This document shows positions 1 through 49,356 of a stretch of 49,356 nt of DNA, in pieces (position 1 is the first letter of the stretch; the number at the start of each line of letters is the position of its first letter). The DNA is taken from the NCBI GenBank assembly GCA_947487055.1, contig CANKVN010000005.1:1-49356 (forward strand). Direction: 5' to 3'. Made by a program: the position numbers and the translations under genes. This DNA comes from Flavobacteriales bacterium (GTDB lineage Bacteria > Bacteroidota > Bacteroidia > NS11-12g > UBA955). The notes below the pieces were generated by a model. That model was not told the DNA's origin and ran no database searches. It worked only from the letters and a program-made list of their open reading frames with translations.

Positions 1-1371
1 TTGCCGGATAGCCGCAAAATAACATTCCTCGATACTCCCGGTCACGAAGCATTTACCGCTATGCGTGCCCGTGGTGCCAAGGTAACCGATATTGCCATTA
101 TCGTGATTGCTGCAGACGACAGTGTGATGCCCCAAACAAAAGAGGCTATTGCTCACGCCCAGGCTGCAGGAGTTCCGATGATTTTTGCTTTCAATAAGAT
201 TGACAAAGACGGCGCCAATTCTGACAGAATCAGGGAACAGCTTGCCGGAATGAACATTCTCGTGGAAGACTGGGGTGGAAAATTCCAGTGCCAGGAAATT
301 TCAGCCAAAAAAGGCCTGAACATAGACAAACTGCTTGAAAAGGTATTGCTTGAAGCGGAAATCATGGACCTGACCGCCAATCCTGACCGCCGTGCCAAAG
401 GCACTGTCATTGAAGCTACGATGGAAAAAGGCCGTGGTATTGTTTGTAGCATGCTCGTACAAACAGGAACCATGCGTGTAGGCGATCACGTAGTTGCAGG
501 GCCCCATTATGCCAAGGTGCGTGCGTTGTTCAACGAGCGTGGCCACAAAATTGATTTTGCGCCTCCAAGCACACCGGTTAAAATGCTTGGATTTAGCGAC
601 AACCCCACTGCAGGTGATGTATGGGTGGTTATGGCCGAAGAAAGTGAAGCAAAAGAACTGGCCACCAAAAGGATGCAACTGGTGCGCGAACAAGGTATCA
701 GAACCAAACGCCACATTACGCTGGACGAAATTGGAAGGCGTTTGGCCATAGGAAACTTCAAAGAACTCAAAATCATTGTTAAAGGTGATGTTGATGGTTC
801 TGTGGAAGCATTGGCTGACGCCTTGCTGAAACTGAGCACCGAAGAAGTTATGGTAACCGTTATACACAGCGGTGTGGGCCAGATTTCTGAAAGTGATGTG
901 CTGCTGGCTTCAGCCTCCGATGCCATTATTGTAGGATTCCAGGTGCGCCCAAGTACCAAAGCAAGGCAACTGGCCGAGCAGGAAGAAATCGATATACGCC
1001 ACTACTCTGTAATTTACCAAGCCATTGAAGAGGTTAAAAGCGCCATGGAAGGCATGCTTAGCCCTGAGGTGGTGGAAAAAATCATTGGTAATGTGGAAGT
1101 TCGCGAAGTATTCAAAATCAGCAAAGTGGGCACCATTGCCGGCTGTATGGTTACCGATGGCAAAATGGAGCGGAAAAACAAAATCCGTGTTATCCGTGAT
1201 GGCGTAGTAATTCATAGCGGCGAATTGTCCTCTCTGAAACGATACAAAGACGATGTGAAGGAAGTACTGCGCGGATTTGAATGTGGCTTACAGATTGAGC
1301 GCTTCAACGACATTGAGGTAGGCGATTACCTGGAAGTATACATAGAAGAACAGGTTAAGAGAACCTTGTAA
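1..1371 (+). CDS. infB: Translation initiation factor IF-2 (5'-truncated by window edge)
   Basis: [24 protein letters not shown] and ISAK G-domain motifs; C-terminal [17 protein letters not shown]. Confidence 0.98.
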
Positions 1372-1380
1372 TACCTATTA

Positions 1381-1902
1381 ATGATCAGATCTGCTGCAAT
1401 ATTTTTGGGCATCCTGGTTCTACTATTTACAGCATGTGAGTGCCCCGCTACACGTAGAATGGGATTTGTACAGGATGTCCGAAGGGACTACTTTGCAGAC
1501 TCCATTGCCAGTGTTGCAGACCGAATGATTCAATTCACGTTTGTGGTAGATGAAGGCTGGATCGACGATAACCGGCAAAAAAACAACTGCTTAAAGCGGG
1601 ACCTCGCCCTGAGTAAAGGTTTAAAAACATGGGTAATGGCCGATAGCGTTAAGGTTATCTGCACCCGCAACTTGCCCTACTCTCCGGCCGGCACCAACCT
1701 CATTGGCAATCCTTATGTTGATTTGGTTTTGATTAATGATCCTGCATACACGGGCAAACTGAGAACTTTGTCATTTCAATCCAACTGGACTGTCCCTAAC
1801 TGGAAAAGCAGCATGCCGGATACTGCCACGTTGAGGTTTCTGTTTAAACTCAACACCGGTGCTGTAATTACGAGGGAACAGCACATTGAATTTATCCAAT
1901 AA
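1381..1902 (+). CDS. Hypothetical lipoprotein
   Basis: 173-aa ORF 9 bp after infB; hydrophobic N-terminus with lipobox LLFTAC; no recognised family. Confidence 0.7.
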   Translation: MIRSAAIFLGILVLLFTACECPATRRMGFVQDVRRDYFADSIASVADRMIQFTFVVDEGWIDDNRQKNNCLKRDLALSKGLKTWVMADSVKVICTRNLPYSPAGTNLIGNPYVDLVLINDPAYTGKLRTLSFQSNWTVPNWKSSMPDTATLRFLFKLNTGAVITREQHIEFIQ

Positions 1903-1925
1903 AAAAAGGCCGCTTTGGGCGGCCT
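1901..1925 (-). terminator. Intrinsic terminator for the DUF2795 gene
   Basis: AGGCCGC-tttgg-GCGGCCT hairpin (1907-1925) with A7 tract at 1901-1907 (U-tract on minus strand), between convergent genes. Confidence 0.8.
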
Positions 1926-1948
1926 GTGTGATGCGGGTTGTAAAGCTT

Positions 1949-2170
1949 TTATAATTCGTCCTCGTTGAAGAAATAATCTTCATCGGTTGGATAATCGCTC
2001 CAGATTTCTTCAATGCTTTCATAAGGCTCACCATCATCCTCCAGTTCCTGAAGGTTTTCGATTACCTCTAGGGGTGCGCCGGAACGAATGCCGTAATCTA
2101 TTAGCTCGTCTTTGGTTGCGGGCCATGGAGCGTCGTCTAGGTAGCTTACAAGTTCAAGTGTCCAGTACAT
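1949..2170 (-). CDS. DUF2795-family small acidic protein
   Basis: MYWTLELVSYLDDAPWPATKDELIDY...YPT.EDYFFNEDE matches the highly conserved Bacteroidota 73-aa protein. Confidence 0.9.
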   Translation of the reverse strand: MYWTLELVSYLDDAPWPATKDELIDYGIRSGAPLEVIENLQELEDDGEPYESIEEIWSDYPTDEDYFFNEDEL

Positions 2171-2341
2171 AATTTTATTAATTCTATCTTATCGCGAAAG
2201 TACAATTTTTATTGAATTATCCAAATTAATACTTTTTTTCCTTAATTTTTTGGAATAAAAAGGTTGAATAAATCATATTTTACTGAAAATGTATACAATA
2301 GAAAAATAAAAACCATCAAAGGTTTAGCCGAAATTTGCGCC

Positions 2342-2995
2342 ATGCACCCCGATTGGCAGAATGATTTGCATCAATATTGCGAGGCACAAAGTAGCAAAGA
2401 GCCTGAATTGTTACAAAAACTCGTGGCCTACACCTGGCGTAATACAGTGAACCCGCGGATGCTGAGCGGCCACCTGCAAGGGCGCCTGCTTTCCATGCTG
2501 TCTGCTTTAATGAAACCACAATGCATCCTGGAAATCGGCACCTTTACCGGGTACTCTGCATTGTGCCTTGCAGAAGGCTTGCCTGCCAATGGTAAACTGC
2601 ACAGCATTGAGGCAGATGCGGAAAATGCCTGGAAAGCACAACAGTGGATTGATCAGCACCCTAGGAAACCGGATATTCAGCTGCACTGCGGCGAAGCACT
2701 TACCCTCATCCCTACCCTCAATATTCATCCTGATCTGGTCTTTGTGGATGCAGACAAACAACAATATCAGGCCTATTTTGAAAGCTGTTTTCCCATCATG
2801 GCTGAAGGCGGATTGATGGTGTTTGACAATACCTTATGGAGCGGCCGTGTGCTAAATGAGGAAGACCTGAAATCCGATGCCGACACCCGCAACATGCATG
2901 CATTTAACCAATACCTGGCTGCAACCGAAGAAGCAGAGGTATTGATGTTGCCTATCAGGGATGGGCTTACCCTGTTGCGCAAGCGGAATTCTTAA
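2342..2995 (+). CDS. SAM-dependent O-methyltransferase (caffeoyl-CoA OMT-like, Methyltransf_3)
   Basis: MLSGHLQGRLL, ILEIGTFTGYSALC, VFVDADK, DNTLWSG, PIRDGL; start moved from 2264 to ATG 2342 because the upstream extension is AT-rich intergenic DNA. Confidence 0.92.
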   Translation: MHPDWQNDLHQYCEAQSSKEPELLQKLVAYTWRNTVNPRMLSGHLQGRLLSMLSALMKPQCILEIGTFTGYSALCLAEGLPANGKLHSIEADAENAWKAQQWIDQHPRKPDIQLHCGEALTLIPTLNIHPDLVFVDADKQQYQAYFESCFPIMAEGGLMVFDNTLWSGRVLNEEDLKSDADTRNMHAFNQYLAATEEAEVLMLPIRDGLTLLRKRNS

Positions 2996-3441
2996 CCCCT
3001 TAGTTTATCCAGCAAATCACTGAGCAAATTGGCTTCGGACTCGCTGATATTCACCAATTCCTTTTCCAGCTTGTCCAGCTCAGGTGCTGCCTGCTCAAGC
3101 GTATCCAAGCCTTTCTGGGTGATGGTAATGTTCATTTTACGGCGGTTATCCTTGTCAACCGTTCTTGTAATTAATCCCAGGTTGCACATGCGGTCGCACA
3201 AACGTGTCAAATCCGGATTTTTATCCAGCATAACTTCCTTGATTTCGCCGGGATTGGCACTTTTGGGATATTTTCCCCGCAGGATGCGCAATACATTGTA
3301 TTGCTGCAGGGTGAGGTCATAGGTTTTGAAGATGTTGCGGAACTGGCTGTTAATCCAGTTTGCCGTGAAGATGACATTTATCACCGCCTTTTGCCCCCCA
3401 GATTCAAACCGGGTTTGCTTGATTTCATCTTCCAATTTCAT
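2992..3441 (-). CDS. MarR-family transcriptional regulator
   Basis: LTLQQYNVLRILRG, DLTRLCDRM, DNRR..ITITQKG winged-HTH pattern. Confidence 0.93.
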   Translation of the reverse strand: MKLEDEIKQTRFESGGQKAVINVIFTANWINSQFRNIFKTYDLTLQQYNVLRILRGKYPKSANPGEIKEVMLDKNPDLTRLCDRMCNLGLITRTVDKDNRRKMNITITQKGLDTLEQAAPELDKLEKELVNISESEANLLSDLLDKLRG

Positions 3442-3507
3442 ATTCGTTGCGAGTTTAATGCATTTCCCCCGTTTGTCAAGCAGTTAATCCACCTTAAATT
3501 TGCCGCA

Positions 3508-4812
3508 ATGGTTTTTCAAAACACCCGCACTTTTGCCATGGAACAAGATGCTGCCGATAATCTTGCTCCTTTCAGAAATGAATTTTTCTTTCCCACGGAT
3601 CAACAGCAACACCCAATGGTATATTTCTGCGGAAACTCCCTTGGTTTGCAGCCGAAAAGTGCACAGGCCTTCTTGCAATCAGAGTTGGAAGACTGGCATA
3701 AATGGGGTGTTGAGGGCCATTTTCATGGCAAAAAACCCTGGTTTCATTACCACAAGTTCCTTACCGACCATACTGCAGAAATAGTGGGTGCCAAGCCCCA
3801 CGAAGTGGTGGTGATGAACCAACTCACCGTAAACCTGCACCTGCTTATGGCCAGTTTCTACAGGCCGGATGAAGAACGCTTTAAAATCATCATGGAAGCC
3901 GGCGCATTCCCCAGCGACATGTATGCCGTTCAAAGCCAGGTAGAGTTTCACGGTTTTGATTATGACGAAGCGGTCATTGAACTGGCGCCAAGGGAAGGTG
4001 AATTTGCACTTAGAACAGAAGATATTCTTGCGGCTATAGAAGAACATGCAGACAACCTTGCCCTGGTGTTTTTTAGCGGTGTACAATATTATACCGGACA
4101 GGTGTTTGATATACCTGCAATCACCCAGGCAGCCCACAAAATTGGTGTGCCCGCAGGATTTGATTTGGCGCATGCTGCAGGCAACATAGACCTTAAACTT
4201 CACGAATGGAACGTGGATTTTGCAGCATGGTGCAGCTACAAATACCTCAACAGCGGACCGGGAAATGTATCGGGTGTGTTTATCCATGAACGCCATGCAT
4301 TAAACCCAGAAACACCAAGACTTGCAGGCTGGTGGGGCTACAAGGAAGACAAACGCTTTTTGATGCAGCGCGGCTACGAACCGGAACCGGGTGCTGCAGG
4401 GTGGCAACTTTCCAATGCCCCTGTATTTGGAATGGCCGTGCATGCCGCAAGCCTTGATTTGTTTCACAAGGCAGGCATCCAAAACCTGGTGGCAAAAAGC
4501 AAAAACCTTACCGGCTACCTTGATTTTATCTTAAAAGAATCCCGCAACCACAACAGCGACCTTCGATTTAATATCATTACCCCGGACGCAGCGCGTGGGT
4601 CACAAATCAGTATCCTCACCGATGAGCACGGCAAGCAATTGTTTGATCACCTTACTAAAAATGGCATCGTGGTGGACTGGCGTGAACCGAATGTGATAAG
4701 AATGGCCCCTGCAGCAATGTATAACAGCTTTGAGGATGTATGGAAACTTGGGCAGGCGCTTGCTGGGTTCAGGATTATTTCATCCGAAAGTGCTTCTTCC
4801 ACAACTGCCTGA
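3508..4812 (+). CDS. kynU: Kynureninase (PLP-dependent)
   Basis: YFCGNSLGLQP, MNQLTVNLHL, FPSD.Y, DLAHAAGN and PLP-lysine motif WCSYKYLNSGP; start set at ATG 3508 because the longer ORF overlaps marR. Confidence 0.96.
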   Translation: MVFQNTRTFAMEQDAADNLAPFRNEFFFPTDQQQHPMVYFCGNSLGLQPKSAQAFLQSELEDWHKWGVEGHFHGKKPWFHYHKFLTDHTAEIVGAKPHEVVVMNQLTVNLHLLMASFYRPDEERFKIIMEAGAFPSDMYAVQSQVEFHGFDYDEAVIELAPREGEFALRTEDILAAIEEHADNLALVFFSGVQYYTGQVFDIPAITQAAHKIGVPAGFDLAHAAGNIDLKLHEWNVDFAAWCSYKYLNSGPGNVSGVFIHERHALNPETPRLAGWWGYKEDKRFLMQRGYEPEPGAAGWQLSNAPVFGMAVHAASLDLFHKAGIQNLVAKSKNLTGYLDFILKESRNHNSDLRFNIITPDAARGSQISILTDEHGKQLFDHLTKNGIVVDWREPNVIRMAPAAMYNSFEDVWKLGQALAGFRIISSESASSTTA

Positions 4813-5662
4813 CCATGCCATCTTTAAGCCCGAGATTAGGGGCGTAGATTTCATGTATATGGCATTGTTCCATAATGCGTATGTAGATATCTCCGGCGTG
4901 GTTAATCACCTCTGCCCTGTCCGGATTCAGTTTTAACTCGTACACCCGATCGTGATGGCTTAACGATTCAATATAGGCATTGGTGCTTTTTAGGTGGTGC
5001 AGGTTCATGGCCTCCCGCAGCTGAGTTCCGGCAAGCTGATGCAGTTTCACAATATTACCACCGGTTCCTATAGCCTTAACAGACCCATCAGAAGGCAGGT
5101 TCAGCTGAGAAAGCCAGGTTTTCATACGCTGTATTTCTGCAGCCTTTACCTTCCCTTCGCGCATGCGAACGGTGCCGATGTTAAAACTCTCAAAAAGCTT
5201 AATCTTACCCTGCCTGGTGAGGCTAATCTCGGTAGAACCGCCACCCACATCGATGTGCAGAAATGTACTTTTGCCCGGAAGCCAGTCCATGATTGCAGAC
5301 TGAACCAGGCGACTCTCTTCCTTGCCGGTGATGATGTCTATTTTAAGTCCTGTTGTTTTGCGGATATCCCTTGCCAGTTTTTCGCCATTTTCAGCGTCTC
5401 TCATGGCGCTGGTGGCACAAACCCGGTATTGGTCCACATTGTATATCTCCATCAGCAAAGCAAAGGCTTGCATGGCTTTTAACAACAAATCGTATTTCCG
5501 TTTGCTGATTTCTTTGGTTTTAAAAACATCGTCGCCCAAACGCAATGGCAAGCGGGTGAACTCAACCGACTTAAAATCAGTATCAATCAAATCCTCATGC
5601 AATGGCCTGGCGATGTAAAGCCTGATGGCGTTGGATCCAATATCTATGGCAGCTATTTTCAA
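4775..5662 (-). CDS. ppx: Ppx/GppA-family exopolyphosphatase (short form, TTG start)
   Basis: AAIDIGSNAIRL, ATSAMRDAEN, IDVGGGSTE, IGTGGN, GLKDG. Confidence 0.92.
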   Translation of the reverse strand: MKIAAIDIGSNAIRLYIARPLHEDLIDTDFKSVEFTRLPLRLGDDVFKTKEISKRKYDLLLKAMQAFALLMEIYNVDQYRVCATSAMRDAENGEKLARDIRKTTGLKIDIITGKEESRLVQSAIMDWLPGKSTFLHIDVGGGSTEISLTRQGKIKLFESFNIGTVRMREGKVKAAEIQRMKTWLSQLNLPSDGSVKAIGTGGNIVKLHQLAGTQLREAMNLHHLKSTNAYIESLSHHDRVYELKLNPDRAEVINHAGDIYIRIMEQCHIHEIYAPNLGLKDGMVRQLWKKHFRMK

Positions 5663-5793
5663 CGGGGCAAATTAACAACATCTGCCAAATGCTTTTTTAC
5701 CATGTTGCCCACAAAATATCTAATAATGCAATAAAGAAATCTTAAAGAAAAATTAAACGCTTTTTGGGTGATTTGTTATTTTTTAGAATAGAA

Positions 5794-5809
5794 AGTGTAC
5801 ATTTGACAC
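5794..5809. promoter_or_regulatory. Putative NrtR-family operator 1, overlapping the susC -7 promoter element
   Basis: AGTGT-ACATTTG-ACAC; contains TACATTTG (5798-5805), a TAnnTTTG match; same motif recurs at three other promoters of the locus. Confidence 0.8.
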
Positions 5810-5828
5810 ACCGAGTTATTCTTCATTT

Positions 5829-8800
5829 ATGAAAAAACAGTTACAACTCTTGTTCATGCTGTTGGCTGCCAGCATTGCTCCTGCCGCAGCGCAAACAGTA
5901 AACCTCATCGGTAAGCTTAAATCGCAAAAAGGCGATCCCGTGGAGGCTGCAACCATTAAAGACCGAACGTCAGGCACAGCTGCCACGTCCGACAAGGATG
6001 GCAATTACAGGATTTCGCTTACCGTTGGCGCTCATGTTCTGGAAATTTCTGCCAAAAACATGCAGAACCTGGAAGAGTCCATCCAAGTGGCTGAGGGTCA
6101 AACAAGTTTGCCTGAAATAACCTTAATTCCATCAGGCTCAGACGTAGGCGAAGTGGTTATTATTGGTTATGGCACCACAACCAAGCGCGACCTTACCGGG
6201 TCAGTAACCTCTCTCAAAGGCTCAGAGGTTCAGGACATGCCGGCGCAAAGTTTCGAAGCTGCAATTCAGGGAAAGGCTCCCGGAGTTCAGATTACAACCG
6301 GCAGCGGCGTTGCGGGTTCCGGCTCTTTGGTCAGGATTCGCGGTGTTGCTTCCATATCTGCAAGCGGCGATCCGCTGTATATTGTGGATGGCATTCCTAT
6401 TTCCCAAAACTATTTTGTGAATGGCAACAACGGCGGTTTCAACAACAACCCATTAGCCACCTTAAATCCGGAGGACATAGAATCTATAGACATCCTAAAG
6501 GATGCTGCAGCCACCTCCATTTACGGTTCCAGGGGCTCTAATGGTGTTATATTGATTACCACCAAACGCGCAAAGAAGGGTGGATTAAAATTTGATTTCA
6601 CATCGCGTGTTGGCTCATCGCAGCCTACCTACCTGCCTCAGATGCTCAATGCAAGCCAATTCCTGCAAATGTATCAGGAAGCATGGGAAAACGATGGCGG
6701 AACCGGCAGAGCACCACTCCCAAACAATATTTCGTGGGAAGATGCCTTAAAAACGAATACCAACTGGGTAGACGAAACCATGGGAACAGGACTGAAGCAA
6801 ATGTATTCTTTGGGAACCACCTACCGTAAAAATAAATTTGGGGCCTACCTGGGCCTGACTTCAGACAACAATGGAAGTTTTGTAATAGGTAGCCGCTACA
6901 AGCGAAATTCTGCGCGGTTGAACCTCGATTTCGAACCCATCAAAAACCTCACTTTGACCATAAGTTCTTCATACAGCCAAGGAATAAACAACCGGGTAGA
7001 CGGAGCCTGGAGCGGTGGTTTTGGAGCGGCGATGAGCACTGCTTTGCCCATTTACCCGATCTACGACACCAGCGGTAACTTCTGGCGTCCGGGCAGTGGA
7101 GGTTTGAATCCTGTTGCTGTGAGAAAATTGAAAGACTGGAGAACCACAGAAAACAGAACCATCAACAATTTTAAAGCAACCTACAAAATATCTGACAAAT
7201 GGTCCGTATCAGCCTTTGGGGCTATCGACAACATGGATTTCTTTGAAGATATTTATGAGCCCAAAGCCCTTATCAACAGCAATCACGAAGGTATAGCCAA
7301 GCGCTCGCCCAGAAGTACATTTAACTATAACTACAACTTAGTAACGAACTACAACATCCTGAATACTGAAAAGCAATCGCTGGATGCCATGGTTGGAAGT
7401 GAGTTTCAGAAATCGGTTGTAAAATCCAGCTTCATAGAGGTGAGCGACATGAGTAATGCATTGTACAAAGGTGACCAGGGCGGAGAAAAATCAACCCGCT
7501 TTGAGCGCCAGAACGCCACTGAAGCATTCGCCTTTGCAAGTTATTTTCTTCGGATGAATTACAAATTGCAAAATAAGTACATCCTGCAGTTTACCATGCG
7601 TTCCGATGGTTCTTCCAGATTCGGACCAAACAATGCCTACGGCTTCTTCCCTGCCATTTCCGGAGCCTGGGTGCTGAGCGATGAACGTTTTATGCATCAT
7701 TTCAGCCGCAACAACTTCCTGAAAATAAAAGCAGGTTTTGGCCGCACCGGCAATACTCCAAACGAGAATTACGCCTGGCGCGGAACTTTTACCCCGCCCC
7801 AAAACTCTTTTGGATATAATGGCAATCCCAGCATATTCCCTACCCGTCTGGAAAATCCTGACCTGAAATGGGAAACTTCCGACGTATTTGACTTTACTGT
7901 TGAAGGCGGCCTGATGAAAAACCGCATCACCTGGGAGGTTTCGTACTACAACAAGAAAACCAATGGTGTAATCCTGGACCTTGCTGTTCCACGTTCACTG
8001 GGCTTTTCGTCCTATTACGATAATGTAGGCGCTGTAAGCAATACAGGCATTGAATTCTCCTTTACTTCCAGAAACATTGTGAAGAAACTGTTTAGCTGGA
8101 GCACCCAGTTCAACATTGCCCGCAACTATAACAAAATCCTAAATATTGGTGTTTACACACAGGATGCCGTTTCCGGCGGAACCAACGATACACGTGTGGT
8201 GGTTGGACAACCTATCGGAACCAATTATGTGGTTAAATTTTCCCATGTAGATCCGGCTACCGGTCGTCCGGTTTATTTGGATAAAAATGGAAATGAAACC
8301 ATGACTTGGTCGAACAATAACCGCGTGGCCGTGGGCAGTGTTTTACCCAAGGCTGTTGGGGGGTTAACCAACAATTTCACCTGGAAAAACTGGAACCTGA
8401 GCTGTCTGTTTGTTTACAAACTGGGAGGAAACATTTACAACTCCAGTGCAAAACGCCAGAATGGTGTGGTTACAGACTGGAACATGACCACCGATTATTT
8501 TGATCATTGGCGCCAGCCCGGAGATATTTCCAAATATCCAAAACTGTCTATGCAGACAGATCAGTATGGATTACCACCGGATCCTTACCAATACAACACC
8601 ACTTTATTTTTGGAAGACGGCAGCTACCTGCGCTTGCGTAATATTTCCGTGGGATACCGCATCCCTGCGAAGTGGTTTGGCAAGACAATTCAATCCAGCC
8701 GCATCACCTTCACCGGCACCAACCTGCTCACCTTCACCAAATACACTGGCGGTGACCCTGAAATTGCCCGTGATTTTGAAAACCCCGCAGACAGAAACAT

Positions 8801-8873
8801 GAGCTCAAACATTACGTATCTGACTGCACCCCAAGAGAAGTCTTACAACTTAACCCTAAACCTTACCTTCTGA
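5829..8873 (+). CDS. susC: SusC/RagA-family TonB-dependent transporter
   Basis: Signal peptide; EVVIIGYGT, DPLYIVDGIP, DIESIDILKDAAATSIYGSRGSNGVILITTK, DGSSRFG, NPDLKWET; terminal Phe. Confidence 0.97.
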   Translation: MKKQLQLLFMLLAASIAPAAAQTVNLIGKLKSQKGDPVEAATIKDRTSGTAATSDKDGNYRISLTVGAHVLEISAKNMQNLEESIQVAEGQTSLPEITLIPSGSDVGEVVIIGYGTTTKRDLTGSVTSLKGSEVQDMPAQSFEAAIQGKAPGVQITTGSGVAGSGSLVRIRGVASISASGDPLYIVDGIPISQNYFVNGNNGGFNNNPLATLNPEDIESIDILKDAAATSIYGSRGSNGVILITTKRAKKGGLKFDFTSRVGSSQPTYLPQMLNASQFLQMYQEAWENDGGTGRAPLPNNISWEDALKTNTNWVDETMGTGLKQMYSLGTTYRKNKFGAYLGLTSDNNGSFVIGSRYKRNSARLNLDFEPIKNLTLTISSSYSQGINNRVDGAWSGGFGAAMSTALPIYPIYDTSGNFWRPGSGGLNPVAVRKLKDWRTTENRTINNFKATYKISDKWSVSAFGAIDNMDFFEDIYEPKALINSNHEGIAKRSPRSTFNYNYNLVTNYNILNTEKQSLDAMVGSEFQKSVVKSSFIEVSDMSNALYKGDQGGEKSTRFERQNATEAFAFASYFLRMNYKLQNKYILQFTMRSDGSSRFGPNNAYGFFPAISGAWVLSDERFMHHFSRNNFLKIKAGFGRTGNTPNENYAWRGTFTPPQNSFGYNGNPSIFPTRLENPDLKWETSDVFDFTVEGGLMKNRITWEVSYYNKKTNGVILDLAVPRSLGFSSYYDNVGAVSNTGIEFSFTSRNIVKKLFSWSTQFNIARNYNKILNIGVYTQDAVSGGTNDTRVVVGQPIGTNYVVKFSHVDPATGRPVYLDKNGNETMTWSNNNRVAVGSVLPKAVGGLTNNFTWKNWNLSCLFVYKLGGNIYNSSAKRQNGVVTDWNMTTDYFDHWRQPGDISKYPKLSMQTDQYGLPPDPYQYNTTLFLEDGSYLRLRNISVGYRIPAKWFGKTIQSSRITFTGTNLLTFTKYTGGDPEIARDFENPADRNMSSNITYLTAPQEKSYNLTLNLTF

Positions 8874-10258
8874 TGAATACATTCTTTAAAGCCCATATCA
8901 TTGCCGCTGTTCTGCTGATTGGATCAGCAGGCGTATCCTGCAAAAAAATGTTGGATTTGAAGCCTGAAAACCTAACCCTGGCTGCAGACGCATTAAAGAC
9001 GACCGCTGATGCACAAGCATTGCTAAACTCTTGCTACGATGAGTTTGCCAACCTGATGAATGGTTCTGTTCAAAACATACATGAACTGTTGGGTGAAAAT
9101 CTGGCTCAACCTCAGAATTCAGCAGGAAGTTTGTACTACACTGTCTGGAACAGGGGTACCTTTTCATTCCGCACTGCAGACCGCGAATATCTTGATTTTT
9201 ACAATTGTATTCTGCGCATCAATACCATATTTGACCGCATAGACGAAATTGGCGATATGACGCCGGAGAACAAACAGCGCATTATGGCTGAAGGCCACTT
9301 CCTGCGTGCCTGGTGCCATTGGGAATTGGTGAAATTGTGGGCTCAACCCTATGGTTATACCGCAGATAACTCCCATCCCGGGGTGCCGATTCGCTTGAAA
9401 GCAGATAAGACAATTGAACTGCGCAGTAGTGTTGGAGCAGTTTACAACCAAATCATTGCTGACCTAGATGCAGCCATAAGCAATTTACCGGCCGACAACA
9501 ACAACTATGCAAATATTGCCGCGGGCAAAGCCCTGAAAGCCAAGGTAATGTTTACCATGAATGATTTTACCGGTGCGCAAACACTGGCCGAAGAGGTTAT
9601 CAATGGCGGCAAACAAACCGTTTCAGATACATTCTCGAGGTTTGTGAAGGGTGCACCCGAGGAGGTTATTTTCCAGCTTGTAAGTACAGGCAACAGCGAC
9701 AACCGCGGGGGCAGCTTTATCAACAATTACCGGTCAGACAACAACCCCAATCCGGCATTGAAACCTACTGCAGCATTTGCTGCTGTTGCCATGCAGGGTC
9801 ATGACCTTCGCAGCGCATTCTACGAGGTTAAAAACAAGGGCAAAGCAAATGAATTTTATATCTGTCATAAATTTGACAAAGATGTGTTCAATGTTCCGTT
9901 ACTTCACCTCACCGATATGCTGTTGTTAAGGGCTGAATGTATTACTGAAAACGGGGGCGATAAAAGCATTGCCATTGCCGATGTAGACAAAATCCGCAAA
10001 CGCGCCTATGGCGCCAATTGGACCGCCATTGACCCGGCCATTGCTACCGGCGCCCTTAAGGATTCTATTCGCCTGCAACGAAATCTGGAAATGTCTTTTG
10101 AGGGAGACTGGACCACACAATTGAGAAGGCGCGGTGCCAAAGGCGAAAATATCAAAATAAGAATCAGTGACTGGAACTGCCCCGGAATGCTGATGCAATT
10201 TCCACAAAGTGAAAATACGGCAGGCTTTATTTTTAATCCAGAAGGAGGATGCAACTAA
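8873..10258 (+). CDS. susD: SusD/RagB-family glycan-binding lipoprotein
   Basis: Lipobox GVSC; AEGHFLRAWCHWELVK.W, VYNQIIADL..A, R..EMSFEG; TGATG overlap with susC. Confidence 0.95.
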   Translation: MNTFFKAHIIAAVLLIGSAGVSCKKMLDLKPENLTLAADALKTTADAQALLNSCYDEFANLMNGSVQNIHELLGENLAQPQNSAGSLYYTVWNRGTFSFRTADREYLDFYNCILRINTIFDRIDEIGDMTPENKQRIMAEGHFLRAWCHWELVKLWAQPYGYTADNSHPGVPIRLKADKTIELRSSVGAVYNQIIADLDAAISNLPADNNNYANIAAGKALKAKVMFTMNDFTGAQTLAEEVINGGKQTVSDTFSRFVKGAPEEVIFQLVSTGNSDNRGGSFINNYRSDNNPNPALKPTAAFAAVAMQGHDLRSAFYEVKNKGKANEFYICHKFDKDVFNVPLLHLTDMLLLRAECITENGGDKSIAIADVDKIRKRAYGANWTAIDPAIATGALKDSIRLQRNLEMSFEGDWTTQLRRRGAKGENIKIRISDWNCPGMLMQFPQSENTAGFIFNPEGGCN

Positions 10259-10731
10259 TGAAAAACTTATCACGTATGGCCATGCTAGTATGCGTTTTGC
10301 TACTAACCACAACCGGCTGCAAAAAGAAAAACCGAGACCTGTACGATCCATCCAGCAAACTTGAAGGCATTCAAGCCGTATGGGTTCTGGACGAGGTAAA
10401 ACAGTTTGATCCGTCGAACAAAGACCTGGTAATTGATGTTACTGAGGCTTTCAAGGGTACAAACCCCATCGAATTGGATGTAAAATCCAATGATTTTACC
10501 TTTGCCTTCAATCAGTCCAACCCATTATTTTTGGGAAGCAGTGGAACCTGGAAATTTGATGACAATGCATTTCCAACCCAAATAGAAATGACAGGAGATG
10601 CCGGCACAAGCGTAGTGAAATTGCTGCAAACCGTGCGCACGATAGATCCTAAACTGCGCATCCAACTAACCCGCTACTGTGGCGGCGGAACCCCCAGCAC
10701 CATTTATCAATTTAGCTTTGTAAGAAAATGA
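10258..10731 (+). CDS. PUL-associated lipoprotein (DUF5004/lipocalin-like)
   Basis: Lipobox TTGC followed by KKK; GTWKFDDNAFPTQI motif; TAATG overlap with susD. Confidence 0.7.
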   Translation: MKNLSRMAMLVCVLLLTTTGCKKKNRDLYDPSSKLEGIQAVWVLDEVKQFDPSNKDLVIDVTEAFKGTNPIELDVKSNDFTFAFNQSNPLFLGSSGTWKFDDNAFPTQIEMTGDAGTSVVKLLQTVRTIDPKLRIQLTRYCGGGTPSTIYQFSFVRK

Positions 10732-11615
10732 AAAACCTACTGATTAAATACTGCACCATTGCTTTGATGCTCATTGTTTCGGGCAATGTTTACGGCCAGG
10801 CTGCTTATTTGGATAAACCCGAAGAATTTGATCCTGCAAAACCCTGTAAAATCATGGTAAACCTAAAACTTACCAAAAACGATTGGGGCATTGTGGATAT
10901 TGCAACAACCGAAGACATGTACTTGTGGATTTGGAAACCCAAAGAACATCCTGCCGGGCATCCAATGGCCAATGGTATCGGATCTGCGGCATGGAAAAGC
11001 AGTAACGATGCACTGAAGATGACCAAAGAAGCTGAAGGTATTTACAGCTATATCTTAACCCCGACCGTTTTCTTCGAAACCGATGCAGCCACTGTTTACA
11101 AAGAAGATTTTAACTTTTTGGTTAAACCCAAGGATGGAGGTGGATATGATGATCCTGACAAAAAAACAGAAGATTTATTAATTTCTGTTGATCCCCCTTC
11201 AGGCCCTGTGGTAAAAATCCAAACCATTCCGGTTGGCAAAGGATTAAAAAAGGACACCATGATTACCACAACTGCCGATGTTTTTAGCGTGATTTACAAC
11301 AACAACGCGGAAGAAAAGGTTACCATGCAGAATGCAACCATGCTGTATGTATTTGCCGTGGCTTATGACTCGGCGGGCACGGCATATAAAATTGCCACCA
11401 ATGCAAAAAAAGCCGGTGATTTCCCCCAACTGAAAATGAAAGAAACAGCGAAAGGTGTCTTTCAGTTCAGCGTTATCCCAGAAAAACTATTTACCATTCC
11501 TGCCGGAAAGAAAATTTACCGGATAGAATACCAAATAGTAAAACCCAACCTGGTGGATTCCAATGATGCCATTGATGATAAAATGATTTACCAGTTCAAC
11601 CAGGGTGGTTGCTAG
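10728..11615 (+). CDS. Secreted protein with two internally similar putative carbohydrate-binding domains
   Basis: Type I signal peptide; repeated LKM.....G.(Y/F).....P..(F/L)F motif; ATGA overlap with the previous gene. Confidence 0.7.
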   Translation: MKNLLIKYCTIALMLIVSGNVYGQAAYLDKPEEFDPAKPCKIMVNLKLTKNDWGIVDIATTEDMYLWIWKPKEHPAGHPMANGIGSAAWKSSNDALKMTKEAEGIYSYILTPTVFFETDAATVYKEDFNFLVKPKDGGGYDDPDKKTEDLLISVDPPSGPVVKIQTIPVGKGLKKDTMITTTADVFSVIYNNNAEEKVTMQNATMLYVFAVAYDSAGTAYKIATNAKKAGDFPQLKMKETAKGVFQFSVIPEKLFTIPAGKKIYRIEYQIVKPNLVDSNDAIDDKMIYQFNQGGC

Positions 11616-11633
11616 GCATTATCCTTATCAAAC

Positions 11634-11669
11634 AAAAAAAGAGGTCGGAAATTCCGACCTCTTTTTTTT
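11634..11669. terminator. Bidirectional intrinsic terminator
   Basis: A7-GAGGTCGGAA-a-TTCCGACCTC-T8 inverted repeat between convergent operons. Confidence 0.93.
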
Positions 11670-11686
11670 GTGTATTCCGGGTAGGT

Positions 11687-13063
11687 TTACTTCACCTGAA
11701 TGACCAAATAACCCCAGGAACATAGTGTATTATTCTGATAGCAGTTTGCGCCTAAAAGCACTTTGCCTTTTGGAACTTTCACCGCAGGTGCGGCCGTTTC
11801 CCCGCCCATATTCAAACAAACCCACACCTTATTCCCTTTGGATTCACGTGTAAAAATCAACTGGTCTTTGCGCTTGTGTTTGCACATCTTAATCGCATTC
11901 AAATCAGCTGATGTACCCAAAGCAGGCTGGCTGTTGCGCAAGCTACACAGCTGCTGATAAAAGCCAAAATAATCCTCATTGGTCTGCGGTTGAATGGTGT
12001 CTTTTTCAAAAAACTTCAAACGCTTTCGGTTGCCATATTCCTGACCTGTATAAAGCAACGGAATACCCGGTGCCGTAAACGTGTAGGCCGCCATCACTTT
12101 CCATGCAGGTCCCATGCGGTCAAACTCTGTACCTTTCCAGCTGTTTTCATCGTGGTTGGTGATGAAATTCATGGCATATACATTCTTTGGAAATTTCTTT
12201 TGCTTACGCATTAGCACCGTGTCAATATACCATGCGGTTTTACTTCCATGAGACACTTGATTAAGCACATGGTGCATTTCCCATCCATAATAGGCATTGA
12301 ATGCGCCCTTAAACTGGTTCATGTCATGCTCTTCTGATTCAGCCAGCATAAAAATAGGTTTCACTGTTTCTATTTCTTTTCGTGCTGCATCCCAAAAATC
12401 TGAGGGCACACTCATGGCAACATCGCAGCGAAACCCATCGATATTGCAATTTGCAACCCAAAACTTCATATCCTGAATCATGGCCTGCCGCATACCGCTG
12501 CTGCCATAGTTTAGGTCTGCCACATCGGTCCAGCCCATGCTGCTGCCATCATCGTTCAGCGGATCGGTAATATTGCCTTTTTTATCCTTTGTGAACCAAT
12601 CCGGGTGTGCAGCAATCCAGGGATGATCCCAGGCTGTGTGATTGCCTACCCAATCGAGGATAACCTTCATGCCCATACCATGACACTTTTTCACCAGCTC
12701 ATTAAATTCTTCCATGGTTCCAAATTTCGGATTCACCATGGTGTAGTTGCTGATGGAATATGGACTGCCCAGGTATTGCGCCCTCTCTTCTGGATTGGTA
12801 ATGTCTTCCACAAACAAATCCCCTTTGGCTTTGCGTTTTTTCTCACCGATAGGCTGAACCGGCATGAACCACAACACATTCACACCCAGTTGCTTTAATT
12901 TGGGCAGTTCGCGACTAAAAGCGTCAATGGTGCCTTCGGGTGTGTGGTGACGAAGGTTTACCTCATAAATGATGGGATTTTTGGGCCAGTCGGTGGGTTG
13001 TGCAACCGCTGAGTGTAACCCAAGCGCCAGCAAACCAGCCAGCAGTATGATATTCTTTTTCAT
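11687..13063 (-). CDS. GH13 alpha-amylase-family glycosidase (secreted or periplasmic)
   Basis: Signal peptide; IYEVNLR, DWVGNHT, DGFRCDVA, MLAE, TNHDE (catalytic triad intact). Confidence 0.95.
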   Translation of the reverse strand: MKKNIILLAGLLALGLHSAVAQPTDWPKNPIIYEVNLRHHTPEGTIDAFSRELPKLKQLGVNVLWFMPVQPIGEKKRKAKGDLFVEDITNPEERAQYLGSPYSISNYTMVNPKFGTMEEFNELVKKCHGMGMKVILDWVGNHTAWDHPWIAAHPDWFTKDKKGNITDPLNDDGSSMGWTDVADLNYGSSGMRQAMIQDMKFWVANCNIDGFRCDVAMSVPSDFWDAARKEIETVKPIFMLAESEEHDMNQFKGAFNAYYGWEMHHVLNQVSHGSKTAWYIDTVLMRKQKKFPKNVYAMNFITNHDENSWKGTEFDRMGPAWKVMAAYTFTAPGIPLLYTGQEYGNRKRLKFFEKDTIQPQTNEDYFGFYQQLCSLRNSQPALGTSADLNAIKMCKHKRKDQLIFTRESKGNKVWVCLNMGGETAAPAVKVPKGKVLLGANCYQNNTLCSWGYLVIQVK

Positions 13064-13064
13064 T

Positions 13065-15533
13065 TTAGTTGTACGTATAAATAAAAATTGCGGATTGATG
13101 GGGTTTAAGCATTGAACCTTTATCCACGCTCAATAAATCTGCTTTGTCCGTGTTTGACCAAATGGCTTTTTGTTTCATGCCAAAACCATTGACCATTCTG
13201 TGCAAATCCAGCAGCTCCATATTGTTTTTGCTCCTGTTAATAGCCATTACCGCCACTTCATTAAGGTAGGTGCGGCAAACCACAACCTGCGAATCGTTGC
13301 AGCTCAAAAACTTGTAATCTCCATAACAAAGCGCCATACTGCCCGTTCTTAGTTTGGCCAGATCCGTAATTTTTGTTTTAAATGCTGATTGCTGCGAGGT
13401 TAAACCTGAAAACTGCATCATGTTTCTGTTTCCGGGGTCATTTCCGCCGGTCATGCCAATTTCGTCGCCATAATACACAACAGGAATTCCCGGTGAAAAG
13501 AACAACCAGGTGTAGAAATGCAGAAATTTCTGGTATGCAGAATCTGTTTTCAAGGGCAAATCACCAAGATGTCCCATTTTTTTACCTTCGTTCCATGCTG
13601 TCTTTCCGGTAATGGTACCGTCGGCATACGACATAAAACGAGGCTTATCCTGATTTCCCGTTATGTTCCCCATTAAATGATGGTATCCATACTGCCCCAA
13701 ACTTCTCATTTGCTCGGTTTGAAGCCCTGTAAATGACCCATCCCATGCAAAGGTGCGCATCATTGCATCGTAGAGGTTAAAATCGAACTGTGCATCGAGC
13801 AATCCGTATCCCAGATAGGAGCCAATTAACTTTGTATTACCATAGGTTTCTCCAATCTGATAAATCCGCTGTTTCCGATTGGACTCAATTTCAGTGCGTA
13901 TTTTAGCCGTAAGTAAACGCGTGAAATTTTCAGGGATATGCTTGGTGGCATCGTGGCGGAAACCATCAAACTCAAATGCACGCAACCAGTACAAGGCTGA
14001 ATCTACCATATAGGAAGCCACTTCAGGCCTTCCAAGATCGAGGGTGGGCAGGAAGGTATCAAACCAGGTGGTGAGCCGTTGTTCATCCCACAGCTCCGTG
14101 TTCATGCGGCCGTTGGGCAAATACAAGGGCGTAACCCAATCAGGATGCTGCTTGTAGATAGGATGCTCCTTGTGCACATGGTGCGCCACATAATCAAGGT
14201 AAACGTTGTTGTTGCGCCGGTGCGCTTCAGTCAGCATTTCTGTCAGGGCTGTTGCATTTCCAAACCTCTCATCAATGAGCGTATTGGAAACAGGCCAGTA
14301 ACCATGATAGCCACTGAACTTGACATGCGGATCAGGAAAATCGCCCCAGGCACCTTTTGGATTTTTTGAAATGGGACTAATCCAAATGGCATTCATTCCC
14401 AGGCTGTCGAAATATCCGGTCTGAATTTTTTGCGTTATGCCCTGAATATCGCCGCCCTGAAAATTGGTTCTGTGCGTTACCAATGGATGGTCGAGCGGTT
14501 TGTCATTGGTTTTGTCGCCGTTGTTAAAGCGGTCAATAAACGCAAAATACATTACGGTTTTTTCCAGGTCTGCCCGGGAAAGCTGTTTTGGGTCTGTTAC
14601 GGGCTTTCCATATTCAAGCGGAATCAGCAGGTCGTTTCCGTGAACAAATTCTGTTGCACAAAAAACCCTGATAAAGCTTCTCTTCACAGATTTCGCCTCG
14701 TCAGGGATGAACAATTCCGGGTTATACGGCTGTATCACCCGGTCTTTATCCGCGCTTCTTGCAGTTTGATAGATAATTCGGTTATTCCAAAGTGCGATAA
14801 GATGAAACGATGCTGTACCCAGGTTTTCTGTTTGTTGGACCAAAATACCCTTATCCGAAGGAACAGCCGTGATATGCGGTGTTGCGCGGGTTTCTTTCAC
14901 CGATAAAACGGAGTTTTCACCGCCAAAACCATTGCTTCTTCTAACCGGATTTGCAACATCAAAAACCCCTTTCCCATCCACCACAAACTGATAGCCATAT
15001 TCGCCGGGATCCAGTGAAAGTGTTGCTGTATATATAGAATCTGTAACCTTCTCCAGCGGATGCGATTTAGCGTTCCATGCGTTGAAATCGCCTTTCACAA
15101 AAACCCCTTTCTCACATTTGCCGCTGTAGCGGAAGGTCACGGGAATCTGCACCGGCTTTTTCAGTATCAAATCACATCGGGTGCGGTCGGTAATATTGAG
15201 CAAAGAAAGGCCATACAAGACCCCATTCTCACCACCCTTGGGGCAGATTACCTTCAGTTCTTGCGTGCTATCGTTTGAAAAAACACTAAGCGGGAGATTG
15301 CCGGAAATTGCGGGATTTCTCCGTGGGTCCTGATCCAAAACCAAAACGCCCACTTTCTTCCCAGGGAAAATATCATTGGTGGGTATTTGCGTGGTGTCGG
15401 CCGAGAGCCATATGGGCATTACCGGAGCATAAAGCCCTGCAAAAGGTGTTATGCGGTTTTTTGTGCTAAAAACCCCACAGGCACTCAATGTGGCAGTCAG
15501 GGTGAACAGCAATATGCGCAATGGCGTTTTCAT
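13065..15533 (-). CDS. GH13 lipoprotein with CBM48-like glycogen-binding domain
   Basis: Lipobox LSAC; VFVKGDFNAW...PGEYGYQFVVDG; DRFNNGD, GGDIQGI, YHGYW, DGFRHDATKH, GETY, GNQD. Confidence 0.93.
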   Translation of the reverse strand: MKTPLRILLFTLTATLSACGVFSTKNRITPFAGLYAPVMPIWLSADTTQIPTNDIFPGKKVGVLVLDQDPRRNPAISGNLPLSVFSNDSTQELKVICPKGGENGVLYGLSLLNITDRTRCDLILKKPVQIPVTFRYSGKCEKGVFVKGDFNAWNAKSHPLEKVTDSIYTATLSLDPGEYGYQFVVDGKGVFDVANPVRRSNGFGGENSVLSVKETRATPHITAVPSDKGILVQQTENLGTASFHLIALWNNRIIYQTARSADKDRVIQPYNPELFIPDEAKSVKRSFIRVFCATEFVHGNDLLIPLEYGKPVTDPKQLSRADLEKTVMYFAFIDRFNNGDKTNDKPLDHPLVTHRTNFQGGDIQGITQKIQTGYFDSLGMNAIWISPISKNPKGAWGDFPDPHVKFSGYHGYWPVSNTLIDERFGNATALTEMLTEAHRRNNNVYLDYVAHHVHKEHPIYKQHPDWVTPLYLPNGRMNTELWDEQRLTTWFDTFLPTLDLGRPEVASYMVDSALYWLRAFEFDGFRHDATKHIPENFTRLLTAKIRTEIESNRKQRIYQIGETYGNTKLIGSYLGYGLLDAQFDFNLYDAMMRTFAWDGSFTGLQTEQMRSLGQYGYHHLMGNITGNQDKPRFMSYADGTITGKTAWNEGKKMGHLGDLPLKTDSAYQKFLHFYTWLFFSPGIPVVYYGDEIGMTGGNDPGNRNMMQFSGLTSQQSAFKTKITDLAKLRTGSMALCYGDYKFLSCNDSQVVVCRTYLNEVAVMAINRSKNNMELLDLHRMVNGFGMKQKAIWSNTDKADLLSVDKGSMLKPHQSAIFIYTYN

Positions 15534-17827
15534 CCGATTTGTATATCGCCGCCAGCGTTGATTTTATAAGGTTTTGAGTTGCAAACCAACTCGGCTTCCA
15601 ACCCTTCTATATTTTGTACCTCAACTCCTTTTTTATCGATTTTGATACCGAACAGATTTCCCCTAAAACGCAGGTTGAAACGGATGCTTTTCCATTCATT
15701 GGGCAAAGCCGGATTAATGTGGAGCTTTCCGTTGCGAATGCGAATGCCGGCAAACCCTTTGCTGATGGTCATCCAGGTTCCGGCCATACTCGTAATGTGG
15801 CATCCGTCGCAGGTGTCGTTGTTGATATCGTTCAAATCCAGTCTGGCGGTTCGCAAGTAAAATTCGTATGCTTTTTCAGGACGCCCGATTTTATTGGCCA
15901 GAATACTGTGTATGCATGGCGAGAGGGAAGACTCATGCACTGTAAACTGCTCATAAAATTCAAAATGTCTGCGGTGAGAATCCATGTCAAAATCATCCTC
16001 AAAAAAGTAGAACCCCTGCAAAACATCTGCCTGTTTGATATAACAGCTTCTCAGAATACGATCCCAGCTCCAGTGCTCCACAATGGGGCGTTGCGATGCG
16101 GGTAGTTCTGAAACGGGTATGAGTTCCTTGTCCAGAAAACCATCCTGTTGAAGGAAAACTTCCTGCTTTTCATCGAAGGGGTAATACATATTGGCCTGAA
16201 TGTTCAGCCATTTTTCAACTTCAGCGCTATCTAAACCGGTTTTAGCGGTGATTTCTGAAAGGCTTTTGGCATCAGGACCTCCCAGTTTTTCATATTGTTC
16301 AGCCGCATAGCGCATGCACCAGGCAGCCATGTAGTTGGTGTACCAGTTGTTGTTGATGTTGTTTTCAAACTCATTGGGTCCGGTAACCCCCAGCATTACG
16401 TATTGTTGCTTGTCGCTGGACCAGTTTACACGCTGGGCCCAGAAACGGGCTATGCCTATGAGTACTTCCAGGCCATTTGTAGCCATGTAATCCTCATCGC
16501 CGGTATAGTTGATGTAATCATAAATGGCATACGCAATGGCTCCGTTTCGGTGTATTTCCTCGAAGGTAATTTCCCATTCGTTGTGGCACTCCTCGCCGTT
16601 CATGGTCACCATAGGATACAAAGCAGCGCCACCGATAAACCCTAATTTTTGGGCGTTTTCTATGGCCTTGGGCAATTGCTGATAGCGGTAAAGCAACAAA
16701 TTCCTGGAAATCTCAGGTGATGCAGTTCCCAAGTAAAAAGGAATACAATATGCTTCGGTGTCCCAGTAGGTACTTCCACCATATTTTTCTCCGGTAAATC
16801 CTTTTGGACCTATGTTAAGCCGGGCATCATCACCGGTATAGGTTTGAAATAGCTGAAAAATATTGAACCTGATGCCTTGTTGTGCCGATTCATCGCCCTC
16901 AATTTCAATATCGCAGTTTTTCCAAATCTCATTCCAGGCTTCGGACTGCTCTGTCTTTAAGGCATCGAACCCGGTGCGGTATGCTTCTTCAATTTCTTGA
17001 AGTCCCTGCGTTTCAAATTCACTGCGTTTTACATACAAATCGCTCTGGATGATGCTGTATTTTTCAAACGAGAGGGTTTCACCCGCCTTGAGTTCAAATA
17101 CATACTCCATGCCAGCATATAAATCATTTTTCGGATAGGCCGTTTTAATGGGCGAATGTCCCTGATTCCACTTGTGCTGGCAAAGGGCATAGGCTCCAAA
17201 TCCTGTTTTACGGGTTTCCTGCGAGAGCCAGGCAATGGGTAAATCGAAGTACCCGGTTTGGGTATTTTCCCAAAAAAACTCATCGTAATTGGCATCCTGA
17301 TTGCGCACATCGCCATTCAGTCCGCTGCATATTTTTACGGTGCAATCCTTTGCTGCTGTTATGCTGTATCGAAGGGCACCAAGGTTTTTTCGGCGCATGC
17401 TGCAGAAGCGCTCGGTTTCGGCATGAATGGTATTTTCATCAGAAACCGCTACCGAAAACCGCCTTCTCAACAGCCCATTCTTCATATCCAGTTCGCGGGT
17501 GAATTCGGAAGCCGGCAATTTGGCCAGATCCAGGGTGGTGCCATCAACTTCAATGTCCACGCTATTCCAGCTGACCGAATTGAGCACTTTGGCAAAATAT
17601 TCCGGGTACCCATTTTTCCACCAGCCAACCCTTGTTTTATCGGGATAATAAACCCCTGCCAGATAAGAACCCCTGAGGGTTGAACCGGAATACTGCTCTT
17701 CAAAATTGGCACGTTGCCCCATGCGGCCATTGCCTATGCTAAACAGGCTCTCCGACACTTTATGCAATGCGGGATCAAAGCCTTCTTCAATAAGTTTCCA
17801 CGGATCTATTTTTATGTAATCCTTCAT
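15530..17827 (-). CDS. GH65 maltose phosphorylase
   Basis: ESLFSIGNG, KGFTGEKYGGSTYWDTE, WEITFEEIHRNG, KQADV, HESSLS; adjacent to beta-PGM. Confidence 0.95.
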   Translation of the reverse strand: MKDYIKIDPWKLIEEGFDPALHKVSESLFSIGNGRMGQRANFEEQYSGSTLRGSYLAGVYYPDKTRVGWWKNGYPEYFAKVLNSVSWNSVDIEVDGTTLDLAKLPASEFTRELDMKNGLLRRRFSVAVSDENTIHAETERFCSMRRKNLGALRYSITAAKDCTVKICSGLNGDVRNQDANYDEFFWENTQTGYFDLPIAWLSQETRKTGFGAYALCQHKWNQGHSPIKTAYPKNDLYAGMEYVFELKAGETLSFEKYSIIQSDLYVKRSEFETQGLQEIEEAYRTGFDALKTEQSEAWNEIWKNCDIEIEGDESAQQGIRFNIFQLFQTYTGDDARLNIGPKGFTGEKYGGSTYWDTEAYCIPFYLGTASPEISRNLLLYRYQQLPKAIENAQKLGFIGGAALYPMVTMNGEECHNEWEITFEEIHRNGAIAYAIYDYINYTGDEDYMATNGLEVLIGIARFWAQRVNWSSDKQQYVMLGVTGPNEFENNINNNWYTNYMAAWCMRYAAEQYEKLGGPDAKSLSEITAKTGLDSAEVEKWLNIQANMYYPFDEKQEVFLQQDGFLDKELIPVSELPASQRPIVEHWSWDRILRSCYIKQADVLQGFYFFEDDFDMDSHRRHFEFYEQFTVHESSLSPCIHSILANKIGRPEKAYEFYLRTARLDLNDINNDTCDGCHITSMAGTWMTISKGFAGIRIRNGKLHINPALPNEWKSIRFNLRFRGNLFGIKIDKKGVEVQNIEGLEAELVCNSKPYKINAGGDIQIG

Positions 17828-17837
17828 CTGTTGGTTT

Positions 17838-18488
17838 TCAATTTAAGTGTGATAAGAGGTATTTGGTATCCACCCCTATCAAATTCTGAACTTCATGGTC
17901 TGCACCAATTAAATTTCCATGCGCACTAATCCCCAGCACCTTCATTCCGGCTGATTTGGCGGCCTCTACCCCGGCTTCTGCATCTTCCACCACCAAACAG
18001 GATTCAGGATTTAAGCCCAGCGAGGCTGCCGCCAGCAGAAATACCTCCGGATCCGGCTTGGTCTGTTTCACCATTGTTCCATCCACGACAACATCAAAAA
18101 AAGGCATCAACCCTATTTTCGAGAGGATGAAATTGGCATTTTTAGAACTGCTTCCCACAGCGGTTTTCACCCCTTGACCAATCAGGTGATGCAGAAAATC
18201 AGTGACTCCCGGAAGTATATCCCTGCTGCTTAATGACTGTATCAAATCCAGATACAACCCATTCTTTTCAACTAGCAACCGGTTTTTCATTTCAGGGTCC
18301 AGTGCTATCCCTGCCCATGATAAAATATGGTCTAAACTTTCTGAACGGCTAACCCCTTTAAGTTGTTCGTTGTGTTTTTCGGTTAGCTCAAAGTTGAATG
18401 AGGATGCTATTTGCTTCCAGGATTGATAATGGTACACTGCCGTATCTGTCAGCACACCATCGAGGTCGAATATTACCCCTTGAATCAT
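17838..18488 (-). CDS. pgmB: Beta-phosphoglucomutase
   Basis: HAD motifs FDLDGVLTDTA..H, LKGVSR..SL, SSKNA, KPDPEVF, EDAEAG. Confidence 0.95.
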   Translation of the reverse strand: MIQGVIFDLDGVLTDTAVYHYQSWKQIASSFNFELTEKHNEQLKGVSRSESLDHILSWAGIALDPEMKNRLLVEKNGLYLDLIQSLSSRDILPGVTDFLHHLIGQGVKTAVGSSSKNANFILSKIGLMPFFDVVVDGTMVKQTKPDPEVFLLAAASLGLNPESCLVVEDAEAGVEAAKSAGMKVLGISAHGNLIGADHEVQNLIGVDTKYLLSHLN

Positions 18489-18493
18489 ATGAC

Positions 18494-19357
18494 TTAAGAA
18501 TTGGTGGGCACAGATTCCTGGGCCAAATGGTATTTCAATAAAGACATCCCTGGATTTTTATCAATTACACCCAGTTGAAAGCCTTTTTCCGAAGCAACTT
18601 TCTGCAAAATCCCGGTAAAGTAAAAAGCCACCGAACCCACAAAATGAACAGGCACTTCATGGTAATTGGGATAGCATTTAATGTGTATTTCAGCAAAATG
18701 AGACAGCCCTTTGTATACCATTTCTTTTATGTAAGCGTGGTCTTTGTGAGGAACAATAAACCGCACGAAGGAGGCCAGATAAACATTGGCTTTATTGGTG
18801 TTATACACCTGGTGAAAAATTTCCTCTTTTTGCGGATGATATTGAGCAACAAATGCCTCATTTAGTTCTGCAGGCAATCTTTTGTATAAATAATCGGCCA
18901 GCAATTGCTTGCCAAAGTAGGAACCGCTGCCTTCATCGCCCAGGATATAACCCAGTGCCGGCACCACTTCCGAAACGGTTTCTCCGTCATAATAGCAGCT
19001 GTTGCTACCGGTACCGATTATGCAGGTGATTGCACTGCGGCCATCGTAAGTGGCAAACGCTGCAGCGTTCAAATCATGGTTTACATGGCACCTTGCCGTT
19101 GTAAAAAACTGTTGCAGTGCTGTTAGCACAACTGAATTCCTTTCTTCACTGGAACAACCAGCACCGTAGAAAAAAACCGCATCTAACTGACCGGCAATGC
19201 TGCTTAATGTTTCATTCGCCCTGAGGTTAGACAGAATTTCATCCGGCTGGTGAAAAAAAGGATTGAAACCCATGGTATGGGTCTCCTGGGTTTGACCGCT
19301 GTTGTTGCTAATAAGCCAATCACATTTGGTAGAGCCACTTTCCGCTACAATAATCAT
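18494..19357 (-). CDS. BadF/BadG/BcrA/BcrD-type ASKHA sugar kinase (GlcNAc-kinase-like, probable glucokinase here)
   Basis: AESGSTKCDW, GFNP, FYGAGCS, GTGSNSC, LGYILGDEGSG, FVGSVA; ATG at 19357. Confidence 0.88.
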   Translation of the reverse strand: MIIVAESGSTKCDWLISNNSGQTQETHTMGFNPFFHQPDEILSNLRANETLSSIAGQLDAVFFYGAGCSSEERNSVVLTALQQFFTTARCHVNHDLNAAAFATYDGRSAITCIIGTGSNSCYYDGETVSEVVPALGYILGDEGSGSYFGKQLLADYLYKRLPAELNEAFVAQYHPQKEEIFHQVYNTNKANVYLASFVRFIVPHKDHAYIKEMVYKGLSHFAEIHIKCYPNYHEVPVHFVGSVAFYFTGILQKVASEKGFQLGVIDKNPGMSLLKYHLAQESVPTNS

Positions 19358-19372
19358 AATACGCCTTTTCTG

Positions 19373-19395
19373 CAAACTTAGTGTAATTATTACAC
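19373..19395. promoter_or_regulatory. Putative NrtR-family operator 2, abutting the kinase-operon promoter
   Basis: Perfect palindrome GTGTAAT-T-ATTACAC (19381-19395); minus-strand TAAGTTTG at 19373-19380; lies between the divergent kinase operon and the regulator gene. Confidence 0.85.
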
Positions 19396-19475
19396 AAACC
19401 CAACCAATTTATGCAGATGGTTTCCGGTAATTTCCTAAATTATTTATATTTGTGAACCCCTCGGTTTAATCTGCT

Positions 19476-20186
19476 ATGTTTCCCCATTCTGTCAATCCCA
19501 ATGTTTCTGTCGATTGTGTCATTTTCAGTTTCAACAATCATGAACTGGAAGTTTTGCTTATTGAAAGATCGGCAGGCAACACCGATAAAGTAGATGAGGT
19601 GAAAGCCCTCCCCGGTAACCTTATTTACGAAGACGAAACCCTCAATACAGCAGCCGGTCGGGTGCTTACCGAGTTAACCGGTTTAGACAATATTTACCTC
19701 GAACAGGTATTTACCTTCGGAGATCCTGACAGGATTAGCAAACAGCACGACCAGGATTGGTTGAGAAGCATCCGTGCCCACCCGGAAGCAAGGGTTATTA
19801 CCGTGGCATACACTTCGTTAATCAACAAGGAGCGGCACAACCTGTCACCCTCCAGCTTTGCCAGAAATGCCGTTTGGATAAAGGTTAAAGATGTACCACA
19901 ACTCGGTTTCGACCACAACGAAATTTTGGAAAAAGCCCTGAGTCACCTGAAACAAAAAATTTACATAGAACCTTTGGGATACGAGCTTTTGCCCGATCGC
20001 TTTACCCTTGCACAACTGCAAAAACTCTATGAAGCCATCCTGGACGATAACTTCGATAAGCGTAATTTTCGCCGAAAAATATTGCGTTCGTCATTCATCA
20101 TTCCGCTGAATGAAAAACAACAGGGCGTGGCCCATAAACCTGCCGGCTTGTACCGTTTCGACAAGTCTCAATTTCACCGTATATAA
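19476..20186 (+). CDS. NrtR-family (Nudix + winged HTH) transcriptional regulator
   Basis: VSVDCVIF, degenerate Nudix box PGNLIYEDETLNTAAGRVLTELTGL, FGDPDR, FDH, FTLAQLQKLYEAIL...DKRNFRRK. Confidence 0.94.
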   Translation: MFPHSVNPNVSVDCVIFSFNNHELEVLLIERSAGNTDKVDEVKALPGNLIYEDETLNTAAGRVLTELTGLDNIYLEQVFTFGDPDRISKQHDQDWLRSIRAHPEARVITVAYTSLINKERHNLSPSSFARNAVWIKVKDVPQLGFDHNEILEKALSHLKQKIYIEPLGYELLPDRFTLAQLQKLYEAILDDNFDKRNFRRKILRSSFIIPLNEKQQGVAHKPAGLYRFDKSQFHRI

Positions 20187-20197
20187 CCGATTTTAAA

Positions 20198-20214
20198 AGT
20201 GTTGATTTGACACT
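20198..20214. promoter_or_regulatory. Putative NrtR-family operator 3, upstream of the MFS transporter
   Basis: AGTGT-TGATTTG-ACACT in the 65-bp gap between the regulator and the transporter. Confidence 0.8.
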
Positions 20215-20251
20215 ATGAAAGCTAATCCTTAGATTGCGCTTCAATTTGGTT

Positions 20252-21607
20252 ATGGAGAAAAAACCCAAACTTACGGCCTTACAAATCATCTGGATGAGCT
20301 TTGGATTTATGGGAATCCAATGTGGATTTGGGCTTCAAAATGGCAATGCCAGCCGCATATTGGAAGATTTTGGTGCCAAAGTGCATCAGCTAAGCTGGTT
20401 CTGGCTGGTAGCTCCGCTTACCGGTATGCTCGTGCAGCCTTTGATTGGTTATTTCAGCGATAAAACATGGACCCGGATGGGCAGGCGTAAACCCTATTTC
20501 CTGGCAGGAACATTGTTTTGCTGCATAGCCATCGTTGCCCTGCCTAACAGCGCGGCCTGGTTTGCCGGAAAATCAGCGTTGCTGTTTGGAGCCACCTTTC
20601 TGGCCCTCATGGATGCCAGTATCAATGTTGCCATGGAACCGTTCCGTGCGCTGGTTGCCGACAACCTGAACGATGAACAACGCACCCTTGGCTTCAGTAT
20701 TCAAACATTCCTGATTGGCATAGGCGCTGTGCTCGGGAGTTGGCTGCCATGGCTGCTAACCAATGTAGGCGGAATAAGCAACCAGGCGCCGCATGGTCAG
20801 GTTGCAGACAATGTGGTATATTCTTTCTATTTGGGGGCAGTTTTTTTCCTCGGAACCATTCTGGTAACCGTGCTTTTCGCCAAAGAATATGACCCCGAAA
20901 CATATGCCAAATACCACGGCAATAACACAAACAATGAGGAGAAAGCCGGCCTCATGGAAATATTCCGTGATTTTGGCAGAATGCCCAAAGCAATGCTGCG
21001 CCTGGGACTGGTTCAGTTTTTCAGTTGGTTTGGTCTGTTTTGTATGTGGGTTTACACCACCAAAGGCATCGCCCAAAACACGTATGGATTGCCCGCCATC
21101 AACGGCCAATATACCGGCTCCGCCAAACACATCTTTGACACCGCCGGCGACTGGGTGGGCATTCTATTTGGAATATACAACGGTGTTAGTGCCATATACG
21201 CCTTGATTCTACCCAGCATAGTGCGCCGTATTGGCCGCAAACAAACCCATGCTTTTTCATTGATTTGCGGTGGTATAGGATTGATTTCCATGTTCTTTAT
21301 TCAAACCCCTGGCGTCCTCATCTACAGCATGATTGGTATCGGCATGGCCTGGGCCAGCATACTTGCAATGCCTTATGCCATACTGGCAGGAAGCATTCCT
21401 TCCGGCAAAATGGGCATTTACATGGGTATTTTCAACTTCTTCATCACCATCCCCCAAATTGTGAGCGCCTTGCTTGCAGGCCCAATGGTCACTTATTTAT
21501 TCGACAATCATGCCATCTATGCTTTGGTTACCGGTGGTTTTATGATGTTGCTGGCGGCCGTTTCCATGATTTATGTAAATGATGGAAAGCTGATTAAGGT
21601 GAAGTAA
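20252..21607 (+). CDS. MFS maltose/maltooligosaccharide transporter (SLC45/GPH-like)
   Basis: QI.WMSFGFMGIQ.GFGLQ, VQPLIGYFSD, GRRKPY, NVAMEPFRALVAD, YMGIFNFFI.IPQI; about 12 hydrophobic segments. Confidence 0.93.
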   Translation: MEKKPKLTALQIIWMSFGFMGIQCGFGLQNGNASRILEDFGAKVHQLSWFWLVAPLTGMLVQPLIGYFSDKTWTRMGRRKPYFLAGTLFCCIAIVALPNSAAWFAGKSALLFGATFLALMDASINVAMEPFRALVADNLNDEQRTLGFSIQTFLIGIGAVLGSWLPWLLTNVGGISNQAPHGQVADNVVYSFYLGAVFFLGTILVTVLFAKEYDPETYAKYHGNNTNNEEKAGLMEIFRDFGRMPKAMLRLGLVQFFSWFGLFCMWVYTTKGIAQNTYGLPAINGQYTGSAKHIFDTAGDWVGILFGIYNGVSAIYALILPSIVRRIGRKQTHAFSLICGGIGLISMFFIQTPGVLIYSMIGIGMAWASILAMPYAILAGSIPSGKMGIYMGIFNFFITIPQIVSALLAGPMVTYLFDNHAIYALVTGGFMMLLAAVSMIYVNDGKLIKVK

Positions 21608-21672
21608 GTAATGCCCCTAATTTGGCTGAAATGTTTGAAAGCATTATTACCTGAAAGCCATAACAAACAAGA

Positions 21673-23517
21673 TTAAGGCTTGCGGGGAAAATGAATTATG
21701 GTGGTGCTCATGGGAGAAATACCGCTGGTATAAAAACCGGTTGTATTTGCCGTTAAATTATTGCTCCCTTTTGCCCAGTCCGCTCTTATATCGCTATACC
21801 GCGATGCAATAATGGCTTTTGGTGTGCTGGATTGATTAACAAACACACCAATAACATCCTCCTCCCCTTCCAGAAAAAATGCATACACCCCGTCCTCCGG
21901 GATATATTGGGTGCGTTTTCCTACCGTAAACAAAGACGCATATTGCTGCCTGATTTGGGCTAACCGCCTGATATAATCGCACATTTCCTGTTGCTCAGCC
22001 GTACGACCATCGGGGCTAAAGCCATTTTTTTCGTCGTCCGGCCATCCGCCCGGAAAATCCCGGCGTATGGCACCATGCGCACCCGTATCTTTCATGAGAA
22101 TTTCAGTGCCATAAAAAACACAGGGAATACCCCTACCCATGTACATCAGGCTAAGCGCCATTTTTGTTTTGGAAATATCCTGACCAAACACCGCATGCAT
22201 GCGGTTCAGATCGTGATTGTCCGCAAACGTTACCAGCATTCGCGGATTGCGGTAAACCAGATCGGAGGCAAACAAATAATACAACCTGCTCAAACCGGTA
22301 TTCCAGCCGAATGGCTCGTTGAGCGCTTGATGCAATCCGAAACAGAATTGAAAATCAGTGACCGCATGCGGCAATCCGGCGATCGATTTCGATTTCGGTT
22401 GAAAAACCGAAGGGGCAAAATAGGCCTGTGCAGCCAAGGTATGTTCCCATGTTTCTCCAAAAATAAACAAATGGGGAAATGCCCTTTTAATTTCAATATT
22501 GAGACGCTTTAAAAACCCGGGTTGCGAATATGGATAGGTATCTACCCGCAATGCAGATGCTTGTGTAACAGCAATCCACCAAAGGGAATTTTGTATCAGG
22601 TATCGCTGAACATGAACATTATCCTGGTTTACGTCAGGCATGTGTTTATCAAACCAGCCATGCAACATGGTGGATTTCTCGGACGCAGCGGCATAAGGAT
22701 CACTTAAACTGGAAACACGATAATTTGTACGAAAAAATGTATCCCTAAAATGAAACCAGTCTTTGGCAATAAGCTGTTTAAACAATGCATGCTCATTACC
22801 CACGTGGTTGTATACCACATCCAAAACAAACTTAATCCCTTTTGACCTGCATTTGTTTGCCAGATCAATATATTCTTCCATGCTTCCGTAGCGTGGATCA
22901 ACACGGTAATGGTCTGTGCAGGCATAACCATGATAGCTCTGTGAAGGTTGATTATTCTCCAGCACAGGGGTCATCCACAGGGCGTTAAAACCCATATCTG
23001 TTATATAATCGAGCCTTTGCTGAATACCGGCCAAATCGCCCCCATGCCTGCCGTGTAAATCATTTCTGTTTGCCTTTTCGAGCATGGTTTTTACATCGTC
23101 ATTCCCTGGATTTGCATTGGCAAACCTGTCCGGCATCAACAAATACATCCTGTCCGAAGCTGCTATAGCGGCAGATGACCGGGGCTTTTCCCTCATGCTG
23201 AATAAATAACGGCTAACCTGTTGATTGACATTGCAATTAATGCTGAAATCTCCCTGTTTCCTTGAATTGATTTTTACATATATCAAGCGGTATCCTTTGC
23301 CGATGCCGGCAACGCTTTTGAGGATTTTTGGCCCACCTTTTACCTGAATTTCTGCCTTGTCTATTCCATCTCCATAAAGCAAAAGCTGCAGGGTATCGCA
23401 ACCCATTTCCTTGAACCAGTAGGGAGGATCACACCGCTGAATTGATTGGGCCTGCAGACCCAATGAAAATAAGAAAAAGAGGGCGTAAAACAGCCGTTGG
23501 GAAAATTTAAAAACCAT
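21673..23517 (-). CDS. GH13 cyclomaltodextrinase/neopullulanase (SusA-like)
   Basis: Signal peptide; RCDPPYW..M...LQLLLYG N-domain, YLLMPDRFAN, RHGGDL, YHGYA, LRVDTY, GETW, DNHD; start uncertain (23517-23544). Confidence 0.92.
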   Translation of the reverse strand: MVFKFSQRLFYALFFLFSLGLQAQSIQRCDPPYWFKEMGCDTLQLLLYGDGIDKAEIQVKGGPKILKSVAGIGKGYRLIYVKINSRKQGDFSINCNVNQQVSRYLFSMREKPRSSAAIAASDRMYLLMPDRFANANPGNDDVKTMLEKANRNDLHGRHGGDLAGIQQRLDYITDMGFNALWMTPVLENNQPSQSYHGYACTDHYRVDPRYGSMEEYIDLANKCRSKGIKFVLDVVYNHVGNEHALFKQLIAKDWFHFRDTFFRTNYRVSSLSDPYAAASEKSTMLHGWFDKHMPDVNQDNVHVQRYLIQNSLWWIAVTQASALRVDTYPYSQPGFLKRLNIEIKRAFPHLFIFGETWEHTLAAQAYFAPSVFQPKSKSIAGLPHAVTDFQFCFGLHQALNEPFGWNTGLSRLYYLFASDLVYRNPRMLVTFADNHDLNRMHAVFGQDISKTKMALSLMYMGRGIPCVFYGTEILMKDTGAHGAIRRDFPGGWPDDEKNGFSPDGRTAEQQEMCDYIRRLAQIRQQYASLFTVGKRTQYIPEDGVYAFFLEGEEDVIGVFVNQSSTPKAIIASRYSDIRADWAKGSNNLTANTTGFYTSGISPMSTTIIHFPRKP

Positions 23518-23564
23518 CACTTTTGGGTAAATTTCTTTCAACAAAGAAAAAATATTTTTTTGAA

Positions 23565-23582
23565 AGTGTCTGAATTACACTT
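23565..23582. promoter_or_regulatory. Putative NrtR-family operator 4, in a divergent promoter region
   Basis: AAGTGT-CTGAATT-ACACTT; TAGTTTTG -7 element at 23592-23599 on the plus strand. Confidence 0.82.
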
Positions 23583-23625
23583 ATTCTTTTTTAGTTTTGC
23601 TAATATTACCAAACCTTAAACCAAA

Positions 23626-24930
23626 ATGATTAAACATTACCTAACCCTGGGTGCATTTGCACTTGCAACAGGACTCTTTGCACAAGCGGACGTTACCCTT
23701 AAGGTGAACGACCAAAACAACAAAAACAAAACCGCCATCAAATTCAAAGGCATGTTCAACAACTGGACTGAAGTTTCTGCTTTTGACGACGGAACCAATG
23801 GTGACGCTACTGCCAATGACAATATTTGGTCTTTGAAAGTAGCAGGCGTTGCAGACGGCACCTATGAGTGGGGTGCGGTGGACCAGGACGGTGCATGGCT
23901 TACAACCGGCAGCCCAAACTACAAATTCACCGTAGCTTCAGGTGCAGTTACCGGACAAACAGAAATTGTTCTTGCCAAAAGCAAACCAACCCACCCTGTA
24001 ATTTTCACCATTCGCGATTTGAGCAAAAAAGAAACCGGTATCAAATTGAAAGGCTCTATGTTCAGCTGGTCTGCCAAAGACATGTTTGATAATGGAACCA
24101 ATGGCGACACCACTGCTGGTGACAATGTTTGGACCCTGAAATCTGACATTGAAGAAGGTAGCTGGGAATGGGGTATTGAAAATCAGTGCGGATGGAAACT
24201 GGTTGGCTCTAACCGCCAGTATACTGTAGCTGTAGGTGGTGCTGTTTCAGGTGACGTTTCTTACAAAATACCTGCACTGTCAACTCCTATCAATGTTACT
24301 TTCCGCGTATACATGGGCGACGTTATCGTGAACTCAGCAGGACTTTACGTTGCTGGTAATTTTCAAGATGCAGTAGCCGGCAAATCCCTCTGCAACTGGA
24401 GCAAAGACACCCTGCGCCTGTCCGATGCTGACAAAGATGATGTTTACGAACTTACCGTGAGCATGTCACCAGGCAACTACGCCTACAAATACTTCAACGG
24501 CCGTGGTGGCGATCCAGACGGTGAAAAAGGTGATTTCAAAACCGGTGGTTGCGGATCTGACAACGGTCTTGGTGGTACCAACCGCACCATAGATTTGAGC
24601 AATGCAACTGCCGATGTGGTGGTGAACATCTACAAATACGACAGCTGTGTGGTTTACGTCCCTATGAATGTAGGCGTTAAAAAATCAAATGCGGTTTTCA
24701 ACGGCATTTATCCTAACCCTGCTGCTTCTTCTGCCAATGTTTCTTTCACCAAGAAAAACATGGCACACAACATTACCGTTATGGATATTTCCGGTAAAGT
24801 TATTGCAAAATATAATGTTGCTGCAGGTGTTAATTATGGCACCATTATGAAGCCTGCTGCAGGAACTTACTTCGTTCAGGTAACCGCTGCTGACGGTAGT
24901 TCAGCTGCTTCAACCCTGGTATTTGAATAA
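23626..24930 (+). CDS. Non-catalytic T9SS cargo protein with three starch-binding-like beta domains
   Basis: Signal peptide; two FD.GTNGD..A.DN.W repeats; CBM20/48-like VTFRV..GLYVAGNFQ..W...GNYAYKY.NG; type A CTD IYPNPA...GTYFVQV. Confidence 0.8.
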   Translation: MIKHYLTLGAFALATGLFAQADVTLKVNDQNNKNKTAIKFKGMFNNWTEVSAFDDGTNGDATANDNIWSLKVAGVADGTYEWGAVDQDGAWLTTGSPNYKFTVASGAVTGQTEIVLAKSKPTHPVIFTIRDLSKKETGIKLKGSMFSWSAKDMFDNGTNGDTTAGDNVWTLKSDIEEGSWEWGIENQCGWKLVGSNRQYTVAVGGAVSGDVSYKIPALSTPINVTFRVYMGDVIVNSAGLYVAGNFQDAVAGKSLCNWSKDTLRLSDADKDDVYELTVSMSPGNYAYKYFNGRGGDPDGEKGDFKTGGCGSDNGLGGTNRTIDLSNATADVVVNIYKYDSCVVYVPMNVGVKKSNAVFNGIYPNPAASSANVSFTKKNMAHNITVMDISGKVIAKYNVAAGVNYGTIMKPAAGTYFVQVTAADGSSAASTLVFE

Positions 24931-24947
24931 TTGATTTTTTCAATAAT

Positions 24948-24984
24948 AAAAGGCAACTTTCATAACAGGAAGTTGCCTTTTTTT
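24948..24984 (+). terminator. Intrinsic terminator
   Basis: AAAAGGCAACTT...AAGTTGCCTTTT stem followed by a T-tract. Confidence 0.85.
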
Positions 24985-25008
24985 ATGTTATATTTGAATA
25001 TATATAAT

Positions 25009-27771
25009 ATGTATAGATTATTTACTTTAGCTTCACTGCTTATACTGCATCTGCCTGTTAAAGCACAAGTAACTTTAGATCCGGTATTCGCAACACAAAA
25101 TGACAGCGTTACCATCTTTTATGATGCCAGTAAAGGCAATGGCGCCTTGAAAGATCTGGGGCCACCTGAAGTTTATATCCATACCGGAGTGATCACAAAC
25201 ATTAGCACAGGGCTCTCCGACTGGCGCTATGTGAAAGGGGTCTGGGGCACCGATGACGCACCCAGAAAAATGAGCTATGTAGGAAATAATATTTATAAGA
25301 TTAAAATATATATTCCTACTTTTTATGGTGTTCCTGGCACAGAAACAGTAAAGAAAATTGCTTGTGTATTTCGTAACAAAGCCGGTGATAAAGTGGGTCG
25401 AAATGCCGATGGGACAGACATTTATGCAGACATTTACCAACCCGGACTTAAAGTAAGTTTCACCAAACCTTCAGAAATTCCGGGCATTTTTGAAAGCACC
25501 GACAATATTGCCTTTGAAGCCAAGGCTTCGGAAAAAGCAAAAATTACTTTTTACGAAAATGGCAGCCAATTGGATACGCAAACCACTTTGGTTTACGCCA
25601 AAACCCTAACAGGCCGTGCGCCCGGCAGGTATGAATATGTGGTGAAGGTACAAAAAGGCAGTTTAACCGCATTTGATACCATTTTCATTAACATAAATCC
25701 CGCAATCGTAACAGAAAATTTGCCCGCAGGAATGGCAGACGGAGCAAACTATATCAACGATTCTACAGTATTATTCTCGCTCTACGCCCCCAACAAAAAA
25801 TATATTTATGTAACCGGTGATTTCACCGGATGGCAGCAATTCCCGGCGTATTTTATGAAAAAAACACCTGACGGTAACCGTTGGTGGCTGCAGGTTTCTG
25901 GACTTAAAAAAGGGCAACAGTATGGCTACCAGTATTTGGTTGAAGGCCTGCTGCGTGAAGCAGATCCGCTTAGTGAACTTGTCCTTGATAACTGGAATGA
26001 TGGCTTCATCAACAAGGCTGATTTCCCCGGATTACCTGCTTATCCCTCAGGTAAAAGCACCGGCCTGGTTTCGGTTATTTCTCCCGGCAAATCGGCCTTT
26101 GCGTGGAAACACGATACCTTCACCGTTCGCAATTCGGGCAACCTTAACTTCTACGAACTGCACATCCGCGATTTTATTGCCGCCCATTCGTTTACGGTGC
26201 TGAAAGACACACTCCCATACCTTAAAAAACTGGGGGTTACTGCCATAAAACTGATGCCAGTAAATGAATTTGAAGGCAATTCCAGCTGGGGCTACAATGT
26301 TTCCTACCACATGGCCCTGGATAAATATTATGGCAATGCAAACCAGCTGAAAGCCTTTATTGACGAGTGCCATAAGCAGGGGATTGCTGTCATTATGGAT
26401 GTTGTTTTTAACCATGTTTTTGGCCAAAGCAGCCTCTGTCATATGTATTGGAACAGCGCCCTAAACCAACCTGCAAATGATAATCCATGGTTGAATCCGG
26501 TAGCCAAGCACGATTTTAATGTCGGGTATGATTTTAACCATGAAAGCCAGGCGACCCAGCAATACATGGACCGTGTTATTAAACATTGGCTCACAGAATT
26601 TAAAGCAGACGGGTTCCGCTTTGACCTTTCCAAAGGTTTCACCCAGAAAAATACCCTTGGCAACACATCCGCATGGGGCCAATATGATGGCAGCAGGATC
26701 TATTTACTAAAGCGCATGCGCGATGCAATCAGAACCTACAACAACAATGCACTGTTGATTTTAGAACATTTTGCAGACAACAGCGAAGAGACAGAACTGG
26801 CCAATGAAGGATTTATGCTGTGGGGCAATGGAAACGCAGCTTATACCGAAGTAAGCATGGGCTACTCCTATGATCTTTCATGGTTCAGCAATTACAAAAG
26901 CAGGGGCTGGAGCAATCCTAGGCTTGTTTCTTACATGGAAAGCCACGACGAAGAGCGAATGATGTACAAAAACATCAACTTTGGCAATATCAACGGTTCC
27001 TATAACATCAAACAAACTGCCACCGGCCTCAAGCGTTGCGAAATGGCGGCTGTTTTATTCTTTAGCGTTCCCGGACCTAAAATGGTATGGCAATTTGGCG
27101 AACTGGGATATGATGTAGGCATTAACACCAATGGCCGAACCGGTGAAAAACCCATTCGCTGGAACTATCTTGCAGATGCTGACCGCCAGAGGCTGAATAC
27201 GGTATACGCCACCATGATGAATTTACGCAACAAGTATCCTATTTTTCAAACCATTTACAACAACTTTGATTTGGGCAGCACCGTTAAGAAAGGTTGGTTA
27301 CAATATTATGATCATTACGTGCATGTGATTGCCAATACTGATGTAAAATCGGTAAACACCACCTACGACTTTCAGGATACCGGTAAATGGTATGAAGTAT
27401 TCGGTGGGGACAGCATGCGTGTTACCAACAAAAACATGCCCATAACCCTTGCTGCAGGCGCCTACAGGCTATTTACCAACAAGCGTATGGAATTGCAAAT
27501 AAAGGCACAGGTGTCCAACAGCACAGGTATTTCTGAATCATTGGATGCCGTGGTCGTTTTCCCAAATCCTGCAACAGACCAACTCTTTGTTGGGGCTAAA
27601 AAAATGGAATACCTGGAAGTTACCGACGCCCTGGGCCGTCAGGTATTTATCCAAAAACAACCTGACGATGTCATCAGCATCCACACCCAAAACTGGCCAA
27701 ACGGCATTTACCTGATACATGGCAAAACGGGCGGAACAAACTGGACACGGAAAGCCGTTATCCAACATTAA
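25009..27771 (+). CDS. Multimodular GH13 alpha-amylase (N-terminal CBM-like, CBM48, catalytic domain, T9SS type A CTD)
   Basis: Signal peptide from ATG 25009; YELHIRDF, MPVNEFEGNSSWGY, DGFRFDLSK, ILEHF, YMESHDEER; VFPNPA...GIYLI. Confidence 0.93.
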   Translation: MYRLFTLASLLILHLPVKAQVTLDPVFATQNDSVTIFYDASKGNGALKDLGPPEVYIHTGVITNISTGLSDWRYVKGVWGTDDAPRKMSYVGNNIYKIKIYIPTFYGVPGTETVKKIACVFRNKAGDKVGRNADGTDIYADIYQPGLKVSFTKPSEIPGIFESTDNIAFEAKASEKAKITFYENGSQLDTQTTLVYAKTLTGRAPGRYEYVVKVQKGSLTAFDTIFININPAIVTENLPAGMADGANYINDSTVLFSLYAPNKKYIYVTGDFTGWQQFPAYFMKKTPDGNRWWLQVSGLKKGQQYGYQYLVEGLLREADPLSELVLDNWNDGFINKADFPGLPAYPSGKSTGLVSVISPGKSAFAWKHDTFTVRNSGNLNFYELHIRDFIAAHSFTVLKDTLPYLKKLGVTAIKLMPVNEFEGNSSWGYNVSYHMALDKYYGNANQLKAFIDECHKQGIAVIMDVVFNHVFGQSSLCHMYWNSALNQPANDNPWLNPVAKHDFNVGYDFNHESQATQQYMDRVIKHWLTEFKADGFRFDLSKGFTQKNTLGNTSAWGQYDGSRIYLLKRMRDAIRTYNNNALLILEHFADNSEETELANEGFMLWGNGNAAYTEVSMGYSYDLSWFSNYKSRGWSNPRLVSYMESHDEERMMYKNINFGNINGSYNIKQTATGLKRCEMAAVLFFSVPGPKMVWQFGELGYDVGINTNGRTGEKPIRWNYLADADRQRLNTVYATMMNLRNKYPIFQTIYNNFDLGSTVKKGWLQYYDHYVHVIANTDVKSVNTTYDFQDTGKWYEVFGGDSMRVTNKNMPITLAAGAYRLFTNKRMELQIKAQVSNSTGISESLDAVVVFPNPATDQLFVGAKKMEYLEVTDALGRQVFIQKQPDDVISIHTQNWPNGIYLIHGKTGGTNWTRKAVIQH

Positions 27772-27788
27772 TAGCTGTCTAACATCAT

Positions 27789-27818
27789 AAAACCCTGCCA
27801 TTTTAGCAGGGTTTTTTT
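27789..27818 (+). terminator. Intrinsic terminator closing the alpha-glucan locus
   Basis: AAAACCCTGC-cattttа-GCAGGGTTTT plus T-tract. Confidence 0.85.
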
Positions 27819-27928
27819 ATTCCTTTGGGGCATTTGCCAAAACCGTATGGTAATGGCAGGTTTAAATTGTAAATTTGTGATGAAAATAGTTTTGGCGCAA
27901 CTATTGCCTTAACCATACATATTGTAAA

Positions 27929-29950
27929 ATGGACGAAAACAAAAACCCTAAGCAAAAACCAGGCGGCTTCCGTTTCAACCCTTATTGGATCTATGGCATC
28001 ATCTTTATTGTGATGCTGGTTTTAACCTTTTTCCCGCGCAGCACCGGCTTTAGCAGCAACTGGAGTGATGTGAAACAAATGATTATCCAGGGTGATGTAG
28101 ACAAATTGGTTGTCGTAAACGAACAAGTCGTTGAAGTTTACCTGAAGAAAGATGCCGCTCAGAAAGAGGAGCACAAAAGCAAAACAAAAAAGGAAGATTT
28201 GTTGGGCGGAGACCAGGCAAATTACAGTTTTGAAATTGAAAAGGGTTATTTCAACAATGAAATCAAGGACCTTAAAGACGAACTGAAGGATAAAAAACTC
28301 GAAAACAACATCCCTCCTATAAAGTATGAATCGCATAGCGACATTGTGGGACAGCTGTTTCAGTGGTTGTTCTTCATTGGTATTTTCCTCATATTCTGGA
28401 GCGTTCTGTTTCGCCGCGTAGGTGGCGGAGGCGGCGGTGGTTCCAATATTTTCAGCATTGGCCGCGCACGCGCTCAGTTGTTTGACAAAGACACCAAGGT
28501 AAACATTTCTTTCAAGGATGTAGCCGGTTTGGAAGAAGCCAAAGTAGAAGTAATGGAAGTGGTTGACTTCCTGAAGAATCCTAAAAAATACACCAACCTG
28601 GGAGGCAAAATCCCCAAAGGCGTATTGCTGGTAGGCCCTCCCGGTACCGGTAAAACCTTGCTGGCAAAAGCTGTTGCAGGCGAAGCCGGCGTGCCTTTCT
28701 TCTCCCTTTCGGGTTCGGATTTTGTAGAAATGTTTGTGGGTGTCGGTGCAAGCCGTGTCCGCGATTTGTTTAAACAAGCCAAGGAAAAAGCACCCTGCAT
28801 CATCTTCATCGACGAAATTGATGCTGTTGGACGTGCAAGGGGTAAAAACCTCGTGCAAGGCAGCAACGATGAACGTGAAAACACCTTGAACCAGTTGCTT
28901 GCAGAAATGGACGGATTTGGAACCGACAGCGGTGTTATCATCATGGCTGCAACAAACCGCCCGGACATCCTGGACAGTGCTTTGCTGCGCCCAGGACGTT
29001 TTGACAGGCAAATTACCGTTGACAAGCCCGATTTGGCAGGCAGGGAACAAATCTTCAAGGTTCACCTGAAGCCCCTTACCAAATTATCATCCGACGTGGA
29101 CGCTCACAAACTGGCCGCACAAACGCCCGGTTTTGCCGGTGCTGAAATTGCCAATGTGTGCAATGAGGCTGCCCTGATAGCTGCAAGGCACGAAAAAGAC
29201 CATGTAGACATGCAGGATTTTCAGGATGCCATTGACCGCGTGATTGGTGGCTTGGAAAAGAAAAATAAAATCATTTCACCTGAAGAAAAAGAAATTGTAG
29301 CCTACCACGAAGCAGGCCATGCCATTGCAGGCTGGTTCCTGGAGAATGCAGATCCATTGCTGAAAGTAAGCATCGTTCCCCGCGGTGTTGCAGCGCTGGG
29401 CTATGCGCAGTATTTGCCAAAGGAACAATACCTTTACCGCACCGAGCAATTGCTGGATTCTATGTGCATGACCCTTGGTGGCCGTGCAGCAGAAGATCTT
29501 TTCTTCGGAAAAATCAGCACAGGTGCACAAAACGACCTCGAACGCATTACCAAAATGGCCTATTCCATGGTAACCATTTACGGTATGAGCGAAAAGGTAG
29601 GAAACCTTTCATTCTACGATCCTCAAGGAGAATACGGCTATCAGAAACCATACAGCGACAAAACCTCCGAGATGATTGACGAGGAAGTGAGACGCATTGT
29701 GGGCGAAGCTTACCTGCGCTGCAAAACCCTGCTTACCGATAAAAAGGAGGCCGTAAAATCTGTAGCAGAAGAGCTCTTGCAAAAGGAAATCCTGTTTAAG
29801 TCTGACCTGGAGCGTTTAATTGGCAGAAGACCATTTGACGTAAAAGCGAACGAAAACGAAGTTCCTGCGCAGGAAACACCCGCACCTGAAGCCCCTTCAA
29901 CAACTGAAGTGACCGACAATCAGGATAGCCACATTGAGCCTGAATCGTAA
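27929..29950 (+). CDS. ftsH: ATP-dependent zinc metalloprotease FtsH
   Basis: Two TM segments; [39 protein letters not shown]. Confidence 0.98.
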
Positions 29951-31028
29951 GCAAATTGCAACCTGGGCGGCCATTGTTGCCGTTGGTTTTGCGGCTTGGT
30001 TTCTCCGCAGCGTTATTGCCTATTTCCTGGTAGCAGCGCTCCTCAATTTTATTGCTGCACCGCTGATGCAGTTGATGGAACAGAAAATCACCTGGAAAAA
30101 ACAACCCCTTCCGCGGTGGACCTATGCAACGGTGATAATCCTGCTGCTGCTGGCTTCCATCATTGGCTTGGCAAGGATTATTGTGCCTCCTTTGCTGGAA
30201 CAGGCAGACACCATCAGCCACATATCGCACGAAGGTTTTAAACGCAGTTTCGGACAACCCATCAGCGACTTTCAGCGATACCTCACAACATGGGGCTTTG
30301 AAGATTCCGTATTTACACAGGAAACCATCAAAGCGCAGTTCATGAAGTGGCTGAATACAGGCAATCTGCGGGAAACCATAACCCAGGTTATTGGCGGATT
30401 AAGCACAGTGGGTGGATGGATTTTCTCGGTGCTGTTCATCACTTTTTTCTTTCTCAAAGAGAAATTTCTCATCTATCGACTGATACACACACTAACACCG
30501 GACAAAATTGAGCCCAGGGTTCAAAAGGTGTTGAGGGGCATAAACCAACTGCTGGGGAAATACTTCCGCAGCCTTATTCTGCAAGTGCTGGTATTTGGAT
30601 CCTATATTTTTATTGGCCTCAGCATATTCGGAGAAAAGTATGCGCTCACAATCGCCGTTTTTTCAGGGCTCGTTAATTTAATCAGTTATGTCGGACCCAT
30701 GCTCGGCCTTTCATTTGCCTTGCTGTTCAGCATTGGCGGACATATTGGCGCTGATTTCTACAGCAGTATTTTACCCCACTTGATGGAGGTTGCCACGGTT
30801 TACGGCATTGCCATTTTGCTGGATAATCTATTTTCCTATCCACTCATTTTTTCAAACAGTTTAAAGCTGCATCCCCTGGAATTGTTTTTTGTAATTCTGG
30901 CCGGTTTTCAGATTGCCGGATTGGGTGGAATGATTTTAGCAGCTCCCGTTTACACCATGTTGCGCATCATTGCCAAAGAGTTTTTCCAGGGCTTTGATGT
31001 GATAAGAAGCATCACCAGAAAGGTTTAG
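29934..31028 (+). CDS. AI-2E family transporter
   Basis: Multi-TM protein; [10 protein letters not shown]...[21 protein letters not shown]. Confidence 0.9.
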
Positions 31029-32611
31029 GCTTTTTTACGGCTCAATTTGAGGTGATACAACACCCCCAATAAAAGGCAAATGCTGCTAAAAATGATTAGC
31101 CATGCGGTATCTCCCATACGCGTGTACAAGGTCATTTTCCTTTTACTGTCTATTTCCAGGGTATGAGAAACCGCCGTTTTTTGCCACCATTGGGTTTCCT
31201 TGATTAAGGTGCCCATGGGATTGATAAAACCCGATATTCCGGTATTGGCGCTGCGCACAACCCAACGACGGTGTTCGATGGCGCGCAAGCGTGCGTAAGC
31301 CAGATGCTGTTTATACCCCGGCGTATTTCCCCACCACGCATCGTTGGTGATGATGCAGAGCAGATCGGCGCTGTCCTTCACAAATCGACCTGTATAATCG
31401 CCATAAATGCTTTCATAACAAATAATGGGCGCTGCCTTAAACCCTCCTGCATCAAACACCCATGGAGCAGGACTTTTTCCCAGGCTGCCCGTGATGGAAT
31501 TGTCATCCAGCTGAATGGCCAGTTTTTCTATCCAGGGGAAATGCTGCACAAAAGGCATCTGCTCAGTTCCCGGCACCAAAATACTTTTGTGGTACCAGTC
31601 AACAGAACCATTATGGTTTAGCCAAAACGCACTGTTGTAGGCGTTCCACCACAGGGTAGGATCCTGGGTCTTGCGGGCCGTTTCATTGGGCCGAACAGTG
31701 CAATTTTCATACACCTGCTGCATATCGGCTCCTGTAAGGATATTCAGGTTCGGAAATTGCCTCGAAAATTGAAAGAGCGCAGCAACATCCGGGTGCTGTT
31801 TGGCATGGTCCACATCCACCGAGGCGGTGATGCTGGTTTCCGGCCATACCAACAGGTATGTATTTTTATCGACAACCCTTTTGCTGAGGGCCATCATCTC
31901 CGCCACCATATCGGAAGATTCCCGCACAAATTTTTCGTTCCAGGGATCATAACTGGGTTGGCAAAGGGCAACCTTAAGAGACCTATCCGGGGTTACCGTT
32001 TTTTGCCATTTCCAGGCGTTGAAAACCGAAGATAACCAAACAAACACAAACAGCCCGGGAGCGATGATATAATAAAATTTCTGTCTGGTTTTCCAGGCCT
32101 TCCAGATCAGCACATTCATGGCCAGGATAAAAGCCGATCCACCCAGAGTACCGGTAATATCATACCATTGAACCAGCCAGGGCGCTGATGCGAGTCCATT
32201 GCCAAGCGTAAGCCACGGCCAACTTAAATCCCAGCGGTGATGAAGGTATTCATACAGCAACCAAAAAACCACCAGCAGATAAACTGCAGGGTCGCCCCAT
32301 TTGCGCGCAGCACGGCGATAAAGCATCCACGGAATGGTCATGAAAAGAGAATTGAGCAAGAGCATAACCGCTGCGCCCACGCCCGTGCTGTTCCAAACCC
32401 ACCAGGTGGTAAACAAATTCCAAAAAAACAGGGCTCCGTATAACAATAACCACCATTTCCATGTCTGCTTATCCCGGTAATCTTCTTCCAGTTGAAATAA
32501 GGGAATAAAACCCAAAAATAAGCACACAAATATTCCAATTGGCGGCCATGCCAACCACAGCATCAAACCCGGTGCAACCAGGTAATACAGCCATTTCCAT
32601 TTAGGATTCAT
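31025..32611 (-). CDS. lnt: Apolipoprotein N-acyltransferase
   Basis: WPWLTLG, LVWPET, YHKSILVPGTE, ICYESIYG, ITNDAWW, RAIE.RR...RSANTGIS. Confidence 0.96.
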   Translation of the reverse strand: MNPKWKWLYYLVAPGLMLWLAWPPIGIFVCLFLGFIPLFQLEEDYRDKQTWKWWLLLYGALFFWNLFTTWWVWNSTGVGAAVMLLLNSLFMTIPWMLYRRAARKWGDPAVYLLVVFWLLYEYLHHRWDLSWPWLTLGNGLASAPWLVQWYDITGTLGGSAFILAMNVLIWKAWKTRQKFYYIIAPGLFVFVWLSSVFNAWKWQKTVTPDRSLKVALCQPSYDPWNEKFVRESSDMVAEMMALSKRVVDKNTYLLVWPETSITASVDVDHAKQHPDVAALFQFSRQFPNLNILTGADMQQVYENCTVRPNETARKTQDPTLWWNAYNSAFWLNHNGSVDWYHKSILVPGTEQMPFVQHFPWIEKLAIQLDDNSITGSLGKSPAPWVFDAGGFKAAPIICYESIYGDYTGRFVKDSADLLCIITNDAWWGNTPGYKQHLAYARLRAIEHRRWVVRSANTGISGFINPMGTLIKETQWWQKTAVSHTLEIDSKRKMTLYTRMGDTAWLIIFSSICLLLGVLYHLKLSRKKA

Positions 32612-33305
32612 CGTCGTTGTCCTGATTGTAATGCAAACCTTGGATCACCACAACAAACTCGCCTTTGGGCGCTGTTTTGGTAAAATGCAGGATCAATTGC
32701 GCCACCGAACCATTGATGGTTTCCTCGAATTTTTTGGTCAGTTCCCGGCTAACACTAATTTTACGTTCGGCTCCGCCCAGGTCACTGATGGCCTGAAGCG
32801 TTTTCAGAATCTTATGCGGGCTTTCGTAAAAAACAACGGTATCGGGGGCTTCGAGTATCTGTTTCAGGCGCGTTTGGCGGCCTTTTTTCGGGGGTAAAAA
32901 CCCTTCAAATACAAATCTATGAAGGGCAAATCCACTTTTTAACAGCGCCGGAATAAATGCTGTTGCCCCTGGAATGACTTCCACAGGTATGCCTTGCTCC
33001 ATGCAAGCCCTGGCCAGTAAAAATCCGGGATCGGAAATACCGGGCGTACCCGCATCGGATATTTGTGCAAGTTTTGCACCCCTGTTGAGGCGATCCAAAA
33101 TCCCTGCAAGCCGGTGGTGTTCATTATGCTGATGCAGGGCCTCAAGCGGCGTTTGGATATCATAATGCTGTAATAGCACCCTGCTGGTGCGGGTGTCTTC
33201 GGCCAATACGGCATCCACCGATTTCAGGACTTCTACAGCCCTGAAGGTAATATCACCCAAATTGCCAACCGGTGTGGCTACCAGAAATAATTTTCCGCTG
33301 CTCAA
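32601..33305 (-). CDS. rsmI: 16S rRNA C1402 2'-O-methyltransferase
   Basis: ATPVGNLGDITFRA, AEDTR, SDAGTPGISDPG, YESPH, RELTKKFEE, KGE. Confidence 0.97.
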   Translation of the reverse strand: MSSGKLFLVATPVGNLGDITFRAVEVLKSVDAVLAEDTRTSRVLLQHYDIQTPLEALHQHNEHHRLAGILDRLNRGAKLAQISDAGTPGISDPGFLLARACMEQGIPVEVIPGATAFIPALLKSGFALHRFVFEGFLPPKKGRQTRLKQILEAPDTVVFYESPHKILKTLQAISDLGGAERKISVSRELTKKFEETINGSVAQLILHFTKTAPKGEFVVVIQGLHYNQDNDDES

Positions 33306-34660
33306 TTTTTATTGATGAATAGCTTTTCAGTTTTTACAGGCTTTTGGGTATCTGCCCTTTTCAGCTGAAAAATATATACACCCGGAGCAAACCTGATGGT
33401 TGAAATAAACTGCTCGTTGCGGCTGATGGGGGCATTTTGCAAAACAACCCTTCCGGAAGCATCGTACACATCCAGATTTAATACATTCAGCAATTCTTCA
33501 TTGGTAACTTCCACCACCACTTTTTGTTCGTTGTTTCGTGCAAACAGCTTCACATCATTGTAAACAACCGTATCAAAAATGCGCATGGTTTGCACCACTT
33601 CAATCTTAATTGGCAAGGCAGTCCTGTAATTCTGAATAGCAGAGCGCATAATTTGCACTTGCTGACGGGTAAACATATTCTGGCAGGATTCTGAGCTATA
33701 ATCCATATAATTCTCCACCATATCAGGCAAATCGTTTTGTGCATCAAAACAGGTATTGGCGGATAAATTACAATCAAAATTGCTTTTGCTACCCTGATTT
33801 GGCGTATCGTACAGGTAATCATCAACAGAGCACCCGGATGTAAATACCGGATCTCCCCAGATATGGCGAAGCCCAAAGAAATGTCCAAATTCATGCGTTG
33901 CTACGCGGCCTTTGCGGCTATTGACTAATGATCCGGTAGCGCGTGGATTGTTACGACCCAAAACAGCATAATGAATAACCACCCCCTGATTGCTGTTTGC
34001 AGTCCAATAATTACTTGGCCAGTTGGGATGGCCATAAGGCGGGTAAGCATAACCCAGAACCAAACTACCCTGGCTGGGCACCTGCAAATCACCCACCCAC
34101 ACATTCAGGTATTTTGCTGCATTCCAGGCATCGTCGCCACCCTGAGAAGTAAATTTAATATTATCGGAATTGGTGCTGAAATTTGTCTTTGTGGAACTCT
34201 TGCGCACGATACCCGTAGTTGCGTTGCCATTTGGATCTACCTTGGCAAGCTCAAATTTAAAACGGACATTTCCTGCACGGCTTTTGAATATACTGCGGGT
34301 TTTGCCGGTATCCGGATTCAGCCGTCGAAAATCCTGATTTAGCACTTCCAGCTGATTAAATACCAAACTATCAGGAATATTCTCCAAGGTAGTGTTATAG
34401 AGGATGTGAAACACAACAGGAATCGTATATACAGTGTCTGTGAGGTAGGTGGTATCTACAATTTTAAGCTTTCGTGGAAGCACCCTTGGAGCGGCAAGCG
34501 ATTGAATATAAGCTTTGTCGTAGCTGGCTTTAAAACCCGGATATTGTTTTTCCAGCTTTTCCATCACCATGTCATGTCCGCAGCGTTCGATTTTCAAGTC
34601 TTGTCCCTGCAAAGACATCACAGCCAGCAAGCCAACAATTAGGTACAGTGATTTTCTCAT
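33302..34660 (-). CDS. M43 (pappalysin/ulilysin-like) zinc metalloprotease with T9SS CTD
   Basis: Signal peptide; RCG propeptide Cys; IPVVFH; HEFGHFFGLRH; NYMDY Met-turn; VYDASGR...PGVY tail. Confidence 0.92.
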   Translation of the reverse strand: MRKSLYLIVGLLAVMSLQGQDLKIERCGHDMVMEKLEKQYPGFKASYDKAYIQSLAAPRVLPRKLKIVDTTYLTDTVYTIPVVFHILYNTTLENIPDSLVFNQLEVLNQDFRRLNPDTGKTRSIFKSRAGNVRFKFELAKVDPNGNATTGIVRKSSTKTNFSTNSDNIKFTSQGGDDAWNAAKYLNVWVGDLQVPSQGSLVLGYAYPPYGHPNWPSNYWTANSNQGVVIHYAVLGRNNPRATGSLVNSRKGRVATHEFGHFFGLRHIWGDPVFTSGCSVDDYLYDTPNQGSKSNFDCNLSANTCFDAQNDLPDMVENYMDYSSESCQNMFTRQQVQIMRSAIQNYRTALPIKIEVVQTMRIFDTVVYNDVKLFARNNEQKVVVEVTNEELLNVLNLDVYDASGRVVLQNAPISRNEQFISTIRFAPGVYIFQLKRADTQKPVKTEKLFINKN

Positions 34661-34665
34661 ATCAT

Positions 34666-35448
34666 TTATTTCCCTTTAAATTCGGGTTTTCTTTTTTCGT
34701 TAAACGCCGTAACGCCCTCGCGGTAATCTTCGCTGCGACCGGCAATTTCCTGGCAATAGGCCTCGTATTGCAGCATGGTTTCCAGGTCGGAATAGGCCGC
34801 TTTATTCAGCATTTGTTTTATCATCCCGATAGCCATGGTTGGGGCATTGGCATAGTACTCGGCAATGCCAGCAACAGTTTCATCCAACAGATCTGCAGAT
34901 ACAACCCTGTTTATTAAACCCCATTCCAGGGCTTGCTGAGCGGTAACTTTTCCGGCCATGGTGCACATTTCAAATGCCCTCGCAGGTGAAATGGCTTTGG
35001 GGAGAAAGTAGCTGCTTCCGCTGTCGGGAACCAAACCCACATTAACAAACACTTCAATTAAAGAAGCATGTTCAGCCGCCACAATAAAGTCGCAAGCCAA
35101 GGTCAGGGAGGCGCCTGCACCCGCAGCAACGCCGTTAAGCCTGCAGATTATCGGCTTGGGCATTTCGCGCATGGCGCGGATGATGGGATTGTAACGCTTA
35201 TAAAGGCTTTCGCTTAGGCTTCGGTTTTTACTGCCGGCAATGGCCTTCAAATCCTGGCCGCTGCAAAATGCTTTCCCGGCCCCTGTGAGCACAATTACAC
35301 GGACCTCCGCATCTTTGGTGGCCTGCTTCAGCGCATCCTGCAACTGATAGCTCTGATCGTCGTTGAATGCATTGAAAACATCCGGACGGTTCAAGGTGAT
35401 GCGGGCAATGTTGCCCGTTTTTTCGTACAAAACTGCTAAAGATTCCAT
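34666..35448 (-). CDS. Enoyl-CoA hydratase/isomerase (PaaG-like)
   Basis: ITLNRP, AFCSGQDL, NGVAAGAGASL.LACD, GLVPDSG, DYREGV.AF.EKRKP.F. Confidence 0.93.
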   Translation of the reverse strand: MESLAVLYEKTGNIARITLNRPDVFNAFNDDQSYQLQDALKQATKDAEVRVIVLTGAGKAFCSGQDLKAIAGSKNRSLSESLYKRYNPIIRAMREMPKPIICRLNGVAAGAGASLTLACDFIVAAEHASLIEVFVNVGLVPDSGSSYFLPKAISPARAFEMCTMAGKVTAQQALEWGLINRVVSADLLDETVAGIAEYYANAPTMAIGMIKQMLNKAAYSDLETMLQYEAYCQEIAGRSEDYREGVTAFNEKRKPEFKGK

Positions 35449-35457
35449 GCAAAGTGA

Positions 35458-36030
35458 CTAAGTAGCCATTGCAAATGTAAGAATAAAACCAAGGCAAAAC
35501 CCCACCAAAAGTTCTAAATGGCTGTGAGCCGACAATCCTTTTCTGGCCAGATAAACCAGGCAACAAATACAGACCGTGGAAATCCATATCCAGCCTGGCA
35601 AATAGCCGGGCATTGCCAATGCAAAGCTCCACGCCAGTAGACCGCCACTGCCAGCCATGTGCGCGCTTGCCTTCAATCCCAAAGCATTGCAAAAACCTAC
35701 ACCTGCCAGCACGGTAGTCATGCAAAGCGACCAGATAAATACCATTTGACCCATCTGCCAAAACAACAACCATGTGGTTAGCCCTGCCAGCCCCACAGAA
35801 ATGCCATACATCAAATTGCGCTGGCCCCGGATGGGAATGTGGATGCTGTCAATTTTTCCGGCTTTGAACAAAGCAAACAACAGCAACAGCGGCAAAACAA
35901 TAAATCCAGCGATTATCAGTAACCACAAATCTACCGTTACCGTTTCTCCGGCCGACACCATACTCACGCCCAGCATGGCCATGGTTCCGGGGTAAAACAA
36001 ATAGGAAATGAGGCGAAAAAAGAATTGCAT
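35458..36030 (-). CDS. Integral membrane protein (PAP2-like tail)
   Basis: About 6 hydrophobic helices; KASAHMAG and R..LSAH..LEL..G motifs. Confidence 0.75.
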   Translation of the reverse strand: MQFFFRLISYLFYPGTMAMLGVSMVSAGETVTVDLWLLIIAGFIVLPLLLLFALFKAGKIDSIHIPIRGQRNLMYGISVGLAGLTTWLLFWQMGQMVFIWSLCMTTVLAGVGFCNALGLKASAHMAGSGGLLAWSFALAMPGYLPGWIWISTVCICCLVYLARKGLSAHSHLELLVGFCLGFILTFAMAT

Positions 36031-36191
36031 TCCACGCAAAATTAATGGGAACCAGACAAACCCAGTTTTTTATTTCGAAGCACCGAAAATAGCGGCAAAT
36101 AAGCCACCAGGGTTTAAACTGGCCATTGTAAAGGATTTTGAATAATTCGCCAAACACGGTAAACCCATTCTAATAATTATCTTTGCAACCC

Positions 36192-38525
36192 ATGCGTATT
36201 TCCTTTAACTGGTTAACACAATTTATCGGTGCCGATTTTCAGGCACAAACCGTCGCAGACCGTCTCTCTGTATCGGGCCTGGAGGTAGAACACCTGGAAA
36301 TGGCAGAATCTGTTCCCGGTGGATTGCGCGGTTTTGTTATTGGCGAGGTTAAAACCTGCGAAAAACACCCCAATGCCGACAAGCTAAGCGTTACTACCGT
36401 GGATATTGGTACCGGCGAACTTCAACCCATTGTATGCGGCGCACCCAATGTGGCTGCCGGGCAAAAGGTCATAGTAGCCATACCCGGCACTGAGGTAACC
36501 GTTCCCGGAAAAGGAAGTTTCACCATTGGCGAAGCAAAAATCCGTGGCGAAATCAGCCGCGGCATGATTTGCGCCGATGATGAGTGCGGCCTGGGAACCT
36601 CCCACGACGGCATTCGGATTTTACCTGCTGATGCGCCAGTGGGCATGCCTGCTGCAGCATATTTCAAGGTTACCTCCGATACCGTCCTGGATATTGGCCT
36701 TACCGCCAACCGTGGCGATGCCGCTTCGCATCTTGGTGTGGCGCGCGATGTTGCAGCCCTGTTCAACGTTCCTGTCACCTTGCCGCAGGTACCGGCATTT
36801 TCCGGCAATCCATCCGGATTCAGCATTCATATTCAATCCTCCGAACTCTGCCAGCGCTACGTTGCTGTGGAGATAAAAGGCGTTACCATCACCCAGGCGC
36901 CTGCATGGATGCAGGACCATCTGCGCAGCATTGGTGTTGAGCCCATCAACCATGTGGTAGATTGCACCAATTACGTGCTTCACGAGCTTGGCCAGCCGCT
37001 TCATGCCTTTGATGCGGATAGCATTGAGGGAAAACAACTTACCGTGCGTATGGCTAGCCATGGCGAAACCCTCACCACCCTGGACAAATCAGCGCGTGAA
37101 CTGAACGAACAAGACCTCATCATTGCCGATGCGGCAGGCCCCATAGCGCTTGCCGGAGTTTTTGGCGGATTAAACAGCAGCGTTCAGCAACATACAACCA
37201 ACATTATGCTGGAAAGTGCCTGTTTTCATCCGGGAAAAGTGCGAAAAACAGCCCGCCACCATGGCCTGAATACCGATGCCTCTTTCCGTTTTGAGCGTGG
37301 AACCGATGTAGAAATATGCCGCTATGCCGCGCTTAGGGCAGCACACCTGATTACCGAGATAGGCGGAGGCCAAATTATGGGCTTGAGCGACCATTACCCC
37401 GCACCATTCCAAACCCAGCCAATAAACCTAAACCTGGACAAATTCCGCCGCTATGCCGGAATTGACATCGACGACGAAAGCTGCCTCAACATCCTCAGGC
37501 AACTTGGATTTGGCATCACCCCGATGGGTGAAAAAAATTACCATATTGGCACCCCCTCATGGCGCAACGATATTGAGCATGAAGTAGATCTGGTGGAAGA
37601 AATCATGCGCATTTATGGCTTTGACCATGTGCCTATGGATGGGAAAATGCAGGTTTCTCTGGGTAGTTTTTCGGGAACCGGACAGCGAAAACTCAAAGAA
37701 AAAGCGGCAAGAGCCCTACAATCCAACGGATTTTTCGAGATTGTGAACAACAGTTTAGGATCACAGGCCACACAGCAGGCATTTTCCGAGCAACCGGTGC
37801 AACTTAGCAACCCACTCAGTTCCGACATGGCAGTGATGCGGTCATCGTTGCTGCCCGGCATGCTGCAGAGTGCACAATACAACCGTAACCGTAAAAATAC
37901 AGACCTTAAATTCTATGAGTTTGGCCGCGTTTACCGTTCTGTGAAAAATGGTTTTGAAGAAACAGAAATGCTGGGGATGCTTATGCTGGGCAATGCCACG
38001 GCAGAAAGTTGGCAACAAAAACCAAAAAAACTGGATTTCTATGATTTAAAAGAAGCCAGCCAAGCGGTTATGTATGCCACAGGTTCATGCCCCGAACCCG
38101 GAAGCTGGAACCTTTCCAGGGTGAATAGCCAGCTGACACAACAATATGATATTGAAGGCGATTGCTGGTATGCAGAGATTGCCTGGAGCGCCATTGCGGG
38201 CAACAAAAGACCCGAAGGCTTCAAAACCGCAGAACCACCTCGATTCCCGCGCATGCGCAGGGATTTGAGCCTTGTGGTTGGGAAATCCGTTGCTTATGGG
38301 GATTTGGAAAAAATCGCCCTCAGCAAAAAAATTGGTATCTTGCAGGAAATAAATGTGTTTGATGTGTTTGAAGGCAAACCCCTGGATGCGGACAAGAAAG
38401 CCGTAGCCATTTCGTTTTCGCTGGGAGTGGCAGACAGAACCCTTACCGACGTGGAAGCCGACGAAGCCATGAAAACCTTGATGACAGCCTTTGAGCAGGA
38501 AGCAGGCGCACTAATTCGCAAATAA
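36192..38525 (+). CDS. pheT: Phenylalanyl-tRNA synthetase beta subunit
   Basis: MRISFNWL, HPNADKL, IVCGAPNV, TANRGD, RFERG, PSWRND...DLVEE, RRDLSL, RTLTD. Confidence 0.98.
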   Translation: MRISFNWLTQFIGADFQAQTVADRLSVSGLEVEHLEMAESVPGGLRGFVIGEVKTCEKHPNADKLSVTTVDIGTGELQPIVCGAPNVAAGQKVIVAIPGTEVTVPGKGSFTIGEAKIRGEISRGMICADDECGLGTSHDGIRILPADAPVGMPAAAYFKVTSDTVLDIGLTANRGDAASHLGVARDVAALFNVPVTLPQVPAFSGNPSGFSIHIQSSELCQRYVAVEIKGVTITQAPAWMQDHLRSIGVEPINHVVDCTNYVLHELGQPLHAFDADSIEGKQLTVRMASHGETLTTLDKSARELNEQDLIIADAAGPIALAGVFGGLNSSVQQHTTNIMLESACFHPGKVRKTARHHGLNTDASFRFERGTDVEICRYAALRAAHLITEIGGGQIMGLSDHYPAPFQTQPINLNLDKFRRYAGIDIDDESCLNILRQLGFGITPMGEKNYHIGTPSWRNDIEHEVDLVEEIMRIYGFDHVPMDGKMQVSLGSFSGTGQRKLKEKAARALQSNGFFEIVNNSLGSQATQQAFSEQPVQLSNPLSSDMAVMRSSLLPGMLQSAQYNRNRKNTDLKFYEFGRVYRSVKNGFEETEMLGMLMLGNATAESWQQKPKKLDFYDLKEASQAVMYATGSCPEPGSWNLSRVNSQLTQQYDIEGDCWYAEIAWSAIAGNKRPEGFKTAEPPRFPRMRRDLSLVVGKSVAYGDLEKIALSKKIGILQEINVFDVFEGKPLDADKKAVAISFSLGVADRTLTDVEADEAMKTLMTAFEQEAGALIRK

Positions 38526-38529
38526 GCAC

Positions 38530-38820
38530 ATGGAAAACCTAAGCATCAGGCTTGCAGCCGTTCGGGATAAAGTGGAGAACCTGCTGAAGGAAAATTCCCT
38601 TGTCAAAGGTGAAAATGATGCCATGCGGGACCGCATTGCTGCATTGGAACGCACGGTAGAATTGCAAAAAAATACCTTGTCGGAGCTTACAGAACAAAAT
38701 AAATTGATTAAACTTGCAAAGAATTTAACCTTGGAAGATTCCGACACCGCGGAAATGAAAACCAAAGTGAACGAATTAATCAAGGAAATTGACAGGTGCA
38801 TTGATCTGTTAAACGAATAA
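38530..38820 (+). CDS. Coiled-coil protein upstream of zapA (ZapB-like)
   Basis: Heptad-rich 96 aa ending K.KVNELIKEIDRCI.LL, typical of the Bacteroidota gene before zapA. Confidence 0.8.
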   Translation: MENLSIRLAAVRDKVENLLKENSLVKGENDAMRDRIAALERTVELQKNTLSELTEQNKLIKLAKNLTLEDSDTAEMKTKVNELIKEIDRCIDLLNE

Positions 38821-38828
38821 ATTTAAAC

Positions 38829-39116
38829 GTGCGTCCAGAAGAAAAAATTCCCGTACGCGTTGCTATAGCAGGTAAGGTATTGCCCTTAAAGGTTGCTGCT
38901 CAGGACGAGGAATTTGTAAAAATGGCCGCCCGGATGCTGAATAAACGCATGGATGATTTCAAAAACTTCCATGCTGGTGATGAAACCGACCGCCTGGCTT
39001 GGGCGGCTCTGGACTATACGGGAGAACTGCTTCGCCTGAGGGCAGAAAAACAGGCAGGAAACCCCGAACTGGAACAGGAACTGCAACAATTGGAAACATT
39101 GCTGCAAGGTTATTGA
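38829..39116 (+). CDS. zapA: Cell division protein ZapA
   Basis: V.IAGK.LPL.V...DEE.V..AA..LN, D.LAWAAL; lies between pheT and rny. Confidence 0.85.
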   Translation: MRPEEKIPVRVAIAGKVLPLKVAAQDEEFVKMAARMLNKRMDDFKNFHAGDETDRLAWAALDYTGELLRLRAEKQAGNPELEQELQQLETLLQGY

Positions 39117-39192
39117 TCGAGGCATCATTTTTCTTCGTTTAATTGCTTGAGTGCCTTCTACTAACAACTAAAAAGAGAAGGAGTAAAACAAC

Positions 39193-40734
39193 ATGGAAAT
39201 CGTAGTATTTAGCCTGGCAGGCATCATCATAGGCCTAACATTGGGATATGTAGTATTTGTGCTGCTAAGGCGTAAACAATTAGAAACAGAACGCGGCAGC
39301 CTTATCGAGGAAGCCAAACTTCAGGCAGAAAACATCAAGAAAGACAGGATTTTAGAGGCAAAAGAGAAATACATGTCCCTGAAATCCGAGCATGAAAAAG
39401 AAGTAAACCGCCGCAACCAGGAAATGTCGAATGCGGAAAACCGCATCCGCCAGAAGGAACAAAGTTGGGATCAGAAACTGCAGCAAGTGAAGCAGAAAGA
39501 AGATGATCTCACCAAATCCCGCGAAACCCTTGATGCGCAGATGGAGGGATTGAAAAACAAACAGCGTGATGTGGAAGCCATGCGTGAACAACAACTGCTG
39601 CAACTGGAAAAAATGGCAGGATTGAGCGCCGCAGAAGCCAAAGAGCAAATGCTGGAAAACATCCGCTTCAAATCCCACAACGAAGGGCTATCCATTGCCA
39701 AAACCATTGTGGAAGAGGCAAAACTCAGCGCCACCCGCGACGCCAAGCGCATTGTGCTTCAAACAATACAGCGTACCGCTGCAGAAACAGCCATAGACAA
39801 TACCGTAACTTCATTCCCGCTGGAAAATGACGACGTAAAAGGCCGCATCATCGGTCGTGAAGGCCGTAACATCAAAGCGTTTGAAGCAGCCACCGGAGTG
39901 GAAATCCTGATTGATGACACCCCGGAAACCATTGTATTGAGTTGTTACGACCCTATCCGCCGCGAAATTGCACGGGTATCGCTGGAACGCCTTATCAAAG
40001 ACGGCCGTATCCACCCTGCCCGCATTGAGGAAGTAGTGGAAAAAACCAAAAAGCAAATCGAGGAAGAAGTTGTGGAATGGGGCGAAAGAACCGTTGTAGA
40101 CCTCGGAATTACCGGTTTGCATCCTGAGCTGATCCGCTACGTAGGCCGCATGCGTTTCCGCAGCAGTTTCGGACAGAACCTGCTGAAACACAGCCGCGAG
40201 GTTGCCCGTCTTTGCGCCACCATGGCTGCCGAAATGGGATTGAACGTGAAACTTGCAAAACGCGCAGGTCTGCTGCACGATATTGGTAAAGTTCCCGATT
40301 CCGACGAGGAAACGCCACACGCATTGCTGGGTATGAAACTGTGCGAAAAGTATGGCGAACACCCTGAAGTAATTAACGCTGTGGGTGCCCACCACGATGA
40401 AATAGAAATGACCAGCTTGCTGAGCCCTGTTATTCAGGCTTGCGATGCCATTTCAGGATCACGTCCCGGTGCCCGCCGCGGCGACGAACAATACGTTCAG
40501 CGTATCAAAGACATGGAAACCATGGCCCTGGGTTATCCCGGCGTAGAAAAGGCTTTTGCCATTCAGGCGGGCCGCGAGTTGCGCATCATCATGAGTGCTG
40601 AAAAAAGCACGGATGATCAGGCAGATACCCTGGCATTTGAAATCAGCACACGCATCATGACAGAAATGCGCTATCCCGGACAGGTGAAAATTACCGTTAT
40701 CCGCGAGAAACGCAGCGTTGGTGTTGCAAAATAA
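39193..40734 (+). CDS. rny: Ribonuclease Y
   Basis: N-terminal TM, coiled coil, KH (KGRIIGREGRNI), HD (AGLLHDIGK), AIQAGRELR. Confidence 0.98.
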   Translation: MEIVVFSLAGIIIGLTLGYVVFVLLRRKQLETERGSLIEEAKLQAENIKKDRILEAKEKYMSLKSEHEKEVNRRNQEMSNAENRIRQKEQSWDQKLQQVKQKEDDLTKSRETLDAQMEGLKNKQRDVEAMREQQLLQLEKMAGLSAAEAKEQMLENIRFKSHNEGLSIAKTIVEEAKLSATRDAKRIVLQTIQRTAAETAIDNTVTSFPLENDDVKGRIIGREGRNIKAFEAATGVEILIDDTPETIVLSCYDPIRREIARVSLERLIKDGRIHPARIEEVVEKTKKQIEEEVVEWGERTVVDLGITGLHPELIRYVGRMRFRSSFGQNLLKHSREVARLCATMAAEMGLNVKLAKRAGLLHDIGKVPDSDEETPHALLGMKLCEKYGEHPEVINAVGAHHDEIEMTSLLSPVIQACDAISGSRPGARRGDEQYVQRIKDMETMALGYPGVEKAFAIQAGRELRIIMSAEKSTDDQADTLAFEISTRIMTEMRYPGQVKITVIREKRSVGVAK

Positions 40735-40753
40735 TATTCCATTTTACATGAAG

Positions 40754-40786
40754 AAAGAGGCGGATAAACATCCGCCTCTTTTTTTT
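40754..40786. terminator. Intrinsic terminator after rny (probably bidirectional)
   Basis: AAAGAGGCGGAT-aaac-ATCCGCCTCTTT plus T-tract. Confidence 0.92.
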
Positions 40787-40802
40787 GCAACATGCAGCCC
40801 TT

Positions 40803-41369
40803 TTAAGCTGCCTTGCGGATGTAATTGTTGATTTCTGTATTCGGCACCAGGGTGTCGAAATCGCTGCGAACCGGGCGCACATGCAGGCTCCCTTCCCTTT
40901 TGATGATGCGCGGATTTCTAAAAAGGTAATTGTCCAGGTTAAAACCAAACAACCTTAACGCCTCTGGTGGAATGGCATTTGGCGTGCACAGGTAATGGTG
41001 TGCCGGAAGGCCCAAAAATTCGGCATCGGACTGCATACCCGGATCGGCATACCATGGAAAACGGCAACGCTGCGTATCGATACGCCAGAAGCTGTATGCA
41101 TCGAACCGGGCGCCATCTTTGCGGCGGTTTGGAAACCAATAGTCGTGTTTATCCACGAAGTAGGGAAACATGCCTTCGAAGGTTGGCAGCGCATTATGGG
41201 CAAATACGGCGCCATTTCGGGGCAAAACAAGGCCTTGTTTGGCGATTAGCCAGTTGCAGCTATGCTGATTATAGTTAACGTGCCAAAGGTAGCGCACGTG
41301 CAAAACGGGATTGCCCAGGGTAACCGTTGATTTAAGAACAGGAATGTAAATAGCAGGGTTTTCTTTCAT
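40803..41369 (-). CDS. Hypothetical cytoplasmic protein, possible ADP-ribosyltransferase (KptA/DUF952-like) fold
   Basis: 188-aa ORF; YLWHV...S...IAKQGL, VFA, FWRID, IPPEALRLF in ART-like order. Confidence 0.55.
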   Translation of the reverse strand: MKENPAIYIPVLKSTVTLGNPVLHVRYLWHVNYNQHSCNWLIAKQGLVLPRNGAVFAHNALPTFEGMFPYFVDKHDYWFPNRRKDGARFDAYSFWRIDTQRCRFPWYADPGMQSDAEFLGLPAHHYLCTPNAIPPEALRLFGFNLDNYLFRNPRIIKREGSLHVRPVRSDFDTLVPNTEINNYIRKAA

Positions 41370-41817
41370 GATGTAAGGGATGTTAGGTGCCGAAAATGGG
41401 GCAATTGAATTTCAAATACGCACCTGGCCATCCCTGGCCTTTTTAACGGTGCTCCCGGTCAAAGAACGAACCCCGGGCAGTTGGGCCACGGTTTCCGACA
41501 TTGGGGAGCACAAAGGGGTGTTTACATCAAATATGAGAGGGGTGTACAACACGAATATAGGAAATAAAATTGAATCTTACAAAATAATCAACTGTTAAAA
41601 TGTAGTACGAGCCTCAATTATTCGCCCATAATGGAATTTGGCATTTTGTTTGCACCCTGCTTATTATTGTAAGACAAATGAGAACAGCACCGGGGTTTTT
41701 AACACATTCAGGTCTCGACCGAGCTGCTTCTCGGCTTATTTTTTACGCTGTTCCTATTGGACACAAAGCAGAATCCGTCATTCCGGGAGATTCAAACGAC
41801 CCTTTCCGTTGCCAGTA

Positions 41818-42918
41818 ATGAAAAACATTAACTACACCACAGCGGTAATATTTGCTTTATTTTTGTTTTCCTGCAAAAAGAAAACAGAAACAATAAAACC
41901 AGCGGCAGACATCAACACAGCTGTGGACCAGGTGCCCATACCCACTGCAATCCCAACCAACAGCATTAAATACAAGGATACCGCTTTGGAGGATGTGCTG
42001 ATTAACGGGGTAACGAGCAAATGCAAAACCTACACTGCCGAGCGCATACAGCGGCTTAGTTCCTTCGATTACTTCTATACCGAAGACAAGGCTGATATAT
42101 GGCCCGGAAACATCATACAGAGCAGTTATATCAGAAATAGTGGACGTTTGGTATCGCTGGGCAATTTTCCAAGAGACAACATGAACTACAGCATTCAGGG
42201 AACCCTTGGATCCACCGGTTTCGGCCTTAGTAGCCCCAGCAACAATGCCTACCAGGCGGAATTTGATAAAAAATCCAAGTTGTTTTGGTTCATGCCTCCC
42301 TCCTATACCTACCAAAATGTTCAAACCACCTATTCTGCCAACCAGGCTTTTGTGGATTTGGGATTGAATTTTGGATTTCTGGCTGGCGGCCTGGAGGCCC
42401 GTTTTCAAAGCATAAACACCAGTGGGCTCACAACCATGTATATGCTGGTGAGGAACATTTACTTCACCGTAAGCGCTGAGTATCCATCCAATCCATCCGG
42501 TTTTTTTGGTGCCAATGTCAATGTGTCGGATTTGAAACGGGTTTTGACCACCGACAATGCTCCGGCCTACATATCCAGCGTTTCCTATGGTCGTGTTGCA
42601 TTGGTGAAGGTTGTTTCGGCCTTTAGCCAGAAGGAAACCAAGACTTGCATAGAACTGATATTAAACGGTTTTGGAGGTTCATTAACCACCGGGCAGAGGC
42701 AATTGGTATCCAGCCTGCAATTAACAGTAGAGGCCGCTCCGGGTCCGGAAACAGCCCTGAAAACAATGGATGATGTCAATAAATTCATCAACGACGGTTA
42801 TCAGTTCAACCACCGAACAGGTTGTGTGCCTGTAGGCTATGAAGCACGGTACCTGAAAGACAATTCTCCCCTGATAACCCATACAGCGCTTAGCTATAAA
42901 ATAATTGAGTGTCTATGA
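41818..42918 (+). CDS. Cholesterol-dependent cytolysin-like (thiol-activated cytolysin family) lipoprotein lacking domain 4
   Basis: Lipobox LFSC-KKK from ATG 41818; IWPGNII, NIYFTVS, PSGFF, PAYISSVSYGR, VPVGYEARYLKDNS parallel the CDC core motifs; no undecapeptide. Confidence 0.88.
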   Translation: MKNINYTTAVIFALFLFSCKKKTETIKPAADINTAVDQVPIPTAIPTNSIKYKDTALEDVLINGVTSKCKTYTAERIQRLSSFDYFYTEDKADIWPGNIIQSSYIRNSGRLVSLGNFPRDNMNYSIQGTLGSTGFGLSSPSNNAYQAEFDKKSKLFWFMPPSYTYQNVQTTYSANQAFVDLGLNFGFLAGGLEARFQSINTSGLTTMYMLVRNIYFTVSAEYPSNPSGFFGANVNVSDLKRVLTTDNAPAYISSVSYGRVALVKVVSAFSQKETKTCIELILNGFGGSLTTGQRQLVSSLQLTVEAAPGPETALKTMDDVNKFINDGYQFNHRTGCVPVGYEARYLKDNSPLITHTALSYKIIECL

Positions 42919-43529
42919 AAAATTGGATTTCTTCCGCTTTTACCATAGCCCTGGCCGCTGGATTAACGTTGTTAAATTCCTGCAAAAAAGAGCCAGAACC
43001 TGTTATCTACAACGACTATGTGGTGCCTTACCAGCTGGTGGAGGAGACTTTCAGGCTGGGAGCCCGCAGCACAGCCATCATATCGAACAAGTCCATCATG
43101 ACCAGAACGATTAAACTGCCTCCCAGAACGGTTTATTGGGCATACTGGATGGGTGCAGGGCCCGAGCCTGTGGATGCATTGGCCAAGGTGATTTTGCCGG
43201 CTGCAGCATCAAAACTCACCAAGGATCCTTTTATTGCGTATGCCTGGGGTTTATTGTCTGCCTTGAACCTTACAGAGATTGGTAAATCAAATGCTGATAT
43301 TTTTTTCATGACTACAGACCAGGCAGATAGTTTCAGTTTCACCAATTCCGACTTTCAGGCCTTTATTTCAAAACCACAGACCAAGAATATTCACGATAAG
43401 TATATCGATATCCTCGATACCCCTGCGGATCAGGACAAAACGATTATCATGGGACTGCGCAACCAAAATTACAGCGTTGGTGTGGATGTCAAAATCAAGG
43501 TTTGGGCCTTTGTGGTTAAGCCGTTGTAA
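42915..43529 (+). CDS. Hypothetical lipoprotein translationally coupled to the cytolysin-like gene
   Basis: Lipobox LNSC-KKE; ATGA overlap at 42915-42918. Confidence 0.8.
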   Translation: MKNWISSAFTIALAAGLTLLNSCKKEPEPVIYNDYVVPYQLVEETFRLGARSTAIISNKSIMTRTIKLPPRTVYWAYWMGAGPEPVDALAKVILPAAASKLTKDPFIAYAWGLLSALNLTEIGKSNADIFFMTTDQADSFSFTNSDFQAFISKPQTKNIHDKYIDILDTPADQDKTIIMGLRNQNYSVGVDVKIKVWAFVVKPL

Positions 43530-43683
43530 AAGCAACAGATGCCGTTCATAAGGCATCATTGCCTTCAAAAACCATTATTAACCTATCTCTTTTCCCCTCA
43601 AATACCATATGGTTATTTGGCTTTATGCCAATACAGGATTACTAATAAATCTGTATTCGTTTTTAACTGATGGGTGCGTATGC

Positions 43684-43716
43684 AAAAAAGGTTGTTCGCC
43701 AAATAGCGAACAACCT
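43684..43716 (-). terminator. Intrinsic terminator of the adhesin gene
   Basis: AGGTTGTTCGC-caaata-GCGAACAACCT with A6 tract on the left. Confidence 0.88.
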
Positions 43717-43738
43717 AATGAGCAAGTTAATTAATCAC

Positions 43739-46700
43739 TTACCTCAGGAGGGTAACATTGCCCTTCATTTCTTTTTCCAGGCCTGTGATGTCGGTATAAT
43801 TTAAGTATACACCATACACACCCACCGGATAATAATTGCCTTGCTTATCCAACCCGTTCCACTTCCCGTTTACCTCGTCGAAAATTTTATTTCCCCAACG
43901 ATCATAAATACGCAACCTATATGAAGTAATGCTTACGGTGGTTGGGTAAAAGAAATCATTGTTGTTATTGTTATTTGGGGTAAAGGCATTTGGGAGCCAG
44001 GTTTTCGGCTTGTATGCAATGTTGAATACTTGCTGGCTGCTGTCCATACAATACTTGCCGGAATACACTGAAAAATCTTTGGAACTTACCACCTGCTTGA
44101 CAATGAGGCTGCCTGCATCGTTACGGTTGAACGTGGTAATGGGGTTCGAAGACCAGTACTGGTTATTCAAATAATAGGTCCAGCGGTTTGCTGCAGTGCT
44201 AAAATCCTTCAGTTCGTATTCGGTCTCCGTTAAATAAACGGATGCCTGGGGCGTGAGCATGAACTTGGACTGGGGAACGGCAAACACCCTCGCACTCACC
44301 TTGGCGGAATCTTTGCAAATATTGGTTGCATCGGCCTGATATGAGGCAAACATCCTGTAGGTTCCGGACTGCTTATCTGAAGAGGTTGACACCTTGGGAT
44401 TTGGATCTGCAGAGGAATATCCTAAAGGTCCCTGCCACAAATACTGGTAATTGCCACCACCATTTGAATACAGGTGCAATGGCTCTCCTGCGCAAACAGG
44501 TTCTGTGGCCACTGGTTTAATAACGGGACGGGGATAGACCAAAACATGCGTTGTCAGGGTGTCCTTACAACCATATTTATCGACGGCATAAAGGGTGAAT
44601 TTTCCGGACATGCTATCTTCAATATCTGTAATCAAGGGACTTTGCAGGGTGCTGCTGTAACCGTTGGGACCAGACCAGCGGTATTTTTCTGCGCCATAGC
44701 CCGCCAATATCAGGTTAGCACCTGCACATAACTGTTGATCGTTGCTGATGTTGATATTGTCTTCAATGTTGAGTTTTACACTATCCCATGACTGACAGGT
44801 ATTGGCATCGGTTCCCCTAACATAATACAGGCCACCCATGGACAATGTGAGCCCGCTGATGCTAGGATTTTGCACCCCTGAGGTGAAGCCATTGGGGCCA
44901 ACCCAATTATAAGTAACCGCACCACGCGAACGCAAGGTGATGGTATCGCTCTTGCAATGCGGCGGATTCTGCTGAATCCAGGCAATTACATTCGGCAATT
45001 TGTTTATCACAACTGCAATCTTAGTGGTGTCATAACAGCCCTGCTTATCCCTTGCCATCAGCGTATACTGGCCTGAATCGGCAAAAACAGCATTTGTTTT
45101 AACATAATTGGGGTAGGCTTTGCTCAACAATATCTTATTGGGACCAAACCACCAGACAGAATCTGCTTCATACTGATAAGCACCCAGCTGTATGGCACTG
45201 TTATAGCAAAATGCCACCTGGTTTTTGGTCAATACCGGATTCTTGGCCGGCTGTTTCACGGTAAAGGTGTCAAGCGCGGTGCAGCCTTTATAATCTTTGA
45301 GGGTTACAATATAGTTGCCTGCCTTCAATTTTGAGGCCGTTGGCGTGTACTGTTTCGGCAATGAATTCCAGTTGTAGGTATAGCCACCATTTCCACCTTT
45401 AGGACCAATACTGATGGATGCTGTTCTGGCACCGTAGCAAATCAAATCCACCTGACCATTTCTTTGCACCTGGAGTTTTGCTGGTTCTTTAATGTAAACT
45501 GGGGTATAATCCATACAGCCATTGGCATCGAGCACATAGGCATCATACTTAAATGGAATTTGCCGTGCAGGAACTCCCTTTAAGGTGGTGCCCCTGATGG
45601 TGTCTTTACCGGTATAATACCAGAATCCATAAGGGAGCTTGCCTCCTACTGCTGCAATTTCGGCAAGGCCATCGCTAAACCCGTTACAAGAAACACTGTC
45701 GGTTTTTTTCACATAAATATCCAGTTCAGCAGGCTGGGTAAGCTGAATGGTATCCTTGTGCAAGCATCCGTGGGCGTCGGTAGATCGTACCCAATAACTT
45801 TGGGCCAGCAACTTGGTGGAACGCTTGACGGTATCTCCATTTTCCCATACGTAGCGGTATGGCGGTGTTCCACCTGCAAGTTCAAATTCAGCCCATCCAC
45901 TGTTCCCGTTATAACAAAGCACATTCTGCCTCTTTTTAAACAGGGTTATAAGCGAATCCGGCTGCGCCACTGTTATCTTCAGCGTATCATAACAACCTTG
46001 AAAATCCCGGATATAAACCCAATGGTTACCGGCATCCAGGTTATTCTTGGTATAGCCCTGAGCAGTATATCCACCATTGTCCCATTTCACATAGTGAGGG
46101 GTAGTTCCACCACTGACGCTGACTTCCGCAAATCCGGATTTGTCTTTGTAACAATTCAGGTTAATCAATTTCGCAATCTGAATCTTGATATCATCAGGTT
46201 GGGCGAGGAAGATACTGTCTTTGGTTAAACAGCTGTTGGCATCCCTTAGTTGCAAGACATACCATCCGGCAGCCAAATTTTTAGCTGTCTTATCAGTATA
46301 CTTTTTATTGTTGTTCCACAGGTAATTGTATACGCCGGTTCCACCGCGGGCAGTGGCTGTAATTTGTCCTGAGGTATCACCAAAACAGCGGATGTAGGTA
46401 TCTATTTTAAACTTCGCTTTCAGGCTATCTGGCTGGGCAATCATCACCGTATCTGATTGCTGGCATCGGTTGGCATCGGTAACCAAGACCTTATATAAAC
46501 CCGCCTTAAGGTTCTTGTATGTATTGCCTATTGTTTTGTTTTTCGAAATCCAGGTAATGGTATCCCACTGGTAGAAATAAACAGGCTTACCGCCAGAAAC
46601 CGTAACCGTGGCATTGCCCGTTTTGCCACCTGCACACAAAACATCATTTCGTGCAATGCTAAAATTCCATTTTGCAGGATTGGCTACTTTTACTTCTACA

Positions 46701-49354
46701 GTATCCTTACAACCCCGCTTATCGGTTACCACCACATAATGGGTACCTGCGCCAACTTTTACCAGTACGCTGGAGTCAAGTGCAACCTTATTGTTCCATT
46801 TGTATTTGTATAATTTGGTACCGCCGGTAACCAGTGTGTGCAACTGTGCGGTGCTGGAATCCCTGCACAACAATGGATCTATGGTAATGCTTGCCGCCAA
46901 TACTGCGGCAGGTTCTCCCACTTTTACCGAATCCATCTTAACATAACCGGTAATCAAATCTGTAACGACAACCGTGTAAATTCCGGCAGGAACGTTAATA
47001 AGAGAATCATTGAACCTTGCAGGCGTTGTTAACCACTTAAATTGATAGGACCCGGAGCCCCGACTGGCATTCACCCTTGCAATACCGGAAGATAACCCCT
47101 TACAACTTACGCTGTCTGCGAAAAGTTCAATCGTCAAACAATCATTGATTTTTACAGATTCCTGGAAAGTATCCTGGCAGCCAAGTGTATCTGTACCGAT
47201 TAGGGTATAGATGCCTGCATAACTAGTGGTAACATAAGGAATTGACGGTGCTGTACTCTTGCTGTTAAACAACTGCGGGCCTGACCATTGCCATTTCCAT
47301 CTTGGATTTCCAAGGGCGCTGAGCTTTAAAGAATCGCCTGCGCAAACCGGGCTGTTGGACTTACTGCTCATGGGCCTTGGGCCTACCAAAATATCCTTAA
47401 CTACAGAATCTGAACAAAAGAAGCCACTGTCAGAAACAACCACACTATACCGGCCTTCATAGCTGTATTTATTCAAGGGCAGCACCAGTTTAGCCTTGTA
47501 ATAGGTTTCCCCATTGGGTGTTCGCCACTGGTAGCGGTATTTCTTGGTTGTGGAGATGGTATTGAGGGTCAGAGACTGCCATAAACAAACCTGACTATCA
47601 CCAAATATCTTCAATCCCGGGATTGCAGGATGTACCTTTACCAGGTAGTAAGCAGTATCCTTACACAAGTTCGAGTCTATACCCAAAACACTGTATAGAC
47701 CAGAATCGGGCATTGTAACCTTGATACGCGTGGGACTGGCAGCATAATTCAGGAAGTTATTCGGACCTGTCCAAACATAATTCTTGGCCCCTTTAACATA
47801 CAGGTTAAGGTTGCTTCCCGAACATAGCTGCGTATCGCCGGAAACGGATATATTAGGCAAGCCATGAACGACATATTTAATTGAATCCTCGTTTCTGCAA
47901 CCTCTTGCATCTTTAATTTGCAGTTTATACCTCCCTGCATCGGTTAATTTAAGTGATGGCAACACCAAAGTATCCGCAGTAACTGTTTGTTTATCAGGTT
48001 TTGTCCAAACAACACTGCTGGCCGTTTTAAAGGCGTTATACAACAGCCCTTTTTGACCCACACACTCCGGTGAGTTGGCTATAAGTTTTAATTTGGGCGG
48101 ACGCAATATATTTGGTGTCGTGTATGCGGTATCAATACAGCCATTTGCACTTTTTACAACAATCCGGTATTGCCCGTCCCTACTGGAATCCACCATTTTA
48201 ACTACGGGATTTTGAACATTGGAATAGAAACTCTTTGCATCCCAGTCAAAAGAATACGTGCTTTTGTTGTAGCTGCTGATGTTAGCAAACAGTTTTAAGG
48301 TGTCGCCTGAACATACAGGTGAATTGTCTTTGGCAGATACCCTGAAGCCGGGTTTAACATCAACCTTGATGGTGAAATCATCCTTACATTGGTTCGTATC
48401 TGTTACCCACACGGTATAGTTTCCCAAATAATTTGAGTCTGCATTGTATATCAGGTTATCCTGCAGGGTTGAAGTATAACCGTTGGGACCAAACCACTTG
48501 TAGCTAAATCCTCCATTGGATTTCAATGAAAGTTTACCCCTTGTGCAAACAGGACTGTTGCTATATGCGGTTGCGGTTGGCAATGGATTAACCTTTATGT
48601 TTAATGCTGCTGTTGCCTTTGATTCACAAGCTACAGTATTCAGCGTTGATAATGTTATTCTCCGGTACTGTGAGGTTTTGGTTAATCCGGCTGGCACATC
48701 ATAAATGGCTGTTGTAGCACCTGTAATCGTTGTCCATGTTTTCCCGGTATCTATGCTTGATTCCCAGCGGTAGGATACGGTACCATCACCTGAGCCGGCT
48801 GTTGTACTGATGAATGCCACAGGGTCGTCGCCGCTGCATATTGTCTGATCACTACCTACTGCACCTGCTGTTGGTACACTCTGTACTGTCACTGTTATGG
48901 CTTTTGTTTCTATAGATTCACAAGTTAATGAACTTAGGGTTGATAATGTAATCCTCCGGTATTGGGTGGTTACGGTCAGACCAGCAGGTACATCATAAGT
49001 AGTGCCTGTAACTCCTGATATTACTGACCATGTAGCACCTGCATTGGTGCTTGATTCCCAGCGGTAGGATATGGTACCATCACCAGATCCTGCTGTTGTG
49101 CTGGTGAAGGCTGCAGGGTCGTCGGCATTACAGATGGTTTGATCTGAACCGATAACTCCTGCTGTAGGTATAGTTCTTACAGTTACTGTCACTGCAGCTG
49201 TTGCAACCGATTCGCACGAAACTGCATTTAATGTCGTAACTGTTATTCTGCGATACTGTGTAGTTATCGTAAGGCCTGCAGGTACATCATAGGTAGCTCC
49301 GGTAGCTCCGGAAATGGTAGACCATGTTGAGCCACCGTTTGTGCTGGATTCCCA
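43739..49354 (-). CDS. Giant T9SS type-B-CTD surface protein/adhesin with SprB-like and Ig-like repeats (5'-truncated by window edge)
   Basis: Frame open to the window end; repeats C.G...G......GG..PY.Y.W..DANGC and SNSPVC.G..L.L..W.GPNGF; C-terminus LPNAFTPN...NDFF...IYDRWG...W.G...G.Y...KGNVTLLR. Confidence 0.93.
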   Translation of the reverse strand, partial: WESSTNGGSTWSTISGATGATYDVPAGLTITTQYRRITVTTLNAVSCESVATAAVTVTVRTIPTAGVIGSDQTICNADDPAAFTSTTAGSGDGTISYRWESSTNAGATWSVISGVTGTTYDVPAGLTVTTQYRRITLSTLSSLTCESIETKAITVTVQSVPTAGAVGSDQTICSGDDPVAFISTTAGSGDGTVSYRWESSIDTGKTWTTITGATTAIYDVPAGLTKTSQYRRITLSTLNTVACESKATAALNIKVNPLPTATAYSNSPVCTRGKLSLKSNGGFSYKWFGPNGYTSTLQDNLIYNADSNYLGNYTVWVTDTNQCKDDFTIKVDVKPGFRVSAKDNSPVCSGDTLKLFANISSYNKSTYSFDWDAKSFYSNVQNPVVKMVDSSRDGQYRIVVKSANGCIDTAYTTPNILRPPKLKLIANSPECVGQKGLLYNAFKTASSVVWTKPDKQTVTADTLVLPSLKLTDAGRYKLQIKDARGCRNEDSIKYVVHGLPNISVSGDTQLCSGSNLNLYVKGAKNYVWTGPNNFLNYAASPTRIKVTMPDSGLYSVLGIDSNLCKDTAYYLVKVHPAIPGLKIFGDSQVCLWQSLTLNTISTTKKYRYQWRTPNGETYYKAKLVLPLNKYSYEGRYSVVVSDSGFFCSDSVVKDILVGPRPMSSKSNSPVCAGDSLKLSALGNPRWKWQWSGPQLFNSKSTAPSIPYVTTSYAGIYTLIGTDTLGCQDTFQESVKINDCLTIELFADSVSCKGLSSGIARVNASRGSGSYQFKWLTTPARFNDSLINVPAGIYTVVVTDLITGYVKMDSVKVGEPAAVLAASITIDPLLCRDSSTAQLHTLVTGGTKLYKYKWNNKVALDSSVLVKVGAGTHYVVVTDKRGCKDTVEVKVANPAKWNFSIARNDVLCAGGKTGNATVTVSGGKPVYFYQWDTITWISKNKTIGNTYKNLKAGLYKVLVTDANRCQQSDTVMIAQPDSLKAKFKIDTYIRCFGDTSGQITATARGGTGVYNYLWNNNKKYTDKTAKNLAAGWYVLQLRDANSCLTKDSIFLAQPDDIKIQIAKLINLNCYKDKSGFAEVSVSGGTTPHYVKWDNGGYTAQGYTKNNLDAGNHWVYIRDFQGCYDTLKITVAQPDSLITLFKKRQNVLCYNGNSGWAEFELAGGTPPYRYVWENGDTVKRSTKLLAQSYWVRSTDAHGCLHKDTIQLTQPAELDIYVKKTDSVSCNGFSDGLAEIAAVGGKLPYGFWYYTGKDTIRGTTLKGVPARQIPFKYDAYVLDANGCMDYTPVYIKEPAKLQVQRNGQVDLICYGARTASISIGPKGGNGGYTYNWNSLPKQYTPTASKLKAGNYIVTLKDYKGCTALDTFTVKQPAKNPVLTKNQVAFCYNSAIQLGAYQYEADSVWWFGPNKILLSKAYPNYVKTNAVFADSGQYTLMARDKQGCYDTTKIAVVINKLPNVIAWIQQNPPHCKSDTITLRSRGAVTYNWVGPNGFTSGVQNPSISGLTLSMGGLYYVRGTDANTCQSWDSVKLNIEDNINISNDQQLCAGANLILAGYGAEKYRWSGPNGYSSTLQSPLITDIEDSMSGKFTLYAVDKYGCKDTLTTHVLVYPRPVIKPVATEPVCAGEPLHLYSNGGGNYQYLWQGPLGYSSADPNPKVSTSSDKQSGTYRMFASYQADATNICKDSAKVSARVFAVPQSKFMLTPQASVYLTETEYELKDFSTAANRWTYYLNNQYWSSNPITTFNRNDAGSLIVKQVVSSKDFSVYSGKYCMDSSQQVFNIAYKPKTWLPNAFTPNNNNNNDFFYPTTVSITSYRLRIYDRWGNKIFDEVNGKWNGLDKQGNYYPVGVYGVYLNYTDITGLEKEMKGNVTLLR

Positions 49355-49356
49355 AC
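48595..49356 (-). repeat. Intragenic 294-bp (98-aa) tandem repeats, at least 2.5 copies
   Basis: GATTCCCA anchor at 48759, 49053 and 49347 (period 294); protein unit DQTIC..DDP.AF.STTAGSGDGT.SYRWESS...YDVPAGLT.T.QYRRIT. Confidence 0.9.

Follow-up and report, generated by a model that had tools for sequence, protein, structure and literature searches.

Genes and putative operators of the locus

The window, meaning the whole 49,356-nucleotide stretch of Flavobacteriales DNA analysed here, contains a PUL in which adjacent susC and susD genes are accompanied by four GH13 genes and one GH65 gene (Table 1). The GH65 protein matches maltose phosphorylase (1.1e-218 for 1H54) more strongly than kojibiose phosphorylase (9.8e-121). 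For the sugar kinase, which has no Pfam match, the ATG at 19357 was preferred as the start over the TTG at 19375; this protein may be a glucokinase. The MFS transporter is presumed to import maltose or maltodextrin. The 160-aa protein has no significant Pfam match.

A motif search of the window located AGTGT-N7-ACAC at 5794, 19380, 20198 and 23565. Two of these sites are full palindromes and are read on both strands, so the four sites yield six matches; shuffles predict 0.27, and none of 100 shuffles had six or more. Each of the four lies between genes, at a promoter of a locus that encodes SusC/SusD, GH13, GH65, beta-phosphoglucomutase and MFS proteins. Their 21-bp consensus, TAAGTGT-N7-ACACTTA, has a GT-N7-AC core, as do the published 21-bp palindromes of the NrtR family in the available part of the source (PMC2330246). 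When all ORFs from 5.8 to 27.8 kb that encode 90 aa or more were scanned with Pfam, the product of 19476-20186 was the sole DNA-binding protein detected, and no SusR- or LacI-like gene was present in the locus. On each of these points, namely the four palindromes with the sequences quoted for them, their location in intergenic promoter regions, the GT-N7-AC specificity of NrtR proteins and the presence of a single regulator, the first-pass annotation was correct.

Table 1. Features of the starch/maltose locus in the window
Feature	Position	Strand	Basis or remarks
SusC-like TonB-dependent transporter	5829..8873	+	Pfam Plug, TonB_dep_Rec_b-barrel, CarboxypepD_reg
SusD-like glycan-binding lipoprotein	8873..10258	+	Pfam SusD-like_3, SusD_RagB
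160-aa protein, possibly SusE-like by position	10249..10731	+	position conserved in relatives
DUF4961 protein, SusE/F-like surface protein by position	10728..11615	+	Pfam
GH13 alpha-amylase family enzyme; last gene of minus-strand operon	11687..13063	-	Pfam
GH13 enzyme with CBM48/AMPK1_CBM module	13065..15533	-	Pfam
GH65 maltose phosphorylase	15530..17827	-	closest solved protein L. brevis maltose phosphorylase 1H54, E 1.1e-218
Beta-phosphoglucomutase (bPGM)	17838..18488	-	TIGR01990, 229 bits vs cut-off 189.4
Sugar kinase, Bacteroidota GlcNAc/MurNAc-kinase family; first operon gene	18494..19357	-	1ZXO 4e-58, 8OQK 2.5e-56
NrtR/AraR-like regulator	19476..20186	+	Nudix-fold sensor domain and NrtR-type winged helix
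MFS sugar transporter, GPH/sucrose-symporter-like	20234..21607	+	profile matches
GH13 cyclomaltodextrinase/neopullulanase-like enzyme	21673..23544	-	Pfam Alpha-amylase, Cyc-maltodext_N, Cyc-maltodext_C
T9SS-sorted protein	23626..24930	+	choice-of-anchor X domain; weak pullulanase X25-like stretch
Secreted (T9SS) GH13 enzyme with CBM48 and DUF4961 domain	24931..27771	+	Pfam
Operator 1	5792..5812	.	AAAGTGTACATTTGACACACC; 21-bp site 17 bp before susC ATG, motif at 5794 35 bp before it; 18.1 bits; contains -7-like element TACATTTG
Operator 2	19378..19398	.	TTAGTGTAATTATTACACAAA; divergent kinase/regulator region; 24.5 bits; abuts kinase-operon -7-like element TAAGTTTG
Operator 3	20196..20216	.	AAAGTGTTGATTTGACACTAT; between regulator and MFS gene; 22.0 bits
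Operator 4	23563..23583	.	AAAGTGTCTGAATTACACTTA; divergent GH13/T9SS region; 23.3 bits; 11 bp before TAGTTTTG
TAnnTTTG element TACATTTG	5798..5805	+	within operator 1
TAnnTTTG element TAAGTTTG	19373..19380	-	abuts operator 2
TAnnTTTG element TAGTTTTG	23592..23599	+	11 bp after operator 4

Three of the four operators have a correctly oriented TAnnTTTG element inside them or within 11 bp, which bears out the earlier statement that three sites overlap such an element or lie within about 12 bp of one; operator 3 has a near match only (TTGATTTG). The window has no excess of TAnnTTTG (39 occurrences vs 45.9 expected). Therefore, only position and orientation count, and each promoter call is weak alone. 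Some 50 bp separate operator 2 from the downstream -7-like element of the regulator gene itself, which makes autoregulation in this genome doubtful. Could the same protein and operators activate transcription, or do both? The predicted start of the regulator gene itself is ~70 bp downstream of the centre of operator 2, an activator-like distance, but three of the four sites lie across or directly next to -7/-33 elements, and in relatives the median distance between the corresponding site and the kinase start is 11 bp. Moreover, the characterised NrtR and BtAraR proteins are described in the available portions of the literature as repressors released by ligand (PMC2330246; PMC4666351). We consider an activator or dual regulator unlikely.

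The regulator belongs to the NrtR family

The product of 19476-20186 combines an N-terminal Nudix-fold domain (NUDIX, PF00293, E 7.7e-7) with an NrtR-type winged helix (NrtR_WHD, PF21906, 3.2e-26, covering all 61 profile positions; AraR_C, PF19368, 1.6e-13). Its closest solved protein is BtAraR (5BS6, E 5.9e-43; 1.5e-16 for SoNrtR). The structure model (pLDDT 82) matches the Nudix domains of both proteins, with TM values of 0.74-0.81 to BtAraR (36-37% identity); SoNrtR is next (27-28% identity). The Nudix box, RVLTELTGL starting at R62, follows the BtAraR pattern RVLAELTGL, with two of the three catalytic Glu residues replaced, and 14 orthologs all have R62, L64, L67, T68 and G69. Hence, the Nudix signature GX5EX7REUXEEXGU, as given in the part of the source available (PMC4666351), is absent. 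In databases, homologs are named "8-oxo-dGTP diphosphatase" or "NUDIX hydrolase".

Residues R31, R86 and H147 align with Arg34, Arg86 and His131, the sugar-binding residues of AraR in the accessible text of PMC4666351. According to the same text, the triad is largely kept in the ADP-ribose-binding SoNrtR too, so its retention is no proof of a sugar ligand. A clade-specific insertion of 15 residues (87-101, with a modelled helix at 90-99) follows the Arg86 equivalent, and the pocket differs from that of BtAraR by Phe36>Ala, Gly48>Asn and Phe49>Leu.

These features support placing the regulator in the NrtR family, in the same branch as Bacteroides AraR and XylR. With AraR-like contacts kept and the gene linked to sugar catabolism, it fits the sugar-responsive part of the family, and its ligand would be a sugar. 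It falls outside the AraR and XylR orthologous groups, given its alpha-glucan neighbours, its modest identity to BtAraR and an insertion that AraR lacks. An alternative is a canonical NrtR that responds to ADP-ribose or NAD, so that glucan catabolism would follow NAD status and not a sugar. Such a protein would share the fold and, in the portion of PMC4666351 available, the Arg/His ligand residues common to SoNrtR. We regard this as very improbable: the regulator scores 122.7 bits against the NCBIfam NrtR equivalog (NF050029), far below the 400-bit cut-off, BtAraR is a far closer match than SoNrtR, the locus has no NAD genes, and the neighbours in every context examined are glucoside catabolism genes.

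Conservation of the predicted operator with the regulator

A site lies beside the regulator gene in 22 of 22 ortholog loci, a set that spans relatives with 46-100% identity and includes the present locus. In 15 wider loci, it lies between the regulator gene and the bPGM-GH65 operon, with the kinase gene present in 14, bPGM in all 15 and GH65 in 13, both missing cases being cut by contig ends. The operator 2 position is occupied in every locus of the two sets. Among 80 further loci from named MAG contigs, GTGT-N7-ACAC occurs no more than 400 bp upstream of the regulator gene in 73; it is found in 68 of the 71 loci with at least 400 bp of upstream DNA and in all 56 with a divergent kinase gene, counts that come from related genomes, which are non-independent samples, and from locus sets that partly overlap (e.g. 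L016 is L059). Across these loci, the regions upstream of the regulator gene contain 74 sites within 29.9 kb, compared with 25 sites in 823.6 kb elsewhere. The three exceptions among the 71 (L093, L100 and L124) have neither the site nor maltose genes nearby; apart from these, alpha-glucan genes neighbour the regulator throughout the 15 wider loci and a named-MAG set.

Operator 1 is kept before susC in all five same-genus genomes examined, operator 3 in nine same-genus loci and operator 4 in L036, L041 and L048-L050. Operator 3 is absent in the other genera of the 15-locus set, where the regulator and MFS genes are ~35-45 bp apart. The pair of regulator and operator is present in 100 of 191 genomes of the same order, and numerous MAGs that bear the label Crocinitomicaceae or Cryomorphaceae have it too. 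GH65 (E <= 1e-30) is missing from each of ten relatives that lack the regulator.

There are just 13 GTGT-N7-ACAC positions in the 2,336,107-bp genome, and four of these fall in the 18-kb locus. A matrix scan, in which the core columns are fixed because the training set consisted of exact GTGT-N7-ACAC matches, gave seven matches of at least 18.1 bits, the next scoring 14.7. The seven are the four window sites, two intergenic sites on contig C14 and one coding site (C24:358, 19.9 bits) that is probably due to chance. Both C14 sites precede conserved secreted PATR-repeat proteins, and are kept in 7/7 same-genus genomes holding those genes. They suggest that the regulon exceeds four sites. None of the six intergenic sites has NAD genes beside it. 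That the four window palindromes are themselves chance matches or non-regulatory repeats has a negligible probability: C24:358 scores comparably inside a gene, but no shuffle reached the observed count, the four sites are all intergenic, and their position is conserved across genera, which already contradicts such a reading.

Is the neighbouring regulator the protein that recognises these sites? The genome encodes a second NrtR-like protein (C21:7531-8262, 44% identity), and the C14 sites are unlinked to either NrtR-like gene; both observations would fit binding by this paralog, or by an unrelated global regulator, with the Nudix-wHTH gene a mere neighbour. We find this highly unlikely, since the site tracks the insertion-bearing ortholog across families. 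Of 119 regulator loci, 109 have the 15-residue insertion, and 101 of these carry a GTGT-type site; the 10 paralog loci that lack the insertion carry none, and three of them have TTGT-N7-ACAA instead. A sister clade with the same insertion and the same operator is located on GH94 (cellobiose-phosphorylase)/GH9 operons, where the association extends across classes. In one lineage, pfkA-gap lies inside the regulated operon.

Together, cross-genome conservation, family membership and the published family palindrome support a link between the regulator, the operator and alpha-glucan/maltose genes.

Proposed mechanism and relation to known systems

We propose, with a probability of about 0.8, that the product of 19476-20186 is a sugar-responsive repressor of the starch/maltose locus that acts through the conserved palindrome. 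Operator symmetry and homology to BtAraR suggest a homodimer whose DNA binding is relieved by ligand. The free dimer would bind the 21-bp palindromes located at, or next to, the -7/-33 elements of four transcription units (susCD and following genes; kinase-bPGM-GH65-GH13-GH13; MFS; and the divergent GH13 / T9SS-GH13 genes) and block their transcription; the genes for the C14 secreted PATR-repeat proteins would also belong to the regulon. During alpha-glucan breakdown, a cytoplasmic sugar, either maltose imported by the MFS transporter or D-glucose freed by the GH65 phosphorylase, would enter the catalytically dead Nudix-like pocket. As in BtAraR, the ligand would turn the winged helices out of register, releasing the DNA and derepressing the locus.

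What might the regulator sense? The first-pass annotation had proposed a sugar derived from alpha-glucan and four operators. Conservation upholds its link between regulator, operator and genes; the regulon appears larger than four sites, and the effector may be D-glucose, which is as good a candidate as maltose because of the GH94/GH9 sister clade and the pfkA-gap lineage. We tentatively raise a further possibility, which we think is less probable than its converse, that the insertion-bearing clade consists of sensors of D-glucose (or glucose-phosphate), not maltose. One operator (tAGTGT-N7-ACACTa) and one ligand would then control each lineage's own glucoside-phosphorolysis route: PULs of the GH65/bPGM/alpha-glucan type in the present lineage, cellobiose operons with GH94/GH9 in a different class, and the glycolysis genes pfkA-gap in a third family. 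If so, PTS-less Bacteroidota would own a dedicated cytoplasmic glucose-responsive repressor with a dead Nudix enzyme as its scaffold.

To our knowledge, PUL regulation outside gut Bacteroides is largely unknown. In agreement with the earlier suggestion that such a regulator had not been described, full-text literature searches yielded no account of this regulator. The present pair of regulator and operator is concrete and testable for a starch/maltose system; its 21-bp motif could be used to predict alpha-glucan regulons in metagenomes, the enzyme names given to homologs in databases could be corrected, and the GH94 sister clade offers a natural experiment in the evolution of ligand specificity in a dead Nudix pocket.

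The SusR and LacI-type regulators that commonly accompany starch PULs do the same job, substrate-dependent control, and are unrelated proteins; LacI-type regulators run many flavobacterial alpha-glucan PULs. SusR is, in the accessible part of PMC3878776, a periplasm-sensing membrane activator. Canonical NrtR (Shewanella/Synechocystis; PDB 3GZ5/3GZ6) resembles the window regulator in its fold, 21-bp GT-N7-AC operator and ligand-relieved repression, but has an NAD-metabolism regulon and ADP-ribose as ligand. XylR (BT0791) and the pentose-linked NrtR groups share the family, the Bacteroidetes phylum, a regulator gene beside the sugar genes of its predicted regulon and GT-N7-AC palindromes; in the available portions of the sources, these groups are tied to xylose, arabinose or the pentose phosphate pathway, and none to maltose, starch or cellobiose (PMC3878776; PMC2330246). 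The closest solved relative is BtAraR (BT0354), described in the part of PMC4666351 available as an L-arabinose-responsive NrtR-family repressor of Bacteroides thetaiotaomicron (PDB 5BS6/5DD4/5DDG/5DEQ). Both proteins combine a Nudix-like sensor with an NrtR-type winged helix, share the Nudix box RVLxELTGL and the Arg/Arg/His sugar contacts, and have operators at promoters of catabolic genes and SusC/SusD loci. BtAraR controls ara genes through tandem operators, whereas the window regulator, with its insertion and altered pocket, is associated with single operators at alpha-glucan/maltose genes (GH65, bPGM, GH13, MFS) in an uncultured environmental Bacteroidota lineage. The sugar-sensing branch of a family earlier tied to NAD, arabinose and xylose would thereby extend from pentoses to glucose-based sugars.

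Predicted operators and gene content of the maltose locus

The AGTGT-N7-ACAC palindrome occurs at four sites in the window, all of them intergenic (4/4). Because two of these sites are perfect palindromes, they give six matches, against 0.27 expected; none of 100 shuffles of the window reached six. The first-pass annotation had described the same gapped palindrome in four intergenic regions, and its exact positions were recovered. The core, GTGT-N7-ACAC, is found at only 13 places in the 2,336,107-bp assembly (132 contigs), and four of these lie inside this 18-kb locus. It had also been claimed that three sites overlap or lie near a TAnnTTTG promoter element. Correctly oriented elements are indeed found: site 1 contains one (5798-5805), another on the minus strand abuts site 2 (19373-19380), and a third follows 11 bp after the end of site 4 (23592-23599). 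In site 3, only TTGATTTG takes the place of the element. Since the window has no excess of TAnnTTTG (39 against 45.9 expected), position and orientation carry all the weight. Could the palindromes be hairpins or terminators? We reject this explanation, since a stem of 4 bp around a 7-nt loop would be too weak and every site is upstream of genes.

Features of the maltose locus, the rest of the window and two other contigs (C14, C21) of the same genome
Feature	Position	Strand	Remarks
Site 1	5794		susC
susC	5829-8873	+	heads plus-strand unit
susD, 160-aa protein without family, DUF4961 protein		+	follow susC in plus-strand unit
Sugar kinase	18494-19357	-	first in minus-strand operon; ATG at 19357
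Beta-phosphoglucomutase (bPGM), GH65, GH13 with CBM48, GH13		-	follow the kinase, in transcription order
Site 2	19380		kinase operon/regulator
Regulator	19476-20186	+	236 aa; between minus-strand operon and MFS gene
Site 3	20198		MFS
MFS sugar transporter			after regulator
Cyclomaltodextrinase-like GH13		-	
Site 4	23565		divergent GH13/T9SS
T9SS-sorted protein and T9SS-sorted GH13			last genes of locus
426-aa ORF	41638-42918	+	Thiol_cytolysin domain (Pfam E 1e-27); cholesterol-dependent-cytolysin-like protein in environmental Bacteroidota genome
Very large ORF, >1,800 aa	43739-49354	-	runs past window end
Predicted operator, 18.9 bits	C14:4151		upstream of PATR-repeat/T9SS protein gene
Predicted operator, 26.9 bits	C14:7720		upstream of PATR-repeat/T9SS protein gene
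Two PATR-repeat/T9SS proteins (L003)	C14:765-4103 and 4287-7696	-	
Second NrtR-like regulator (L004)	C21:7531-8262	-	44% identity; lacks 15-residue insertion; heads operon with GH2-like protein and three proteins without family

No DNA-binding protein other than the regulator is encoded within the locus, in agreement with the earlier claim that it is the sole regulator there. Pfam gives no match for the sugar kinase even at E <= 1. Among solved proteins it is clearly related to, and closest to, Bacteroidota GlcNAc/MurNAc kinases (1ZXO, 4e-58; also 8OQK and 8OW9), and its location beside a maltose phosphorylase gene points to a glucokinase derived from that family. The beta-phosphoglucomutase scores above the TIGR01990 cut-off, and among solved proteins the GH65 comes closest to the maltose phosphorylase of L. 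brevis (1.1e-218, against 9.8e-121 for kojibiose phosphorylase). Contigs from four riverine RNA libraries match portions of the genes for the kinase, the regulator, the MFS transporter and the T9SS protein at 95-100% likeness, and three of these contigs start at 23624-23629; being contigs, these matches carry no level, strand or true ends, DNA carry-over is possible, and gaps in cover have no meaning.

Conservation of the predicted operator beside regulator orthologs

Matches at orthologous promoters of relatives had been expected, and this is what we found. The regulator has a match at E <= 1e-20 in 29 of 41 relatives (own genome counted), and tAGTGT-N7-ACACTa adjoins the gene in all 22 loci with 46-100% identity (own locus included) and in none of eight weaker, paralog-type loci. 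In 15 wider loci, drawn from two of the order's families, the site sits between the regulator and the bPGM-GH65 operon, the kinase is present in 14/15, bPGM in 15/15 and GH65 in 13/15 (two cut by contig ends), and extra sites occur upstream of susC homologs and between the divergent GH13 and T9SS genes. GH65 is absent at E <= 1e-30 from 10/10 relatives without the regulator. A scan of species genomes also gave 589 relatives of the regulator, and we analysed the best 80 (51-89% identity), all uncultured MAG contigs with labels such as Flavobacteriales, Crocinitomicaceae, Cryomorphaceae and Bacteroidia. A site lies <=400 bp upstream of the regulator in 73 of these best 80 loci, among them 68 of the 71 for which that much upstream DNA is available; the three exceptions (L093, L100 and L124) have neither site nor maltose genes. 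Where the kinase is divergent, the site is upstream in 56/56. Site density in the best 80 loci is 74 in 29.9 kb upstream versus 25 in 823.6 kb elsewhere; the genomes are related to each other, and hence all of these conservation counts overstate independence.

Gene order varies around this arrangement. The Crocinitomicaceae-type layout is regulator, site, then kinase-GH13-MFS-bPGM-GH65, and in one family three genomes show regulator and site with kinase-bPGM further on. In one of these three, locus L150, pfkA and gap (7454-9439, minus strand) are the first genes of the kinase-bPGM-GH65 operon behind the predicted operator, and a second site precedes a GH13/susC/susD unit. A gene for a T9SS-sorted CotH-domain protein (10335-12569, plus strand) comes after the L150 regulator gene. 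Ortholog-level matches (E <= 1e-65) occur in 100 of 191 genomes of the order (14 of 28 genera) and in 8 of 400 other genomes in an even phylum sample.

The orthologs share a 15-residue insertion after R86 (residues 87-101, with a modelled helix at 90-99), present in 14/14 aligned orthologs and missing from the Bacteroides thetaiotaomicron arabinose repressor (BtAraR) and from the C21 paralog. Among 119 partly overlapping loci, a GTGT-type site accompanies 101 of 109 insertion-bearing regulators and none of 10 insertion-less ones, of which three have TTGT-N7-ACAA. The C21 paralog also has TTGT-N7-ACAA: an ATTGT-N7-ACAAT palindrome overlaps the start codon as annotated. Paralog loci L032, L033 and L035 have the TTGT type too. 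The order site-regulator-MFS-GH94-GH9 was found in 5/5 genomes, of which four belong to another class. All five of these regulators have the same insertion, and four have the same operator as the GH65-linked group, e.g. TTAGTGTATATTTAACACTTA; in L157, the remaining one, the operator is degenerate (...ACAA, 14.0 bits). The GH94 clade has 100/100 support, the tree backbone does not separate a sister from a nested position relative to the GH65-linked group, and the insertion-less paralogs fall on one side of a branch in only 52% of bootstraps.

Extent of the predicted regulon

As the first-pass annotation had advised, a matrix was built from sites (64 distinct ones, the core columns being fixed by construction) and scanned over the genome. 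Seven matches reach >= 18.1 bits and the next has 14.7; the seven are the four window sites, two on C14, and one at C24:358. The C14 sites are kept in 7/7 same-genus genomes holding those genes (11 searched), and the susC site in 5/5, with a core mismatch in one. A function search for the C14 proteins (Pfam E <= 1, protein atlas) gave just "hypothetical T9SS cargo". The second C14 gene consists of overlapping 776-aa and 371-aa ORFs and is one frame of ~1140 aa in relatives; a frameshift or an assembly error may account for the split.

The palindrome on contig C24 (L005, 358-378, 19.9 bits) was rejected as a regulon member, since it falls within the 3ʹ end of an Fe-S subunit gene with CxxCxxC motifs, which suggest a succinate dehydrogenase/fumarate reductase-like protein; the match is probably due to chance. 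In one relative, the PEP carboxykinase gene pckA is preceded at ~170 bp by a perfect AGTGTATTTTTGACACT palindrome (L169, G032:C1:878771). We treat this site as a lead only: it was seen in a single genome, and four others compared did not show the exact pattern ahead of pckA.

Possible effectors and relationship to known regulators

The regulator has NrtR_WHD (3.2e-26), AraR_C and NUDIX domains in Pfam, and scores 122.7 bits against the NCBIfam NrtR equivalog, below the 400-bit cut-off. Its nearest solved relative is BtAraR (5.9e-43), followed by Shewanella NrtR (1.5e-16), and its AlphaFold model (pLDDT 82.3, pTM 0.78) has TM scores of 0.74-0.81 and 0.69 to these, respectively. The Nudix box reads RVLTELTGL, like RVLAELTGL of BtAraR, and has thus lost two catalytic glutamates. 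Homologs are named "8-oxo-dGTP diphosphatase", "NUDIX hydrolase" or "ADP-ribose pyrophosphatase" in databases.

What might the regulator sense? D-glucose is a product of maltose phosphorylase as well as of cellobiose-type phosphorylases, which makes it a serious candidate beside maltose. We tentatively place glucose first, and maltose or maltodextrin second as a further possibility; a glucose phosphate is unlikely, and another effector, ADP-ribose included, more doubtful still. We propose that the apo-repressor dimer would occlude the -7/-33 promoter elements, and that a cytoplasmic glucan-derived sugar would release it from DNA. The proposed release is based on homology with BtAraR, whose winged helices lose their register for DNA when the ligand is bound (PMC4666351).

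The suggestion that an NrtR for an alpha-glucan sugar had not been described agrees with a full-text literature search (supplementary group and site lists and RegPrecise being outside its scope), which tied no NrtR-family regulator to maltose, starch or cellobiose and returned AraR/XylR/NrtR papers or unrelated co-mentions. Sections of PMC4666351, PMC3878776, PMC2330246 and PMC7641319 likewise make no such link, and the sugar branches they describe are for arabinose, xylose and pentoses. Comparative sequence evidence argues that the predicted regulator-operator system is real and conserved, and functionally new within this known family. In BtAraR, Arg34, Arg86 and His131 form hydrogen bonds with L-arabinose (PMC4666351); they align with R31, R86 and H147 of the regulator. 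The hydrophobic pocket residues differ (Phe36 to Ala, Gly48 to Asn, Phe49 to Leu), and the pocket motif is TLTGNH in the GH94 clade versus LPG[ND]L in the GH65-linked group.
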